DNA from: Phycisphaerae bacterium
GTDB lineage: Bacteria; Planctomycetota; Phycisphaerae; UBA1845
Direction of reading: 5' to 3'
Length of the DNA stretch: 64,000 nt
Assembly: GCA_963666835.2 (NCBI GenBank)
Contig: CAXXGO010000001.1
Location: 512,001 to 576,000 of the forward strand
Position 1 is the stretch's first letter, and each line of letters begins with the position of its first letter. Below the pieces are notes generated by a model. That model had not been told where the DNA came from, ran no database searches, and saw only the letters and a list, made by a program, of their open reading frames with translations. Both the position numbers and the translations under genes were made by a program. This document shows, one piece after another, positions 1 through 64,000 of the stretch.

Positions 1-15
1 CAGCGAGGTTCGGTT

Positions 16-2145
16 GTGACGGCAACAGTGGGCAATGGCGTTGTCGGCGCCATCGACGGTTTCACGATCACGGGAGGTAACGCCCGTTACGGCGGCGGTG
101 GCGGACTGTATCTGCGGTATTCCTCTCCGACGATTGCGAACAACACGATTACGGGAAACACGGCTAACACCCTCGCCGGCGGCGGCGGATTGTATCTGTG
201 GTATTCCTCCCCGACAATTGTGAACAATACGATTACGAGAAACGGCGGATCCGACCACGGCGGCGGACTGTACCTTGGCAATTCCTCCCCGACGATCGCG
301 AACAACACGATCACGAGCAACACGGCTAGCCACTCCGGCGGCGGGCTGTTTCTCGTGTCTTCCTCCCCAACGATTGCAAACAACACGATCACGGGCAACA
401 GTGCCCAATACGGTGGCGGGTTACACCTCGGGTGTAGCTCCCCGACGATCACGAACACGATCATCGCGTTCAACTCTTCTGGCGTTTGCGGGTACGCCGA
501 CGTAAGCCCGCCGGTCCTTCGGCACAACTGCGTCTACGGCAACACCGCGTACGACTGGTATGGTCTGGACCCCACCGGGACCAACGGCAACATCTCGCAA
601 GACCCGTTGTTTGCCGACGCACGGTATGACAACGTACACATCCAGCCGGATTCGCCTTGTGTCAACGCCGGAAGCAACCCGGATTCCTACGGTGATTTCG
701 ACGTGGATGGAGAGCCCCGCATCCATCCGGTGGACGGAATCGTGGACATCGGAGCCGACGAGTCAAACGGTACGTTGTGGCCACCCGGGCCGTATGCCGT
801 CATACGGGTGAGCCCCCTGGGGGACGATATCAACGATGGCTCGTCCTGGGCCCAGGCCAAGTGTACGGTTCAGGCGGGAGTCGACGCGGCATCGGCGCTG
901 GGTGGCGAGGTGTGGGTGCAGTCCGGTTCTTACGAAGAGAACATCATCCTACATCCCTATGCGTACCTCTATGGAGGCTTCGCCGGCGACGAAGAAGTTC
1001 GGGACGAGCGGGACTGGGTTGGCAACGTTACGATTCTCGACGGCCGGCAGCAAGGCTCGGTGGTGACCGCAAAAGTGGGCAATGGCGTTGTCAGCGCCAT
1101 CGACGGTTTCACGATTACGGCAGGTATCGCCAGTTGCGGCGGCGGGTTGTACCTTGAGAACTCCTCGCCGACGATCGCGAACAACACGATCATGAGAAAC
1201 AGTGCCAACTGCGGTGGCGGCGGGCTGTGTCTCGTGTATTCCTCGCCGACGATCGCGAACAACACCATTACGGGAAACGGTGGATCCGAACACGGCGGCG
1301 GGCTGTATCTTTACAATTCCTCCCCGACGATTGCGAACAACACGATCACGAGCAACACGGCTGGCGGCTTCGGCGGTGGGATGCACCTGTTTGGATCCTC
1401 CCCGATGATTGCGAACAACACAATCATGGGGAACAATGCCCAACCCGGTGGCGGATTGTGCCTTGAGGATTCCTCCCCGACGATCACGAACACGATTATC
1501 GCGTTCAACTCGTCCGGGGTCTACGGCTGCACATACCGCGACGTAACTACGCCGATTCTCAGGTACAACTGCGTCCACGGCAACACCGAGTACAACTATG
1601 ACGGCCTCTCGGACCCCACCGGGACCGACGGCAACATCTCGCAAGACCCGTTGTTTGTGCGAGATCCCGACGATGGTGGCGACGGCTGGGGTGATGATCC
1701 CGACACGCTGGCCATCGACGAAAGCGCCAACGACGACTACGGCAACCTCCGCCATCTGCCCGGCTCGCCGTGCATCGACGCCGCCGACAACGATGCCGTC
1801 CTCAACGACATGCTCGACATTGACGGTGATGGCGACGTGACCGAACCGATCCCGTTCGACCTCGATGGTTACACCCGCTTCGTGGATGACCCGCGGACGG
1901 TGGATGCGGGCAATCCCGGCGGGCAGGGGCCGCCCGTTGTCGATATGGGCGCCTACGAGTTCCGCCCGGGGGACTGCGGCCATGACGGTGCTGTGGACAT
2001 GTCCGACTACGCAGGGTGGGAGAGCTGTCTGTTGGGTCCCGTGGACCAGACCCCGGCCGGGTGCGAGTGCTTCGACGTAAACGGCGACGATCACGTTGAC
2101 CTCGCGGACTTCGCCGTGCTTCAGGTGAATCTTACGGGGCCGTGA
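16..2145 (+). CDS. Right-handed parallel beta-helix repeat protein with C-terminal dockerin/EF-hand-like motifs (5' end outside window)
   Basis: Repeated 'GGGLYL.SSPTIANNTITGN' units, two duplicated modules ending 'SPC.DAG...DxGA.E', C-terminal 'GDCGHDGAVDMSD...DVNGDDHVDLADF'. Confidence 0.85.
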   Translation: MTATVGNGVVGAIDGFTITGGNARYGGGGGLYLRYSSPTIANNTITGNTANTLAGGGGLYLWYSSPTIVNNTITRNGGSDHGGGLYLGNSSPTIANNTITSNTASHSGGGLFLVSSSPTIANNTITGNSAQYGGGLHLGCSSPTITNTIIAFNSSGVCGYADVSPPVLRHNCVYGNTAYDWYGLDPTGTNGNISQDPLFADARYDNVHIQPDSPCVNAGSNPDSYGDFDVDGEPRIHPVDGIVDIGADESNGTLWPPGPYAVIRVSPLGDDINDGSSWAQAKCTVQAGVDAASALGGEVWVQSGSYEENIILHPYAYLYGGFAGDEEVRDERDWVGNVTILDGRQQGSVVTAKVGNGVVSAIDGFTITAGIASCGGGLYLENSSPTIANNTIMRNSANCGGGGLCLVYSSPTIANNTITGNGGSEHGGGLYLYNSSPTIANNTITSNTAGGFGGGMHLFGSSPMIANNTIMGNNAQPGGGLCLEDSSPTITNTIIAFNSSGVYGCTYRDVTTPILRYNCVHGNTEYNYDGLSDPTGTDGNISQDPLFVRDPDDGGDGWGDDPDTLAIDESANDDYGNLRHLPGSPCIDAADNDAVLNDMLDIDGDGDVTEPIPFDLDGYTRFVDDPRTVDAGNPGGQGPPVVDMGAYEFRPGDCGHDGAVDMSDYAGWESCLLGPVDQTPAGCECFDVNGDDHVDLADFAVLQVNLTGP

Positions 2146-2384
2146 GGCGGGTGCGGCGTTGTTCGTAGCGTACGTGGCGAGACCTTTACGAGCCCGGATG
2201 TTGCCCCAGCACGCCCTCGATCATGGCCCGCAGCCCAGCTCGGACGGACGGCGGGAGCTGGCCCCACGACTCGATTACGAACACGAGCTCCGGATCCGCG
2301 GCCCCAGGCGGCGCCATGCATGGCGCCATGCGCGATTCCGCACTACCCGTAACTGCCGCCCCGGCCAGAGCTTGCGCCCCCGGG

Positions 2385-2412
2385 GACGGGGGTTCGATTC
2401 CCCCCGCCTCCA
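2385..2412 (+). mobile_element. tmRNA (ssrA) 3'-end fragment; putative att core
   Basis: GACGGGGG-TTCGATT-CCCCC-CGCCTCCA = T-arm plus 3' acceptor strand typical of tmRNA; no matching 5' part upstream; about 220 bp before an integrase. Confidence 0.75.
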
Positions 2413-2630
2413 GTTCGTAAGTACTTATTTCACAAGCACTTGCGCGCCGGAAAACGGCAATACGGGTACTATATCGGGTACTCTGTTTCCGGGCGCGGGA
2501 CAAATCACAGCCCATCCGGGCTGAAATTCACAGCTCTTCCCTTCCGCTCTTCTAGCGGGAAGCTCGATTTGCGGCCAAGACGCCGAGCACCTTTTGCAGG
2601 CGGGGATGCCCCGCGGAAAGGGCGCGTCCG

Positions 2631-3827
2631 ATGGCGAGCCTCGCGAAAGAGAAGGGCAAGTACTACCGGATCCACTGGAAGTTCGTGGTCGGCGCCGGTC
2701 CCCAAGCCGGCCAGACGATCGAGGGCAGCCTCTACCTCGGCCGGTGCACGCGGGCTGCAGCGAGGATCCGGCTTCGTGAAGTGGAGATCTGGGAGGAAGC
2801 GGTCAAGACCGGCCGCCACCTGCCCGACGGCCAGTGGCAGGAGATCTACAAGCTGTGGCTGCGGGAGAAGGAACTCAGCTACGCGCCGCAATCGTTGGAG
2901 CGAGCCCAGCGCGTCATCTCGATCTACGTGCGTTGGCGAGAACGGAAGCGTTTGCCATGCTCGCACATCGAAGAACTTGCCTGCCGACAAGACCTGCTAC
3001 GTTGGCGCGACTATCGACTTGACCGTGAGGCCGGGCGCAAGACGGTAGCGAACGACCTCGCGACACTCTCATCTCTGTTCGAGTGGTGCGTTCATGAGAG
3101 GTACCTCAGCGAGAATCCGATCCACCGGGTGACACGCCCTCGCTTTGTAACCAAGAAGGAGGGAACGCCGCTTACGCGTGAGCAGGCCGGCCGCTGGCTT
3201 TGGTCCATCAAAGCGCGGCGCACGCGAAGCGGGCGAGGGCCGCGCAGCTGGGATGAAGTACGGCGCAAACGCCAGCTCGCGGTATTCCTGCTCAATACCG
3301 GCGTCCGCAACGGCGAGCTGTGCGCGTTAAGCATCGAGGATCTCCGCGTCGATGACGATGAGCAGCTTCTCTACGTCATGGGTAAGGGGCTCAAGCAGCG
3401 TTGGGTTCCATTAAACGGTGCCGCGCTCGCGGCAGTTCGATGCCATCTCCAAAGTCGTGGCAATCCGACTCGCGGCCCGTTGTTCGTTACGTGTGCAGGA
3501 GAGCGATACAACGTCCGGCAGCTTGCCTCGGAGTTTGCCGATATGGGCCGGTGCTACGCCGAGGAGATCAACGTCAATCCGCACAACCTGCGCCACACTT
3601 TCGCCACCTGGCTGGCACGATCCACGTCGAACGTTTCGTTGGTCCAGAAGATCCTCGGCCACGAAGACGTGAACACGACGTTCAGGTACTACGTGCACAC
3701 GGCCGACTACGAGCTGGCCGGCGCCACGGCAAGCTTGAGGGGTAAGCCCAAGGAGAACGGTGCACACCGATCTCGCGGGCTAGACACGTTCAAGGTCATC
3801 CCGTTTCCCGGGCGACGCGTCGTCTGA
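2631..3827 (+). CDS. Tyrosine recombinase/integrase
   Basis: Catalytic motifs TGVRNGEL, GKGLK, HNLRHTF, LGH, Y. Confidence 0.95.
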   Translation: MASLAKEKGKYYRIHWKFVVGAGPQAGQTIEGSLYLGRCTRAAARIRLREVEIWEEAVKTGRHLPDGQWQEIYKLWLREKELSYAPQSLERAQRVISIYVRWRERKRLPCSHIEELACRQDLLRWRDYRLDREAGRKTVANDLATLSSLFEWCVHERYLSENPIHRVTRPRFVTKKEGTPLTREQAGRWLWSIKARRTRSGRGPRSWDEVRRKRQLAVFLLNTGVRNGELCALSIEDLRVDDDEQLLYVMGKGLKQRWVPLNGAALAAVRCHLQSRGNPTRGPLFVTCAGERYNVRQLASEFADMGRCYAEEINVNPHNLRHTFATWLARSTSNVSLVQKILGHEDVNTTFRYYVHTADYELAGATASLRGKPKENGAHRSRGLDTFKVIPFPGRRVV

Positions 3828-3891
3828 TGCGGGGGAGCAGCCCGGGGCGGATGTCCGACGGTTGGCGCCTCGACTTGCGTGGACAGGATGA

Positions 3892-4119
3892 TTATGCCAG
3901 TTTGCGTTGTGCTCGCTTATCGAGATGGGCTTGCTGGTTGTGGCGCTTGCGGCAATGCTCGATGACGTAGCTCCATAACCACCGTGGTTTGCCGGAGATC
4001 CCCATGCAGGGCCCAGGCAGTTCGCCGCGCGCAACCAAGCGGCGAACTGTACGAGGGTGAACACCGAGCCTCTGTGCGAGTTGCACTTGATCCACGAATT
4101 CATCGTGGCCATCAGCCAT
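3892..4119 (-). CDS. AlpA/excisionase-like HTH protein
   Basis: 75 aa 'LAQRLGVHPRTVRRLVARGELPGP...RW', convergent with the integrase. Confidence 0.75.
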   Translation of the reverse strand: MADGHDEFVDQVQLAQRLGVHPRTVRRLVARGELPGPCMGISGKPRWLWSYVIEHCRKRHNQQAHLDKRAQRKLA

Positions 4120-4288
4120 CGTCAGCGGCGTGGTTGTGCGACCGGAAGTTGAACCGTGGCCGGGCACACCGGCCTCCACGGTAGATTGCCGTCTTCGGTC
4201 ATCGCCTCCGGGTAGGTGGCCTCGCTCCACCGTACTGTGAAGCCGGCTGTTCCTATTCGACTTCGCTCGTTTGTGTGGCATTGGATGC

Positions 4289-5803
4289 TCAACCGCACGA
4301 ATTATGCAGGCAGCTGTCGCACACGAAGCAGCCGGCTTCGCGGCGCATGCGCCGGTTGCAGAATGGGCACGATCGACCTGCGGCCCGTTCGGCGGCCCCG
4401 TCCGGGCAGGTAGATCCGCCCAATGCCTCTTCGATCGCCCGGGCAATCGCGTCCGGGCAGGACAAAACGTCGATGCCGTTATGGCTCTTCCGTGCCGCCG
4501 CCGTCGACGGGCACCGGATGCCGCGCAGCTGCTCGATCAGCTCCTTCGGGCTTACGCCAGATCGCAAGGCCGTGGAAACCGCCCGACACGTTGCCTCCGA
4601 CTGCGACGGGCAACCGCCGGCCTTGCCGAGATTAGCGAACACTTCGCACAGCCCGGCCTCATCTCGGTTGACCGTAACGAAGAGCGTTCCACAGCCCATG
4701 CGGAACTTGAAAGTCTGCCCACTCGTGACACGGCTACGAGTCCTGGGGGTCGGCCCGCTACCTGACGCGGTAACGCCCTTGTCGTTCAGGGTCGAAAGCG
4801 TCTGACCACGCCGTGAACCATCGCGGTACACGGTGATCCCTTTGCAGCCAAGTTCGAAGGCCATCCGAAACACCTTGTCGACCTCGGTAGCGCCAGCGCT
4901 ATTCGGCAGATTGACCGTCTTGGAGACGGCGTTATCGACGTTCTCCTGAAACGCCGATTGCATGAGCACATGCCAGTCCGGAGTGACCTCATGGGCGGTC
5001 ACAAGAAGCTCGGCGATGCCCTTGGGGATGCCGGACACGTCGGTTGCAGGAACGCCCTCCAGCAGGGCCTCGCGGACGCGGTCGTCTATCCAGCCGTCGC
5101 GCAGGCCGATTCTCTCGAGGAGCGGGTGTACCTGAATGAACTCCTGACCCTCCAGGGCGTTTCGGCGATAGGCCAGGCTGTAGATCGGTTCGATCCCGCT
5201 GCTGCAGCCGGCAATGATGCTGATGCTGCCCGTCGGTGCGATGGTCGTGCAGGAAGCGTTGCGCATGGGCGAGCCATGCTCCGAATCCCAAATGCTCCCT
5301 GCCCAGTTCGGGAAACTGCCGCGCTCCTCGGCCAATTGTGAGCTTGCGCCGTGGGCGTGATCCTGGATGAAGCGGCTGACCCCCGAAGCGAACCCGAGCG
5401 CCGCGTCACTGTCATAACGCATTCCCAGCAGGATCAGCGTGTCGGCTAAGCCCATGACGCCCAACCCGATCTTGCGGTTGCCGAGAGATCGCGATCGGAT
5501 CTCTTTGGTCGGATAGTGGGTCAAGTCAACGACGTCATCGAGGAACCGGATAGAGAGCTTCACAGCCTTGCCGAGAGAATCCCAATCCAGGTCCCCGGCG
5601 TCCTCGTCGACGAACGTGGCGAGATTGATCGAACCGAGATTGCAGGCCTCGTTCGGGAGCAGAGGCATCTCACCACAGGGATTGGTCGCTTCGATCCGGC
5701 CAAGCCCGGGCGTTGGGTTGTCCTCGTTAACACGGTCGATGAAGCAGACACCGGGTTCACCCGTCGCGTGAGCGTTATTGACGATCATGTTCCAGACGTC
5801 GCG
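4289..5803 (-). pseudogene. nrdJ: 5'-truncated class II (AdoCbl-dependent) ribonucleotide reductase with C-terminal TSCPD/zinc-ribbon region
   Basis: GEPG.FIDR, IEATNPCGE, CNLGSINL, TIAPTG, VSKTVN, GITVYRDG, C-terminal CxxC motifs; similarity starts abruptly at 'RDVWNMIV'. Confidence 0.85.
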
Positions 5804-5916
5804 CCGGCTGTAGCAGGGAACGCCTGCGTCACCGGCTGGCACGAGATCCTGGAGTGAGTAACCGGGCAGGGAGACCACACGCGGGATCACGTATCGGTGA
5901 CCGGTTCGCCGCGAAC

Positions 5917-6180
5917 ATGAACGACGCCCTGGACCATGTGATGAGTGAATTAGGTGTTGGTGTGAAGCCGGGACGAGACCGGCCATCGAGTGGGAAGCCG
6001 GTTAACCAGCCCACGGCTGCGAAGCCTACGGCGCCCAAGCCGCACGGTAAGCCGCCCGGCAAGGACGAGGAGCTCGAGGCCCTGTCCAAAATTGACCTCC
6101 AGCGCCATGCGGCGAGCGTGCTCGGCCTGGACCCCGAGACGGTGAAGAAGGCCACGACGAAGCAGTCAGGCCAATCCTGA
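5917..6180 (+). CDS. Hypothetical protein or gene fragment
   Basis: Pro/Lys-rich ORF ending 8 bp before the WD40 gene. Confidence 0.4.
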   Translation: MNDALDHVMSELGVGVKPGRDRPSSGKPVNQPTAAKPTAPKPHGKPPGKDEELEALSKIDLQRHAASVLGLDPETVKKATTKQSGQS

Positions 6181-6188
6181 CGAGGTCG

Positions 6189-8051
6189 ATGATCGAAACT
6201 GAGCTTATCTCGTGTGCATTGTTGGGCGGCGGTCGATCGCGACCGGGCTTGTGGATCCTACGTCCTGGCGACGGCGAGCCCACACGGATTGCCAATCTCG
6301 AACTTGGCCAGAGTGTCTACGCAATCGACGTGGACGCGGACGCTGGATTGATCGTACTTGGCACACGAAGTGGAAGCATAAAGGTCCTGCCCGTGCGGGA
6401 GGAATCCGCGGGGCCGGGCCAACAGGAACACGTCACCCTATCCCAGAACGCCCCCCTTCTGGCAGTATGTTTCGCCGGCAAGGACCGTGTTGTCGGCGCT
6501 GACGCTGCCGGCCGATGTTTGCTGTGGAACCCCCTTGATCGCAGCAATGGTGCAACGCCCCTTGAAGTCAAGGGAGGTACCGTCTGTTCGGTCTTGCCGC
6601 TCACGCAGGAGTCGGTCATTGGTCTTTCGACCGATGGCAAGCTGTTGATCTGGGACGTGCGGACCGGCACTCTCACGCGCGTCGTCGACGCACACAAACC
6701 CTGCAAGAAGCATGCGCTGGTCCGGCTGCGCCACTGGGCCGCCCGCAACGCTATCGTATACGCGTCTAGCGAGGGCGACCTTGTAGTCTGGGAAATCGAC
6801 TCGCAGCAAGCAAACCTTCTCCCCGCCCACTCTGGCGAGTTCTACGTCATCATGGCGGCTGGCGACCGGCTGTACACGATAGGCAGGAACGATGGGTTGC
6901 TGAAGGTATGGGATCCAACCGCCACGAACTGTTGCCGGCAGATCGGCGCGCCGAAGGGCGTTGCCGCTGGAGACATCCTCCCGGATCACACTGACAAGAT
7001 GCTCCTCGTCAACGACGAAGGACAAGCAGCCATTTACGAGATCAACGCGAACTCGCTGCGAGTGCTGCGCCGGTTTGCAGGTGACAGCTATCGAAGCGTG
7101 TATTGCAGCTCCCAAGAAGCACGGAGAGCCTTCGAACAGAGATGGCGAGTTACGAGGGGGGAGCAGCTTCAAGAGCAGATTCGAGCCAAGATAGACGCTG
7201 GCGAATGCGAGGCTCTCGAGGAGTTCTACCAGGAGTTGATCACGCTTGGCTTTGAGCTGGTCGCGCTTGCCCTTCGCGCCCGGCAGGCCGCAAAGGAACA
7301 CGATGATCTTGGCACACTTGGAGCCATCCACGCACTGGTGACTGGCCTGCCGCACGAAGAGAAAACGCGATCCTCGTGGCTTCACCGTTACGCCCAAGTA
7401 CTCGAGTCGCTCTGGTGCCTTGAAGAGGCTCGTGCAGCCCAGCGAGAAGCTGGCGTCGGACAGGCGGTTTCCCACTGGCTCGATGAGGCTGCCAGGGTCA
7501 TCGCGGCGGACAATTGGATCGCAGAGCCAGACGCGCCGTTGCCCGCCTTGATCGAGGCGGCGACGATCATCGGAACGCCGTTTCGCGGGAGATGGGTTTT
7601 GGCGGTGTCCGCGCAGCTGAAATACGACGCCGGGACGCTAACCCCCCAGACGCTTACTGCCGCATACAAGGAAGTCAGGCGGAAGCGCGTGTCCGCGGGG
7701 GCGCTTCCCGCCAGGATCGAAAGCCCTTGGTGGATATCGCGAGCGTCGGTGCAAGAGGTAGGCACCATTCTTCTCGGAGATACGGCAAGGCAGGCAGTTC
7801 CGGGGATTCGGCCGGCCGTCCAGATTCGCAACGAGGCGCATCACATCGTGGCAATGCCTGTGATCCTTCTGGAGACCGGTCGCCCGACGGACGACATTGA
7901 TGTCGAGGAACACAATCAACGAGTCCTATCTGTCTGCGAAGAAGTGAGCCACCTGGAGCCAGACGATCTCTGGCCACGCGCAACCTATCACGACATGATC
8001 CAGGCTCTGCGCGCGCTGAACACTAAGGCTCGACGCGACAGGCGGCTGTAG
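6189..8051 (+). CDS. WD40-repeat (beta-propeller) protein with helical C-terminal region
   Basis: Repeated 'DGKLLIWD', 'EGDLVVWE', 'DGLLKVWD'. Confidence 0.8.
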   Translation: MIETELISCALLGGGRSRPGLWILRPGDGEPTRIANLELGQSVYAIDVDADAGLIVLGTRSGSIKVLPVREESAGPGQQEHVTLSQNAPLLAVCFAGKDRVVGADAAGRCLLWNPLDRSNGATPLEVKGGTVCSVLPLTQESVIGLSTDGKLLIWDVRTGTLTRVVDAHKPCKKHALVRLRHWAARNAIVYASSEGDLVVWEIDSQQANLLPAHSGEFYVIMAAGDRLYTIGRNDGLLKVWDPTATNCCRQIGAPKGVAAGDILPDHTDKMLLVNDEGQAAIYEINANSLRVLRRFAGDSYRSVYCSSQEARRAFEQRWRVTRGEQLQEQIRAKIDAGECEALEEFYQELITLGFELVALALRARQAAKEHDDLGTLGAIHALVTGLPHEEKTRSSWLHRYAQVLESLWCLEEARAAQREAGVGQAVSHWLDEAARVIAADNWIAEPDAPLPALIEAATIIGTPFRGRWVLAVSAQLKYDAGTLTPQTLTAAYKEVRRKRVSAGALPARIESPWWISRASVQEVGTILLGDTARQAVPGIRPAVQIRNEAHHIVAMPVILLETGRPTDDIDVEEHNQRVLSVCEEVSHLEPDDLWPRATYHDMIQALRALNTKARRDRRL

Positions 8052-8988
8052 ACGGCTTGGCGGGATCCATGTCGCGACTCGGTCGTTCCCAGGTAAATGG
8101 CAGCCGCCAGGCCCCGCGCCGACAAATCGCCGTTGGAAGCGACGGCTGGAATCGACGCTGCTGACACATCAGCATCAAGCTACGCGCGGCCGAAGCCCCG
8201 CGACCCAGCGATTGTGAGCGCCGGTGCCGGCCAGCTCGTTGGGGTCAAACCCCCGACGAGCTAGATGTGAGCCAGTTTCACGAGCGGGCCCCCAGTGCTG
8301 TTACAGCAATGGATCGCTCCAGCGTGCCCGCGCCCCGCCGTCGTGCGTCCGATCATCGAATACGACGTAACCTCTGCTATCGGGCGTGGCGGGTGCACGG
8401 AGCCTTGTATGTCGGCCGACGTCCAGCTTGGGAAGCTCGTTCCCGATCTAACCGACTGGCTCTTAAAGCCTTTGGCAGCAGTAGCTTAGCGTGTTCTCCG
8501 GTTTTCGCAAATCGTCGCATTCTGACGCATTTTGGCGCGTTTTGTGGTAGTACTACCACTTCTGTGCCATCTATCTGGCACTGAGCAACGCTTCGCGGCT
8601 CTCCCAGCCAGAAGACCCACGCAGGGCACGGAACCGAACTCAATTAACGCCCCGCGAAGCCGGCCGTTACGACGCATCCCCCCCATCCTTCTGCGAGGGA
8701 CACGAACGGACATCACAGGGGACCGATCCTGGCCGAGTGCTGGTCCTGAGCGCCCCGTGCCTGCCAAGACGACAGGCAGCCCGGCTGTTGGCTGGACACC
8801 TGATTCGCGACGCGCGTTCGTGAAGATAAGGTACTGCTGCGCCGATGGCCTCCTCGTTCCGACCATGCGGAAGAACGCGGGCGCGCTGTCGAGTAAGGGA
8901 TGCAGGGAGCGAAAACGCATTTCACGAATTGCCGGATAATGTCCGCGGAGCAACGAACATGCGTCGCCAACGAGAGAAATCTAAGAGT

Positions 8989-9180
8989 ATGAAGGAGCTC
9001 AGGCTGGCCAGCCTGAAGACCATCTCAGAGCTTGTCGATGCCAACCGTTCCACCGTGCGTCGCTGGCTCGCCCAGGCCGATATTCACCCGGTAGCGCTTG
9101 GCCACGGGCGGAACGGTGCGATCCGGTTCTACTGGCGCGACGTTGAACAGTGGCTGACCTCTCAAGAAGAGATCGACTGA
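8989..9180 (+). CDS. Small excisionase-like HTH DNA-binding protein
   Basis: 'LKTISELVDANRSTVRRWL...IRFYWRDVEQWL'. Confidence 0.65.
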   Translation: MKELRLASLKTISELVDANRSTVRRWLAQADIHPVALGHGRNGAIRFYWRDVEQWLTSQEEID

Positions 9181-9246
9181 CGTCTGGTGTCGGTCGTCCC
9201 CACGGCTCGAAACCTGAGATCAGACATCGGCCCGCGCGGTGTGATT

Positions 9247-9273
9247 CGGCCAGCAACCTCCGGGTTATGAGCC
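9247..9273 (-). mobile_element. tRNA-Met anticodon-arm fragment (relic att site)
   Basis: Minus strand reads GGCTCATAACCCGGAGGTTGCTGG; not a complete tRNA. Confidence 0.55.
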
Positions 9274-9883
9274 TTACATGCTACTTGGCGCCTAAACCAT
9301 TGTCAGCACGTAACCTACAGCGTTTTCAAGAGGTTGCATGTCGTTTTCCCAACTCTACATGTGCAACATGTTCACCATGTAGAGCACCATTTTGGGCCTC
9401 ATTCTGGTCACCCCCTGCGCGCGAGTCAACCCGACCGCAGAGGTACGGTCGCATCCGCCGAGTATGCGTGCCAGTGCATCCAGTTGTCTCACGCGGTTTT
9501 GGACGTGGCGGCCATGCCCGTCTCCCCGGCTTCCGGCAGTCGGGTTCAACAGGTGCGCGCACTCCCAACACCAGTCTGACGCGGAAGCCAGACGGACAAG
9601 GTGTCCGTCCCGATGCGTGGCAACAACTGCCAGCGTAGCGCATGGCTGGTGGTCGTCTCGTCGGCGGAAGCGCTGAGGATCAGTCACGGACGCGTCCGAA
9701 CGTCCAGCTTGGCAAGCCGCCTTTTTACCACGGTCGCGTGCTGAAATGCCGCACAACAAGCCAAGGAGCACGAAATCAAGTGCGGATTTGCGCGAATCCA
9801 GCTACTATCAGCGAGCCGATCATGTATACTACTATTAGTGGCTGGAGCCGCTGCGTACCAAGCGGCCGGCCCGACAGCTGTTC

Positions 9884-9989
9884 TCGGATGACTTGATAAA
9901 GGGCAACCCGGCCGCGCCGGGTGGCTCGTTGCAGAGTAAGCCGACGTGGTTGAGCACCTTCGGGTGTTTGACCACGTCGGCTTTTTTTT
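9884..9989 (+). ncRNA. Repeated cis-regulatory leader, copy 1 (61-nt hairpin overlapping intrinsic terminator 9940-9989)
   Basis: TCGGATGACTT..GGGCAACCCGG..CCGGGTGGCTCGTTG.AGAGTAAGCCGA followed by long stem-loop and T8; -10-like TATACT at 9825-9830. Confidence 0.85.
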
Positions 9990-10110
9990 GGGCTTGCAGT
10001 GACTTGAGGAGGTTGCAACCACCGAGAACCGTGAGGAGCGAAGTGAGTGCTGGTCCGTGCAGCTGGGGACGGGGCTGGGCAGGCACGAAGCGAGGTGCAC
10101 CGATACGAGA

Positions 10111-10980
10111 ATGACCATGGTACAGTTGATTCCCAAGTCTACGACGACACAACACAGGCGGAAGGACACTTCAGTGTCACGCGATGCCGCCGTATCACGC
10201 GTTGCAGACAGCTACGAGCTTTATGTCACCCAACACGTGCAATCGGTGTTTCGCCCAGGTGCAAAGTGGAGGTGCCCCGGGGTACAGATTGACGCGGCCG
10301 GGTTCATTAGCGGCCGACCCGGTGGAGATTTCTATATAGCTGCGCTCGGTCCGCACAACGAGGTGTCACTCGCAGTCGGAACCGTCAAGGGCAGTGGGTT
10401 GTTGCCGACGCTGTGCAAAGCGTTGATTGCTGCTCTCATCCATATGCAAGCGCGTCGAGCGTCTCCACCAAGCGTCCTCGTTCAGAAGGTCAGTTCTCTT
10501 TTGTGCGAGTTCAACAAAAATGCGCCGCGCCTCCCGGTCGTCTGCTCCATGTTCACCGTATTGATCGACAGGAGGCGGGAAACGTTTGAGTACTGCAGAG
10601 CTGGCGACTGCCGGCCGTTTCTGCAGACAGAGGACAGTCAGTGGTTCGAGCTTCCTCCCACCTGCCGAGGCCTAGGATGCGCGGCAGAGACAGACACCGA
10701 TGCCCATGCCTTGGTTATGGAGGCAAGCCAGATCGAGCGGCTCGCTGTCATTACTGCCGGTTGCTCAGGTAACGGGAAAGGAACGACTAATAATGTGGGT
10801 GCTGCTCTCCTATCGTCGATCCCTTGTGGATCGGCGAGCCGACAAGTACGCGCCATGTTAGCGAAGATCTGTCCGGAACGGTATCACGGCGCGTGTCCGG
10901 AGCGTGAAGTCTCGGTGGTCGTCGCAGATCTGCGCTACAGTGAAGACTCTGATGCGCCTGCGACAACCAGCCCGTGTTGA
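10111..10980 (+). CDS. SpoIIE/PP2C-family phosphatase-like protein, catalytically degenerate
   Basis: GGDFY and 'Y.RAG..P' motifs retained; other metal-binding Asp positions substituted. Confidence 0.65.
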   Translation: MTMVQLIPKSTTTQHRRKDTSVSRDAAVSRVADSYELYVTQHVQSVFRPGAKWRCPGVQIDAAGFISGRPGGDFYIAALGPHNEVSLAVGTVKGSGLLPTLCKALIAALIHMQARRASPPSVLVQKVSSLLCEFNKNAPRLPVVCSMFTVLIDRRRETFEYCRAGDCRPFLQTEDSQWFELPPTCRGLGCAAETDTDAHALVMEASQIERLAVITAGCSGNGKGTTNNVGAALLSSIPCGSASRQVRAMLAKICPERYHGACPEREVSVVVADLRYSEDSDAPATTSPC

Positions 10981-11072
10981 GGCGAGCGAACGCGTCAAGA
11001 CATCATGGAAGTCTGAACCAGTTTGGCGGACAGGTGGTGTCAGCCTGTCCCCGCATGGTGAGGTATAATGCG

Positions 11073-12545
11073 ATGAGAGTGTTGATGGTCTCAACGGCTA
11101 CGCCGAACACCTTCTGGAGCTACAAGCACGTCCTGTCGTTCATCTCAAAGAAGTCGTGTTTTCCGCCGCTGGGTTTGTTGACCGTCGCGGCGATGCTCCC
11201 AAAGCGCTGGGACCTCAAGCTCGTCGATCTCAACGTTACATCGCTCACCGACGCACAACTCGCGTGGGCGGATTACGTGTTTGTCTCGGCCATGCTCGTG
11301 CAGGCCGATTCCGCGCGGGAAGTCATCGCCCGGTGCAGCGAGCTGGGCAAGACCGTCGTTGCCGGCGGCCCCCTGTTCACCACCGGCCACGCGGGATTCC
11401 CCGAGGTGAAGCACTTCGTCCTCGGCGAGGCAGAAGACATTATGCCCGAACTCGTGGCTGACATGGTCTCCGGAAAGCTCAGGAAGTACTACCGTTGTGA
11501 AGAACGGCCCGATATTTGGAAGACGCCGGTACCCCGGTGGGACTTGATCAACCTCAAGCACTACGTCCTGATGCCGCTTCAGTTTTCGCGCGGCTGCCCG
11601 TTTGATTGCGAGTTCTGCGACATCATCGTGATGAACGGCCGAGTACCGCGCCTGAAAAGCAACGAGCAGATGATCCGCGAACTGGAGAGCCTTGTGGACG
11701 CAGGCTGGACCGACCCGATATTCATTGTGGACGACAACTTCATTGGAAATAGGACAAAGGTAAAGGCGTTCCTTCGTGAACTCATCGTGTGGCAGCAGCA
11801 ACGCAGCATCCGGCTGCAGTTCACGACTGAGGCCTCGTTGAACCTAGCGGACGATCCGGAACTGCTAGACCTGATGGTTCGTGCGGGCTTCAAGAAGGTC
11901 TTCGTCGGGATCGAAACGCCGCAGGAGGACAGCCTGCTCGAATGTGGAAAAGTCCAGAACGCCAAGCGCGACATGCTCAGCGCCGTCAAGGCGATCCAGA
12001 AGTCCGGTCTCGAGGTGATGGGTGGCTTCATCGTCGGATTCGACAGCGACAAGCCCAACATCTTCGAGCGACAGATCAGGTTTATCCAGGAGGCCGGCGT
12101 CGTGACGGCCATGGTCGGTCTGCTCCAGGCGCTGCCGGGGACGCGGCTCTTTTCGCGGCTCAGCCAGGAAGGTCGCATCCTTCACGACGCGAGCGGAAAC
12201 AACGTCGACGCAAGCCTGAATTTCGTCCCCAAGCTCGATCGCGAAGTGTTGATCGAAGGCTACCGCGCGCTCGTGAAACGCCTATACACGCCGAAGATGT
12301 ACTATCGGCGCATCCTGACGTTCCTGCGCGAGTATCGTCCGCAGGGGCGACGCTTCCACCTATCCTGGTGCGACGCGAAGGCGTTCTTCAAGTCGCTCTT
12401 GGTCATGGGTGTCCTGAGCCGCGGGCGACGGGAGTACTGGAAGTTCTTCACGCAGGCGTTGCTCTTCCACCGCCGCGCTTTCCCGGAGGCTATGACGCTC
12501 GCGATCATCGGATATCACTTTCGGCGCGTCGCGTCGGCGTTGTAG
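11073..12545 (+). CDS. B12-binding radical SAM protein (DUF4070 C-terminus)
   Basis: PPLGLLTVAAML, SRGCPFDCEFC, DDNFIG, GGFIVGFD. Confidence 0.92.
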   Translation: MRVLMVSTATPNTFWSYKHVLSFISKKSCFPPLGLLTVAAMLPKRWDLKLVDLNVTSLTDAQLAWADYVFVSAMLVQADSAREVIARCSELGKTVVAGGPLFTTGHAGFPEVKHFVLGEAEDIMPELVADMVSGKLRKYYRCEERPDIWKTPVPRWDLINLKHYVLMPLQFSRGCPFDCEFCDIIVMNGRVPRLKSNEQMIRELESLVDAGWTDPIFIVDDNFIGNRTKVKAFLRELIVWQQQRSIRLQFTTEASLNLADDPELLDLMVRAGFKKVFVGIETPQEDSLLECGKVQNAKRDMLSAVKAIQKSGLEVMGGFIVGFDSDKPNIFERQIRFIQEAGVVTAMVGLLQALPGTRLFSRLSQEGRILHDASGNNVDASLNFVPKLDREVLIEGYRALVKRLYTPKMYYRRILTFLREYRPQGRRFHLSWCDAKAFFKSLLVMGVLSRGRREYWKFFTQALLFHRRAFPEAMTLAIIGYHFRRVASAL

Positions 12546-12589
12546 AGCGAACCGGGTTCACTCGGAAATGGGGGCCATGAAGGCAGCGG

Positions 12590-12970
12590 CTACGGCTTCT
12601 TCTTCTCGCGCACGAGGGGCGACTCGGCCAGGGTGAAGACCACGATCTCTTCTCCGGTGGTGGTGCTGATGTCGTGGTGGAGGCTCACTACGTTGACGCC
12701 CGTGACCTCCAAGACCATCGATTCCAAGACCGCCCGGGCTGCCTCGATCAGCTGGATCCGCACTTCTTTGAGCAGGGCCCTACCTCTTTCGCTCGAGAGA
12801 GACTGGACGAGGTGCTGCTCGGCCGCGGTCAGAACGCCCACGAGACGGATCACGACGAGATCGCCAATCAGGTGGGACTGGATATTCTTCGGCCCGCGGC
12901 CCATGAACTCCTGTTCAAAACGCCTGATGCCCTCGCCAATGGCAGCCTCGATCTCTCCCTGTGTTTTCAT
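12590..12970 (-). CDS. DUF2294 / MpsC-family protein (subtype A, 'MKTQGEIEAA')
   Basis: 'FEQEFMGRGP...GVLTAAEQHL...LLKEVR...VVSLHHDISTTTGEEIVVFTL'. Confidence 0.88.
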   Translation of the reverse strand: MKTQGEIEAAIGEGIRRFEQEFMGRGPKNIQSHLIGDLVVIRLVGVLTAAEQHLVQSLSSERGRALLKEVRIQLIEAARAVLESMVLEVTGVNVVSLHHDISTTTGEEIVVFTLAESPLVREKKKP

Positions 12971-13199
12971 CGTGACCTCCAGCCTGCCCCGCGTAGCGGT
13001 CGGTTCTGGCACAGCTGAGATGTTCACTCGGCCACTAGCGCGACCCTCTGATCCCGTAACCTGCAGAACACGATATCGACCACCGGGCAATAAACCTACT
13101 CATTCTTGAGGAATCCGGCAACCATCGGCGCGCCGATGTAGTATACTATAGTAGTGAGCGAGGTCGCTGTGCGCTCTACGGCGGCTCCGGTCGAGGTTT

Positions 13200-13304
13200 T
13201 CGGATGACTTAATGAAGGGCAACCCGGCGCTGCCGGGGCGTCCGTTGAAGAGTAAGCCGACGTGGTTGAGCACCTTTGGGTGCTTGGCCGCGTCGGCTTT
13301 TTTT
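13200..13304 (+). ncRNA. Repeated cis-regulatory leader, copy 2 (terminator 13256-13304)
   Basis: Same motif as copy 1; TATACT at 13142-13147; upstream of hsp20 pair, divergent from DUF2294. Confidence 0.85.
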
Positions 13305-13362
13305 GTTCTTGGCGGCCGCGGTGGTGCGGACGAACGATCCTTTCGCAGAAAGGTGCAGAGAC

Positions 13363-13812
13363 ATGTTAAGAACCCGATGGCATCCTTTGGGCGTGGTGTG
13401 GCCGGAGATGAACCGTCTGCCGGCGGAAATGGAGCATAGGTTAGGCCGTTTTGTGATGAACGACCCGAGGCGGCTTGCCCACAGCGCCTATCCGCCGCTC
13501 AACCTCTGGGAGGACGACAACAACCTGTACGTCGAAGCGGAACTTCCCGAGCTTGAGGTGACCGACCTGGAGATCTTTGTCAAAGGCGACAACGAGCTGT
13601 CGATCAAAGGCGAGCGCAAGCAACCCGAACTGGGAGAGGGCAAGTGGCATCGTCGGGAGCGAGGCCATGGTGAGTTCTCGCGGGTGGGCGTGTTGCCTCA
13701 CTACGTGGACAGCGACAAGGTCACGGCCAAATTCAGGCACGGTGTGTTGACCATCACGTTGCCGAAGCGAAAGGAGGCCCAGGCGCGGCGAATCGAGGCC
13801 AAAGCCACCTAA
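13363..13812 (+). CDS. Hsp20/alpha-crystallin small heat-shock protein
   Basis: YPPLNLWED, AELP, LSIKGERK, GVLTITLPK, C-terminal I-x-A. Confidence 0.93.
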   Translation: MLRTRWHPLGVVWPEMNRLPAEMEHRLGRFVMNDPRRLAHSAYPPLNLWEDDNNLYVEAELPELEVTDLEIFVKGDNELSIKGERKQPELGEGKWHRRERGHGEFSRVGVLPHYVDSDKVTAKFRHGVLTITLPKRKEAQARRIEAKAT

Positions 13813-13971
13813 TTCCGACACCGGCCGCGTCTCGCCCGCCTTCCACGTCGGCAGGTTGGGTCGAAAGTGGCCATGTCACGGGAGGTGGGCCTCGACACGA
13901 AATCGGCGGTCAATGCGAGCGCGAAACAACGTTTTGGAACGTATTTTCTTGACAAAGTGGAGGTGCAAACC

Positions 13972-14367
13972 ATGACACCAACCTTAACGACGGAAGAAAC
14001 CCACAGCGACGTTGCCCCCGTGGAACGTACACTCGGTGGGATTACTTTCAGTCCCCGGTTCGACATCTGGGAGAACGACGACGAGACGATTCTGTACGGC
14101 GATCTACCCGGTGTCATGCCGAGGGATTTGGATGTTAGCTTCGAAAAGCCCGTGCTGACGATTCACGGCAAAGTCAGTCCGCGCCACGATGACATCAAGT
14201 TCCTGCACGGCGAATACGGAATCGGCGATTTTCACCGTACGTTCACCATCGGCGAAGCGATCGACACGGAGAGGATCTCCGCCGAATTCAAGAACGGTGT
14301 CCTGACCGTGCATTTGCCGAAGGACGAGAAGGTGAAACCGCGTGAGATCGAGGTCAAATGCCGCTGA
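13972..14367 (+). CDS. Hsp20/alpha-crystallin small heat-shock protein
   Basis: P.FDIWE, DLPGV, NGVLTVHLPK, IEV; RBS GGAGG. Confidence 0.93.
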   Translation: MTPTLTTEETHSDVAPVERTLGGITFSPRFDIWENDDETILYGDLPGVMPRDLDVSFEKPVLTIHGKVSPRHDDIKFLHGEYGIGDFHRTFTIGEAIDTERISAEFKNGVLTVHLPKDEKVKPREIEVKCR

Positions 14368-14616
14368 TGCAAAGACCTCTGAGGAATCGTATCTGGTTCG
14401 AAATCGGAGCCGCTGGCGCCGAAGGCAAAGGACGCTGCGCTGAGCCCTCCTCGTGTCACCACAATGAAAGGTCTTCCAGTTGCTCCATTCTGATCATCCT
14501 GCTGCCTACGGGACGCACGTGATCACCAGCGCAGCGAGATCGTCTGCGCTCAAGAAGGAGGTCTGGTTATGACTCGATTCGCTTGGATGACTGATTGATC
14601 TAAAAGGAGAATCTTC

Positions 14617-15603
14617 ATGGATCCTATCGTGTATGCAGTGATCTTCGCCGTTGTCGTTCCTTTAGTGGTCTTTTTCTCGGGCATCAGGCTTGTTCGTCCA
14701 ACACACAAGGGACTCGTCGAGAGGCTCGGCAGGTACCGGCGCTTCGCGAATCCGGGTTTCAACTGGATCATCCCTGTCATTGACAGAATGATCAAGGTCA
14801 ACACGACGGAGCAGATGGTTGATGCCCAGCCGCAAGAGATCATCACCAACGACAATCTCAACGCCAGGGTGGATGCCCAAGTCTACTTCAAAGTGAAGGA
14901 CGACGAGGAAAGCGTCAAGAGTTCCCAGTACCACGTCAACAACTACCAGAGTCAGATTGTCAGCCTGGCTCGGACGACACTCCGCAATATCATCGGCACG
15001 TTAACCCTGAAATCCGCCAACAGCGAACGAGACAACATCAACGGTGCGCTTCTGACTACGTTGAGCAAGGAAACCATGAGCTGGGGAATGGCGATTGTCA
15101 GGACCGAACTGAAGGAAATCGACCCTCCCAAGGATGTCCAGGAGACGATGAACAAGGTTGTCAAAGCGGAGAACGAGAAGGTAGCCGCCTTGGATTTCGC
15201 CAACGCGGTCGAGAGACAGGCGGATGGGGAAAAGAGGGCGGAGATCAAGAAGGCCGAAGGCATCAGGCAGGCCAAGATTCTTGCGGCGGAGGGCGAGGCC
15301 CAGGCAATAAAGCTCGTGAATGAGGCGGCGAACACATACTTCATTGGAAACGCACAGCTTCTGAGGAAGCTGGAGGCCCTCGAGAGCTCATTGAGCCACA
15401 ATGCCAAGATCGTCATTCCGTCAGGCTGTGAACTGGTCAATGTCATCGGAGAGATGGCCGGCGTTTTGCCGCTGGCGGGCGGAAACGGACGACGCCGAAG
15501 CGAAGACGGAAAACACGGGTCCGCGGAGTTGGCGCGGGCGGCCCAGCGGGTGGTCAAGCCTTCTGTTATGAGGGAGGAGGTCCGCTCGCAGCCTGCGCTG
15601 TAG
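14617..15603 (+). CDS. SPFH (band 7/stomatin-like) membrane protein
   Basis: N-terminal TM segment, LVERLG, IIPVID, ARTTLRNIIG, IDPP. Confidence 0.92.
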   Translation: MDPIVYAVIFAVVVPLVVFFSGIRLVRPTHKGLVERLGRYRRFANPGFNWIIPVIDRMIKVNTTEQMVDAQPQEIITNDNLNARVDAQVYFKVKDDEESVKSSQYHVNNYQSQIVSLARTTLRNIIGTLTLKSANSERDNINGALLTTLSKETMSWGMAIVRTELKEIDPPKDVQETMNKVVKAENEKVAALDFANAVERQADGEKRAEIKKAEGIRQAKILAAEGEAQAIKLVNEAANTYFIGNAQLLRKLEALESSLSHNAKIVIPSGCELVNVIGEMAGVLPLAGGNGRRRSEDGKHGSAELARAAQRVVKPSVMREEVRSQPAL

Positions 15604-15685
15604 ATGCTGGTCGGCATTCATGCGGTCAGTAGAGGATGTACGGAGCCACCGGTGACGTTTGATTCGGCTCCGATCACAGTCTGAG

Positions 15686-15788
15686 TCGGATGACTTAATG
15701 AAGGGCAACCTGGCCGTGCCGGGGGGCTCGTTGAAGAGTAAGCCGGCGTGGTCAGACACCTTATGGTGTCCCACCGCGCCGGCTTTTT
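15686..15788 (+). ncRNA. Repeated cis-regulatory leader, copy 3 (terminator 15742-15788), intra-operonic
   Basis: Same motif with compensatory changes in the terminator stem; directly upstream of DUF2294. Confidence 0.85.
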
Positions 15789-15836
15789 CTCGCTTGCAGT
15801 GGTAGTGGACGGCCGTAGCGGCCAGGGAGGAACGCC

Positions 15837-16256
15837 ATGGACAAACCCAATTCAACAATGGCGCGCCAGATTGCCCAGGCGGCCAGTGTTTTCGAGCAGC
15901 AGAGGACGGGCAACACACCCAAGTCCGTGACCGTGGTGCTGAGCGACACCACGCTGGTGATCACGCTGCACGGGGCCTTGTCGGAGGCCGAGAAGGCCCT
16001 GGCGAGAAGTCCCGAGGGTGCCGCTCAGATACAAGACTTTCACCGACAGCTGTTCGCCAACGCCTCCGAGTCGTTGCGACAGGAGATCAAGAGGATTACT
16101 GGCGTGGAGGTGCGTGAGGCTACCGCGGAAGTCGAGCCGGCTACCGGCACCGTGGTAGGCGTGTTCACAAGCGGCACGACGGTACAGGTATACCAGCTCG
16201 CGCATGGCGTACCCACGGACACCTGGAACGGGAGTGAACGAGGCGACCAATCATGA
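15837..16256 (+). CDS. DUF2294 / MpsC-family protein (subtype B, 'MARQIAQAA')
   Basis: 'FEQQRTGNTPKSVTVVLSDTTLVITLHGALSEAEKALA...EIKRITGVEV'. Confidence 0.85.
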   Translation: MDKPNSTMARQIAQAASVFEQQRTGNTPKSVTVVLSDTTLVITLHGALSEAEKALARSPEGAAQIQDFHRQLFANASESLRQEIKRITGVEVREATAEVEPATGTVVGVFTSGTTVQVYQLAHGVPTDTWNGSERGDQS

Positions 16257-16491
16257 GATCGGGGGTTCTACCACGTTCCTTTTGTCGAGGAAGAACCGTA
16301 AATCCGTGGTTGCCGGATGTTCCAACTGCGTCGGGCGCCTTCTGCGGATCATGGTGCTCGTGTTTTATGACGGGACCGCAAGTCCGGGCTTTGAAGCCGG
16401 TGACGGTTTCCCTGTCCATCGTTGGGAGGTGTGCGAACGGATTCGCGCCGGTGTCGGGCTGGAAGCAGGTTGACTGACAAGGAGAACACCG

Positions 16492-16935
16492 ATGGGTAAG
16501 ACGAACGTCGAACGACGAAACCACGCGTGGTTTGCCCTGGCAGACGCAGAGCATTGTCGGCTCTTGTGCTGCCGCTTGACTGAACAAGGCACGCCACACG
16601 TTGACGAGTATGAAGCGATCGAGAACAAGTTTCCAGAACGTGAACACCTGCGGCCGCAGACCGGGGACGGCATGACCCATGATGTCGAGGAGAAGGAGCG
16701 ACGTTTCACGGGGAAGATCGTGGAAAGGTTGCAGGAGAACGCCAAGAAGCACGAGATCGATTGCCTGGTCATCTTCGCGCCCGCTCGCATGCTCGGCGAA
16801 CTCCGGAAGGCTTCCTCCCGACTGCTACCGGGACACCTTAAGGAACTCGAAGGCAATCTGATGCGCCTCGATGCCGGCCAGTTGGCAGAACATCCGATGG
16901 TCCGCGACCTGGTGCGGACCACGCAAGAGCCATGA
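16492..16935 (+). CDS. Host-attachment/baeRF12-like protein
   Basis: N-terminal 'W..LADA..CRL', 'ERRF...I.E.L', 'LVIFAPARMLGELRK'. Confidence 0.7.
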   Translation: MGKTNVERRNHAWFALADAEHCRLLCCRLTEQGTPHVDEYEAIENKFPEREHLRPQTGDGMTHDVEEKERRFTGKIVERLQENAKKHEIDCLVIFAPARMLGELRKASSRLLPGHLKELEGNLMRLDAGQLAEHPMVRDLVRTTQEP

Positions 16936-17100
16936 TGTTCGGAGCCGTAATCATGAGCACGCTCTGCGGGGCGAACCGGTGGCCGTATGCAATCCGCATT
17001 GTGAGGACGTTGAGGGCTTGAACAGACACGGAGACCAGCTCATGCAACAACGAAAATCTGGAATTGGAGCGGAGCTGCGACATCACATGGAGTGCCTTTG

Positions 17101-19680
17101 ATGAACGAGTTGACCACGGGTCCGGAACCGGCCGGCGTTGCACGTTCTGCCGGAAACAACGGCAAAGGTGACCGCAACCGCATCGCTTTCGTCGGCAACT
17201 ACGTGCCGCGGTGCTGCGGTATCGCCACCTTCACAACTGATCTATGTGCCGCGTTGAGCGGCAATGGGACCGAGTGTCTGGCGGTCGCGATGAATGATCG
17301 CCTGGAGCGCTACGACTATCCATCCCCGGTGCGCTTCACCATCGAACAGAATGACTTGGCATGCTATCGCCGTGCCGCCCAGTTTCTCAACAATCGCGCC
17401 GATGCCATCAGCCTTCAACATGAGTACGGCATCTATGGAGGTCCGGCCGGCAGTCACATCCTGACGGTCCTGGCCGAGCTGCGCGCCCGCGTCGTGACCA
17501 CGCTGCACACGGTGCTGCGCGAGCCGACGACCGAACAGCGAGAGGTGCTCGAACGAGTGGGTGGCCTCTCCGACCGCGTGGTTGTGATGAGTCGCCGAGG
17601 CGCGGAGTTCCTCCACGAAATCTACCGTATCCCCACAGAGAAGATCGACTTCATCCCCCACGGTGTGCCCGACTTCGCCTTCGTCGATCCAAGCTTCCAT
17701 AAGGAGCAATTCGGGGTGCCGGGCAAATCGGTGCTGATGACCTTCGGCCTGCTCGGCCCAGGCAAAGGCCTGGAGAGCGTCATTCGCGCGTTGCCGGCGA
17801 TCATCGCTCGCTTTCCGAACGTGGTGTACCTCGTCGTAGGTGCTACGCACCCCCACGTGTTGAGTCAGCAGGGTGATATCTACCGTATGAGCCTGCATCG
17901 GCTGGCCCGGGAACTCGGCGTCGAGCAGCACGTAGTCTTCCACAATCGTTTCGTCGATCACCAGGAACTGACGGAATTTATGGGTGCCGCCGACATCTAC
18001 ATCTCGCCCTACGAGCACGAAGCCCAGATTACGTCGGGGACCCTCGCGTGGGCGGTCGGTGCTGGCAAGGCCGTAGTCTCTACCCCTTACTGGTATGCCC
18101 AGGAACTGCTGTCGGACAAGCGTGGCGTGCTCGTGCCGTTCAAAGACCCGGCAGCAACCGCCGAGGCAGTGAATCGTCTATTGGAAGACGACGAGGAACG
18201 AAACGCGATGCGAAAACGGGCGTACCTGTTCGGGCGCGAGATGACTTGGCCCAATGTCGCCCGTGCGTACTTGGACTCCTTTGCGCGTGCCCGTGAGCAG
18301 AGTGCGCACCACCTCCACGTACTCCGCGCCTTTGCCCCGCAGCCGCTCATGGGGGACGTGCTGCCCGAAATACGGTTGCAGCACCTAAAACGCCTCACGG
18401 ATGGCACTGGGGTACTCCAGCATGCGCGTTTCTCGGTCCCCAGTTATCGAGAGGGGCATACCACCGACGACAATGCCCGGGCGCTGCTCCTGATGGCCCT
18501 CCTGGAGCAACTGGGCGAGCTGCCGTCCGACGAGATCGAAGATCTGACCACGCGCTATCTGGCCTTCCTCGACTATGCTTTTGCCGCTGACACCGGACGC
18601 TTTCGGAACTTTCTGGCATACGGGCCACGGCGCTCGCCCGAAGGAGTCGGCTCGGAAGACTGTCACGGGCGCGCCCTGCGGGGACTGGGGGCGTTGGTGC
18701 GGCGTACCAACCGACCTGGGTTGCGAGGCGCAGCCGTCAACCTGTTTAGCGCGGCGCTGCCCGCCGCGCTAGAGCTAGAGTCGCCGCGTGCCTTGGCTTT
18801 CACTCTGCTCGGGATACACGATTACCTGCGTTGGCTCTCGGGCGACCGCGCCGCGGAGGAAGCTGGCCAACGGCTCACCAGCCGACTCGTAACCCTTTAC
18901 CACGAAACAAGTCAGAAGGGTTGGACCTGGTTTGAAGACTCTCTGACCTATGCCAACGCGTGTCTGCCCGAGGCGCTGCTAGTCGCAGGCGAATCCCTGG
19001 GCGAGAGCCAAAGCACAGAAATCGGCTTGGCAACGCTCGACTGGCTGATGAGCGTGCAGCGTGCAGTGGGAGGACACTTCGTGCCCGTTGGCTCAAATGG
19101 ATTCTACAAGCGCGGAGGCACACGCGCCTGCTTCGATCAGCAGCCCATCGAGGCCTGCGTCTCGGTTTCTGCCTGTCTGACAGCCCAGCGAATCACCGGC
19201 GACTTGCATTGGCGGCGGGAGGCGGAGCGAGCTTTCGAATGGTTCCTGGGCCGAAACGATCTGGGGTTGCCGCTATGCGACCTCCGAACAGGCGCGTGCT
19301 ATGACGGCCTGTGTCCAGATCAGGTAAACGCCAATCAGGGTTCCGAGTCGACACTGGCGTATCTCGTGGCCTTGGCGGAAATGCGGCTCGCCGACCAAGC
19401 GAGCGTTCTGCCCTGCGATGCAGAGTCGGCTGCCAGTGCGTCACCCTCAGACCTGGAAGCACATCGTGTCAGACAATCGTTACGAAATACTGTTTCATCG
19501 CCAGTCGTAGAACCCGACCGTGACGCCGATGCTGGTGTCATATGTGATCAGCTCGCCGTTCAATCCCGGCGTGACGCGTCTGACGATTCTAGAGAAGAGA
19601 ACAGAGTCATATGTCAAAGCCAAGAAGTCCCAGCACCCAGCGCGATTGCGCGTTCAGGAAGAACGAGCGTGAGCAAGTGA
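17101..19680 (+). CDS. GT4 glycosyltransferase fused to a glycoside-hydrolase-like C-terminal domain
   Basis: PRCCGIATFT, QHEYGIYGG, TFGLL..GKG, SGTLA; C-terminal TDDNARA, DQQPIEA, NANQGSES. Confidence 0.88.
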   Translation: MNELTTGPEPAGVARSAGNNGKGDRNRIAFVGNYVPRCCGIATFTTDLCAALSGNGTECLAVAMNDRLERYDYPSPVRFTIEQNDLACYRRAAQFLNNRADAISLQHEYGIYGGPAGSHILTVLAELRARVVTTLHTVLREPTTEQREVLERVGGLSDRVVVMSRRGAEFLHEIYRIPTEKIDFIPHGVPDFAFVDPSFHKEQFGVPGKSVLMTFGLLGPGKGLESVIRALPAIIARFPNVVYLVVGATHPHVLSQQGDIYRMSLHRLARELGVEQHVVFHNRFVDHQELTEFMGAADIYISPYEHEAQITSGTLAWAVGAGKAVVSTPYWYAQELLSDKRGVLVPFKDPAATAEAVNRLLEDDEERNAMRKRAYLFGREMTWPNVARAYLDSFARAREQSAHHLHVLRAFAPQPLMGDVLPEIRLQHLKRLTDGTGVLQHARFSVPSYREGHTTDDNARALLLMALLEQLGELPSDEIEDLTTRYLAFLDYAFAADTGRFRNFLAYGPRRSPEGVGSEDCHGRALRGLGALVRRTNRPGLRGAAVNLFSAALPAALELESPRALAFTLLGIHDYLRWLSGDRAAEEAGQRLTSRLVTLYHETSQKGWTWFEDSLTYANACLPEALLVAGESLGESQSTEIGLATLDWLMSVQRAVGGHFVPVGSNGFYKRGGTRACFDQQPIEACVSVSACLTAQRITGDLHWRREAERAFEWFLGRNDLGLPLCDLRTGACYDGLCPDQVNANQGSESTLAYLVALAEMRLADQASVLPCDAESAASASPSDLEAHRVRQSLRNTVSSPVVEPDRDADAGVICDQLAVQSRRDASDDSREENRVICQSQEVPAPSAIARSGRTSVSK

Positions 19681-20090
19681 AACGCGACAAGGCCGCGCTT
19701 AAACGCCAGCGCCGTGAGAGCAACAAGTGTGCCACGAAGCCACTGACACCCGATGCTGTCCGGGGCACAGAGGCGGACGTCCAACGGTCCGATGACCGGG
19801 ATGCATGCCTTTTGCTACCGGAGGACAGCGAATCGGAGGCTGACGCGCATGTTGGAACCGAGCGTTGTAGTGGATAACGAATCATCGAAGGCGCGATCAC
19901 GAAGCTATCACGTGGCATGCGCGTGGGCTTTTGCAGATGGCTGTTACGGCCATAGAACACACAAGCGCCCGCAACGGGCGGGTGAGTGCTGTTCGGCGGA
20001 CGGATGAGCGAGTGACGTACGCGAGTGGCGTTGGAGAAATACTCATCGCTCATCCCGACACGATTCGGATTAGGCAATAGGAGCAAGAAA

Positions 20091-20402
20091 ATGAAGTTCA
20101 TCGACGTTTTGGCTGTGGTTGTCGTTCTCGTTGGCGCACTGAACTGGGGACTTGTCGGTCTGTTCCAATTCGATCTTGTGGCGGCACTGCTGGGCGACGC
20201 GACGCTGCTGAGTCGATTGGTCTACGTCGTCGTGGGCGTCGCCGGTCTGTTTCTGGCCCTCCAATGGAGGGCCATTCACGATCGCTGGGTGGGCCACGGG
20301 AGAGTGACGGCCGATCTAGCGGATTTGCGTTCTGCCGCTGCCGGTGAGCGGTCGGAGGAAACGGGAGATCGACCGGTAGTCGGTGCCCCGGAATCAGGGT
20401 AG
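20091..20402 (+). CDS. DUF378 small membrane protein
   Basis: 'VGALNWGLVGLFQFDLVA...SRLVYVVVG'. Confidence 0.88.
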   Translation: MKFIDVLAVVVVLVGALNWGLVGLFQFDLVAALLGDATLLSRLVYVVVGVAGLFLALQWRAIHDRWVGHGRVTADLADLRSAAAGERSEETGDRPVVGAPESG

Positions 20403-20451
20403 TCAGCAACCCACGGGGTAGCACCCGTGAAAAGGACGACAGGAGACTAGC

Positions 20452-20742
20452 ATGGACGCGACACCAATAAACACCGTGTCAGGAATCGGTAGCGGCGAAG
20501 CCTCGGGCCGCGTCGGTCTCAACACGGAGAAGGCGATCACTGCAAAGCCTCCGACGGGCTCGCCCGTCCAAGATACAGTGGAGCTATCCCCGGTAGGAAT
20601 AGCGCTTTCGCAGGCTGAGGTTCAATCTCGCCCGACGGCCGCGCGGATAAGTGAGATCCGCGCCGAGATCAGAGCCGGGACGTTTCTGACGCCAGAACGC
20701 ATGGACGGGATCGTCGAGAGGTTGCTCGAGATTCTCGGTTGA
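20452..20742 (+). CDS. FlgM-like anti-sigma factor family protein
   Basis: 'DTVELS...RISEIRAEIRAGTF.TPER'. Confidence 0.65.
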   Translation: MDATPINTVSGIGSGEASGRVGLNTEKAITAKPPTGSPVQDTVELSPVGIALSQAEVQSRPTAARISEIRAEIRAGTFLTPERMDGIVERLLEILG

Positions 20743-20879
20743 GCGAGCAGAATCGAGAGTCAGGCCGCGGCGCGATGGATGTGTTATCTCGCAGCCCGGC
20801 AGGCCGAATTCATGGAAGCCAAGGACGCGGAGTTCCACCCGGGCTCACGTGTCCCGCGGCATTGCATAAGGATCTGAAG

Positions 20880-21917
20880 ATGGAGCATACGTCGAGTCCT
20901 GTCGAGTTGGTCTTACGGCACTACGCAACCCGTTATCGAGGATGGATTATATTCGGCCTGGTTTTCTTTCTGGCAGTATGGGGCGGGGTCAGTGTGTTCT
21001 ACTCGGTGGAGGCGGACAGCGAAGGAGTGGTTCTTCGCTTCGGAAAGTACTCCAAGACGACGCTTCCGGGGCTGCACACGAAGTGGCCCTGGCCGATCGA
21101 TGCGGTGATGGTCGTGCCGGTACAGCAGATTCAGACGCTGGAGTTTGGGTTCGGGACAATTGATCCGGGCCAGGTCACCCGGTACGCCCTGCAAACGCCG
21201 GAACACGAAACGATCGCCCGCATGCTAACCGGCGATCTGAACTTGGCCCACGTGGAATGGATCGTCCAGTACCGCATCAAGGATGCACAACACTACTTGT
21301 TCAGGATCGGAGGAGACCACAGCAACAAGGTCGCGGTGGAGAACACGATCCGGAACGCCGCCGAAGCAGTCCTGCGAAAACTGGTCGGCGACCGGAGTGT
21401 CGACGAAGTCATCACGAGGGGGCGCGAGGAGATCGCCAGCGAAGCCAAACGGGAGATTCAGGAGATGATTGACAACTTCGAAGCCGGCGTTGAGGTCGTC
21501 ACCGTCAAGCTCCAGTCAGCTACGCCGCCCGAGGCAGTCAAAGATGCGTTCGATGCGGTCAACCGCGCCCGGCAGAACAAGGAGCGGGTGGTCAACGAGG
21601 CCCGCGGGGAACGCAACCGCGTCATTCCTGCCGCCCGGGGACAACGTGATCGTGTGATCTCGGAAGCGGAGGGATACCGGGAGCGCGTGGTACCTGAAAT
21701 GACCGGGCGTGCAAACGCGTTTCTCGCCCAGTTGGCGGAGTACGAGAAGGCGCCGGAGGTCACTCGCACGCGCCTCTACCTGGAAGCGATGGAGGAGACG
21801 CTGGCCCAGGTAGACGGCATCACCGTGATCGACGAGTCGGTTCGCGGGGTACTTCCGATGTTGAATCTAAGTCCCGCCGACCCACCGGCCAAAGGCCAGG
21901 AAGGGGGTGGACGATGA
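20880..21917 (+). CDS. hflK: FtsH protease modulator HflK
   Basis: GVVLRFGK, MLTGDLN, AFDAVNRA, YEKAPEVTRTRLYLE. Confidence 0.93.
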   Translation: MEHTSSPVELVLRHYATRYRGWIIFGLVFFLAVWGGVSVFYSVEADSEGVVLRFGKYSKTTLPGLHTKWPWPIDAVMVVPVQQIQTLEFGFGTIDPGQVTRYALQTPEHETIARMLTGDLNLAHVEWIVQYRIKDAQHYLFRIGGDHSNKVAVENTIRNAAEAVLRKLVGDRSVDEVITRGREEIASEAKREIQEMIDNFEAGVEVVTVKLQSATPPEAVKDAFDAVNRARQNKERVVNEARGERNRVIPAARGQRDRVISEAEGYRERVVPEMTGRANAFLAQLAEYEKAPEVTRTRLYLEAMEETLAQVDGITVIDESVRGVLPMLNLSPADPPAKGQEGGGR

Positions 21918-22891
21918 AGACCATCGTCGCTCTGGTGATCGTGATCCTGGCTGCAGTTGTTGTCATTCCAGCATCGACGTACACGGTGCCAGAAGGATGG
22001 CAGGCGGTAATCACGCAGTTTGGAGATCCGGTTCGGGTCCGAACCGAGGCCGGGCTCTACTTCAAGCCGCCATTCATTCAGGAGATCCACCGTCTGGAGA
22101 AGCGTCTGCTGCCGTGGGATGGCGATCCCGAGAACATGCAGACGCTCGACAAGAAGAGGATCTTCATTGACGTGTGGGCCCGATGGCGGATTGTGGACCC
22201 CATGAAGTTCTTCCAGGCCGTCCGCACGGAAAACCGCGGCTACAAGATCCTTGACGACCTTGTCGACTCGGCCGTCCGTGACGTGGTCGCGCGAAACAAC
22301 CTGATCGAGGTGGTACGCAGCAGCAACCGGGAGCTCCTCTATGAGAGCGACGAACTGGCGCGCGATGCCGCATCCAGCCAAGATCGTATCACCGTGGGGC
22401 GGGCCAAGATGGAAGCCGAGATACTCACCGTTGCCAGCGTCGGCCTCAAAGAACAATACGGCATGGAACTAAGTGTCGTTCACATCAAGCGGGTCAACTA
22501 CATCGAGTCGGTACGCACGACCGTGTACGACCGGATGAAGTCCGAGCGCATAAGGATCGCCAAGCTCTTCGAATCCGAGGCCGAGGAGGAGAAGAACCGC
22601 ATTCTAGGACTGACCACCAAGGAGCTCGACGGAATCAAAGGCGAACAAGAGCAGCGGGCGGCCGAGATCCGCGGGAGGGCGAAGGCGGAGGTGATTCGGA
22701 TTGCGGCCGAGGCTTATGCGGAGTCGCCCGAGTTCTACGGGTTCCTCCGGCATCTGGAGACCTACAAGAAAACGTTGGGCACCGGCACCCGCCTCGTGCT
22801 CTCCACGGACAATGAGTTGCTCCGGCATCTTCGGGGTCCGACGGTGGGCGGCAATGAAGCGACCCTTGCGCAGCCAAAAGAGACTCCCTGA
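21914..22891 (+). CDS. hflC: FtsH protease modulator HflC
   Basis: VITQFG, RWRIVDP, RMKSER, PEFYGFLR; overlaps hflK stop. Confidence 0.93.
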   Translation: MKTIVALVIVILAAVVVIPASTYTVPEGWQAVITQFGDPVRVRTEAGLYFKPPFIQEIHRLEKRLLPWDGDPENMQTLDKKRIFIDVWARWRIVDPMKFFQAVRTENRGYKILDDLVDSAVRDVVARNNLIEVVRSSNRELLYESDELARDAASSQDRITVGRAKMEAEILTVASVGLKEQYGMELSVVHIKRVNYIESVRTTVYDRMKSERIRIAKLFESEAEEEKNRILGLTTKELDGIKGEQEQRAAEIRGRAKAEVIRIAAEAYAESPEFYGFLRHLETYKKTLGTGTRLVLSTDNELLRHLRGPTVGGNEATLAQPKETP

Positions 22892-23418
22892 TGAAGCAAC
22901 AGGCGCGAGCGCCCGGTGCTTAAGGGTGCTCGGACGTAGAGAAAGAAGGAAGGGGAGCGGGATCAGGACTGCTTCTTCCAGCGACAAAGGCGGATCTGGA
23001 GGAAGGCATTCTGGACAGACCGGTATCCCGAGCGGTGGCGAGTTTTACGCTCGATCACGACTTTGCCGCTCTTCCAACGGAGACCGCCCGCGGCCCTACG
23101 CCGCGAGTCGAAAGACGATTACGATGCTGATCAAAGTGGCCGACATTCCACCGGATGAGGCGTACCGCCTGTTCTGCACCGACCCCCGCCTTCACATTCA
23201 GCTTCGCAGCCTGTACAGCCGGATCAGAAACACGGATTCGCGCCCACGGCTGAGGTTGCGCAGAGTCACGAGCAGGGAGGATTAGGATATGGAGCTTCTT
23301 ACTCGCACAGCTAGCAAAGAACTGCTGAGATCGGGTGAGTTGCTGTGCCTGCGAGAACGTCAGCATAGGGCCATGATCGGATGGCGCTGTCAGCGTGTAC
23401 AAAACGAAAGAGAACCTG

Positions 23419-23907
23419 ATGCAACATTCTGAGCCGACAGCATCTAACGCAACTGAAACACAGGAGATCGTTCGGCAGGCGGAGGTCGAGCTTGCGATCC
23501 TTCTGGGCATCGAAGAGTCACTCCGGATCGCGCTTCAGTGGATGACGCGGGGGCGCGGAAACAGCCACAAGCTCTCCACGTTGCGTTTCCACACGTGGTC
23601 CTTTGAACGCCACCTGACCCGCATACAGGTTCTTGCAGACCACGGTGGTTACATGCACTTGATCACTGACGCCCATCCACATTTGGCCGGCGAAGTAGAG
23701 GCGTTAAGGAACGAACGCGAAGAGCTACATTCCGATCTAGGAAGAATCATAATACGGCTGGATCATGTATCCACGGACGATGCCGCTGGATTCGGGAAGA
23801 CCTGTGCGGATCTTGAGCGCTTTCTTGACGACCTGAGAACGCATGGCCAGAAAGAAAGGGAGTTGCTCCAGCGCTCCTTCACCCAAGAAGAAGGAGGAGA
23901 GGGTTGA
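23419..23907 (+). CDS. Hemerythrin-like helical protein
   Basis: 'ERHL...GGYM..I....PHL...VEALRNE..EL...L..H..KERELL'. Confidence 0.5.
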   Translation: MQHSEPTASNATETQEIVRQAEVELAILLGIEESLRIALQWMTRGRGNSHKLSTLRFHTWSFERHLTRIQVLADHGGYMHLITDAHPHLAGEVEALRNEREELHSDLGRIIIRLDHVSTDDAAGFGKTCADLERFLDDLRTHGQKERELLQRSFTQEEGGEG

Positions 23908-24004
23908 AAGGGACAATCGTTCGGACCTTCGTCAAGGATGACGCTCCGGCCCCAAGGCAAGTCCCTTCTACGCATCCGCGCTTGGGAACTCATCGGAACG
24001 CAGC

Positions 24005-25057
24005 ATGAACACCAAACAACGTAATACCACTTTTCAACGCTGGGGTGGAGTGATCCGCCGTGAGACTCGGGATCTTCCTTCACTGCAAGAGGTTGGCAGA
24101 CGTGCCCTGGCCGACCCCGACGTGCGCGGCGCTTCGACACTGGAGGGTATGATCGAGACTGAGCTCCAGAACCGCCGGGCTCAACTCGAGCAGTACTTGA
24201 AAGACAAAGAGCCCCCAGCTGCTCAAGCGGAACCCCGAATAACTTCGCGATCGGAACCACCGAAGCCGGTTCCCACAACAACGCCGGAGCAGGATGTAGA
24301 GAATTTCAACCGGCTGGTTCGGACTCTCTCCACGTCATTGGAACGTGGCGACGAAAAGGAAACCCGGGCCATCTTCGCAAAGATGCAAGCCCTTCAAGAG
24401 CGAAGGCCGGAAGTGATTCCAGCCCCCGTCATCGAGGACTATGCACAACGGGTTGAGAAGCTGCGGGTCCACATCAAGCAGCTTACGGACGAGATCGTGG
24501 CGCTGGCAGAGCGAGCTGTTTTGGCGTCCCGCAATGGGAAGGAGCAGGACTTGGCGCGATCGATGCGCCGACTCACGGCGATCCACGCGGCCCACCCACG
24601 GTTACTCGATGAGGCCGGATTGGAAGATGTTCGTCGCGACGTTGCCGATGCTGCCGATGAGCGCTGTGAACACAACCTCACAACGAAGAAGCTCCTTGAG
24701 CGTGAACGGGCCATTACCGCCGAGATCAAGGTGCTCGCTGCCGCCGTTCACGTGTTTCATCGAGTGGCATCCGAGGTTTCGGATACAGCCGAGGAGTTTC
24801 GCGAAGCGGAAGCGACATACCTTCGGACGATCCAGAAGGTTCGTACCTACGACGTGGGATGGTTCTCGGGGGTCGTTCTCGAGCTAGCCGACCTGCTGGC
24901 AGAATGGTCCGTTCCACCTCTGGGAGCGGAAGGCCAGATCGACCGCTTCTTGGATAGCATAGACGCGGGCCTGGATCGTATTCGCGCGGAGATGCGCGAG
25001 ATTGACAGTGAACAAGATTCGGACGAGGGTAACGGGAACGAGCCCGCCGCGCAATGA
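24005..25057 (+). CDS. Hypothetical alpha-helical protein
   Basis: 350-aa ORF with E/R/L-rich composition; no recognised family. Confidence 0.65.
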   Translation: MNTKQRNTTFQRWGGVIRRETRDLPSLQEVGRRALADPDVRGASTLEGMIETELQNRRAQLEQYLKDKEPPAAQAEPRITSRSEPPKPVPTTTPEQDVENFNRLVRTLSTSLERGDEKETRAIFAKMQALQERRPEVIPAPVIEDYAQRVEKLRVHIKQLTDEIVALAERAVLASRNGKEQDLARSMRRLTAIHAAHPRLLDEAGLEDVRRDVADAADERCEHNLTTKKLLERERAITAEIKVLAAAVHVFHRVASEVSDTAEEFREAEATYLRTIQKVRTYDVGWFSGVVLELADLLAEWSVPPLGAEGQIDRFLDSIDAGLDRIRAEMREIDSEQDSDEGNGNEPAAQ

Positions 25058-25246
25058 TGGTCTTCAGTCAAGGCCTCCTGGTTGCAGATTGGAACGGTGG
25101 GTATGTGATTGACCCGGTCGCCTGGAACAACACGTACGTAAACACCACAGAAGGAGCCTGAAGAGACTGCTTGAAAACAGGGTGCTTCCCAATCGCTGGT
25201 TGAAGTGGATATCCCAGGCTTGGAGTGTTTGAAGGAAACCCGCACG

Positions 25247-26050
25247 ATGGTCACAACGGATAGCTCTCGGCAACCACAGCCACCCGACCCCGGGCGCAGT
25301 TTGCAGCCTCGCCGCCTATGGCCGGCGATGCGCGCTCTAATGCGTACTCGTGTTTTTGCGGGCTTGGCCACCGTTATACCACTGTGGGTAACGTGGGTTG
25401 TGGTGAAGTTCGTATTCAATACGATGCGGTCGGCCACACAGCCGATCATCGAGTACAGCATCCAATGGGTTGCCCGGTCGACGGGGAGTCAGCCGGAAGA
25501 CATACCCGCCTATCTGGATTGGGCCGTGCCGGTAGTCGCAGTTCTGCTGACGCTGTTTTCGTTGTACCTGCTGGGTCTGGTGACCGCCAACGTGCTGGGG
25601 CGGCGCGTTGTTCTGCTTCTCGAACGTCTGTTTGAAGGTCTGCCCCTGGTGAAGACGATCTATGGATCAACGAAACGTATCATTGTTGCGTTGGCTGGGG
25701 GAAGTGGCTCGATGCAGTTCCAGAAGGTCGTGCTCGTTGAGTTCCCTCGGCCGGGAATGAAATGCATCGGGTTTCTCACGTCGGTGGCCGAGGACACGGA
25801 CACGGGAAGAAAGATGGCCACCGTGTTTATCTCCACCACACCCAATCCCACGACTGGGTACATGCAGATCCTTCCACTTCAGGAAGTATCGGAGACCGGC
25901 TGGACGGTGGAAGACGCGGTCAAGGTGTTAATGTCGGGCGGCATTCTCTGCCCACCAAAGATACCGTTCGACCGTGTCCACCCGGTCAGTTGGAGCCAGA
26001 CTATGGCCCTGGACGCTGGCGCTCCTGGACCTGCGTCGCAGTACGGCTGA
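25247..26050 (+). CDS. DUF502 membrane protein
   Basis: 'LPLVKTIY', 'VVLVEFPR.G', 'TTPNPTTGY', 'SGG'. Confidence 0.88.
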   Translation: MVTTDSSRQPQPPDPGRSLQPRRLWPAMRALMRTRVFAGLATVIPLWVTWVVVKFVFNTMRSATQPIIEYSIQWVARSTGSQPEDIPAYLDWAVPVVAVLLTLFSLYLLGLVTANVLGRRVVLLLERLFEGLPLVKTIYGSTKRIIVALAGGSGSMQFQKVVLVEFPRPGMKCIGFLTSVAEDTDTGRKMATVFISTTPNPTTGYMQILPLQEVSETGWTVEDAVKVLMSGGILCPPKIPFDRVHPVSWSQTMALDAGAPGPASQYG

Positions 26051-26181
26051 GCAATACGCGGGTGAACATGGACGGAACGCGATACGTGAACGGTCATCCA
26101 CTCCAATTCCTCATCGGTGCAAAATGGCTGGGGTCTCTCGTCGACGCCGGTCACAGAATGTCGCTTTGCAGTTCTTCCAGA

Positions 26182-27540
26182 CTATTCCAGGAGATGAAGA
26201 TACCTGCTGGCGAGGCCCAGTACCATGAAAAACCCGCACATGTCGGTCAGAGTGGTGAGGATCGCTCCCGAGGCGATCGCCGGGTCCTGCCGGAAGCGGC
26301 GTAGTATCAGCGGAATCAGACCGCCGATCATCACGGCCACAAGTGTGTTGATCCACAGGGCCACCCCCACAATGGCGCCCAGCCATCCGTTTCCTTTCCA
26401 GCCCCAGGCCACGAGTCCGATGATCAGTCCGAGAGCCAGCCCGTTGAATAAGCCAACGGAAAGCTCCTTACCCACCACCCAGAGGAAGTCCCGCGGCCGG
26501 ATCCGGTCGAGCGACAGCTCCCGGATGCTGACGGCGACCGACTGGTTGCCCGAACAACCGCTCATGTCGGAGATTATCGGCAGAAAGACGGCCAGCGCGA
26601 TGACGGCCTGCAGAGTCTCTTGATACAGTGCGATCACGCTCGCCGCGACGACGTTCAGCAGGATGTTGATGCTCAGCCATGACAGTCTGCGCCCGGATCG
26701 TCGGCGCAGCGGCATGACGCGGAACTCGTCGCCACCGGCGATGCCGGTGAACCGAAGCATCTCTTCGTCGGCCTGCTTTTCAGCGACCCGCAGGGCATCG
26801 TCTTGCGTGATCACACCAAGCAGTCTCCCATCCTCGCCGATCACCGGAACCGCCAGGTAATGGTAGCGTCGGAACACTTTGACCAAGTCTTCAGCGGGCA
26901 TGTCGGCCGGAACCGAGACTGGGTCTGAGAACTTGATGCGGTCGACGACCGTATCGGCCTCGCACAGCAGCAAGGACCGCAGGGTCACTACTCCGTCAAG
27001 GCGCCCGTCATCGTCAACAATGTACAAGTATGAAGCGGGATAGTCGGCGTATTCCACCGCCCGCGAGCGCAGCTGGCGAACGGCGTCCCCCGCGGCCATG
27101 CCCCGCGGGACGGCAATGAACTCAGCCTGCATCAATCCACCGGCCGTGTCCTCGTCATACGACAGCAGTGTGCGCGCGATGGCGGCGTCTGCCTGATCGA
27201 CATGCTCGAGGATCGCTGCGGCATGGTCAGCCGCTACGTCCTGGAGAAGGTCCACCTCCTCGTCCGTCTGCATCTCCTGGACAATCGGTGCGGCGGCGTC
27301 CGGCTCCATGCCCATGACAGCCGCGGCCGCCATGTCGTCCGGAAGTTCCTCCAGGATATCGGCGGCCTGCTCCGGAGGCAGAGCGAGCAGCGTGTCAACG
27401 CGCGAATCCCGAGGAAGTTCGCGGAGCAGGACCGCCGCCTCACCGGGGTGGATGCAGCCCAGCTCTTCAGCCACGCGCTCGTTTTGACCGTCGGCCAGTA
27501 ACCGGGCTAGCTGTTCAGTACGTTCCGTCGTTCGTTCCAT
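26182..27540 (-). CDS. mgtE: Magnesium transporter MgtE
   Basis: MgtE N-domain, TAGGLM CBS pair, 'PIISDMSGCSGNQS', 'DPAIASG.ILTTLTD'. Confidence 0.92.
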   Translation of the reverse strand: MERTTERTEQLARLLADGQNERVAEELGCIHPGEAAVLLRELPRDSRVDTLLALPPEQAADILEELPDDMAAAAVMGMEPDAAAPIVQEMQTDEEVDLLQDVAADHAAAILEHVDQADAAIARTLLSYDEDTAGGLMQAEFIAVPRGMAAGDAVRQLRSRAVEYADYPASYLYIVDDDGRLDGVVTLRSLLLCEADTVVDRIKFSDPVSVPADMPAEDLVKVFRRYHYLAVPVIGEDGRLLGVITQDDALRVAEKQADEEMLRFTGIAGGDEFRVMPLRRRSGRRLSWLSINILLNVVAASVIALYQETLQAVIALAVFLPIISDMSGCSGNQSVAVSIRELSLDRIRPRDFLWVVGKELSVGLFNGLALGLIIGLVAWGWKGNGWLGAIVGVALWINTLVAVMIGGLIPLILRRFRQDPAIASGAILTTLTDMCGFFMVLGLASRYLHLLE

Positions 27541-27799
27541 GGTAAAGGACTCAGCTCTTCATCAGTTTCAACATAGCCGACGCGTCTATTGTCTCGGAGG
27601 CACCGTAGAACCGGCAACCTTAGACCCGCGATCTGCTTCTGCGCTCAGCGAGCACGGTATACCGCGAGACCGATGGTAACAAGAGCCTGTGAGTGAGGCT
27701 CGCGTGCACCGGGAGCCGTGTGCCGGCGGCCAAGCGAAGCACGAAGTGGCTGGGTTGGACTGATTCGGGCAAGCAGGCGGTCCGCCAGCAACACCGGAG

Positions 27800-28062
27800 T
27801 CAAGTCGACAGACTCTCCTCAGAACTCACTGAGCCGCCCGGCGTTTGCCATGCAAGTACCATCCACCCAATCAGCCCGGCGATCACAGACGCGGCGAGGA
27901 CTCCCATCTTCGCTTGATGCATGTACACCGGGCTCTCGAATGCCAGATGGGCGATAAAGAGTGACATGGTGAAACCGATACCCCCTAGACAACCTGCGCC
28001 TAACAGGTGCCGCCACGTGACCCCACTCGGCAAGCTGGCCAAGCCAACCAATCTGTACGCGC
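27800..28062 (-). pseudogene. nhaA: C-terminal fragment of Na+/H+ antiporter NhaA
   Basis: 'LGGIGFTMSLFIAHLAF...AKMGVLAAS'; rest of gene absent. Confidence 0.85.
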
Positions 28063-29923
28063 TGTCGGAGAGGCGATGATCGGAGCATGACCGGCGCCCG
28101 GGCGAGATGTGTGCCCAGTCAGTGTGCTGCATATGCTGCCCAAAACCGGCTGCACGGTCCAGATGAACGAATCTTGTTGTAACGCAAACATCTGCCAACA
28201 CTTGTGAGCTAAGTCGTCGACACTTCAGGACTGACGAAGCCGGACGACAGGGGCATCCGCCGATCAAGTCACAGTGGCCACACGACCAGAATCAGCGGAA
28301 CCCCGACGGCCACGATGATCGCCTCCAGCGGCAGGCCCAGCCGCCAGTAATCGCCGAACTGATACCCGCCCGGTCCCATCACGAGTGTGTTCGATTGATG
28401 GCCGATCGGCGTGAGAAACGCGCACGAGCCGCCCAGCGCCACGGCCATCAGGAACGGATCGCTCGAGACCTGAAACCCGTGCGCGATCTTGACGGCGATT
28501 GGGGCCATCAGCACCACAGCCGCGGCGTTGTTCACGACGTCGGACAGGAACATGGTGCAGATCAGGGTCAGCGTCAGGATCAGCACGGGGGAGCCGTCCG
28601 CAGACAGGCGGAGGAGTCCATCCGCCACGGCCGTGGCCGCCCCACTGGTTTCCAGCGATTCTCCCACGGGCAGCATGGCTCCGATCAGGACGATGATGGG
28701 CCAGTCTACTTGTTCGTAGAGGTCCTTGACGGACACCAGCCCGACGAGAACGAGGACAAGCGCCGCCGATCCGAGGGCAATCTGCACGGGCAGCCAACCA
28801 ACGGCGGTTACCAGCAGCGCGGCCGCGAAAATCCCCACCGCCAGCAAAATCCGTTTGGGCTGCCCGATGCGCAGGTCGCGCTGCGCCAGCGGAAGCCATC
28901 CGAGCGAATCGAGGGCCTCCTGCAAGCTCTCATCGTGAACCTGGATCAGCACGACGTCGCCGGCGCGTGGCTTCAGATCACTGAGGCGTTTGCGAATGGA
29001 CGAACCCTGACGCGCCACCGCCAGCACGTTGAGCCCGTAGCGCCGTCCGAGCCCCAGGCTGCGGATGGTCCGGCCTACAGCGCGCGAGTTCGGCGTGACC
29101 ACGGCCTCGAGGATGCTGACCTCCTTCGAGCGAAGGTCCTTGTCGCTGTATTCGTAGCTTCCGACGACTTCGAGTCCCGCGGCTTCGGAGAGGGATTGCA
29201 ATCCGTCGGGATCGGCCTGGACGATCAGAATGTCATCCTGCCGGATCGTTTCCCATCGTGCGGGCGCGGGCATACGCCGCTTCCCGCGGACCAGAGCCGC
29301 GACCAAAACGTCTTCGTCGACGATCCTGTCGACGTCGGCGATGGCCTGGTTGATGACCTTTGAGTCCTCATTGACGCGAAGCTCGGCGATGTACTCCTCG
29401 ATGTGGAACAGTTCCTCGCGGGATGCCTGACCCTTGCGGTGGGGAATCAGCCGCCAGCCGCCCAGGACGATGAACAGGATGCCCGCGGCAGCCACGCCTC
29501 CGCCCACCGGCGCGAAGTCAAACATACGGAACGGCTCGCCGCCGTTGTCACCGCGGAAGGTGGCGATGATAATGTTCGGCGGAGTGCCGATCAGCGTGAT
29601 CAGTCCGCCCAGCAGCGATCCGAACGCCAGCGGCATCAGCAGCATCGACGGCGGCCGACCGGACGAACGTGCCATGTGAACGGCCACCGGCATCAGAATC
29701 GCCAGCGCCCCCACGTTGTTCATAAACGCCGAGCAGAAAGTCACCAGCAGGGTCAGCCCGGCGATCTGGAGCGTGGGGCGATCGCCCAGCACCGTCATGG
29801 CCGCGGCGATCCGGTCCACGGCACCGGAGTTCTGAAGTGCGCGACTGACGACGAGGACGGCAGCGACGGTGATGACGGCCGGGTGTCCGAATCCAAGAAA
29901 CGCTTCGTCGGCGGGCACGACGC

Positions 29924-31460
29924 CAATAATGTCCGGAACCCGTTGATTTCACGGCGGATCCGGGCTCGCTGGCGTGAGCCGCGAGCTGAGGCGGTGCGCG
30001 GGCGGCGCAGGCCCCGTGGAGCGACGGGCGCAAGCTGCCTTACTCGGCGCATACCGATAGCCGCGCTGGTCGGGCTGCGGACCGGCGCGGAACGCTACTT
30101 CCTGTTTTTTTCGCGTTGCCGTTCGGCGGCGCGGCGGCGTTCACGACGCCGTCGCTCAGCAATCTCGAACGATCCTTGCCGCGGCATTAACCCGGAAACT
30201 ACGGCTGAGACAATCACAAAGTCGTATTTCGATGGCCGCGAGCCAGTCTCGACCGCGATCAGCAGCAACGCCACCATCATCACGTAGACCTGCACGGTCA
30301 TCCCGGATTCGTCTTCCGAGAAGAAATGCTGGAAACTCGCAGAACTCTTCAGCCATCGGAAGAACAGCTCTACTTGCCACCGGTGCTGGTAGATCAGCGC
30401 GATCATCCAGGCCGGGATGTCCAACAAGTCCGTAAGCAAACGCATCCGCTTCTGTTTACCTTCGCGGTCGGTGAACTCGACCACTACCTCACGTAAACGC
30501 GGTAAGTCGTGCGCCTCGGGATCAACGCCCAAGGTAACCTCGGTGTCGATCGCAACACCTGCGGCCACATCCTCATCGCTGAGCGGTTTGACCCTTACGG
30601 AATTGGTATGCACGTTCTTACGCAAACGCACGACGAAGGAACTCTTGACCTTAATGATTTCCTCGAGGAGGCCATACGATTGAAAACCGCGGTCCATGAC
30701 GTACAGGCAATCGGGCTCAAGATGCGTTCCGAGCACCTTGGCTTCACGCATCTGTCCATCCGTGACCGTGCAACATTCGGGAACGCCCTTGAGGACATCG
30801 AAATCGACGTGCACGCGGATCTGGCCCTTACGGACCCCCTTCTTCTCGGATTGGTTGTACAACGCCCAGGCGATTCGCGGAGCCACCGCGAAGAAGGTGC
30901 CGTCGACGGCCAGGAGCTTCTGTGTCAGGCTATCCAGGCGGTTGTCATGTGGTTGGATGTCGGCACGCTCCACAAGCGAGTCGATCAACGGCAGCAGTAG
31001 GGCCGGGTCGAAGACCTTCTGGGCGTCGGAGACTGTGCTCTTGGGCATCCGAGGGATTCCATACCGCTTTCGAATCCGAGGATGTTCGAAGAGATCCTCG
31101 ATGCTGCGCAGGCCTGTAACCGACGGGTTGAAGAAGGCCAACAGGTGAGCCACCACCAGTTGATCGTAGAACACGTCCCGGTTGGCGTGGGCCGGCTGGT
31201 CATGGAGGTGTTCGAGGTAGTCTTCGATCAATCGTGTGTAGCGGATTCCGATCAAATCGGGCGGCAACTTGGCCCGGCGCGCACGCCTTTTGCGCTTCTC
31301 CTCTGCTTTCTGGGCTTTCTTTCGCCTGCGCGTCATCGTGCCCAGAGTAGAGCACAAAGTGAGGCTGGGCGCAAGTTTGGTTTATGTTAGGTTGGCTGCA
31401 CGCCTTCTGAGGGCCCGCGCCCACCGCCCCGAACTCCCCCGAGAATCCCGGACACTATTG
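29924..31460 (-). mobile_element. IS4-family insertion sequence
   Basis: TIRs CAATAATGTCCGG / CCGGACACTATTG; 9-bp target duplication GCACGACGC at 29915-29923 and 31461-31469. Confidence 0.93.
30095..31336 (-). CDS. IS4-family DDE transposase
   Basis: AVDGT, MDRGF, Y..RWQVELFFRWLK. Confidence 0.93.
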   Translation of the reverse strand: MTRRRKKAQKAEEKRKRRARRAKLPPDLIGIRYTRLIEDYLEHLHDQPAHANRDVFYDQLVVAHLLAFFNPSVTGLRSIEDLFEHPRIRKRYGIPRMPKSTVSDAQKVFDPALLLPLIDSLVERADIQPHDNRLDSLTQKLLAVDGTFFAVAPRIAWALYNQSEKKGVRKGQIRVHVDFDVLKGVPECCTVTDGQMREAKVLGTHLEPDCLYVMDRGFQSYGLLEEIIKVKSSFVVRLRKNVHTNSVRVKPLSDEDVAAGVAIDTEVTLGVDPEAHDLPRLREVVVEFTDREGKQKRMRLLTDLLDIPAWMIALIYQHRWQVELFFRWLKSSASFQHFFSEDESGMTVQVYVMMVALLLIAVETGSRPSKYDFVIVSAVVSGLMPRQGSFEIAERRRRERRRAAERQREKNRK

Positions 31461-31900
31461 GCACGACGCCCGCGATGCAGAGAGTCAGCAGCGCCCCCAG
31501 CGCCACCAGGTCGTATCGCCAGTAATTGCAGATGAACAGGACGAGCGTCACACCAGAACGCTCGTGACAATCAATTGGTCAGCCATGCGCGGAATTGTAC
31601 AGAGTCAGCTGGGGTTCGGCCATTCCGCGCTTCGGCACACCGGCTGGCCATCGACGTTTCCTCCATCCGAATTTGAGGAGCAGGAAGTACGGACCGGCAC
31701 CGCTACAGAACCAGCAAACGACCTCCGCGACCGATGCTTGTATAGCCGTGGAGACGCTCATCTAATACTGACGGGGCTGCGAGCGGACGAGTATGACCGA
31801 CCCGGTAGCCCAACAAGAATGTAGGGGTACGTCCGGTGGCCGAATACGGCGGCTAAATACGCAACATCCTGCATAATGCAATACATTGCGAAGGTGATGA

Positions 31901-32818
31901 ATGGCTCAGAGGCGCGCGATTCTCAACAAGAAGAAAGCCACGCAGAAGATCCGGAAGATCACCAACGCGATGGCCATAATCGCAAGTGGAAGACTGCAGA
32001 GGCTGCGCAAGCGTTTGCTAGCGGCCGAGCCTTACGTAAATAAGCTGCACGAGATGGTCGAGGCACTTGCCGAAAATGTACGTGACCTCGACCACCCCCT
32101 CCTTCGACAGGCCTCGGTTGAGGATTCCGCCGGTTGCGCCGCCTTTTTTGTGATTACCAGTACACGCGGACTGGCTGGAGCGTACAACAGCAACGTGCTT
32201 CGGATGGCATCGGATTCTATCCGCGAGTGGGAATCCGGCGGCCACTCCGTCGAATTGTACGTCAAAGGCAAGAAAGGCGCTTCGTACTTCGCCTTCCGCA
32301 AACGCCCGATGGCCCGACGATTTGACTCGCTCGGCGAAATGCCGACAAACGCGGACGTGGCTGAGGCCGCGACGTGGTTCATAGATCGCTTCAGCTCCGG
32401 CAAAACCGACATGCTCAAGGTGGCCTACACGAAGTTTATGAGTACCGGCGACTGTCGGCCAGCATTGATTACTTTGTTGCCCACGAGAGCCAAGCGCGAA
32501 ACAGCAGCTAACGCTAGCCAAGCGTCGACGTTGACTGGGCAGTTCAAAAGCGCCGTCGGGTATGAATTCTCACCTGATCCAAGCGATCTGCTGGGCGAGT
32601 TGCTGCCACTCGCTGTACAAAGCGACCTGCGTCAGTGTCTTCTCAACGCAGCGACGAGCGAGAGCGCTGCACGGAGGGTCGCCATGACGCGTGCCACCGC
32701 CAGCGCTGACAGATTGAGCAGATCGTTATCGCTGCGGTACAACCGCGCACGCCAAGACCACATTACAACCGAGTTGATGGACATCATTGGTGCAACCGAG
32801 GCTTTCAGAAACCGCTGA
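31901..32818 (+). CDS. atpG: Stand-alone F1 ATP synthase gamma subunit
   Basis: KITNAM, RGLAGAYNSN, SE.AAR..AM..AT, YNRARQ.ITTEL..I..A. Confidence 0.9.
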   Translation: MAQRRAILNKKKATQKIRKITNAMAIIASGRLQRLRKRLLAAEPYVNKLHEMVEALAENVRDLDHPLLRQASVEDSAGCAAFFVITSTRGLAGAYNSNVLRMASDSIREWESGGHSVELYVKGKKGASYFAFRKRPMARRFDSLGEMPTNADVAEAATWFIDRFSSGKTDMLKVAYTKFMSTGDCRPALITLLPTRAKRETAANASQASTLTGQFKSAVGYEFSPDPSDLLGELLPLAVQSDLRQCLLNAATSESAARRVAMTRATASADRLSRSLSLRYNRARQDHITTELMDIIGATEAFRNR

Positions 32819-33005
32819 TTGGTGGGACGACAACACTTCGTTTGTCACGCCCGGGCGAGTCGCTTTTCGGCCCAAACGAGCCGTTTTGATGCGAGGAATC
32901 AGCGCATATTTCAGGAATCGGGGAGACTATCGTAGCGCCGATGTGGTATAATGGTAGTAGTAAGCGGGGTTGCCGTACATCTTGCCGCGGCCCCGGTTGA
33001 GGTTT

Positions 33006-33109
33006 TCGGATGACTTGATGAAGGGCAACCCGGCGGCGCCGGGTGGCTCGTTGAAGAGTAAGCCGACGTGGTTGCGCACCTTCGGGTGCTTGGCCGCGTC
33101 GGCTTTTTT
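33006..33109 (+). ncRNA. Repeated cis-regulatory leader, copy 4 (terminator 33062-33109)
   Basis: Same motif; TG-G-TATAAT at 32944-32952. Confidence 0.85.
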
Positions 33110-33158
33110 ATTGATTTTGCCTGACGTCAGGATCATTCGGTCCACAAGGACGAACCTG

Positions 33159-33245
33159 ATGCATGAAATCGATTCGGCCATGGCAAAGCAGATCGGTCGG
33201 GTGGCTGCGACTTTTGAGCGGCAGACGACCGGCCGGGTCCCGGAC
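33159..33245 (+). pseudogene. N-terminal fragment of DUF2294 subtype B
   Basis: 'MHEIDSAMAKQIGRVAATFERQTTGRVP' aligns by eye with 'MDKPNSTMARQIAQAASVFEQQRTGNTP' at 15837. Confidence 0.7.
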
Positions 33246-33365
33246 CTGCAACGCAGAAAAGCTGAACGGTACGCCGGTGTACAGGCCCAGAGCGCGACAC
33301 TTGAACGATCATCCGCTCCAGTTCTTCATCGGCGCAAAATGGCTGGGGTTTCTCGTCGACACCGG

Positions 33366-33380
33366 CCTCCGGGTTATGAG
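33366..33380 (-). mobile_element. tRNA-Met anticodon-arm fragment (relic att site)
   Basis: CCTCCGGGTTATGAG identical to 9257-9271 and 39777-39791. Confidence 0.5.
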
Positions 33381-34386
33381 AGTGACGATGGCGAAAATCG
33401 TAACCTACTGCCACACCCGGACTTATGCGTATGCTCTTGTATGTTCGAAGGTAGGCCAGCACAACACGAGTGCGCCTCAACATCTGGGTGATCTTACCGC
33501 GTGCCCGAGCATCGACACGTCGACGCGACGAATTGCCCGGGACCACACCTCGCCGGTGATACGGCGGGCCCCCGACATTTTGGGCCGCTGCCCGTGGACC
33601 CGCGAGATGTTGACCCACCAGGGAACATATAAATGATGTCGGCTTGACGTGTGACGAACTGGAAATGTCGAATGAGCTGGTTCCATACCATCCTCAGGTT
33701 TCTCTTCCTGGTGCCTGGCTGGCATCAGGTGAGGTTATTGCTCAATCGCCTGACCAGCGGTCCACCACGAGGTCAAACGCGATCGGTGGTCGAGAAGTCA
33801 CACATTGGACAAAGTTGCCGATGCTGGGAGATAAGGCCCGCGAGCACGGCTTCGAATTGCCGAACCCGCTGGGTGTCGCGGGCAGCTTCTACCTGGAGCG
33901 GCAGGACTTCGAAATTGCGGATCCTGATTCTCTACCTCGCTCCGGTGGTTAACTCCTTTAATGTCAGTGGTTTGGCAGCTACGGCCGCGATAACAAGGCG
34001 ATCGAAGAGTTTTGCTTCCATCCAGCGACGGTTGGCCCGATAGGTGAACGCGGCCAGGTAACGGTCGAGGTGTTTGGGCGAAACGCTGTGATATGTGCCC
34101 ACAATCATCCGCTTCAGGTTGCCGATGAAGGTGTGAACCCAGGGGAAAATTTGAACCGCATTCTTCCCACCGCCCGTCACGATTGCCTCGTGCTCGTACC
34201 CGGCCTTGGCCACTGAAACGTAACTTCCCCATCCGTCCGTCCGGAGACATGAGCCCTTTGCTATGTGCTTCGTCGTGAAGCCCTTCAGGCTCCGAGCGTC
34301 GACGCTTTTCAGTCCCTGAATGGCGATTCGCTTAGGCCGGTCGTTCTCATCAAGCTCGACGGCCACTCCCACTGTGTTGCCGGCGG

Positions 34387-34851
34387 TCAGGAAGCGCGTG
34401 ATTCCGGCGGTTTAGGCGGGTTTGGGTGTGGCGTGGGTTGGTCCGGCAGGTCGAGGCCGAGGGATCGGCAGAGGTCGCCGATGGAGATGGCTTCGCCGCC
34501 GCGCTCACGTTTTTCGGATCGTGGCAGTGGCAGCAGTTGCCAGATGCCGTCGGGGTGGCCTTGTCGCCATGGCCGGTGGGCGACCAGCCGCCACTCGAGC
34601 ATTCGTGCCAGCGCCTGGTCGACATCGTGTCGACTGATACCGAGTTTGGCGGCCATGCGCTCCCGGCTGAAGAAGGACGCTCCGTGGCGATCCGAGGCCA
34701 GGGCCAGTAAGACCATCACGGAGGTCCCCTCGGGCCCGAGGCGGGCCAGCCAATCGTCGTGGAGCAGGCGGTCCTCCAGCCAGCCGAACCGGCCGGTGGG
34801 CTGACGGACAAGATCAGGTACGGGTGGGATGAGGTTCGGCTTCTTGCTCAT
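34387..34851 (-). CDS. HTH-containing accessory protein of IS21 element
   Basis: 'GASFFSRERMAAKLGISRHDVDQALARM' winged-HTH-like pattern. Confidence 0.6.
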   Translation of the reverse strand: MSKKPNLIPPVPDLVRQPTGRFGWLEDRLLHDDWLARLGPEGTSVMVLLALASDRHGASFFSRERMAAKLGISRHDVDQALARMLEWRLVAHRPWRQGHPDGIWQLLPLPRSEKRERGGEAISIGDLCRSLGLDLPDQPTPHPNPPKPPESRAS

Positions 34852-34939
34852 GGACTATTGCACTCCGGCGGCACGCTCACACGGCCCCGTATGCGTGATG
34901 CGAGCGTCGCAAGCTTCATATTCCGTCGCACACTTCACG

Positions 34940-35764
34940 TCATCCCTGCTTCGGCGTACGCGTGGGTTGCGTCCTTCCCTTCTTGCTTTTGGTCGCTCGC
35001 TTGCGCGCTTTCTCGGCAGCGTGCTGCTTGGCCTCCTTGGCGCGATACGAGTCGCCCTCGATCTTGACGATCTCGGCGTGATGCAGCAGGCGGTCGACCA
35101 GCGCTGTCACCGAGCTGGCGTTGGGGAAGACCTCGTTCCACTCGGCAAACGGCTTGTTGGTGGTCAGGATGATCGGCCGCTGCTCATGACGACGGCTGAC
35201 GACCTCGAACAGCAGATCCGCCGCCCGGCGGTCATAAGAGAGATATCCGACCTCATCGATCAGCAGGACTATAGGATTGACGTAGCGCCGCAGCGTACGC
35301 GCCAACGCAGTGGACGTATCCTGCGCAGCCAAGTCGTTGAGCATCGCGCTGGCTGTCGCACACAAGACGGTGTGACCTCGTAACAACGCCTGGTGGACGA
35401 TGTTCTGAGCGATCGTCGACTTGCCCACGCCGTTGGGACCGGCCAGGATGATGTTGGTCGCCTCACCGACGAAGCCCAGTTGCATCAGTTCCTCGATCAG
35501 TGGCCGATCGATGGTCTTCGGCCAGGACCAGTCGAAGTCGGCGATCGGCTTGAACCGGCCGACCTTCGACGTACGGATGCGTCGCTCCAAGCTCCGCCGA
35601 CTACGTTCCGCCTCCTCGCACTCGATCAGCGTGAGCACCCAGGGCTGATCGCCCAGTTCCTGCCAGCGGGCCAGCAGGCCGTACAGCCCGAGGCGCCGGG
35701 CGCGGTCCATGAGTGGATCAGGTGACGGACTACTCGTCGCGGTTGCTTTGCTCGTCATGGTCAT
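34940..35764 (-). CDS. istB: IS21 helper ATPase IstB
   Basis: GPNGVGKS, LLIDEVGY, LTTN, DRLLHH, GDSYR. Confidence 0.95.
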   Translation of the reverse strand: MTMTSKATATSSPSPDPLMDRARRLGLYGLLARWQELGDQPWVLTLIECEEAERSRRSLERRIRTSKVGRFKPIADFDWSWPKTIDRPLIEELMQLGFVGEATNIILAGPNGVGKSTIAQNIVHQALLRGHTVLCATASAMLNDLAAQDTSTALARTLRRYVNPIVLLIDEVGYLSYDRRAADLLFEVVSRRHEQRPIILTTNKPFAEWNEVFPNASSVTALVDRLLHHAEIVKIEGDSYRAKEAKQHAAEKARKRATKSKKGRTQPTRTPKQG

Positions 35765-37310
35765 ATTCCTCCTGGCGGTCGTCGTTATCTGTGCCTTGAG
35801 CACGCTGTTCGAACGGTTCCCGCGCGTCGACGATGCCTTGGCTCAGTTCGTCATAGCTTTCCAGCGTATGCGGTTGGATGGTGAGATCGCGTACCCGGGG
35901 ATCATCCGGAAGTGCGACCGGCAGCGTAGGGCTTCGTCCTTCCGCGCGATGCTGTCGTTCCAAGATCTGCCGAACCGCGTGATGGTGCGGGATGTCCTTC
36001 TCTATCGCTTCGCGGATCGCCTGCTCCAGACGGGTGCCCCCGAACTCCTCGAGCAAGCGCAACAGGCGTGCGGTGGCCGTGCCGAGATTGGCGCCGCGCT
36101 GGGCCAGGCAGGTCAGCAGATCCCGGCTGGCCGGTGCGGATGCGGTGAGTCGGTCCATGCCGCGGTGCGATCGGGCTTGTTGCTTATGCCCGACGAGCCG
36201 TTCGATGTGCTCGGGATTTTCGATCTGCCGGTGGCGGTCGAAGCTGCGGTCATGTTCGGCTACGACGATGCCCCGGTGCATGATGCGCACCGTCTGGAGG
36301 CTCGCTACCACCACGACGGTCTGGCGTACCAGTTCGTGCGGTACCGAGTAGTCGTTGTGGTCGAAGCGGATGTACGGCGTCTTGCCCACGTTGAGTTCGC
36401 GCCGTTCGTCGGTGACAAACGGGGTGTGCGGCAGCGGCAGAAGCAGGGCTCGTTCCTTCTCGAAGGCTTCCGCAACCGTCAGGCGGTCATCCTCGACCCA
36501 GCGGCGATTGCAGGCCGGCCCATCACACCACGCTTGTGCCTGGTCGTTGAGATCATCCACATCCTTGAAGCGGCGGGCCAAGAAGAAGGCGCGGCGTATG
36601 TACTGAATAGCCCGCTCCACGCGACCTTTTTCGTTCCCTCGGGCCACCGCGACCGGCCGTGGGGCGAAGCGATAGTGTCGAGCGAAGTCGAGCAGGAGGG
36701 GATTGAAGCGGATGGCATCGCCTCGACGTTCGAGTACGGCGCTTTTCAGGTTGTCATACAGTGCGACGCGTGTCACCCCGCCCCAATCGGCAAACGCGGC
36801 CTCATGCCCGCGCAGGAAGTTCTCGGTTTGTTGCCCGAGGTAGAAGCGCAGGAAGATCCGGCGCGAGTAGGAGAGCACCATCACGAAGGCCGACAGATGG
36901 CGTTGTGCCCGGCCGACGGTCAGCTTGCCGAAGTGGCCCCAGTCGACCTGGGCCTGCTCGCCGGGCAGTGTTCTGACCCGAAGATACGCCTCGGCTGTCG
37001 CGCGGGGACGGTAGGTGGCGACCATGTGGCGGAAGTGATCCGGGCTGCCGCGGTACCCGCGCTCGTGGCACATCTCGTAGAGTCGACTGGCCGGGAGCTT
37101 GGGATACTGCTTCCACGTCGCGACAATCAGCGGGATAAAGGGATCCAGCTGGGTGGTGCGAGATCGTTTGGATGCCGCGGTGCCGTCTTGGGCGAGCACC
37201 CGCCGGACCGCGCTATGGTGGACACCCAGCTGGCCGGCGATGGTGCCGACCCGCCACTTCTCCGCGTGGTAGAGCCGCAGGATTTCCGCTTCGGTTTGGG
37301 GTGAAATCAT
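35730..37310 (-). CDS. istA: IS21 transposase IstA
   Basis: PGEQAQVDWG, LSYSR, YDNLK, KGRVER. Confidence 0.95.
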   Translation of the reverse strand: MISPQTEAEILRLYHAEKWRVGTIAGQLGVHHSAVRRVLAQDGTAASKRSRTTQLDPFIPLIVATWKQYPKLPASRLYEMCHERGYRGSPDHFRHMVATYRPRATAEAYLRVRTLPGEQAQVDWGHFGKLTVGRAQRHLSAFVMVLSYSRRIFLRFYLGQQTENFLRGHEAAFADWGGVTRVALYDNLKSAVLERRGDAIRFNPLLLDFARHYRFAPRPVAVARGNEKGRVERAIQYIRRAFFLARRFKDVDDLNDQAQAWCDGPACNRRWVEDDRLTVAEAFEKERALLLPLPHTPFVTDERRELNVGKTPYIRFDHNDYSVPHELVRQTVVVVASLQTVRIMHRGIVVAEHDRSFDRHRQIENPEHIERLVGHKQQARSHRGMDRLTASAPASRDLLTCLAQRGANLGTATARLLRLLEEFGGTRLEQAIREAIEKDIPHHHAVRQILERQHRAEGRSPTLPVALPDDPRVRDLTIQPHTLESYDELSQGIVDAREPFEQRAQGTDNDDRQEEYDHDEQSNRDE

Positions 37311-37322
37311 CGGGTTCGGCCC

Positions 37323-38096
37323 TCACCATCGACCAGCGGAGTGCTCCACGCGGCGGCGATACGCGCTGAGCGTCTCCCATCGGGCATACAACCCGCACGG
37401 CCGGCCGCAGAAATCGCAGCGCCGGACGGTCTGACCGGCCTGACCGGTCGACAGCGAGACCGGTATGCGGTGGGCGATGACAGGCGTACGGCTTGATGTC
37501 GCATCACAGGCCTCCTTCGGGGCACTTCTTAACGGAACCTCTTCTCGCAAGTGGCTGTGAGTTGTGGAAGGGTGATGCGTTACGGTTGTTACAATCCGCG
37601 CGGCCGATCGCATGCGCCATCGTTTCTGGCGAGCAGCGTTATTGCGGGCGCCGGGGGGCGTTTTCTGGTAGCGCCTGGCCGCTTCTCGGAGGCTTCGCCG
37701 CCGCAGGGCTTGGCGGCAATGGGGCGAGCAGTAGCGCTGGCCCCGGTCGCACCAGGAGCAGATCGCGACCTGCTGATGGCACCATACGCAGTTGAATAGC
37801 CGGTAGCTCTTGTCGACGGCCCAAACTCCCGCCAGAAATAACTGGACGCCAAGGCCGCTACCGCCGACACACCTGATGATTTGTGTGGTGTCGCTGCGGC
37901 TTTGGCCCGGGCGATAACCCGGAAGCCCAGACCGTCGCTCAACGGCCTGGGCTTCACGTTTTTCGGCAGGGATGTTGTCGTACCGAAGGAATCGGTCGGT
38001 GGTCACATCAGCATCGACCGCGCCGACACACCAAAGCCACCGGTGGAAACCAGATCCCCCAGATGGCACCTGCGGCCAGCCCCAATCAACGCTCAC
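37323..38096 (-). CDS. Cys-rich (zinc-finger-like) accessory protein upstream of istA; true start probably near 37830
   Basis: 'CVWC..QVAICSWCDRGQRYCSPHC' and 'CDFCGRPC'. Confidence 0.6.
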   Translation of the reverse strand: MSVDWGWPQVPSGGSGFHRWLWCVGAVDADVTTDRFLRYDNIPAEKREAQAVERRSGLPGYRPGQSRSDTTQIIRCVGGSGLGVQLFLAGVWAVDKSYRLFNCVWCHQQVAICSWCDRGQRYCSPHCRQALRRRSLREAARRYQKTPPGARNNAARQKRWRMRSAARIVTTVTHHPSTTHSHLREEVPLRSAPKEACDATSSRTPVIAHRIPVSLSTGQAGQTVRRCDFCGRPCGLYARWETLSAYRRRVEHSAGRW

Positions 38097-39774
38097 GAGG
38101 GCGAAGGAAGAAGAAGAGAGTCAGATCCAGAGGAAAACCAGATCCACCAGGCATGCGCCGGGGGAAAGAACCATATCCAGCGCCTACGCGCAACGAAAAC
38201 CACAAACGCCGCGGCGAGCTACACCGCCGGAATCACGCGCTTTCAAACCGCCGCGGACACACTGGGACCTTCTTCTCCACCCCACGCCCCGGCCGACCCG
38301 GTTCCCGGCCGCCAACGTATGTCTCGTCGACCTCCACAAGTCCCTGCAGGACATAACGTTGGCATCGTTGACGCATGGCCTCGCGGAGCTTCTGCAGCAT
38401 CATCCAGGCAGTCTGGTAGCAGACCTGGATCTGCTTGGCCAACGCCGTGGCCGCGAGGCCTTTCTTCGAGTGAGCCTCTTGATACATAGCCCAGAACCAC
38501 TTCCAGAGCGGCACGCGGGCACCGTGAAACACCGTGCCGGCCGTCGGTGAGGTCTGATGGTGACACTCCCGGCACTCGACGAGCCCTCGGGTCGGGAGCC
38601 ACCATCCGCGGTTATGCCCACAGTCCGGGCAGACGAACCGTTCCAGCTTCGGTCCCCAGCGAGCTTTACGCAGATACGCGGCACAGGCCGCATCATCTCC
38701 GAAGCGACGCATAAACGACGCTACATCCAAGATCTTGGGCACGGGATGCTTCGGGCGAATCTCGTCAGACATGGCCGACCTCCTCCATGAACCATGAAAT
38801 CGTAAGCCCTAACAAATACCGTACTTAGCCGCCGGAGTCAAGTAGAGAATCAGGTTGCGGATTTGAAAGTCGGGTTCGGCGACGGGCTCTTGAAGATCGA
38901 CAATCTGATTGTGGCCAGTGATGTCAAGACGAAACAAACCGTCTGGAACGTCCGGTCTGACGTCTGGTTACTGCCGTTCCTAAACGTGTACGGGATCCTC
39001 GGTTACATGGACGGCAGGGCTGAAATCGAGTTGGGTCCCCTGGGTGTGCCACTATATGACCTTGACCTGAGGTATGAAGGACCTACGTTCGGCGGCGGAT
39101 GCACCCTGGCCGGAGGTTTCAGACCATTTGAGGGCCGACATACCATACTTTTTGGCCAAGTGGACTTGAACCACACGAAGACCTTCCTCAACTTCAACAA
39201 ACTGGGCATAACCATGGATGCAGGGATCGACACCACAGTGTTCAGCATCCGACTCGGTCTGAGGGACAAAATGGCGACGGATTCATCGCGTGGAAACTCG
39301 CACCTTTCGCTGTGGGGCGGCGTTATGTGGCAGGATCTCCAGAGTGTCTTGCCCGGTCGCATCGACACCCTGGGTTTGGACTTCAAGGTGGAACCGGAGG
39401 CCCGCGACCCGTGGAACCTGATCATCGGGGGTCGCCTGGAGATTGCCAAGAACTTCGACCTGATGGTCGAGGCCGGGCTTTTGGGCCGTCGATCGCTGCT
39501 ACTGACGATGGCATTTCGATTCTGAACTATGCGATCCCTTTCAGCAGGCACTGACGTAGGACGGCTGAGGAGGGCCATGACTGATCGGCCTTCGAGAAAC
39601 CCTTTCAGCAGCGTGTGAAGCACATGGGCATCGAGGGAGTCGTCACAGCGGCGCGTCACATCCATGGCAGAATCCGTATTGCGAACGTCTGGTTGGCTCG
39701 ATTCGGCGAGAGTGCCTTTCACGTGTCATCGTTATTAACGAACGACATCTCACGCGAATTCTCCGGTCATACCT

Positions 39775-39794
39775 GGCCTCCGGGTTATGAGCCC
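39775..39794 (-). mobile_element. tRNA-Met anticodon-arm fragment (relic att site)
   Basis: Minus strand GGGCTCATAACCCGGAGGCC. Confidence 0.55.
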
Positions 39795-39852
39795 AATCAG
39801 GTCACGAGCCGTAAGTACCTGCAAACGCGTAAGTTACTGGAAACACAGTACC

Positions 39853-40048
39853 CTAGGGACACGACACGAGCTTGGGAACGCGCCCAAAATGCCAGAAGGC
39901 GTTCTCCAGGCATCGGATGTATGCCTCCGCCGTCTGCCGGTACACCACTTCGCTGTACGCCTTCCGCGAGTGGCTCAGGACGATGCGAAACAGGTGCGGG
40001 CGTTTGCGTTTGCCATCGGGCAGGATCACCGGGGCGCCGGTGCCGAAG
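39853..40048 (-). pseudogene. Internal fragment of a second IS21 transposase
   Basis: 'FGTGAP...HLFRIVLSHSRKAYSE...CLENAFWHFG.VP'. Confidence 0.75.
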
Positions 40049-40291
40049 CGGCAGTTCCGACAGGATCGTTCGCGACGTTCGGCAACAAGCATCGAGATCG
40101 GCCAAGTACTCAGCCGTATGCACGCGGAGCAGTTGCTCACGTGTCGCCGGCGAGGGCACGTGCATGCGACTGTCGAAATCATCGACTTGGCAACGTATTC
40201 CCTCGACTACGAGGGCAAACTTCTGCGTGGGGAAGACGTGCACACCTATGTCCGAGTAATAATCCGGATGATGGACCAGTGGAATGCTCAT
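40045..40291 (-). pseudogene. N-terminal fragment of histone-deacetylase-family protein
   Basis: 'HHPDY...HVFPTQKF...PATREQLLRVHTAEYL'. Confidence 0.75.
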
Positions 40292-40472
40292 CTCAGCTTC
40301 TCGTGCACGGGTTCATCGTATTGCTCCTCGAACCCTCTGGCGCAAGCATCTTCGTCGATTGTCGGCAGGCCTTGGCGGGCACCGTCGCCTATTGCCTTAC
40401 GATCGAACTTCGCGGATTCGCCGGCCATGACCGGAACACGAGTTCAACAGTGCCACTCGGCGCGAGCGATGT

Positions 40473-40928
40473 TCAGGTTGCTTCGGCTGAGGCGTACTTC
40501 TCAAACACGACCAAGTTCTCCGCGGTACGTGAATCCCAGCGGGTCCCGACGATGTTGTAGCCTCGGTGTATCGCCAGTATCAGCATCGCACGATGGTTGT
40601 TATAGCACTCCAGGCGGATCATCTCGTAACCCCGATCGCAGACCCAGGCATACTCCGCATCCATAAGTTGCGTTGCGACACCCAACCGGCGGGCATCGGG
40701 CAGCACGCCGTACAGCCAGCTGTAGAACGTTGACGGCCTGAGCTCGTATCCGCACGAGAACCCCACTGGCCGCTTATCCAACTCTGCCACCATAACGAGT
40801 GAATTGTGATGCTGCAGACGCTGCTTGAAGAACTTGGCATCCACGTGTGGTTTGAAGACTTCATTGTACAGGTCGCTGATCAGCTCATACTCGGCGGGCC
40901 CGACTATCTCGATCTTTGCAGTTGCCAT
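40473..40928 (-). CDS. GNAT acetyltransferase
   Basis: 'GVLPDARRLGVATQLM' acetyl-CoA motif. Confidence 0.88.
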   Translation of the reverse strand: MATAKIEIVGPAEYELISDLYNEVFKPHVDAKFFKQRLQHHNSLVMVAELDKRPVGFSCGYELRPSTFYSWLYGVLPDARRLGVATQLMDAEYAWVCDRGYEMIRLECYNNHRAMLILAIHRGYNIVGTRWDSRTAENLVVFEKYASAEAT

Positions 40929-41015
40929 GCGAAGGCTCTCCTCAGCTACGGTTAGGCTCGCTGATGCGATCTCGGTTGATCCTAATGTCTAACGCTCAGC
41001 GGTCACGCACTCCAT

Positions 41016-42326
41016 CTAAACCAGGAAGCTCTGGAACAAGACGGCAAAGCCGAGGAACGCCACAAACCCCACGACGTCCGTGACAGTCGTGAGAATAATG
41101 CTCGAACACTGGGCTGGGTCCCATCCAAGAGACTTCATGATGACCGGGATCGCGGCGCCGGAAAGCCCGGCGAAGAACAGATTGACCACCATTCCCAGGC
41201 CGATGACGAGCCCGAGTATCGCGTTGCCTTGCCAGAACCATGCGACCAATCCTGTCACAATCCCGGTGACCGTCCCGGTCGTAATTCCCAACAACCCTTC
41301 CTTCATCACGAGAGCCAGCACACGGTTGCGAGGTATCTCGCGCATCACGAGTCCGCGCATCACGATTGCCAGAGATTGTGCTCCGGCGTTGCCGCCTTGG
41401 CCGGCGACGACCGGCAAGAAGACTGCCAGAACCGTAATTCTGGCAATCGTGTCCTCGAACAGCGAGACTACGAAAGCGGCCAAGAACGCGGTCGCCAGAT
41501 TAACGTGAAGCCATGGCAGGCGCTTGCGCAGCGAGAAACGAATCGGTGAAAACGCTCGTTCGTCCGGGCTTCCACCGAACATGCGCTGAATGCTCTCGAC
41601 GACGTTCGCCTGAGCGCCCTGAATAAGCTGCTCCGCCTTCACGATACCGAGCATTCGTTTCTCGGCATCCACCACCGGCGCGGCGAAATATCGTCGCTTC
41701 GCAAGCTCTTGCGCGGCCTCAGCACTGTCGAGGAAGCAGTCCAGCGTGAAAACGTCGCGTTTGACCACCGATCCAAGCGGCGCGTCCTCCGCGGCCAGCA
41801 GGAGATCGCGCATGTTGATCACCCCGGTTAGACGCTCCTCGAGGTCGACCACGTAGGCGTACGATGCGGGGTATCGCTGCGATGCGAGCTTGCGTATTTT
41901 CTTCACGGCATCCCGTACCAGCTCACCCTCGTGGAGCGACAGATAGTCGGTGTGCATGATGCGGCCCACGCTTCCCTCGGGGTACACCAGCAAATCCCGG
42001 GCTTCATCCTTCAGCCTCTTGGGGGCGTGCGGCAGAAGCCGTTCAAGAGCATCCCGGGGGAGTCTCATTAGAAGGAATGCACCCCGCTTCGGCTCCATGG
42101 CGCGCACGACGGCCTTGAAACCCGCGGGATCCATGTCTTTGATGAGGGCGGCCGCGAAACTCAGCTGGAGGTGCGGCAGAATCAGGGCATTCATAGTATG
42201 CGGCAGCGCCTTGAATACCTCCACGGCTTCCTCCTCCGGCAAAGCCTCCAGCGTGCGAGCAGCGGTGGCTGCATCTGCGGTAACGTACTTCTCAACGAGC
42301 GGCGTCAGTGGGTTGACTGAGGCCAT
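41016..42326 (-). CDS. mgtE: Magnesium transporter MgtE
   Basis: CBS pair, 'RLPWL', 'PVVAGQGGNAGAQS', 'DPAQ.S.IILTTVTD'. Confidence 0.92.
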   Translation of the reverse strand: MASVNPLTPLVEKYVTADAATAARTLEALPEEEAVEVFKALPHTMNALILPHLQLSFAAALIKDMDPAGFKAVVRAMEPKRGAFLLMRLPRDALERLLPHAPKRLKDEARDLLVYPEGSVGRIMHTDYLSLHEGELVRDAVKKIRKLASQRYPASYAYVVDLEERLTGVINMRDLLLAAEDAPLGSVVKRDVFTLDCFLDSAEAAQELAKRRYFAAPVVDAEKRMLGIVKAEQLIQGAQANVVESIQRMFGGSPDERAFSPIRFSLRKRLPWLHVNLATAFLAAFVVSLFEDTIARITVLAVFLPVVAGQGGNAGAQSLAIVMRGLVMREIPRNRVLALVMKEGLLGITTGTVTGIVTGLVAWFWQGNAILGLVIGLGMVVNLFFAGLSGAAIPVIMKSLGWDPAQCSSIILTTVTDVVGFVAFLGFAVLFQSFLV

Positions 42327-42423
42327 TGGAACAACGCTCCGTAATCCTACTGTGCTCAAGATCGCGAGTGACTTGTCCCAGACGCGAACCAACCATCAGC
42401 TCTTGCCATATACGCTGAACTCA

Positions 42424-43461
42424 TCACCTGATCTCCTTGCGTCCCACAAGCCGTTGTCCCCGGCGTACTTTGCTGCCGCAGGCATCAAGCCATCTCGTGC
42501 GGACTTCCTGCTCGAGCTCGTCCGAATCCATCTCGGACATCGGTACCGATATCTTCCCGCCGGCGCGATGTAGATGCCCGCCAAAGTGCCCTAATCCACG
42601 CAGGACAGGATTCAGTAGGGTTAGCGAGGTGTGCTTATCGCCTTTTGATCTTGCCGAGAAGAGGAAGTCATCGCCAATCCTGGCCCCACAAAGGACGTAC
42701 TGGAGGCCATCGCACCGGATGAGAAGGTCAGCCATTTCTCCAACAATCTCCGGGGCTGTAATTCGAGGCAGGAAACACACCGCCGAGTCCGCGTAGACCA
42801 GAACGCTGTCCAGGCCGAGCAGCAATTCCTCGTAGTAATACCTAGGAAGCGGCGGATTTTCGATCTCGGAGAGGACGCCATACTCCACGAATCCGGAAAG
42901 CCACCGCAAGGCGGTATGATCCACTCGGGACAGTGCTTTACGGGCGCCGATCATCTCCGTACGAATGGCATACAGAAGGGCAGTAGCGACAGCAGGAGGA
43001 GGCTCGATCCGTTGTTCGCGCATGTATTCCGTCGCGATACTCGCCGAAGCCGTGACCTTGGGGCGCATGTCGCGGAACGGAAGTCGAAAGCCGTCGCTCT
43101 TTGATTCATGATGATCAATGACGGCAACGGGCGCTTTATCCCCGCCAAGCAAATGATTGACAGATGCGGGTGAACAGTCAACCAACACGGTTGCCGTGCG
43201 CACGCCCGGGTCAATCTCCTCGACAAGCTCGATGGGCGGCTGAAGTAACTTGAGGAGCTGGACGTTCTCGGCTCGGAGGACAGGTCCGCGCCCGAGCAGG
43301 CGTACAGGTTTATGCAGCCGGCTGCCCACGAGCAGAAGAAGGGCCCAGCCCGTGGCGATGGCATCCGGATCCGGGTTGTTGTGCATAATCACCATCGTGT
43401 CGTCGTATTCATCGAGGACGCTCAGCAGACGATCGGAACGTTTCCGTTTCTGGCTTGCCAT
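42424..43461 (-). CDS. DHH-family phosphoesterase
   Basis: HNNPDPDA, LVD, IDHH, GGH..RAGG. Confidence 0.88.
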   Translation of the reverse strand: MASQKRKRSDRLLSVLDEYDDTMVIMHNNPDPDAIATGWALLLLVGSRLHKPVRLLGRGPVLRAENVQLLKLLQPPIELVEEIDPGVRTATVLVDCSPASVNHLLGGDKAPVAVIDHHESKSDGFRLPFRDMRPKVTASASIATEYMREQRIEPPPAVATALLYAIRTEMIGARKALSRVDHTALRWLSGFVEYGVLSEIENPPLPRYYYEELLLGLDSVLVYADSAVCFLPRITAPEIVGEMADLLIRCDGLQYVLCGARIGDDFLFSARSKGDKHTSLTLLNPVLRGLGHFGGHLHRAGGKISVPMSEMDSDELEQEVRTRWLDACGSKVRRGQRLVGRKEIR

Positions 43462-43544
43462 CACAATCACCTTGGTTCCCAAAGACCGATGCTATCCGCA
43501 CGTCGGCTACGCAAAACTAACCTGGACGAGCGCCCGAAGCATCG

Positions 43545-45020
43545 CTATTGCCCGTCCGGCGGTAAAACGCCTCCCTCGGCGCTTTCACTTATGATGTCCA
43601 ATTTCACATTTACCTCCGTAGGCTGATCGCCCTCTAGCCGCATGTGCTGCGGCACGACCAGCTTGGCTTTGAGCTCCGAGGCAGCAGTGAGTCGGCTGAG
43701 ATCGATCGTCTCCGTGTAGATCTTTGTTGTCGACGACTTGTACGAACGCCAGATGAGCACCTGCACCGTATCGGGTATCACCTTGATTTCCCGTTGCCTC
43801 AGCTCCTTTGGGAGGCGCCCCTCGGTTCGTAGTTCGACAACCACACGTGCTCGCACCCAGGTGTGGACCCCGAATTGGACGATCCGAGGTGCAGACCGAA
43901 ACAGCGCCAGATTCGAGGGGAGCTTGACATGCGACTCGTCGATGACGATCTGCTGTGGCCCCTCCTGGACGTTATTTAGGTCAAGGGACACCTTGAGTGT
44001 GCTGGGCGCCAGCAAGTTGAAGGCACGCTCAAAGCCGGCTAGTGTAATCCGGGCCTCCGTTGGGGCGGAATCGTCGATGTCCATCGTGTCCGGCAGGTTG
44101 CGGTATTCAACGGGTACGACAAACGTCTTCTGAACGGTTTCGGCATCGAAGCTGATGAGACACCAGGCGACGCAAGCCACAAGAACAGCTGCTAGCTTCA
44201 GTCCGAGATTCTGGATAGGTAACCGCTGCCGACCATCGGTCGCTTCACGAGGCCGCACACGCTGCAAAAAACGATCCAGGCGCTGCTTGAGTTCTACGGG
44301 CGAGTCGACTTTCCTGAGTTTTCCGGCCTCTGCGATGCTAACTTCCCCACGTTCTTCCGACACCACGACAACCATCGCGTCACAAAGTTCGGACAGGCCC
44401 ACCGCCGCGCTGTGTCGCGTTCCTCGGACGTTAATCTCCCTTATGTTCTCGGATAGCGGCAAGTGTGCTGCGAACTGAGATATACGATCCTGGTCGATGA
44501 TCACCGCGCCATCATGGCCCATGGAGTGCGGGTCGAAGATGCTGTCGAGCAGCGCCTTACTGATTTGTGCATCGACGGCAACGCTGCCTCGCACGTGTCG
44601 ATCGAGGGCTTCCGTGCCTCGAACGACGAGAAGAGCTCCAGTCTTCTTCTTCGCCAAATCGAACGCGATCTCAACAAGAACGTCTAGATTTTCATCCACT
44701 GTTTGAGTGCGGAATCGGTGGAGATTTCCCAGCAATGCAAGGCGCGCAAAGGACCTGCGCAGATCTTGCTGGAACACCACAATTGCGGCGATCGCGGCGA
44801 AGGCCAGGCCCGCCTGGAATATGGCGGTAGTCATGTAGAGATCAAACGCCCGCGCCAAAAGGTACACGATGGTGAGCACGCCGATGCCGACCAAAATCTG
44901 TCGGGATGCGGTCGACTTGAACCACATGAAGAAGGCGTAGATTAACAACGAAACCAGCGCGATGTCCGCCGCATCGGCGAGCCGGAATGTTCGCTGCAAT
45001 TGCTCAAGGATCGACATCAT
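43545..45020 (-). CDS. Membrane diadenylate cyclase (DisA_N/CdaA-like) fused to YbbR-like domains
   Basis: 3 N-terminal TM segments, VFQQDLRR, HDGA, GTRHSAA, VSEERG, further TM segment then beta-rich repeats. Confidence 0.88.
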   Translation of the reverse strand: MMSILEQLQRTFRLADAADIALVSLLIYAFFMWFKSTASRQILVGIGVLTIVYLLARAFDLYMTTAIFQAGLAFAAIAAIVVFQQDLRRSFARLALLGNLHRFRTQTVDENLDVLVEIAFDLAKKKTGALLVVRGTEALDRHVRGSVAVDAQISKALLDSIFDPHSMGHDGAVIIDQDRISQFAAHLPLSENIREINVRGTRHSAAVGLSELCDAMVVVVSEERGEVSIAEAGKLRKVDSPVELKQRLDRFLQRVRPREATDGRQRLPIQNLGLKLAAVLVACVAWCLISFDAETVQKTFVVPVEYRNLPDTMDIDDSAPTEARITLAGFERAFNLLAPSTLKVSLDLNNVQEGPQQIVIDESHVKLPSNLALFRSAPRIVQFGVHTWVRARVVVELRTEGRLPKELRQREIKVIPDTVQVLIWRSYKSSTTKIYTETIDLSRLTAASELKAKLVVPQHMRLEGDQPTEVNVKLDIISESAEGGVLPPDGQ

Positions 45021-45114
45021 GTTCTGACCTCATCTGCAACCGAACCTGGAATGCCTGGTGTCGGCGGGCAGCCCATCGGCGTCAAGCAGACTGTCGATAC
45101 AGCTCCGAGGTTCG

Positions 45115-46170
45115 TCACTGGTCCTTGCCCTGCTCTTTCGTTCGGTGAATCCGTCCGGCTGCGCCTCGACGCGCGAGTGCCTGCATGTCTTCTGCCAAAT
45201 CCGTTTCATCGACGATCTCTCTGCCGATGAGCGACTCGATTACATCCTCCAGGGTGACAATGCCGGCGAGGCCGCCGTACTCGTCGACTACGCCGAAAAT
45301 GTGTTGCCGCTGCTTTATGAACTCGTTGAGTAAGAGGTGTCCTGGTGCGCTTTCCGGAACGAAATGAAGCGGCTTGCACAGAGTCTCCGCCGCCGCGTCG
45401 AATTGATCTGCGGCAAGCTGCCCGACGACGTCGTCCTTGAGCACAAAGCCGATCCACTTCTCGGGATCATCGCTGTCAAAAACAGGGACACGCGTATGTT
45501 GCCAGGCGGGGGCAATATCTCTCAGCTCTCCGACGGTCGTCCGTGAAGAAGTACGGGTGACCACCGTGCGGGGTGTCATGATGTCTTTGGCGGTAACGTC
45601 GTTGAGTTGCAGGACATTGTTGATCAGTTCCGCCTCGGACGGCAGTATGCTGCCCTCCTCCGCACTTATTGCCGCGAAATGCCACACTTCCTCCTCCGAC
45701 GCGATCTGCGGTGCCTCGTTGGGTTGAAAGACGCGCGCTACGCGCTGACTCAGCCAAACGAGCGGAAACAGCCCCTTTATCACCGCGTCAAGGGGGTGGC
45801 TGAGCGCTCGTGCAATCGGTCGACTGAACGCGACGCCGGCCACCTTGGGAATAATCTCGGAAAGAAACAACACGGCGATCGTGAAACTCGCTGCGAACCA
45901 GATCACGGATGCGTCACCGAAGAGGTACCTCGCCTGCGCCCCTGCGACCGCCGCGCCCGCCGTATTCGCGACGGTGTTGAGTATGAGGATGGCCGTGATT
46001 GGCCGCTCCATGTTCTTCTTGAACTTCTCGAGCAGCGTGCCCGCGGCATGTCCGCCTTCGACGAGCTGGCGAACATACGGCATTCTGACCGCGTACAATG
46101 CGGCCTCGCTCAGCGAACACAGGGCGGAGACGACCAAGACAACAATGATTGAGGTGATGAGAATTGTCAC
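45115..46170 (-). CDS. CNNM/DUF21 + CBS domain protein (CorB/hemolysin-like)
   Basis: CSLSEAAL, ILILNT, SEIIPK, IMTPR, VDEYGG..GIVTLED. Confidence 0.9.
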   Translation of the reverse strand: MTILITSIIVVLVVSALCSLSEAALYAVRMPYVRQLVEGGHAAGTLLEKFKKNMERPITAILILNTVANTAGAAVAGAQARYLFGDASVIWFAASFTIAVLFLSEIIPKVAGVAFSRPIARALSHPLDAVIKGLFPLVWLSQRVARVFQPNEAPQIASEEEVWHFAAISAEEGSILPSEAELINNVLQLNDVTAKDIMTPRTVVTRTSSRTTVGELRDIAPAWQHTRVPVFDSDDPEKWIGFVLKDDVVGQLAADQFDAAAETLCKPLHFVPESAPGHLLLNEFIKQRQHIFGVVDEYGGLAGIVTLEDVIESLIGREIVDETDLAEDMQALARRGAAGRIHRTKEQGKDQ

Positions 46171-47052
46171 CGTCCTTCTCCTCCACGACTCCGGATCATT
46201 CCGTTGTTCTTCTTGCGGGTCGTAAGACCGCGAGTCAGCGTCCGATCTAACATCGTGCGATCGGTGAGGTAGACAGCCGGGGTTGGCAGATGGCGGGTCG
46301 TGGGGGCAACCGCCGCCACCAGACCGGCGATCGTGTTCGAGGCACCCGCGGGGGCCTGGGCCGCGACGAACACGCCCCAGGTTGGCGCGCCCATGATCTG
46401 GCGGCACGCCCGGTCGTACAGCAAGGATCGGGACCCGACCTCACCTCGACCTTCCAGAATCCGATCTTCGGGTTGCATGCCGCCCATCATCGCAAAGACA
46501 CCGTTCCGGCCGCCCAGAGCTGAACCTGGCTGACGCTCCGGGAGCCCTGGATTAGACCCGTGAGGGGGGCGGCTGGCAACGTGGGTCGTCCCGATTCGCG
46601 GCTCGTGGGGTCCCTCCGGCCGCTGCAGGTGACGGTCTCCGCGCTCTGATTGCCGATTACCTTATGAGGCAGCGTCGATTGCGTATTGGCGGGCTCTCAG
46701 GCTGATCGCGGGCTACGTCAGAGGCTCGAGATGCCGCGCGTGAGGAGGATCGTGCTCAAAGCATGGGCATCCCTGGATCCAGGAGCCCGCCCTGCCCCAG
46801 GCGTCGGGGCCTCTGTACAATCGGGTCAGGCTCAAGATCCAGGGCTTGAGATTCGGGACAGCCCCACTATGACTCGCACGGTTCGACGCGGCGGGGAGTC
46901 GGATGAGAAAGCCGTCAGCCAGCGGGGCCCGTAATCAGGCGCGATTGGGGGCAGCCGGCGTTGCTCGTTTTCGAGCATAGACGCACATTAGGGCGGCTGC
47001 GATCGGTTGGCCACGTGACCGCGTCGCAGGTTCAGTGCGTTGGGAGGCCCAT

Positions 47053-47705
47053 ATGTCGAAGTTCCGCGTTGCACACTTGTCGTTGTTCGTTGCCATCCAA
47101 CTGGCGATCTTGGCTGGGTTTGTGCTGGCCATTGTCGAGCGGCACTGGCTCGACGCATTCGCGGTGGCCTGCATCATGTTGTTGACTCTCTTGCCGGCTC
47201 TCCTCCAACGACGATTCCACGTCTTGATCCCGCCGGAGTTCGAGTTGCTGGTCATCATTTTTGTCTTCGCTTCGCTGTTCCTCGGTGAAGTCCGGGGCTA
47301 CTACCTGCGCTTCTGGTGGTGGGACTTGGTACTGCACGCCGGCTCTGCCCTGCTTCTCGGCATGCTCGGCTTCATGCTGGTGTATGTGCTGAACGAGGAG
47401 CGCCGAATCCAGCTTCACATGAGACCGGGGTTTGTGGCGTTCTTCTCATTCACGTTTTCCCTGGGGGTCGGCGCCCTTTGTGGGAGATCTTCGAGTTCGG
47501 AATGGATGGCATCTTCGGCCTGAACATGCAAAAGAGCGGTCTCGTCGACACGATGTGGGACCTGATTGTCGATGCTGCCGGCGCGCTAATCGTCGCGCTG
47601 CTGGGCTATGTCTGGATAAGGAGCGGCACGGAGTCCTTCGTATCGCGCTGGATCGCCAAATTTGTGCAAGCCAACCCTCAGTTCTTCGAGCGCCGTAAGC
47701 GATGA
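47053..47705 (+). pseudogene. Membrane protein (DUF2238-like), frameshifted near 47478
   Basis: 'WWWDLVLH' in one frame continues as 'LWEIFEF...GLVDTMWDLIVD' in another. Confidence 0.7.
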
Positions 47706-47719
47706 GCCAAGCCCTTGGG

Positions 47720-47958
47720 TTGAGCCTCGTCTCGACCAGCTGGGTCCTCGCTTGCTTGAGCAGGTCCCGGTCCCTTTTCGGTCGGCAGCGACAGGACCAG
47801 TTGCTGTTCAGCCGCGGTCAGAACGCCCAGGACGGAAACCATGACGAGGTGGGGAATCAAGTATACCTGGATATTCTCGTGCTCTGGCACATAAACTTGT
47901 GTTCAAAACGCCTGATGCCCTCGCATACGGCGGCCTCGATCTCTCCCTGTGTTTTCAT
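47720..47958 (-). pseudogene. Degenerate DUF2294 subtype A
   Basis: 'MKTQGEIEAAVCEGIRRFE' then 'GVLTAAEQQLV' in a shifted frame; paralogous to 12590-12970. Confidence 0.8.
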
Positions 47959-48190
47959 TGTGACCCCGCACGTGTCCTGCCCAGCGGTTGACGCGTTGCC
48001 AGGCCGAGACGGCGACTCCGCCACACCCGAAACCCTCGCCTGTCGGCTCCTTGCACGACAGGACGTCGAACCATGGACGCAGAATCTACCTACCTTTCCA
48101 AGAATCTGGCTACCGCTGGCGAGGCGAGGACGTATAATATAGCAGTGAGCGGGGTCGCGGCGTACCATGCGGCGGGTCCGACCGCTGTTC

Positions 48191-48296
48191 TCGGATGACT
48201 TAATGAAGGGCAACCCGGCGCTGCCGGGTGGCCCGTTGAAGAGTAAGCCGACGTGGTTGAGCACTTACGGGTGCTTGGCCGCGTCGGCTTTTTTTT
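48191..48296 (+). ncRNA. Repeated cis-regulatory leader, copy 5 (terminator 48247-48296)
   Basis: Same motif; TATAAT at 48133-48138; upstream of groEL. Confidence 0.85.
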
Positions 48297-48360
48297 CGCC
48301 TGCGGTGGGGCGTGAGATGGCCGCCACCGCCGGAGACGAACGCACTGCGGAGAGAACTAC

Positions 48361-49980
48361 ATGCCGCCAAAGACGATTGCATATGCTGACCGAGGCCGAG
48401 AGGTGATCCGGCGCGGCGTGAGGCAACTTGCCCGCGCAGTGAAAGGAACCCTGGGCCCGCGCGGACGAAACGTCATGTTCAATAAGGGCTTCGGCCCACC
48501 GCTGATCACGCGCGACGGCGCGACCGTCGCCAAGCAGATCGATCTGCCCGACCCCATGGAGAACATCGGGGCCCAGATGATCAAGGAGGTGGCCAGGAAG
48601 ACAGCCAAAGACGCAGGCGACGGAACAACCACCGCCACGATCTACGCTGAAGCGATCTTCGAGGAAGGGCTGAAGAACATCACCGCCGGAGCAGAGGCCA
48701 TGGAAGTGCGGCGGGGTATCGAGCGCGCCGTCGCTGCGGTGGTAGAGGCTCTCAAGAACATGTCGGTGGATATTAAGAGCACCGACCAGATGGTGCGGGT
48801 CGCGACCTGTGCGGCCAACCACGATGAGAACGTCGGGCGTATCGTCGCCGAAGCCATGGAGTCAATCGGCCGCATAGGTGTTCCTACGATCGAGGAGGGT
48901 CAAAGTCTCGACATTACTGTCGAGCGTGTCGACGGCCTCCAATTCGATAAGGGTTTCCTATCGCCCTACTTCATCAACGAGGCCGCTAAGGGGCAGTGCT
49001 GCCTGGAGAAGCCGTACATCTTGGTCCACGAGAAGAAGATCTCCTCGGCAAAGGACTTCCTCCCCCTGTTGGAAGAAATAGCACAGAGTGGGAGGCCATT
49101 GTTGGTGATCGCGGAGGATGTCGACGGGGAGGCCCTCACAACGCTGGTCGTCAATCAGCTTCGAGGGACCTTGCAGTCTGCCGCAGTCAAGGCTCCCGGC
49201 TTCGGCGATCGGCGAGGGGCGATGATGGAGGACATCGCGATTATGACCGGTGCCCGGGCTTTGTTGGAAAGTCTGGGCACCAAGCTGGAGAACGTTTCCC
49301 TCGCGGACCTCGGGCAAGCCGAGAAGGTGATCATCGAGAAGGAGCAAACCACGATCATAGGCGGCTCCGGCTCGAAGGACAGCGTCGACGCGCGGATTGC
49401 TCAAACCAAGAAGGAGATGGACCTAACCACGTCCGACTATGACCGCGAGCAGCTCGAAAAGCGTTTGGCCAAGCTGACCGGAGGAATCGCGCGGATCAAG
49501 GTCGGCGGCGCCACCGAACTTGAGGTCAACCACCGTAAGGAGTTGATTGAGGACGCGCTTCAGGCCTGCCGCGCCGCGCTCGAGGAGGGTGTACTCCCGG
49601 GAGGAGGCGTCGCGGTGCTGCGCTGCCTTCCCGCGTTGGACAAGATGCGCAAGACGTTGATCGGAGATCAGAGAATCGGCTCCGATATCGTCAGCCGAGC
49701 CCTTCGAAGCCCGATCAAGCAAATCGCCAAGAATGCCGGGCAGGACGGTTCAATCGTCCTCAACAAGGTGCTCTCGTCTGATAGCGCAAGCTTCGGATAC
49801 AACGCGCTCACCGACAAGTACGGCGACCTCGTGGCGATGGGTGTGATCGTGCCGACCAAGGTGGAGCGGGTAGCGTTGCAGAATGCCTCCTCAGTTGCGG
49901 CGCTCCTGCTGACGACAGACGCCGTGATATGCGAGATCAAGAAGGGAGAGAGCCAAGATCCGTCGCGCAACTCCTCTTAG
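48361..49980 (+). CDS. groEL: Chaperonin GroEL
   Basis: TLGPRGRNV, GDGTTTAT, KAPGFGDRR, RLAKLTGG. Confidence 0.96.
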   Translation: MPPKTIAYADRGREVIRRGVRQLARAVKGTLGPRGRNVMFNKGFGPPLITRDGATVAKQIDLPDPMENIGAQMIKEVARKTAKDAGDGTTTATIYAEAIFEEGLKNITAGAEAMEVRRGIERAVAAVVEALKNMSVDIKSTDQMVRVATCAANHDENVGRIVAEAMESIGRIGVPTIEEGQSLDITVERVDGLQFDKGFLSPYFINEAAKGQCCLEKPYILVHEKKISSAKDFLPLLEEIAQSGRPLLVIAEDVDGEALTTLVVNQLRGTLQSAAVKAPGFGDRRGAMMEDIAIMTGARALLESLGTKLENVSLADLGQAEKVIIEKEQTTIIGGSGSKDSVDARIAQTKKEMDLTTSDYDREQLEKRLAKLTGGIARIKVGGATELEVNHRKELIEDALQACRAALEEGVLPGGGVAVLRCLPALDKMRKTLIGDQRIGSDIVSRALRSPIKQIAKNAGQDGSIVLNKVLSSDSASFGYNALTDKYGDLVAMGVIVPTKVERVALQNASSVAALLLTTDAVICEIKKGESQDPSRNSS

Positions 49981-50009
49981 TCGAGACGGCACAACAGGAG
50001 GAATGGACG

Positions 50010-51188
50010 ATGTCAATGAAAATCGCATTGTTGTCCTGGGAATCGCTGCACTCTATTGCTGTCGGCGGGCTGGCACCGCACGTGTCGGAACTGGCGGCGG
50101 CCCTGCAGCGACGCGGACACGAAGTCCACGTATTCACGCGCATCGGGCCCAGGCAGCTTGGGTATGAGAACATCTTGGGTGTCCACTACCACCGATGCCC
50201 GTACCAGACACACGATGATTTCCTTACCGAGAACGAGCGGATGTGCAACAGCTTTGTCTGGCATCTGGCTGAGACCGAAGCCTTTCTGAACAGGCCGTTT
50301 GACGTCGTGCATGGACACGACTGGCTCAGTGTTCGAGCAGTGGCGCAGGCGAAGAACCGACACCATCGGCCGGTGGTTATGACCGTTCATGCCACAGAGT
50401 TCGGCCGGTGCGGAAACCGGCTGTTCGACGGCCCTTCCCGGCGAATCCGAGAGATCGAATGGGAGGGAATATACCTGGCGGACCGTGTGATCTGCGTCTC
50501 GGGCGTGTTGCGAAAGGAAATCCACCAGCTCTACAACGTACCGCTGGACAAGATGGATGTGGTTTACAACGGCGTCGACGTGGATCGCTTCGACAACCGG
50601 GTCAACGGCCAGGCCACTCGTCGCCGGTGTGAAGTGGGCGTCGACGATCCCACGATCCTTTTCGCCGGCCGTTTGACCTCACAGAAAGGCCCCGACCTGC
50701 TGCTGGATGCGCTGCCTAAGCTGCGCAAGCAACACCGGCGGGCCAGATTCCTGTTTGCCGGCGACGGAGACATGCGGGATGGACTTGAGCAGCGCGCCCG
50801 TAAACTCGGGGTTACTGCAGCCGTGCGGTTCCTTGGACATCAAACAGGCCGCGACCTTCTGGGCCTGTTCAAGACTGCGGATATGGTATGCGTTCCCAGT
50901 CGCAATGAACCCTTTGGCATTGTGATCCTCGAGGCCTGGAGCGCCCGCAAGCCGGTGGTGGCGACACGGAACGGCGGCCCGGCGGAATTCATCCGGAACG
51001 AAGACACCGGCGTGACCGTGGCCGCATATCATGCGTCAATCGGCGAAGGGGTCGATGTGGTCCTTTCGGATAGGACATACGGGCGCCGCCTCGGGCGCAA
51101 CGGTCGACGCGAGGCGGAGTCACGGTTCACTTGGGAAGTGATCGCAGGTCAGACCGAGGAGGTCTACCAGAGTGTTCTACAGCGCTAG
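50010..51188 (+). CDS. GT4 glycosyltransferase
   Basis: GGLAPHV, HGHDW, GRL..QKG, EPFGIVILEA. Confidence 0.92.
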   Translation: MSMKIALLSWESLHSIAVGGLAPHVSELAAALQRRGHEVHVFTRIGPRQLGYENILGVHYHRCPYQTHDDFLTENERMCNSFVWHLAETEAFLNRPFDVVHGHDWLSVRAVAQAKNRHHRPVVMTVHATEFGRCGNRLFDGPSRRIREIEWEGIYLADRVICVSGVLRKEIHQLYNVPLDKMDVVYNGVDVDRFDNRVNGQATRRRCEVGVDDPTILFAGRLTSQKGPDLLLDALPKLRKQHRRARFLFAGDGDMRDGLEQRARKLGVTAAVRFLGHQTGRDLLGLFKTADMVCVPSRNEPFGIVILEAWSARKPVVATRNGGPAEFIRNEDTGVTVAAYHASIGEGVDVVLSDRTYGRRLGRNGRREAESRFTWEVIAGQTEEVYQSVLQR

Positions 51189-51238
51189 ATCGGCTGATTA
51201 AGCGCTTCCAATGGAGTATTCGACAGGAGCAAAACGAC

Positions 51239-51430
51239 ATGACTGCACAAGCGAGGAAAACCACGCCGCGGAGCACCGAGAGGCGAACATCGAAGCCATC
51301 GTCAGTCTCCGAGATCTCGGATGAGCAGGTTCGAGTCCGGGCGTACGAGATCTATCTGGCCCGGGGTCCTCAATCAGGCGACCACACCTCCGACTGGCTT
51401 CAGGCTGAGCGTGAGCTGCGCCCCACGTGA
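51239..51430 (+). CDS. DUF2934 protein
   Basis: 'VRVRAYEIYLARG...DWLQAEREL'. Confidence 0.85.
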   Translation: MTAQARKTTPRSTERRTSKPSSVSEISDEQVRVRAYEIYLARGPQSGDHTSDWLQAERELRPT

Positions 51431-51521
51431 AACCTGCCGCCAGTGGGTGAGCGCTTGGGTTGCCGGATACTCTAACATGGTGCAAGGCTCACGAAAGGCC
51501 ATCAAAGCAGCATAAGAGGCA

Positions 51522-52505
51522 ATGCAGAGTATGTTAACTTGCTTCGCACGAATGCCGGATGGGTCGTTTGAGCACCACGACTCTCTCGACGCCGTTTGTA
51601 GACTTGCCACCGAGTGCGATTCCTCGTTATGGATCGACCTTGAGGCCCCCGACGGGGACCTTCTGCAGAGGGTTGGAGGTCTCTTCAATGTAACGCCTGA
51701 AGCACTGGAAGACTGTATCCACGGTGAGCAAATGCCGCGCATCGACGAATATGAGGATCACGTTCTTCTCATGCTGTACGGGTTCCCTGCGGGCATTGCA
51801 GAGGGACACTTTGAGCCCAAGAAGCTCGCCGTCTTCTGTGGATCGCGTTTCCTCCTGTCAGTGCACCAGGACCGCCTCCAGACAATCGAGGATGTCCGCA
51901 CGCGCTGCAACCGCCACCCGCAGCAGTGGTTCGGCCGGGGCGTCGATCTCCTACTGTACAGCGTTGTTGATGGTATGGCCGACAGATACGCCATGCTCGT
52001 TGAGGAGCTCGAAACGCGTCTCGATCAACTGGAGGACCGATCGTTCACGTCCGCTCTCGCTGACAACTTTCTCACCGAGCTTTCGCAGCTTCGCCGAGAT
52101 CTCCTGGAGGTGCGCCATATCGCTGCATCCCAGCGCGACGTTGTTGCTCCAATAGCCAAGGGTGAATGTGATTACGTCAACACTGACCTCGAAACACGTT
52201 TCTCGCACGTGCGCGACCACTTGACTCAAGTGGTCGAGCATATCGAGCTGCTGCGAGAGTTGCTCAATGGGGCGCGCGACAACTATCACGCTCTTATTGC
52301 GGATCGTCTGGCGGATACCGTCAAGACGCTTACCGTCTTCGCCTCGGTCATCCTGCCCGTGTCCTTGGTGGCAGGGATATATGGCATGAATCTGCCGAGC
52401 TGGCCACCGTCCGGTGAGGCGTGGAGTTTCTGGGTAGTGCTCGGTGCCATGGGCGGAATCGCCGCAGCGTTGTTGGCGTACTTCCGCTCGCGTCGGTGGA
52501 TCTGA
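51522..52505 (+). CDS. corA: CorA-family Mg/Co transporter
   Basis: WIDL, LED, 'AGIYGMN' and two C-terminal TM segments. Confidence 0.92.
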   Translation: MQSMLTCFARMPDGSFEHHDSLDAVCRLATECDSSLWIDLEAPDGDLLQRVGGLFNVTPEALEDCIHGEQMPRIDEYEDHVLLMLYGFPAGIAEGHFEPKKLAVFCGSRFLLSVHQDRLQTIEDVRTRCNRHPQQWFGRGVDLLLYSVVDGMADRYAMLVEELETRLDQLEDRSFTSALADNFLTELSQLRRDLLEVRHIAASQRDVVAPIAKGECDYVNTDLETRFSHVRDHLTQVVEHIELLRELLNGARDNYHALIADRLADTVKTLTVFASVILPVSLVAGIYGMNLPSWPPSGEAWSFWVVLGAMGGIAAALLAYFRSRRWI

Positions 52506-52548
52506 ATCAGAATAAAAGAGAAAGGCAAGATCGCCTCCCCCGGAAAGA

Positions 52549-53478
52549 GTGAATGCGATGGACAGTCTCAAGAACATTGTGGTTGGAGTCGATTTCTCGG
52601 CCGGATCGCGTGCCGCCCTCGCGCAAGCAGTACGCATGGCTCATTGGAACCAGGCGACACTTCACGTCGTTCACGTGATCGACGAGGACCTTGTTACGCG
52701 TGTGCAGGAGACAATGGATTCTCTGAAGATCCCTAGCCATCAACGACAGACGACAAATGACGTGTGCGAAGCCGCGCAGCGCAGTCTCGAGGATCTGGTG
52801 GCTGGGTCCGAGGCACAGGATATTTCTCTGAAACACGATGCGATACTGGGCAATCCCTTTCGAGAGATCCTGCGGCGAGTAAACGATGTAACGGCCGACG
52901 TGCTCTTGCTGGGGGCGAAGGGCCAGTCCGGCCCCGGTCCGGGCGCAGGCGTCCTCGCAGCTAAGTGCGTGCGCAAGGCGGCCAGTAAGGTCCTGCTGGT
53001 TCCGGAGGGCCTGCAGGAGCCCTTCAAGACTATCGTTGCGTGCGTCGACTTCTCGACCATGTCGCAGCTGGTTGTGGATCAAGCCGTCCGCTTGGCTCAG
53101 CAGGACCGCGCGGCGCTCCACATCCTTCACGTGTTCTCAAAGCCGTGGGAGGCGTGGCACTATCTTGAACTATCATCGTATGACTCAGACATACACGAGC
53201 GGGCCCTTCGGAATCGGCTGGAGGACGTTTTGAGGACCTCTGACGTCGAAACGGGCGAACTTAAGATCGACTTGCACGCGCTCGAGCACAGTCGAGATGC
53301 ATCAGGAATCATCCAGTTCGCCCGCCAACATCAAGCGGACTTGGTGGTTGTGGGCACCCACGGAAGAACCGGCTTGCGGGCCTTTCTGATGGGAACGGTG
53401 GCGGAGCGAATTGTCCGTGACGCCCCGTGCGGCGTCCTGGCCATAAAACCCGACGACTTCGAGTACAGCGTTGACTAA
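52549..53478 (+). CDS. Tandem-domain universal stress protein
   Basis: Two 'VDFS' domains; DLVVVGTHGR...GTVAE. Confidence 0.92.
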   Translation: MNAMDSLKNIVVGVDFSAGSRAALAQAVRMAHWNQATLHVVHVIDEDLVTRVQETMDSLKIPSHQRQTTNDVCEAAQRSLEDLVAGSEAQDISLKHDAILGNPFREILRRVNDVTADVLLLGAKGQSGPGPGAGVLAAKCVRKAASKVLLVPEGLQEPFKTIVACVDFSTMSQLVVDQAVRLAQQDRAALHILHVFSKPWEAWHYLELSSYDSDIHERALRNRLEDVLRTSDVETGELKIDLHALEHSRDASGIIQFARQHQADLVVVGTHGRTGLRAFLMGTVAERIVRDAPCGVLAIKPDDFEYSVD

Positions 53479-53675
53479 CGGGATCGCCATGCTGAGTTCG
53501 GCTGATCTATCGGCGACCGACCGACTGGCGAGAGTCTCCATGCTTGAGCAGAGGCGCATCCGTTCGCCTCTGCGGTGGTTCCGCGGGCAACGGGCGCGCG
53601 GTTCATGCCCCGCCGGAGGCACGGCCCGTTTGCCTGTTTACCCTGGCCAATACGATCGTAGAAAGCGTACGTGCC

Positions 53676-53990
53676 ATGAACCTTGAGATCGTTACGTCTA
53701 ATGGGCGAGTAAACGAGGATTTCCGCCAATACGTTGAGCAACGACTCCACAATGGGCTTCTACGGTTTGAGAATCGCATTGTTAAAACCACGGTTTCGTT
53801 CTTAGACCTGAGCGGCCCGTACGGGGCGGAGCAGCAGTGTCGCCTCGCGCTTAGCTTGGCGTCCGGCGGTGAAGTAGGCGTTGAGAGAAGAGCTGTAAGT
53901 GCAAGACTTGCCCTTGGCCGTGCTGTCGAAACGACTTGCCGCGAGCTACGGCGCCTGCTTGAGGCCAGGGGAAGCCGGAATGGCGCGTAG
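53676..53990 (+). CDS. HPF/RaiA-like ribosome-associated protein
   Basis: 'YVEQRL...L.RF..RI..TTV.F.DLSGP.G...C'. Confidence 0.65.
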   Translation: MNLEIVTSNGRVNEDFRQYVEQRLHNGLLRFENRIVKTTVSFLDLSGPYGAEQQCRLALSLASGGEVGVERRAVSARLALGRAVETTCRELRRLLEARGSRNGA

Positions 53991-54265
53991 CATGAGCTCG
54001 CCGAGCGGGAGATTGATTGGTGCCCAACAAAACGGCGGATGCGCAATGAGCGATCATGGGGCTATCACGCGGCAGGGCATGGACTGACGATGAGGCCATT
54101 AGGTTCACGAGCGATGGCCAGCTTGAGGCTCGATAGCAGAAGCACTGATTCGGCCTCGCGGCTGAGGTCGTGCAGAGTGACGATAGCCACCGCCCATCAG
54201 GAGATGGGCGTGTAGCTCGCATTCAACGCACTCAGTGCGTGCTTGTACGACATTAGGGTGGTGAA

Positions 54266-54727
54266 ATGGAAAAGAAACGATCTGGGGCGTCACATTTGCT
54301 AAGCGTCGGCGACAAGGCGCCTGCTTTCTCCCTCAGGGATCAGAACGGTAATCTGGTCACCCTGGAGGAGTTCAAAGCGAAGAGGAATGTCGTTCTTGTC
54401 TTCTATCCCGGCGACAACACGCCGGGATGCACCAAGCAGCTTTGCGCGATCCGTGATCAGTTCGAGCTTTTTGACGAGAACGACACGGTCGTTTTCGGAA
54501 TCAATCCACAAGACCCTGCGTCGCACAAGGAGTTCATCAGCAAACGCAGCCTCCCGTTTCCTCTGCTCGTGGACGGTGACAAGAAGGTCATTGCGGCCTA
54601 CGGCTGCAGGGGACTGCTGATGACGAAGAGGACTGTCTACGGCATCAATATGGAAGGTACTATTGTCTTTTCCCGCCGTGGAACGCCTGCTAACGAAGAG
54701 ATACTCAGTGCGCTCAAGGAGAGATGA
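54266..54727 (+). CDS. bcp: Peroxiredoxin (BCP/PrxQ type)
   Basis: 'FYPGDNTPGCTKQLC'. Confidence 0.88.
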   Translation: MEKKRSGASHLLSVGDKAPAFSLRDQNGNLVTLEEFKAKRNVVLVFYPGDNTPGCTKQLCAIRDQFELFDENDTVVFGINPQDPASHKEFISKRSLPFPLLVDGDKKVIAAYGCRGLLMTKRTVYGINMEGTIVFSRRGTPANEEILSALKER

Positions 54728-54818
54728 GCTAGTGCGACAGTGTGCTCCTCGTGAGCGAGACAGGTGGATCTCTCCGGATGAGCCGCAGTCTGCGGATTTG
54801 CGTCGAAGCATGGGGTGA

Positions 54819-56312
<1,494 letters not shown>

Positions 56313-56412
56313 TTTGTGGTGTGGGAGTGCGGTGGACACACCATAAAGTCCAGCGCCTTGTTGGGGCGCCGGATTGAAGAAACAACTGCCGCACAAGTAA
56401 AGGAGATTGAAG

Positions 56413-56601
56413 ATGCCTAACAGAGATGGCACAGGACCAGCAGGCAAAGGGGCAAAAAGCGGAAAGCAAGAGGGCGAATGCTCAGGAGCAAAGCCAAAAT
56501 GTAAACCAAAGGATGGGACAGGCGAAGAGACAGGCGAAGGGAAAGGCCAAGGGAAAGGACAAGGGAAAGGACAAGGGAAAGGACGGGGGCGGAAACGGTA
56601 G
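56413..56601 (+). CDS. Small Gly/Lys-rich protein (DUF5320-like)
   Basis: 'MPNRDGTGPAGKG...GEC'; RBS AAGGAG. Confidence 0.6.
   Translation: MPNRDGTGPAGKGAKSGKQEGECSGAKPKCKPKDGTGEETGEGKGQGKGQGKGQGKGRGRKR
56537..56584 (+). repeat. 4x 12-bp tandem repeat AAGGGAAAGG(A/C)C encoding GKGQ repeats
   Basis: Direct reading. Confidence 0.85.
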
Positions 56602-56651
56602 AACACAGCCCTCAACATGATCGCCATGGGCGGGGGATTCTTCCTCCGCCC

Positions 56652-57059
56652 ATGCCGCCGCCGACACTCATGAATCTTAAGATTCTATTGCCGTTCCGGA
56701 TCTTTGCCGAGAAGACCGGTGTTACCCGCATCGTTGCGGAGACCCGCGAGGGCTCGTTCGGGCTTCTGCCACATCGGCTCGACTGCGTGGCCGCGCTTGC
56801 GCCCGGCATTCTGATCTACGAAAACGCAGCCGAAGGCGAGGTTTACATCGCCGTGGATGAAGGGGTGTTGATCAAGACCGGCCCGGACGTGTTCGTCTCC
56901 GTGCGGAACGCCATAGCCGGAACGGATCTCCACCAACTGCGTGGGGCGGTGGAGCGGGAGTTTCTAAACCAGGACGAACGTGAACAGGGCGTGCGCTCGG
57001 TCCTGGCGAAAATGGAGAGCGGTTTCATCCGCCGTATGGTGAATCTTCACAATGGCTGA
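56652..57059 (+). CDS. atpC: N-ATPase epsilon subunit
   Basis: 'GSFGLLPHRLD...L.PG'; operon position. Confidence 0.9.
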   Translation: MPPPTLMNLKILLPFRIFAEKTGVTRIVAETREGSFGLLPHRLDCVAALAPGILIYENAAEGEVYIAVDEGVLIKTGPDVFVSVRNAIAGTDLHQLRGAVEREFLNQDEREQGVRSVLAKMESGFIRRMVNLHNG

Positions 57060-57390
57060 CGAATCCCAGAATAGGCCCTTGAAGCCAAAGCCGCCGCTCA
57101 GTCAGGAGGTCGGTTCGAAGGCGGCGCGCAAGCTTCGCGCCCGGCGGCATGTCACACGCACGGTCTGGTTCGGCCTGGGCATGATGGGGCTGATCGGCTG
57201 GTCGGTCGCGATCCCGACGGTGCTCGGCGCGGCGCTTGGTCTGTGGCTGGACAGTCGCCATCAAGGAAGTCATTCCTGGACGCTGATGCTGCTGGTCATC
57301 GGCCTGATCATCGGCTGTTTGAATGCCTGGCATTGGGTGGCCAAGGAAGACAAGGCCATGCGGGAGGAACAGGAGGACGGCGATGAATGA
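57052..57390 (+). CDS. atpQ: N-ATPase accessory subunit AtpQ (AtpZ/AtpI-like)
   Basis: 'GLIGWSVAIPT..G..LG.WLD'. Confidence 0.85.
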   Translation: MADESQNRPLKPKPPLSQEVGSKAARKLRARRHVTRTVWFGLGMMGLIGWSVAIPTVLGAALGLWLDSRHQGSHSWTLMLLVIGLIIGCLNAWHWVAKEDKAMREEQEDGDE

Positions 57391-57697
57391 GACTGTGATT
57401 CTGGTGCTCGCGGGGAGCGCGGGTGTCTTGCTCGGCGTGTTTTTCTTCGGCGGTCTTTGGTGGACAGTGCGAAGGGGCCTTTCGTCGAAACGGCCGGCGT
57501 CTTTGTTTCTCGGCAGCCTCCTGCTGCGAACGAGCATCATTCTGGGCGGATTCTACGTTGTCTCCGGCGGTCATTGGGACCGGCTGCTGGCGTGTCTCCT
57601 CGGATTCGTCATCGCCCGTTTCCTCGTGACGCGGCTCACTGGCCCGCCGGTCGAACACCACAACTCCCGAGCGAAAGAGGCCGGTCATGCACCTTAG
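57383..57697 (+). CDS. atpR: N-ATPase subunit AtpR
   Basis: 'FFGGLWWTV...SLLLR...LLGF..AR'. Confidence 0.85.
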   Translation: MNETVILVLAGSAGVLLGVFFFGGLWWTVRRGLSSKRPASLFLGSLLLRTSIILGGFYVVSGGHWDRLLACLLGFVIARFLVTRLTGPPVEHHNSRAKEAGHAP

Positions 57698-58382
57698 TCC
57701 CGACGAGATCATCTTCTGGCAACACGGTTACTTCAAGCTCAACGCCACGATCCTATTCACTTGGGGGCTGATGCTCGTGCTGGCCGTCGGTTCTAAACTC
57801 ATCACGCGCAGACTTTCCATCGGCCTGCAACGTTCCCGCTGGCAGAACCTTCTGGAAATCGTCGTCACCGGCATCGAGCAACAGATTGAAGAGATAGGTC
57901 TGAGTCGGCCGCGGAAGTACCTCGGCTTTCTGGGCACGCTCTTTTTGTTTCTCGCCGCAGCCAGCCTCTGCACCGTCATTCCCGGGTACGAGCCGCCGAC
58001 CGGCTCTCTCTCGACCACGGCGGCACTCGCGCTGTGCGTGTTTGTGGCCGTGCCGTTCTTCGGTATCGAGGAGCAAGGGCTGGGCAACTACCTCAAGTCC
58101 TATGTGAAACCGACGTTCATCATGCTGCCTTTTAACATCGTCAGCGAACTTTCCCGCACGCTGGCCCTGGCCGTCCGTTTGTTCGGCAACATGATGAGCG
58201 GGGCAATGATCATCGGTATCCTGCTCACTATTACGCCCTTCATCTTCCCGATCATCATGACGGCCCTCGGTCTGCTCACCGGCATGGTGCAGGCCTACAT
58301 CTTCAGCATCCTGGCAGCGGTTTACATCGCAGCCGCCACGCGCGTCCGCAACCCTGAACCCCAAGGAGAGCCCGACCATTGA
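57687..58382 (+). CDS. atpB: N-ATPase subunit a
   Basis: 'LAVRLFGNM', 'QAYIF..L'. Confidence 0.94.
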   Translation: MHLSPDEIIFWQHGYFKLNATILFTWGLMLVLAVGSKLITRRLSIGLQRSRWQNLLEIVVTGIEQQIEEIGLSRPRKYLGFLGTLFLFLAAASLCTVIPGYEPPTGSLSTTAALALCVFVAVPFFGIEEQGLGNYLKSYVKPTFIMLPFNIVSELSRTLALAVRLFGNMMSGAMIIGILLTITPFIFPIIMTALGLLTGMVQAYIFSILAAVYIAAATRVRNPEPQGEPDH

Positions 58383-58416
58383 AACAACAAAGCAAACAGC
58401 TAAAGGAGATAGTACT

Positions 58417-58698
58417 ATGGATGACGTGACAATCATCGGTGCGGCATCGATTGTTATCGCCGGCATCACCACCGGTTTCGGTACCATGGGGCCGGCACTG
58501 GGCGAAGGGCGCGCGGTCTCGAGTGCGCTGAGTTCACTGGCTCAGCAGCCTGATGCCTCCGCTACCATTACCCGGACCTTGTTCGTAGGGCTGGCGATGA
58601 TCGAGTCCACGGCCATCTACTGTTTCGTGGTCTCGATGATTCTGATCTTCGCCAACCCGTTCTGGAACCACGTCATCGCCCAGGCCGGGGGTAAGTAA
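58417..58698 (+). CDS. atpE: N-ATPase subunit c
   Basis: 'PALGEG', 'QQP', 'ESTAIY'. Confidence 0.95.
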   Translation: MDDVTIIGAASIVIAGITTGFGTMGPALGEGRAVSSALSSLAQQPDASATITRTLFVGLAMIESTAIYCFVVSMILIFANPFWNHVIAQAGGK

Positions 58699-58701
58699 GC
58701 C

Positions 58702-59526
58702 ATGCTCATCGACTGGTTCACAGTCAGTGCCCAGTTGGTCAACTTCCTGATCCTGGTGTGGCTGCTGAAGCGCCTTCTCTACAAGCCCATCCTCCACGCC
58801 ATCGATGAGCGGGAGAGGCGTATCGCCCAGGAACTCGCGGACGCCGACACGAAGAGAACCGAAGCCGAAAAGGAGCGCGAAAGGTTCCAGAAGAAGAACG
58901 ACGAGTTCGACAAGCAGCGCGAGGAGCTCCTGAGCAAAGCGAAGGGCGAGGCAAGATCCGAAAGTCATCGCCTCCTCGAGGAATCGCGGCTGGCGGCGAA
59001 CGCCCTGCGTGCCAAAAAAGAGGACGCGTTGAAACGCGAACAGCAGAGCCTCAACGACGAAATCACCCGCCGGACCCGGGAGGAAGTTTTTGCCATCGCG
59101 CGAAAGACGCTGACGGATCTCGCCGGAACAAGTCTGGAAGAACGCATGAGCGAGGTGTTCACGCGCCGCTTGCGAGGGCTGAACGATGAGGCGAAGGAAG
59201 GCCTCGCCCGAGCCCTGCAAACATCGACCGACCCGGTGCTCGTGCGCAGCGCCTTCGAGCTGCCGGCGGAGCAACGAGTCGCGATACAACGTGCACTCAG
59301 CGAAACCTTCTCGGCGGAAATGCAAGTCCGTTTCGAGGCTGCGCCAGGCGTGATCAGCGGCATCGAACTCACCGCGAACGGGCGAAAGGTGGCGTGGAGC
59401 ATCACGGAGTATCTCGCATCACTGGAAAAGAGCATCGGCGAGCTGCTGAAGGAGAAGGACAAGCCCAAAGCCGAGCCTAAACCAAAGTCCGGGGCTGGAC
59501 CTGTTGCTCGCGAGGAGGCCAAATGA
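58702..59526 (+). CDS. atpF: N-ATPase subunit b (b-delta-like fusion)
   Basis: '[17 protein letters not shown]', coiled coil, C-terminal 'ISGIEL'. Confidence 0.92.
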
Positions 59527-61157
59527 GCGCGCCGCCCGATTCTTTGCAGAGTGTCTTCGACCGCGCGTTCGCGGGCCTAAGCCAGGGGCGCGAAACCTTC
59601 ACGCCGCAACTGACGTCCCGGGAGGTGGGCACGGTCACCAGCGTCGCCACCGGCATTGCCAAGGTGTCGGGCCTCCCCGGCGTGGGCTTTGATGAACTGG
59701 TGAGGTTTCCCGGCGATGTGCTCGGCATTGCGTTCAACGTAGACACGAACGAAATCGGCGTCGTTCTGCTCGGCGAATACTGGCATCTCCATGCGGGAGA
59801 TGAAGTTCAGCGTACGGGCCGGGTCATGGACGTGGCCGTGGGCGATGGACTGCTGGGCCGCGTCATCGACCCGCTCGGTCGGCCACTCGATGGCGCGGGC
59901 CCGGTCGCCGCCAGCGAGCGCCTGCCCGTCGAACGCCCCGCCGCGCCCATCATGGACCGTGCGCCCGTCACCGTGCCGCTCCAGACCGGGATCAAAGTCA
60001 TTGACGCGCTCATTCCCATCGGACGCGGCCAGCGTGAGCTGATTCTCGGTGACCGCCAGACGGGCAAAACTGCCATTGCGATCGACACCATCCTTAACCA
60101 GCGTGGCAAGGATGTTCAGTGTGTGTATTGCGCCATTGGCCAGCGGGCGTCCGCCATCGCGAAGGCCGTGGCCACCTTCCGGGAAAAGGATGCGATGGAT
60201 TACACCGTGGTCGTTGTCACCGAGGGCAACGACCCGCCGGGCCTTGCCTACATCGCCCCTTATGCCGCGACCAGCATCGCGGAGTCTTTCATGGAAGCGG
60301 GCAGAGATGTGCTGATCGTTTATGATGACCTCACCCATCACGCCCGTGCCTACCGCGAACTCTCTCTCTTGTTGCGCCGTCCGCCCGGTCGCGAAGCGTT
60401 TCCCGGCGACATCTTCTATATTCACTCGCGGCTGCTCGAACGTGCGACGCACTTGCGCAAGGAACTCGGTGGCGGCTCCCTCACCGCGCTGCCCATCATC
60501 CAAACCGAAGCGCAGGACATTTCCGCCTACATACCGACGAACTTGATTTCCATCACCGATGGGCAGATCTACCTCTCGCCGTCGCTGTTCGAATTGGGCG
60601 TGCTGCCCGCGGTCGATGTCGGGAAATCCGTTTCGCGCGTTGGCGGCAAGGCGCAGCGGGCGGCCTACCGCGCGGTGGCCGGAGACCTCAAGCTGGCCTA
60701 CGCGCAGTTTGAGGAGCTCGAAACCTTTTCCCGGTTCGGCGCACGCCTGGATGAAGACACTCGCAAGATCATTGAGCACGGAAGGCGAATTCGCGCCTGC
60801 CTCAAACAGCCGGAATTCGCTCCGGTGTCGGTGCCCGGGCAAATCGCCGTGCTGCTGACGTTGACCGCAGAACTCTTCGACGCCGTGCCGCTTGACCAGA
60901 TGACGGACGCCGAGCACGCCGTGCGCGAGGTAGCGGCGACTATCCCGGCGAAGGTGCGCGAACGATTGGATACCGCCGAAGAATTGAGCGATGAGGATCG
61001 TGAGACGATTATCCAAATCGCCCGCAAATCGCTCGCAGAGTTCCGGCCCAAGGAGGGATCGAAAAACGAGCCTGAACATATGGCCAAGGAGCAACCGAAA
61101 TCCGAATCCAAGGCTAAACCAAAGACGGAGCCCGCGCATGAATCTGGGTCTGAATGA
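59523..61157 (+). CDS. atpA: N-ATPase alpha subunit
   Basis: [26 protein letters not shown]. Confidence 0.96.
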
Positions 61158-61424
61158 ACCACGAAACAGGAGGCAAAAGGTGACACGAAACGTCACTACT
61201 CCACTCTGCTCTGCCGATCGAGCTCGACGGCCGAATTGCGGGTCAGTTGGACGGCTTGATGGGGTGGATTGAAGCTGCTGATCTGAAAAACCCACAGGTC
61301 GACGATTGCTCGACGATCTGGGCGGGCGGACCCTGGTCATTCCAGCCGAGCAGATGCCGGTGCGGGCGGGACTGACCACTGTTTATCGCTATTGAACCAA
61401 TCGCATTTACAAAAGGAAAACACC

Positions 61425-61802
61425 ATGCAGATCCAAATAAACACCGGTCACAACATCGAAGTTCACGAGACGCTCGCCGCTGAGATCAGTGGCGTAGTGG
61501 AAGGTGCCCTGGGTCGATTCGCCGATCACATCACACGAGTGGAGGTCCACCTGAGCGACGAAAACAGTGACAAAAAGTGCGGCCATGACGCCATGCGTTG
61601 CATGATGGAAGCCCGTCTCGAAGGCCGCCAGCCCATCGCGGTCACGCACCAGGCCGCGACCTTGGACCAAGCCGTCGACGACGCTGCAGGTAAGTTGACC
61701 AGATTGATTGAACACTCCCTCGGGCGGCTGCGCGAGCAGCAGAGTCACCGGACAGACCCTGACCCATCCCCACCTGAACCGGAACTCGAGGAGGAGCCAT
61801 GA
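61425..61802 (+). CDS. HPF/RaiA-like ribosome-associated protein
   Basis: 'MQIQINT...ITRVEVHLSDEN...C.MEAR..G.QP.AVTH'. Confidence 0.8.
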   Translation: MQIQINTGHNIEVHETLAAEISGVVEGALGRFADHITRVEVHLSDENSDKKCGHDAMRCMMEARLEGRQPIAVTHQAATLDQAVDDAAGKLTRLIEHSLGRLREQQSHRTDPDPSPPEPELEEEP

Positions 61803-62692
61803 GCGACACCACAGCAGGTCTGCGCCGAAAGATCAGTAGCGCCGGAGATCTCCAATCCGTCGTCCGCACCATGAAGGCCCTGGCCGCTTCGAGTATCGGC
61901 CAATACGAGCAATCGGTGCGTGCGTTGGGTGACTACTATCGCAACGTGGAGCTGGGGTTGGGTGTCTGCTTCCGGGGCACCGGTTCAGAGGCGTTGATGA
62001 CTGGAGGGGCAAGTCAAACCGATGCAACTGCGATTGGTGCGGTCGTGTTTGGCTCCGACCAGGGATTGGTGGGCCAGTTTAATGATGTCGTGGCCGATCA
62101 TGCGGTCAAGACACTGGCGGCTCTGGCAGCTAAACCCGAGGTCTGGGCCGTCGGTGAGCGCGTTCATGCGCGCCTGGCGGACGCGGGCCTCCCGATGATA
62201 GGGCTCTTCACCGTTCCGAATTCCGTCAAGGCCATCACTCCGCTCGTCGGGCAGATTCTCGTGGACAGCGAGACGCGCCACAGCCAGGGTGAAGTCACCG
62301 AACTGCACCTCTTCTACAACCGCCCCACGTCCGGGGCGGTGTATGCGCCCGTCAGTCAGCGACTGCTGCCGTTGGACGACACCTGGCGACGCAAGCTGGC
62401 CGAACTTCCCTGGCCGACGGCGAACTTGCCCGAGGTCATGGGTGGCGGCACCGCGACCTTGCGGGCGCTTATCCGCGAATATCTTTTCGTCTCGCTCTTC
62501 CGGGCGTGCGCCGAATCCCTGGCGAGCGAGAACGCGAGCCGCCTGGCGGCAATGCAACGCGCCGAGAAAAACATCGACGAATTGGTGGAGGACCTCAACG
62601 GGACATTCCATCGTTTGCGGCAGAGTGGCATCGACGAAGAGCTGTTCGACGTCATCTCCGGTTTCGAAGCGCTGAGCGAAGAGGAGAAGTGA
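61799..62692 (+). CDS. atpG: N-ATPase gamma subunit
   Basis: VVRTMKALAA, GSDQGLVG, SENASRLAAMQ, RQ..IDEEL. Confidence 0.94.
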   Translation: MSDTTAGLRRKISSAGDLQSVVRTMKALAASSIGQYEQSVRALGDYYRNVELGLGVCFRGTGSEALMTGGASQTDATAIGAVVFGSDQGLVGQFNDVVADHAVKTLAALAAKPEVWAVGERVHARLADAGLPMIGLFTVPNSVKAITPLVGQILVDSETRHSQGEVTELHLFYNRPTSGAVYAPVSQRLLPLDDTWRRKLAELPWPTANLPEVMGGGTATLRALIREYLFVSLFRACAESLASENASRLAAMQRAEKNIDELVEDLNGTFHRLRQSGIDEELFDVISGFEALSEEEK

Positions 62693-62741
62693 TGCGCGTT
62701 GGCATGGCTGCGGCCCTGAACCCATGGTATAGGACAGCACG

Positions 62742-63782
62742 ATGACACCGCCAGTGCGAGATTATTATGAAGTGCTCGGTGTCTCGCGGACGACGGACGC
62801 CAAGGGGATCAAGCGCGCGTATCGAAAGCTGGCCCACAAGTGGCATCCGGACCGCAATAAGGCTCCGGAGGCAAGCGAGCGTTTCAAGGAGGTCACGCAG
62901 GCATACCGGGTCCTGTCGGATCTCAAAAAGCGGGCGCAGTACGACAAGTACGGACATGACTGGGAGCATGCCGAGGCGTACGAAGCGGCCGGCTTTGATC
63001 CGCGGGCTGGCAGTCAGGACGAACGTACTTATCGCGTTTACTATGCTCACGATGATCCGAATGAGGTAGGTGCCTTCGCTGATGTCCGCGAGCTCTTTGA
63101 GCAGGCCTTCAGGCAGCGCGCCCGAACGAGCTCTGTCGAGCTGAGAAACGTTACCGGCAAGCTCAGAGTTTCCCTCGGAGAGGCATTCAATGGCTGTCGC
63201 AGGGGCTTGCGGCTGGAGGTGCCAGAGCCCTGCCAAACCTGCCACGGGGCGGGCCATCTCAAGGGACGCCCATGTGAAGGGTGCGGTGGTGCGGGAGCCC
63301 AGAAGCGTGCACGGGAGATTGACGTGCGAGTGCCTCCCGGGGTCCGCGATGGCTCGGTCATTCGGCTGGCCGGTCAGGGAGTCGCGGGGCAGCGGGGGGA
63401 ACCTCCCGGAGATCTCTTGATCACGATACAAGTCGAGCCACACCCAGTGTTCCGCATCGCCGGTGATAACGTTGAACTCGACCTGCCGGTCACCCCGTGG
63501 GAATTGACTCTAGGCGCCGACGTCGACGTACCAGTTCTGACCGGGTCCGTAAGCCTGAGAATCCCTCCCGGTACGGCAAACGAGAGAACGCTGCGTTTAC
63601 GGAGGCAAGGCTGGCCCAAGCGAGATGGAACGCGAGGCGACTTGCTCGTGCGCCTCGTGGCCAGTGTTCCGCAAGCAGAGACGGATGAGCAGCGTGCCGC
63701 TTACCAGCGGCTAGCGGAATTGTTCCCGGCAGACGTACGAGCGAAATGGCGGCGGCGCGCCAAGACTCAAAGCCGAGAGTGA
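62742..63782 (+). CDS. DnaJ/CbpA-type co-chaperone
   Basis: DYYEVLG, HPD, two CxxCxGxG repeats, DnaJ C-terminal domain. Confidence 0.9.
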
Positions 63783-63878
63783 TCGGTGATCGCGCGGTTT
63801 TGACTGCCGCTGCCATGGGCGTGGCCCCGACGCTTGCGTGAAGCGGGCATTACGGTCTTGTAAGAGAAAGGAAACTGC

Positions 63879-63911
63879 ATGGAACTGGGCATGATCGGAT
63901 TAGGGCGGATG
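63879..63911 (+). pseudogene. N-terminal remnant resembling 6-phosphogluconate dehydrogenase (gnd-type)
   Basis: RBS then 'MELGMIGLGRM'; similarity is lost immediately afterwards. Confidence 0.45.
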
Positions 63912-64000
63912 CCGGAACGGGGCAGGCTCGCCGCAGCCAACTCAGTTTCGCTTGAGGAGCCACCGGGCAGGAGCGTGGTCAATGGCAGCAAATGACGGGA

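Follow-up and report, generated by a model that had tools for sequence, protein, structure and literature searches.

The locus and its five leader copies

The window analyzed here is a stretch of 64,000 nt of DNA from Phycisphaerae bacterium (GCA_963666835.2 CAXXGO010000001.1:512001-576000), and positions are counted from its first letter. It carries five copies of a structured leader ahead of a PP2C/SpoIIE-like phosphatase gene, two hsp20 genes, an MpsC (DUF2294) gene, an MpsC remnant and groEL (Table 1). Pfam searches agreed with the gene assignments of a preliminary description of this DNA. The copies that it had reported at 9884, 13200, 15686, 33006 and 48191 were found at exactly these positions by reading the sequence, all on the + strand. 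A MAFFT alignment reproduced the gap-free 61-nt core and the compensatory GCCGGC/GCCGGC change in the terminator of copy 3; likewise, GCCGA begins at offset +56 in all five copies and the U-runs after the terminator are 5-8 long. The covariance model R1 recovered the five copies with 116-130 bits (E 1e-35 to 1e-39). Across the window it revealed no sixth copy, the remaining matches being weak reverse-strand echoes of the hairpins. The count of five holds for the window but is too low for the genome, which carries nine copies (113-130 bits).

Table 1. Leader copies, neighboring genes and associated elements in the window.
Feature	Position	Strand	Evidence or remark
Leader copy 1	9825..9990	+	covariance-model match 9873-9996, 129.3 bits
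Copy 1, -10-like TATACT	9825-9830	+	
Copy 1, variable 5' hairpin	about 9840-9875	+	
Copy 1, conserved hairpin	9884-9944	+	
Copy 1, terminator stem, then 8 U	9938-9983	+	terminator scan, 20 pairs
PP2C/SpoIIE-like phosphatase, behind copy 1	10057-10980	+	Pfam
B12-binding radical-SAM protein with DUF4070, behind copy 1	10974-12545	+	Pfam
MpsC/DUF2294, type A	12590..13090	-	115.4 bits to PF10057; divergent from predicted copy 2 promoter
Inverted repeat CATCGGCGCGCCGATG	13123..13138	.	just upstream of copy 2 -10 box; read from sequence
Leader copy 2	13142..13305	+	covariance-model match 13189-13312, 127.4 bits
Copy 2, -10-like TATACT	13142-13147	+	
Copy 2, conserved hairpin	13200-13260	+	
Copy 2, terminator stem, then 7 U	13254-13299	+	terminator scan
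hsp20 pair, behind copy 2	13363-13812 and 13867-14367	+	Pfam HSP20
Leader copy 3	15630..15790	+	covariance-model match 15675-15798, 115.8 bits
Copy 3, conserved hairpin	15686-15746	+	
Copy 3, terminator with compensatory GCCGGC/GCCGGC base, then UUUUUCUC		+	
MpsC/DUF2294, type B	15837..16256	+	78.5 bits; ~40 nt after copy 3 covariance-model match
Degenerate CsrA-like ORF, behind MpsC-B of copy 3	16204..16473	+	
Host_attach / baeRF_family12 gene, in the gene string behind copy 3	16492..16935	+	Pfam
Leader copy 4	32950..33110	+	covariance-model match 32995-33118, 127.6 bits
Copy 4, conserved hairpin, then terminator and 6 U	33006-33066	+	
Frameshifted MpsC-B remnant, behind copy 4	33159..33491	+	first 28 aa alone align with MpsC
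Leader copy 5	48133..48298	+	covariance-model match 48180-48303, 130 bits; fold z-score -7.2
Copy 5, -10-like TATAAT	48133-48138	+	
Copy 5, 5' hairpin	about 48141-48190	+	
Copy 5, conserved hairpin, then 21-bp terminator and 8 U	48191-48251	+	
groEL (Cpn60), behind copy 5	48361..49980	+	Pfam

In every unit a -10-like box is followed by a variable 5' hairpin, then by the conserved irregular hairpin of 61 nt and finally by a terminator of ~20 bp with its U-tract. Conservation reaches ~95 nt upstream and takes in the TATAAT/TATACT box and the variable hairpin. From the box and this conservation we predict a leader promoter; a sigma-70-type -35 box was not found upstream of the leaders in the Phycisphaerae bacterium genome. 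The inverted repeat CATCGGCGCGCCGATG, which is present in close relatives only, may be a DNA operator. The 5' hairpin gives a weak folding signal (mean z = -0.9; z < -1.5 in 45 of 154 copies). The terminators have 20-21-bp stems followed by 5-8 U, on the same strand upstream of an ORF, as expected of intrinsic terminators, and at least six T within 8 nt close 153 of the 155 distinct copies. Across the order, about 40 of the 61 core positions hardly vary, among them the unpaired AUG/AAG loop, the GAA bulge and a lone A. One locus (L175) holds two tandem leaders 9 nt apart. The leader is also present in contigs from one of four RNA-library runs, although such contigs cannot reveal RNA ends.

Genes behind the leaders

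The sense orientation noted in the window extends beyond it: a Pfam-supported gene lies on the same strand within ~450 nt of 31 out of 35 copies, and all nine copies in the Phycisphaerae bacterium genome stand in sense ahead of a gene, one pseudogene counted. In the five window copies about 40-70 nt separate the end of the leader from the start codon, and the ribosome-binding site stays uncovered. The downstream genes encode MpsC, hsp20, groEL, PP2C, Transgly_assoc, CsbD, YflT, BON, DUF892 and ferritin-like proteins, and further KaiC, sigma-70-family proteins, a hibernation factor, PRC-barrel and Ice-binding-like proteins. Together they make up a general-stress set. In many genera the same 61-nt core stands ahead of genes that are unrelated to one another, and its flanks are unrelated as well. 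Segmental duplication accounts for part of the array in the genome: loci L008 and L009 carry identical ORFs, and a module of MpsC-A, leader, hsp20 pair, leader and MpsC-B is present twice. The CsrA-like ORF behind copy 3 reaches 15.2 bits against Pfam CsrA (PF02599), below the cut-off of 27, and 45 bits against a local profile of intact paralogues. Such paralogues, in the corresponding position of other genomes, reach 45-58 bits, and for 21 of 137 copies the MpsC-B gene behind the leader is followed by an intact CsrA-like gene.

Covariation and competing folds

The leader is a structured RNA family, as had been proposed from the five copies. Among 89 distinct sequences the apical helices and the terminator covary, with compensatory changes at 29 of 38 pairs (inner helix 4/4, apical helix 7/7, terminator 16/20). 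In this set 89.4% of cells pair; sliding the partners lowers this to 30-52%, and none of 500 shuffles reached the observed values. The basal UCGG/CCGA helix can pair in 69-71 of 71 copies, yet it is invariant, and covariation is therefore neutral on its existence. The next helix, ACU/AGU, is invariant or nearly so. Conservation of UCGG/CCGA could instead reflect contact with a protein or ligand, or the terminator alone. Pairing with the next terminator bases extends to the two positions 5' of UCGG in 56/71 and 37/71 copies, so that the competing helix is lengthened to 6-7 bp in many of them.

Folding was in line with the mutually exclusive structures suggested in the preliminary description. 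When the RNA is cut before the 3' arm of the terminator, the irregular full hairpin, UCGG/CCGA included, is the minimum-energy fold in four of the five window copies. In the whole leader, the minimum-energy fold shifts to the terminator, which is 6-13 kcal/mol better than a fold with the basal helix forced. Forcing the basal helix leaves a truncated terminator stem 6-7 nt away from the U-tract.

Distribution of the leader family

Records that carry the leader family are nearly all from Planctomycetota. Within the window's order, the covariance model matched in 66 of 151 genomes, and it did so in 5 of 150 other genomes of a phylum-wide sample, with up to about ten copies per genome. At least 130 stretches matched in a pattern scan; among the 80 matches that were fetched as loci, all titles are Planctomycetota except one labelled Bryobacteraceae, and all 80 loci gave full-length model matches. 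The earlier impression that this is no known Rfam family was borne out, as none of the 4227 models of Rfam 15 reached its gathering threshold anywhere in the window. A permissive scan limited to 47900-48500 returned only rows far below threshold, the best being P17 sRNA on the opposite strand with 26 bits against a cut-off of 45. Absent from Rfam 15 and closely tied to MpsC genes, the leader looks like an undescribed gene switch. Another candidate cis-regulatory RNA described in planctomycetes is the Rhodopirellula-1 motif (Weinberg et al., 2010, PMC2864571); its alignment rows in that source (AACAA..CGGAU..GAAC...CGUU) differ from the leader in sequence and shape.

Association with MpsC/DUF2294

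The leader had been linked to DUF2294 genes, and this link is strong in the whole genome, where all six PF10057 genes adjoin a copy, three divergently and three directly behind it. Both intact MpsC genes of the window exceed the curated PF10057 cut-off of 23 bits; the divergent one upstream of copy 2 is an addition to the preliminary list. Elsewhere, an MpsC gene is adjacent to 75 of 142 distinct copies (those flanked by 500 nt or more on each side): 24 have one behind and one divergent, 20 behind only, 25 divergent only and 6 co-directional upstream, while 67 have none. Of the 151 genomes sampled from the order, 53 carry leader and MpsC, 13 leader only, 11 MpsC only and 74 neither, a tally that overstates the association since relatives are not independent. 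In all three "MpsC-only" genomes that were examined, a diverged leader and terminator lie directly behind MpsC-A.

The two MpsC types differ in their placement. Type B is the commonest gene behind a leader. Type A is never found there and is therefore not a target; it adjoins the leader even where a non-MpsC gene follows (25 copies). A profile search at E up to 0.1 detected no MpsC gene in five genomes with solid leader matches (90, 91, 93, 99 and 99% complete), which argues that MpsC is not an obligatory factor. The protein has no recognized RNA-binding domain and no sequence relative in the PDB. Structure comparison gave no convincing fold match: Foldseek returned nothing at E <= 0.001, the best structural Z of 6.7 lies within the tool's stated noise range, and by residue count the sequence is net acidic.

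A proposed model of ON-type attenuation

We favor, at somewhat better than even chance, a reading in which every copy forms the 5' leader of a transcript for stress genes and works as a terminator/antiterminator attenuation switch, with MpsC as likeliest effector. Taken by itself, the cis-acting switch is quite probable. The role of MpsC as effector, and with it the putative RNA binding, is a tentative proposal that falls a little short of even; MpsC is the likeliest candidate and a small ligand its main rival.

According to this model, a dedicated promoter would start an RNA of about 155 nt, in which the variable 5' hairpin would fold first and the conserved 61-nt irregular hairpin second. 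The last strand of this hairpin (CCGA, often CCGACG) would double as first strand of the 20-21-bp intrinsic terminator. By default, the 3' arm of the terminator (GUCGG, the same letters as the 5' UCGG segment of the leader) would displace the short basal helix, transcription would halt at the U-tract and the gene would be OFF. An effector would clamp the base of the hairpin, namely the UCGG/CCGA helix and the invariant AUG/AAG internal loop. The clamped base would block the bottom 6-7 terminator pairs and separate the remaining stem from the U-tract, and polymerase would then read into the gene (ON). The RNA family with its structure, the placement before genes, the terminator and the MpsC link are established by the results above, and formation of the basal helix, the ON direction and RNA binding by MpsC are inferred. 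Type-A MpsC, encoded beside the leader and never behind it, would be the regulator, and type B a regulated target or feedback partner.

Alternative explanations

A true riboswitch, in which the hairpin binds a small molecule or ion that accumulates during stress (alarmone, second messenger or cation) and MpsC genes are only most often regulated or co-located, is unlikely. Near-invariant unpaired loop and bulge positions, as seen here in the core, are typical of aptamers. Tandem arrangements like that at L175 are known among riboswitches, and both the five genomes in which a leader but no MpsC gene was detected and the 67 copies without MpsC nearby fit this reading. However, it leaves unexplained why MpsC-A stands beside and not behind the leader in 49 + 6 of the 142 copies. 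The retention of MpsC-A next to a diverged RNA in three of three genomes is more easily reconciled with a protein partner than with a fixed ligand pocket, and the leader consists of one rod-like hairpin that lacks a multi-helix junction. We judge it improbable that the ~155-nt terminated RNA is a multi-copy trans-acting small RNA, for instance one that titrates MpsC, the CsrA-like paralogue or another RNA-binding protein, with read-through being incidental. Each unit does combine a promoter-like box of its own, a 5' hairpin and a strong terminator, the usual features of stable small RNAs, and there are up to about ten units per genome. CsrA sites contain GGA, which is also held by the invariant CGGAUGA, and the intact CsrA-like gene in 21 of 137 cases points the same way. 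Against this, action in trans would not need the sense placement shortly ahead of a gene (31/35; 9/9 in the genome), the one GGA per unit is buried in a helix, the CsrA-like gene of the Phycisphaerae bacterium genome is degenerate, and the 5' hairpin has modest support.

Two further readings are far less probable. Spread by duplication of a promoter-plus-terminator cassette or repeat, with hairpins serving as terminators or insulators and no switching, would fit the segmental duplication described above. We consider it very improbable, given the same core before unrelated genes with unrelated flanks in many genera, the compensatory changes and the invariance of unpaired positions; moreover, a terminator between promoter and gene is sensible only with regulated read-through. 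The least probable is an RNA thermometer opening on heat shock, like ROSE or fourU ahead of hsp20, for which hsp20 and groEL among the downstream genes would speak. Most downstream genes are not heat-shock genes, however, and the element stops before the ribosome-binding site. Rfam gave no thermoregulator match, the sole such row being Lambda_thermo with 13 bits against a cut-off of 50. Judged by the folding, a rise in temperature would open the weak basal helix earlier than the 20-bp terminator, an effect opposite to induction.

Comparison with known systems

The attenuation switch with MpsC as candidate effector has its closest counterparts among protein-dependent antiterminators. In the BglG/SacY/LicT systems, a protein bound to the RAT hairpin prevents termination, and the gene of the regulator can follow such a leader. 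Like RAT, the leader is a single irregular hairpin whose 3' strand overlaps the 5' arm of an intrinsic terminator; it is twice as long and unrelated in sequence, the candidate MpsC belongs to a different, uncharacterized family, and a stress regulon takes the place of sugar use. CAT_RBD (PF03123) had no match in the Phycisphaerae bacterium genome (92% complete), whereas four control genomes gave matches. In HutP/hut terminator, TRAP and PyrR systems a small protein chooses between termination and read-through. A small protein gene next to a terminator-bearing leader is common to both, whereas no triplet-repeat array of the UAG or GAG kind is obvious in our leader and RNA binding by MpsC is only putative; HutP (PF09021) had no match in the genome, with a positive control in B. 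subtilis. ANTAR leaders consist of paired small hexaloop hairpins, in contrast to the one long hairpin here, and ANTAR (PF03861) matched neither this genome nor any control genome.

Adenine pbuE is an ON-type transcriptional riboswitch, and the Na+ DUF1646 and Li+ nhaA-I elements are rod-like ion riboswitches. With the ON-type the leader shares a closing helix whose 3' strand also belongs to the terminator, so that stabilization leads to read-through, and with the ion riboswitches a rod-like hairpin with conserved internal loops. It differs from riboswitches in lacking an Rfam match, and the persistent neighbor MpsC-A points to a protein factor. ROSE and fourU thermometers mask the ribosome-binding site and carry no terminator. 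They resemble the leader as structured 5' leaders before small heat-shock genes, whereas ours ends well before the start codon, carries a terminator and has no Rfam match to them.

General stress regulons are governed by alternative sigma factors, namely sigma-B in Bacillus, RpoS in E. coli and EcfG in Alphaproteobacteria. Shared with them are genes for CsbD, YflT, OsmY-like BON, Dps/ferritin-like and YciE/F-like DUF892 proteins, as well as the hibernation factor, Transgly_assoc, PRC-barrel and small heat-shock proteins. In contrast to these regulons, the common mark here is an RNA leader with a terminator and not a promoter motif only, which implies control after initiation.

Leader copies and conserved elements

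All five copies of the leader that the preliminary description had placed in the window were recovered on the sequence at those positions and on the plus strand. They scored 116-130 bits with R1, our covariance model of the leader, which was trained on 35 sequences from 13 genomes. Running R1 over the window revealed no sixth copy, and the remaining matches were weak reverse-strand echoes of hairpins. As a total for the genome the number five did not hold: BLAST and R1 found nine true copies in 6.0 Mb, of which eight cluster on a single strand inside 70 kb and the ninth is located elsewhere. The finer features described for the leader could be reproduced. A MAFFT alignment of the five copies was gap-free over the 61-nt core, GCCGA was located at offset +56 in 5/5 copies, the U-runs had the same lengths of 5-8 nt, and the compensatory GCCGGC/GCCGGC pair was present in the terminator of copy 3.

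Conservation extends beyond this core. A -10-like box (TATAAT or TATACT) is found about 95 nt upstream, and a G+C-rich hairpin of variable sequence is located 3' of it. This 5' hairpin was seen in most inspected copies with modest statistical support, and it is not established as part of the leader. A consensus scan detected no sigma-70-type promoter at the leaders of this genome. Just upstream of the -10-like box of several copies we observed an inverted repeat, CATCG-N6-CGATG, that is restricted to this genome and close relatives; a second regulator, working at the promoter, might use it as a DNA operator.

Positions of leader copies and associated features (window-relative; G000:C1, genome and contig of the window; L-numbers, other fetched loci)
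Feature	Location	Strand	Remarks
Leader copies 1-5 (starts)	window 9884, 13200, 15686, 33006, 48191	+	
Inverted repeat CATCG-N6-CGATG	window 13123-13138, 32925-32941; L004, L010, L012		
SPFH/Band_7 genes	window 14617-15603, 20739-21917	+	Pfam; in stress island, neither with a leader of its own
FlgM-like small ORF	window 20452-20742	+	18.7 bits, below cut-off of 25; between DUF378 and Band_7 genes
Duplicated module	G000:C1:587248-591306 versus window 12590-16935		One more leader, with a Transgly_assoc gene, in the second copy
Degenerate CsrA-like ORF	window 16204-16473	+	No MLVLSRK start; VHRWEV for VHREEV
CsrA-like paralogues after MpsC-B	L010:2087-2398, L012, L014, L017, L024, L032		
Tandem full leaders	L175:957-1080 and 1089-1212	-	Separated by 9 nt; an Ice-binding-like gene follows
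Diverged leader variants	L236:1285-1392, L237:1140-1248, L238:860-947	-	17-22 bits to R1
Contigs of RNA-library run X3 (salt marsh)	window 48073-48466		Cover the leader; overlap a contig running into groEL

Structure and proposed switch logic

A single leader copy folded alone reached a z-score of -7.2 against shuffles. Covariation, which had been proposed as a check of the hairpin, was found: in 89 distinct sequences compensatory changes occur at 29 of the 38 modelled pairs, namely 4/4 in the inner helix GGGC/GYYC, 7/7 in the apical helix and 16/20 in the terminator. Pairing was seen in 89.4% of the cells, versus 30-52% when the partners were slid, and 0/500 shuffles reached the observed values, in an alignment that was fitted to R1 itself and is thus biased in favor of the model. 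An independent MAFFT alignment of 35 sequences pointed in the same direction. The helices nearest the base, UCGG/CCGA and ACU/AGU, show almost no variation, and covariation is therefore silent on them. Near-invariant unpaired positions are the AUG/AAG loop, the 5' GAA bulge and a single A. In a minority variant, U-A/U-G of the second helix is swapped for another combination, which by our reading would be a tandem G-A/A-G.

Folding the RNA ahead of the terminator 3' arm yielded the full hairpin of the preliminary description, including its basal helix UCGG/CCGA, in 4/5 copies. Folding of the whole leader led to the terminator, which is 6-13 kcal/mol better than a fold with the basal helix forced. 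In the forced fold the leftover terminator stem of 13-14 bp ends 6-7 nt short of the U-tract; in copies 3 and 4 a mismatch or an internal loop breaks this stem. The (G)UCGG of the 5' segment has the same letters as the terminator 3' arm, so that both compete for CCGAC. In many copies the competing helix reaches 6-7 bp, as the two nucleotides preceding UCGG pair with the terminator bases that come next (56/71 and 37/71 copies). From these folds we infer the anatomy of an ON-type attenuator: by default transcription would terminate, and something that keeps the base of the hairpin closed would permit read-through.

Of four RNA-library runs, one (X3) gave contigs over the leader, which as contigs cannot show RNA ends; in the other three runs only groEL was covered, and uncovered parts carry no meaning. 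With 11-12 differences from the window, the X3 contigs stem from relatives or paralogues; a loose end among them matches the flank upstream of the MpsC-B-type copy.

Genes behind the leader

The genes named in the preliminary description (PP2C-like, an hsp20 pair, MpsC, a broken MpsC and groEL) were indeed found behind the window copies. MpsC denotes DUF2294 (PF10057), with type A lying beside a leader and type B directly behind one. The nine copies of the genome precede a PP2C-like phosphatase with a radical-SAM gene, two hsp20 pairs, three MpsC-B genes (two of them followed by Host_attach/baeRF12), a broken MpsC-B gene, a Transgly_assoc gene and groEL. The sense orientation ahead of a gene was likewise borne out: 31 of 35 copies from 13 genomes have a Pfam-supported gene on the same strand no further than about 450 nt away, and for 17 of the 31 this gene is MpsC. 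Behind copies without MpsC directly downstream, 150 of 160 candidate ORFs were analyzed with Pfam. These comprised CsbD, YflT, BON, DUF892, ferritin-like, KaiC, sigma-70-family, hibernation factor, PRC-barrel, DUF2934, Ice-binding-like and ArsD/ArsA families, besides scattered transporters and enzymes. Such families fill the general-stress regulons of sigma-B, RpoS and EcfG. We conclude that the leader family marks a general-stress-like regulon. A candidate planctomycete general-stress regulon can be delimited straight from sequence, and it is apparently gated by transcription termination and not by promoter choice alone.

At L054, L158 and L177 the leader precedes a sigma-70-family gene (regions 2 and 4, in ORF segments of 313-348 aa), which suggests a possible cascade in which the switch would control a sigma factor. 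Ice-binding-like genes (PF11999) recur behind the leader (L084, L130, L163, L175, L240), with two in series in one genome without a detectable MpsC gene. Besides the tandem at L175, further loci (L150, L173) carry two leaders inside about 500 nt. The module MpsC-A/leader/hsp20 pair/leader/MpsC-B/Host_attach is present twice in the genome of the window, about 63 kb apart. The ORFs from L008 and L009 are identical.

For 21 of 137 leader copies, the MpsC-B gene behind the leader is followed by an intact CsrA-like gene, and one canonical CsrA is encoded elsewhere in the genome. A complex prediction of MpsC-B with a CsrA-like dimer returned a score of 0.00 ("no answer"), which is no evidence either way.

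Distribution of the leader family

In a sample of 151 genomes from the order of the window, R1 matched the leader in 66; in 150 other genomes drawn from the whole phylum it did so in 5. The order survey is quoted as genomes with a match, because weak reverse-strand hairpin echoes make the per-genome counts about two-fold too high. A degenerate pattern scan over one genome per prokaryote species matched at least 130 stretches. Among the matches listed, 80 loci were fetched, all from assemblies titled Planctomycetota except one Bryobacteraceae, and 80/80 carry full-length R1 matches of 74-124 bits. The leader had not been recognized as an Rfam family, and this held true: Rfam 15 gave no match for the whole window at gathering thresholds and nothing usable for one copy scanned at E <= 10. 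Rhodopirellula-1, according to the portions consulted the single planctomycete motif of Weinberg 2010 (PMC2864571), is a different RNA as judged from the supplementary alignments. Our literature searches, whose coverage excluded most subscription journals, found no description of the leader. The copies form a genuine, uncatalogued family of multi-copy leader RNAs; among the matches listed, nearly all come from Planctomycetota records. The family would add a widespread structured RNA to a phylum in which gene regulation is still little explored.

Association with MpsC and candidate effectors

The proposed linkage to DUF2294 was confirmed, as each of the six PF10057 genes in the genome has a leader copy next to it: the three high-scoring genes of type A all diverge from a leader promoter, and the three of type B all come directly after a leader. 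For 142 distinct copies with enough flank, MpsC was found behind and divergent upstream in 24, behind only in 20, divergent only in 25 and co-directional upstream in 6, with no adjacent MpsC in 67. The test of the link covered the Planctomycetota. Of the 151 order genomes, 53 have leader and MpsC, 13 have only the leader, 11 have only MpsC and 74 lack both, an association that is overstated since relatives are not independent. Inspection of three of the 11 MpsC-only genomes showed, in 3/3, a diverged leader-like hairpin with terminator directly behind an MpsC-A gene; the variant at L236 has its own promoter, TTGACA-N17-TATGAT. Type A is never a target of the leader, yet it adjoins the leader whatever the downstream gene, a pattern expected of a regulator. 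MpsC may therefore be the effector, a reading that we hold tentatively and rate a little short of an even chance. Five genomes with solid leaders (90-99% complete) lack an MpsC gene even by profile search; in three of them that were looked at more closely, the leader is followed by Ice-binding-like genes or unnamed ORFs, and its surroundings hold no obvious candidate for a replacement regulator. That a small ligand acts as effector, making the leader a riboswitch, appears unlikely to us next to the gene neighborhoods of MpsC. A trans-acting small RNA is more improbable still, for an RNA found in sense orientation ahead of genes. We consider a cis-acting ON-type terminator/antiterminator switch probable.

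Structural comparisons of MpsC identified no recognized RNA-binding fold, whether by PDB sequence (no relative), Foldseek with the AlphaFold2 model (pLDDT 83; no match at E <= 0.001) or an all-against-all structure aligner, whose best Z of 6.7 is inside the noise range of the tool. Rows for V4R, TRAPP and KH-like folds, at Z 4-5, lie inside the same stated range, so that no fold was assigned, and an ESM Atlas search gave no usable match. In Staphylococcus aureus, the consulted sections of PMC6689103 report no phenotype for an mpsC deletion and judge MpsC to be outside the MpsAB bicarbonate transporter. The link to the leader offers a concrete, testable function for DUF2294/MpsC. In its boldest form, which we regard as rather doubtful, MpsC would be a new RNA-binding antitermination family that runs the planctomycete stress response after initiation, through a leader before up to about ten operons per genome. 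If true, this control would replace or overlie an alternative sigma factor, and it would be the first function for DUF2294.

Comparison with known systems

The leader is a member of none of the RAT/BglG, HutP, PyrR or ON riboswitch systems: it has no Rfam match, and the genome encodes no CAT and no HutP protein in searches whose controls were positive. For ANTAR, neither this genome nor the control genomes gave a match. By analogy, its mode of working resembles that of the RAT/BglG, HutP and PyrR leaders, and equally that of an ON riboswitch.

Follow-up and report, generated by a model that had tools for sequence, protein, structure and literature searches.

In the BglG/LicT/SacY/GlcT systems of antitermination, the RAT, an irregular hairpin interrupted by internal loops, shares sequence with the 5′ arm of an intrinsic terminator, the default state is OFF, and the regulator gene lies beside or inside the target operon. 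In the ANTAR (AmiR/AmiC, EutV, NasR) and HutP systems, one small RNA-binding protein serves several terminators, some of them operon-internal; AmiC is a negative partner, and the HutP gene is located upstream of the leader that it opens. The system described here, if true, would extend the few known protein-controlled attenuators by a new protein-RNA pair, and would give MpsC/YbcI, whose role in S. aureus and B. subtilis is unexplained, a testable function.

No function is assigned to MpsC in the published work that we found. The mpsC deletion of S. aureus showed no growth defect at ambient CO2, while mpsAB was needed (PMC6689103), and S. aureus mpsA is down 1.7-2.5-fold in 5% CO2. Two RNAs have been recorded upstream of ndhF/mpsA operons, the 158-nt ncr181 of B. 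subtilis (PMC2965217) and the short S. aureus RsaX05, annotated as 'cis-acting leader of ndhF?' (PMC2790875). The mechanism of the CO2 response of bicarbonate uptake and carboxylation genes is called unexplored in a B. subtilis preprint of 2026. Within the literature searched, we found no work tying DUF2294 to RNA or MpsC to a riboswitch, nothing joining antitermination, bicarbonate, carbonic anhydrase and leader/riboswitch, and nothing pertinent on stress leaders of Planctomycetes; one supplement file of PMC8632094 held no match, and the passages from PMC7857571 nothing relevant.

We analysed a window of 64,000 nucleotides (the whole stretch under study) from a Phycisphaerae bacterium. Its sequence points to an uncatalogued RNA stop-or-go switch, repeated before many stress-survival genes, and to an undescribed gene-control circuit made up of this leader and a pair of DUF2294 proteins, A and B, around it (Table 1).

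Table 1. Features of the window, by position from its first nucleotide
Feature	Position	Strand	Basis or remark
Solo leader, no DUF2294 neighbour	9884-9989	+	leader copy
Cargo of solo leader: SpoIIE/PP2C-like protein, B12 radical SAM/DUF4070 protein	10057-12545		Pfam
A1, intact DUF2294/MpsC type A, 126 aa	12590-12970	-	PF10057, E 7.5e-34
Candidate sigma70-like promoter for A, TTGCCG-17-TAGGTT	13093-13121	-	weak, 7/12 consensus
Leader promoter, -10 hexamer TATACT	13142-13147	+	sequence
Small 5′ hairpin before rod	13162-13186	+	folds, read by eye
Leader rod (antiterminator state)	13200-13260	+	base module GGAUGAC/GUAAGCC
Intrinsic terminator, ~20 bp + U7	13254-13304	+	13/14 distal terminator pairs covary
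Cargo: hsp20, hsp20, SPFH/Band 7	13363-15603	+	Pfam
Second, operon-internal leader with terminator	15686-15788	+	leader copy
B1, intact DUF2294/MpsC type B, 139 aa	15837-16256	+	PF10057, E 5.2e-22
Further cargo: baeRF12/Host_attach protein, GT4 glycosyltransferase	16492-19680	+	Pfam; presumably co-transcribed
Leader copy ahead of B2 stub	33006-33109	+	leader copy
B2, type B stub, ~25 codons, 3′ part replaced	33159-33233	+	match to B1
A2, decayed type A, 3′ third lost	47731-47958	-	alignment to A1
Leader copy before groEL, GT4, corA, usp	48191-48296	+	leader copy, Pfam

Two types of DUF2294 protein around the leader

The Pfam scan assigned A1 (N-terminus MKTQGEIEAA; 116.6 bits) and B1 (78.5 bits), which share 31% identity, to PF10057 as the sole family, both above the curated cut-off of 23 bits. 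This family is shared with MpsC/YbcI of the mpsABC / ndhF-ybcC locus, from which the present genome differs in the lack of DabA, a divergent A, a leader-controlled B and a multi-copy stress-type regulon. In agreement with an earlier note on this DNA, no mpsA/mpsB-like gene was matched among the window ORFs (Pfam). DabA (PF10070) had no match anywhere in the source genome (92% complete), and the arrangement of a bicarbonate-uptake locus, with dabA/mpsB and dabB/mpsA adjoining mpsC, was not found here.

The same note had placed type A divergently about 230 bp upstream of the leader and type B as the first gene about 50 bp past the terminator, each twice, and measurement bears this out: the A start is 231 nt (12970 to 13201) and 234 nt (47958 to 48192) from the leader core, and the B start follows the end of the U-tract by 48 nt (15788 to 15837) and 49 nt (33109 to 33159). 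One member of each pair is damaged, since the alignment of A2 to A1, running from 47958 down to about 47731, has a frameshift near codon 25 and lacks the final third, and B2 continues after its match to B1 (to 33233) into unrelated DNA with 80% similarity to 26023-26150. The spacings are not due to chance because they recur in other genomes, with a median A-leader distance of 218 nt in 32 metagenome cases and a median leader-B distance of 47 nt in 21 cases. The full unit (divergent A, promoter, leader, B) is found at C1:146164-147294 and also in relatives.

A1 is proposed to be an RNA-binding antiterminator. CAT, PRD, ANTAR and HutP domains were absent from A and B in the Pfam scan, Pfam and fold searches gave no helix-turn-helix or NusG-like match for A, no solved relative was found by sequence, the ESM Atlas returned no hit outside PF10057 with A as query, and Foldseek gave no hit at E<=0.001. 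The AF2 models of A1 (pLDDT 95) and B1 (pLDDT 77) have the same topology, and share the alpha-beta-beta-alpha-alpha-beta order with type II KH domains (RbfA, Era, uS3, KhpB/Jag). Several type II KH proteins were returned for both models (Z 4.3-5.2), including RbfA for A (Z 5.2, rmsd 4.0 over 88 residues) and B (Z 4.8), all within the background score range; the GXXG loop is missing, however, and unrelated folds score equally high (best Z 6.2 and 6.9), leaving kinship of the modelled fold to type II KH as a lead only. Prediction of an A/B complex (score 0.01, mark 0.32) spoke neither for nor against binding.

Structure of the leader RNA and its promoters

The leader, 105 nt long, comprises an irregular rod that overlaps an intrinsic terminator, and occurs in five copies in the window and nine in the genome. 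The 3′ side of its base module doubles as the 5′ arm of the terminator. Covariation was detected for 13/32 pairs with 27 sequences and for 23/32 pairs with 113 sequences; the P1 pairs carrying the switch are invariant in this long-leader family, and hence get no covariation support there. The small 5′ hairpin differs in sequence among the copies of the genome, but the hairpin itself is present. All nine copies carry the layout of an attenuator, i.e., a terminator hairpin with U-tract between promoter and first gene and a mutually exclusive upstream helix, and in all nine the terminator state is favoured by computation over the rod state by 8.8-11.3 kcal/mol.

The overlap layout, the placement of the regulator gene and the default OFF state (here computed) are common to this leader with A and the BglG/LicT/SacY/GlcT systems. 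In contrast to these, A is a single 120-aa domain, the rod is of 50-65 nt rather than about 30 nt, no RAT-type match was found in Rfam, the targets are stress or CO2 genes, and the regulator is paired with a degenerate paralogue. The Rfam covariance models gave no match in the window at the gathering threshold, and sub-threshold chance matches only at 12950-13400; in 37 related loci they recognised nothing but tmRNA and tRNA. A known riboswitch, T-box, RAT or PyrR leader was rejected on this basis. A minimal ORF (AUG-ACU-stop) in the leader was also rejected, since its stop is lost in 3/9 genome copies.

The protein might instead promote termination, as a repressor of PyrR/TRAP type, with leaders read through by default and shut by protein plus signal. 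The S. aureus data, i.e., normal growth of the mpsC deletion and the decrease of mpsA in 5% CO2, are in line with this, and leaders lacking a regulator would then be harmless, constitutive remnants. However, the conserved rod competes directly with the terminator so that a protein bound to it should promote read-through, there is no conserved third helix that could serve as anti-antiterminator, and computation puts the OFF state ahead by about 9 kcal/mol; we consider termination control of this kind improbable.

The candidate promoter of A and the leader promoter are arranged back to back, and sites similar to the former are located 117-127 nt ahead of all four A starts in the genome. For 156 leaders, a TAnnnT peak was observed 50-69 nt ahead of the core. 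TATAAT is present at 32947 and 48133 for the leaders at 33006 and 48191, whereas the 90 nt ahead of the leader at 15686 contain no TAnnnT hexamer; no leader promoter emerged from a simple scan. The -10 is clear, but a TTGACA-like -35 is present in only 38/131 leader promoters. This scarcity of -35 elements, the divergent regulator-target layout (generally typical of transcription factors) and the two leaders in series within one operon (13200 and 15686) could indicate that A acts at DNA or RNA polymerase, as promoter activator or as processive antiterminator loaded at the rod, and not by rod stabilisation. Against such action are the lack of helix-turn-helix or NusG-like matches, the tandem order of canonical mpsC genes (type C, below) before a strong TTGACA promoter, and the presence of a separate rod at each terminator as local action would have, all of which make it very improbable.

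A probable stress-type regulon served in trans

The families found in the regulon include BON, YflT, DUF892/YciF, DUF883, Transgly_assoc, DUF3309, flavodoxin/WrbA-like, Usp, HSP20 and HPF (Pfam), while 29/84 first ORFs had no Pfam family. Farther past the leader at 48191 are an N-ATPase operon, HPF and dnaJ, to which the transcript may extend. The stress label, which rests on membership of these families in general stress regulons, makes the cargo general-stress-like and not CO2-related. Such families belong to the sigmaB, RpoS and PhyR-NepR-EcfG general stress regulons and the DosR dormancy regulon; those rely on alternative sigma factors or on DNA-binding response regulators, whereas control here is apparently by attenuation behind housekeeping-type -10 promoters. 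This suggests that planctomycetes would run a general-stress-type regulon by antitermination, without an alternative sigma factor.

Among 150 genomes of the same order, the leader was present in 52/52 genomes with full-length A and in 51/52 with B, and 83 genomes had neither leader nor A/B; the co-occurrence is overstated by the inclusion of related genomes and of linked genes that travel together. Leaders are not common in genomes lacking A and B, being found without either in 7 of the 64 leader-bearing genomes of the order. These orphans include G241 and G267 (90-91% complete), with three leaders each, of which five out of six were extracted, all five with intact terminators, and G029 (99% complete); G095 of the phylum sample is another such genome. 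A is never under leader control and nearly always adjoins a leader (56/66 A genes in the order are divergent beside one, median 223 nt), while B is the first gene behind 27/64 metagenome leaders with enough flank. The earlier proposal that DUF2294 proteins are trans-acting regulators of the leader gains indirect support from the 52/52 genomes, from this position of A, and from the match between protein and leader subtypes (below). The proposed portable cassette stands in that the A-promoter-leader unit heads different cargo; but 20/47 fully flanked leaders stand without a DUF2294 neighbour, which gives the system the character of a regulon no less than that of a cassette, up to 10 leaders per genome are accompanied by only 1-3 A genes, and neither a sign of mobility nor an inverted repeat around the unit was noticed. 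We see it chiefly as a regulon that would be controlled in trans.

A leader that works as a protein-free ON riboswitch for an ion, metabolite, pH or temperature, with DUF2294 proteins as no more than linked effectors or sensors in its pathway, would account for the highly conserved internal-loop nucleotides, the orphan leaders in 7/64 genomes and the ion-transport cargo nearby in the window, and the rod-overlaps-terminator layout is typical of such switches. We regard it as unlikely in view of the 56/66 A genes adjoining a leader that does not control them, the lack of an Rfam riboswitch match, and the existence of shorter leaders (below) that share only the base module, unlike a fixed aptamer, and precede unrelated genes.

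Proposed control by A and B

A protein-dependent transcription attenuation system that drives a general-stress-like regulon in Phycisphaerae-type planctomycetes, with the roles of A and B as follows, is the reading we consider moderately likely. Housekeeping-type promoters would fire into the leader, where by computation the terminator wins by default and transcription would end at roughly 150 nt. Expressed from a separate divergent promoter, type A would be present before induction; A activated by a signal would bind the irregular rod and keep the base module closed, thereby masking the 5′ arm of the terminator, and RNA polymerase would read into the cargo. A would act in this way on every leader copy in the genome, and is probably the trans-acting antiterminator that opens the switch. 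Type B would be made only after read-through, with the fold kept and the presumed RNA-binding residues lost.

Several findings weigh against this reading: the 7/64 orphan-leader genomes, the lack of covariation support for P1, the net charge of A (median -1, not net-basic), the 5/52 A genomes without B, and the growth of the S. aureus mpsC deletion at ambient CO2, which an essential activator should not permit unless basal read-through suffices.

Ten residues are conserved at 93-100% in 48 A and 97 type C proteins, six of them basic (R25, R42, R64, K68, R71, R79) together with H98, D100, S102 and E107. All ten, including the six basic ones, are replaced in 41 B proteins, which carry an invariant surface of their own; the A/B split thereby predicts which residues bind RNA. 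The A/B pair of the earlier note holds as co-occurrence (B in 47/52 A genomes), and leader control of B is supported by its position; the autoregulation proposed for B calls for revision, because with the conserved basic residues lost, B is more likely to be regulated by A than by itself. B is probably an RNA-blind feedback modulator. That it modulates A as delayed negative-feedback partner is the least certain step, offered tentatively. B would then resemble AmiC as negative partner, except that it is itself paralogous to the regulator; A and B match neither the ANTAR nor the HutP family, and neither dual hexaloop hairpins nor NAG repeats occur in the leader.

The frequency of B among A genomes and its invariant surface could also mean that A and B jointly form the active antiterminator, with B as co-activator or as the subunit that senses the signal; the resulting positive feedback would make the switch bistable. 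Degenerate partners recur beside type C as well, and positive feedback is frequent in stress regulons. Since B arises only after read-through, however, the first activation must be B-free; in addition, five A genomes, all leader-bearing, lack B, and most type C loci examined have no second paralogue. Joint action is accordingly another unlikely reading, rated just below the riboswitch.

Canonical MpsC and the short leader

In other phyla, canonical MpsC genes (type C) are followed by a promoter and then by a leader of short rod and terminator, which is built on the same base module; CO2/bicarbonate genes come next. The type C gene thus lies upstream of its leader, as that of HutP does. Long and short leaders have only the base module in common, differ in length and upper loops, and precede unrelated gene sets. 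Genomes with only type C (G011, G026, G032, G210, G221 and G247) lack the long leader, and in a quick tree A falls inside the canonical MpsC group; given the long branches of this tree, B may or may not share an origin with D, the second degenerate paralogue found downstream of type C at 8 loci. The planctomycete system was probably derived from canonical MpsC/YbcI. That DUF2294/MpsC proteins are widespread unrecognised RNA-binding antiterminators, ancestrally sensing CO2/bicarbonate and rewired in one planctomycete lineage to a sigma-independent general stress master switch with B as a 'blind' post-induction antagonist, is possible but doubtful; the canonical branch, if true, would explain the CO2 response of bicarbonate uptake and carboxylation genes.

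A terminator was found behind type C at 60/80 loci. The base signature was present in 41/88 cases near type C against 26/970 far from it, as redefined post hoc after viewing the sequences, two earlier stricter motif scanners having given 13/80 and 10/80 loci. The combination of module and terminator was found at 21/93 type C loci, including those of Acetoanaerobium and Anoxybacillus, against 0-2 in 30 shuffles. At the S. pettenkoferi locus, a terminator is located ahead of dabB.

Organization of the A and B genes around the leader

The two DUF2294/MpsC (PF10057) subtypes, A and B (31% identity between copies A1 and B1), hold fixed positions around the leader RNA in the window. The leader core lies 231 and 234 nt from the starts of A1 and A2, and the U-tract 48 and 49 nt before the starts of B1 and B2, in agreement with the earlier note, which had placed a divergent A gene about 230 bp before the leader and a B gene about 50 bp past the terminator, twice each, with one intact and one degraded copy of either subtype (Table). 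The same note had recognised no DabB/DabA-like transporter genes in the window, and a genome-wide search found no DabA in the whole source genome, G000. The named close relatives of A1 and B1 belong to Planctomycetota/Phycisphaerae. G000 carries nine leaders, five of them in the window, and its intact genes number three for A and three for B. One of these B genes is non-independent because it belongs to a second copy of window 13305-16930, 99.4% identical to the first. The second copy of the duplicated block is preceded by A-leader-Transgly_assoc-leader, and each copy stands behind a different leader.

Table. Features in the window (plain coordinates) and at other loci
Feature	Location	Strand	Basis
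A1, intact PF10057	12590-12970	-	Pfam scan
B1, intact PF10057	15837-16256	+	Pfam scan
A2, frameshifted and truncated	47958 to about 47731		sequence comparison
B2, 25-codon stub	33159-33233		sequence comparison
B2-truncating junction, 80% identical to 26023-26150	33238-33365		
Full unit, A divergent-promoter-leader-B, outside the window	G000:C1:146164-147294		
Duplicated block, hsp20-hsp20-SPFH-leader-B-baeRF12	G000:C1:588442-592072		
N-ATPase operon, HPF gene inserted ahead of atpG	54858-62692		
Another atpG, standing alone shortly ahead of the leader at 33006	31901-32818		
CNNM/CBS-diadenylate cyclase (CdaA-like with YbbR)-DHH-MgtE, divergent from the groEL leader	41016-46407	-	
PEPCK-like family, example	L116:7768-9534		
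Cys-rich protein	L157:7668-8147		
Cys-rich protein	L188:2922-3410		
Cys-rich protein	L190:1291-1797		
D paralogues (8)	L013, L089, L102, L132, L157, L170, L177, L186		

Structure of the leader RNA

The leader core is an irregular rod of 61 nt, with the base GGAUGAC paired with GUAAGCC and a 3x3 internal loop, and most of the 156 leaders compared carry a -10 hexamer 50-69 nt ahead of it. The rod base and the 5' arm of the 20-bp terminator use the same nucleotides, and computed folding favours the terminator state by 8.8-11.3 kcal/mol in all 9 genome copies. Covariation was detected in 13 of the 32 pairs with 27 MAFFT-aligned sequences, and in 23 of the 32 with 113 sequences aligned to the model, an alignment biased towards the structure; in both cases the count was reached by none of 500 shuffles. 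The basal pairs lack covariation support in this family because they are invariant there. A covariance-model search of the window gave no Rfam match to the leader.

Linkage of the leader to A and B

The genome samples compared overlap and include kin that are not independent, and the Fisher value is accordingly given no weight. Among 40 relatives, the RNA was found in 13, PF10057 in 15 and both in 12; the corresponding counts for 150 genomes of the phylum were 5, 15 and 4. For 150 genomes of the order, 25 RNA candidates were scored per genome and A was defined by at least 58% identity to A1, at a gap in the identity distribution: the leader was found in 64, full-length A in 52 and B in 52, the leader being present in 52/52 A genomes and 51/52 B genomes. 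Neither leader nor A/B was found in 83, and 3 carried an A fragment or B and no leader. Among the 64 leader genomes, 7 gave no A or B match, so the leader is uncommon without DUF2294. G254, with a leader and no full A/B, keeps an A remnant; no credible PF10057 match was detected in the leader genomes G029, G200, G223, G241, G251 and G267, of which G241 and G267 have 3 leaders each.

Outside G000, a divergent leader lies within 700 nt of at least 56 of 66 full-length A genes (median 223 nt), a lower bound because 63 of the 150 listed RNA matches, those near A, entered the count and 14 matches were unlisted. In G038, 10 leaders accompany a single full A gene, which adjoins none of them. Since leaders outnumber A genes, A could serve as the regulator only by acting in trans.

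An RNA-first metagenome scan gave at least 126 matches, from which 79 flanked loci with 80 distinct leaders were used. Among the matches listed, 47 leaders had sufficient sequence to either side: 13 of them have both A and B as neighbours, 8 have just A and 6 just B, which leaves 20 that stand alone. The median distance, again among the matches listed, came to 218 nt in 32 cases for A and to 47 nt in 21 cases for B. The portable DUF2294-leader cassette proposed earlier thus holds only in part, as 20 of these 47 leaders lack a DUF2294 neighbour. The unit is frequently lost. A and/or B were seen decaying beside a leader, itself sometimes decaying, at G016:C18, G165:C58, G249:C165, G254:C76 and G301:C53.

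Structure and relationships of the proteins

The AF2 model of A is confident (pLDDT 95), with the order alpha-beta-beta-alpha-alpha-alpha-beta-beta, and that of B has the same order (pLDDT 77). Sequence and fold searches found no solved relative; type II KH domains recur in the fold searches with scores at background level. Aligning 48 A, 97 canonical (type C), 41 B and 8 D proteins showed ten residues (R25, R42, R64, K68, R71, R79, H98, D100, S102 and E107, numbered as in A1) that A and C conserve at 93-100% and that are all replaced in B. The A protein has no net positive charge. In a quick tree, A (support 99) is nested within the canonical group, and B and D form long branches whose relative placement it does not settle. 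D is a second degenerate, acidic DUF2294 paralogue downstream of type C, often before PEPCK; at L102 it is fused with the next gene in one long ORF.

Cargo behind the long leaders

By Pfam, the window cargo consists of hsp20, hsp20 and SPFH; B, baeRF12 and GT4; a PP2C-like and a radical SAM protein; and groEL, GT4, corA and usp. Behind other long leaders, 84 first ORFs were sampled by our own heuristic, which left out the many clear B genes and retained two degenerate ones. About 23 of the 84 belong to families which we associate with general stress or dormancy (BON, Transgly_assoc, DUF3309, DUF2934, PRC, KaiC-like, HPF, DUF326, DUF883, YfdX, YflT, flavodoxin, DUF892, baeRF12). A further 29 fall in no family, and carbonic anhydrases, PEPCK and purine carboxylation enzymes are absent from the set. 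Collagen-repeat lipoprotein-like and ice-binding-like PEP-CTERM genes turn up repeatedly in first position (L020, L023, L193, L347, L350, L065, L263).

Short leaders behind canonical genes

Type C genes (MpsC/YbcI, about 50% identity; ybcI is a member of the ndhF operon) have no long leader nearby. Downstream of them come a TTGACA promoter, then a rod that is shorter than that of the long leader and shares its base module, and finally a terminator. Among the best 80 of 591 type C loci, from many phyla, a terminator lies 40-520 nt downstream in 60, and the base signature, which was defined after inspection of the sequences, marks 41/88 near versus 26/970 far terminators, some counted twice. The full module with terminator occurs in 21/93 type C loci; as controls, each of 30 shuffles gave 0-2 and the reverse strand gave 2. 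The pair beside A-U is U-A in 10 short leaders and C-G in 2, and C-G in the long family.

Of the 74 ORFs downstream of type C, 38 are CO2/bicarbonate-linked (30 if purC is excluded): 15 of an unnamed PEPCK-like family, 3 PEPCK, 1 DUF4914, 8 purC, purE, purK, carB, 6 gamma-CA-like, 1 beta-CA-like and 1 POR. The PEPCK-like family (about 590 aa, 15 loci within L112-L169), the commonest cargo, has PEPCK-like P-loop motifs and is named PEP carboxykinase in the ESM Atlas with near certainty; its N-terminal 330 aa gave no Pfam or NCBIfam match, and the family has no PDB sequence match. In Acetoanaerobium and Anoxybacillus the module precedes a monocarboxylate MFS and an SbtA-like permease, and in S. 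pettenkoferi dabB is directly preceded by a terminator.

Two distinct rod-terminator leaders, T1 (GGNNGAY module) and T2 (AAGGCCG base, different 5' side), both without an Rfam entry, stand in tandem +100 to +280 downstream of type C (for example L113, L121, L123, L172, L186, L188); in Desulfobacterota loci T2 is often alone. In Phycisphaerae-type loci the first gene behind the tandem leaders encodes a conserved protein, Cys-rich and about 160 aa long, without a family match. DUF2294 genes with no leader near adjoin tmRNA at L011 (Rfam match) and L191 (by eye).

Proposed mode of action

The analysis establishes the anatomy and structure of the system, its spacing and linkage, the loss of residues in B and the themes of the cargo. 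We favour a model in which A would bind the rod and open the terminator in trans, read-through would induce B, perhaps past two leaders in the case of the gene at 15837, and B would modulate A, probably negatively. Such a working mode resembles RAT, HutP and ANTAR antitermination, although the A/B-leader system lies outside each of these families. The strongest points against it are the leaders in genomes without A/B and the mpsC deletion, which is reported to have no phenotype (PMC6689103). CO2/bicarbonate as the signal fits the canonical branch; the long-leader cargo holds no pointer to it.

The literature searched, with most subscription papers outside its scope, yielded no link between DUF2294/MpsC and RNA. 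The passages of a recent preprint leave ndhF-mpsB regulation unexplained and mention neither ybcI, leader nor terminator (bioRxiv 10.64898/2026.09.08.750065). Expression of mpsA is down 1.7-2.5-fold in 5% CO2 (PMC6689103), an RNA of 158 nt maps to the adaB-ndhF interval of B. subtilis (PMC2965217), and RsaX05 of S. aureus is annotated 'cis-acting leader of ndhF?' (PMC2790875).
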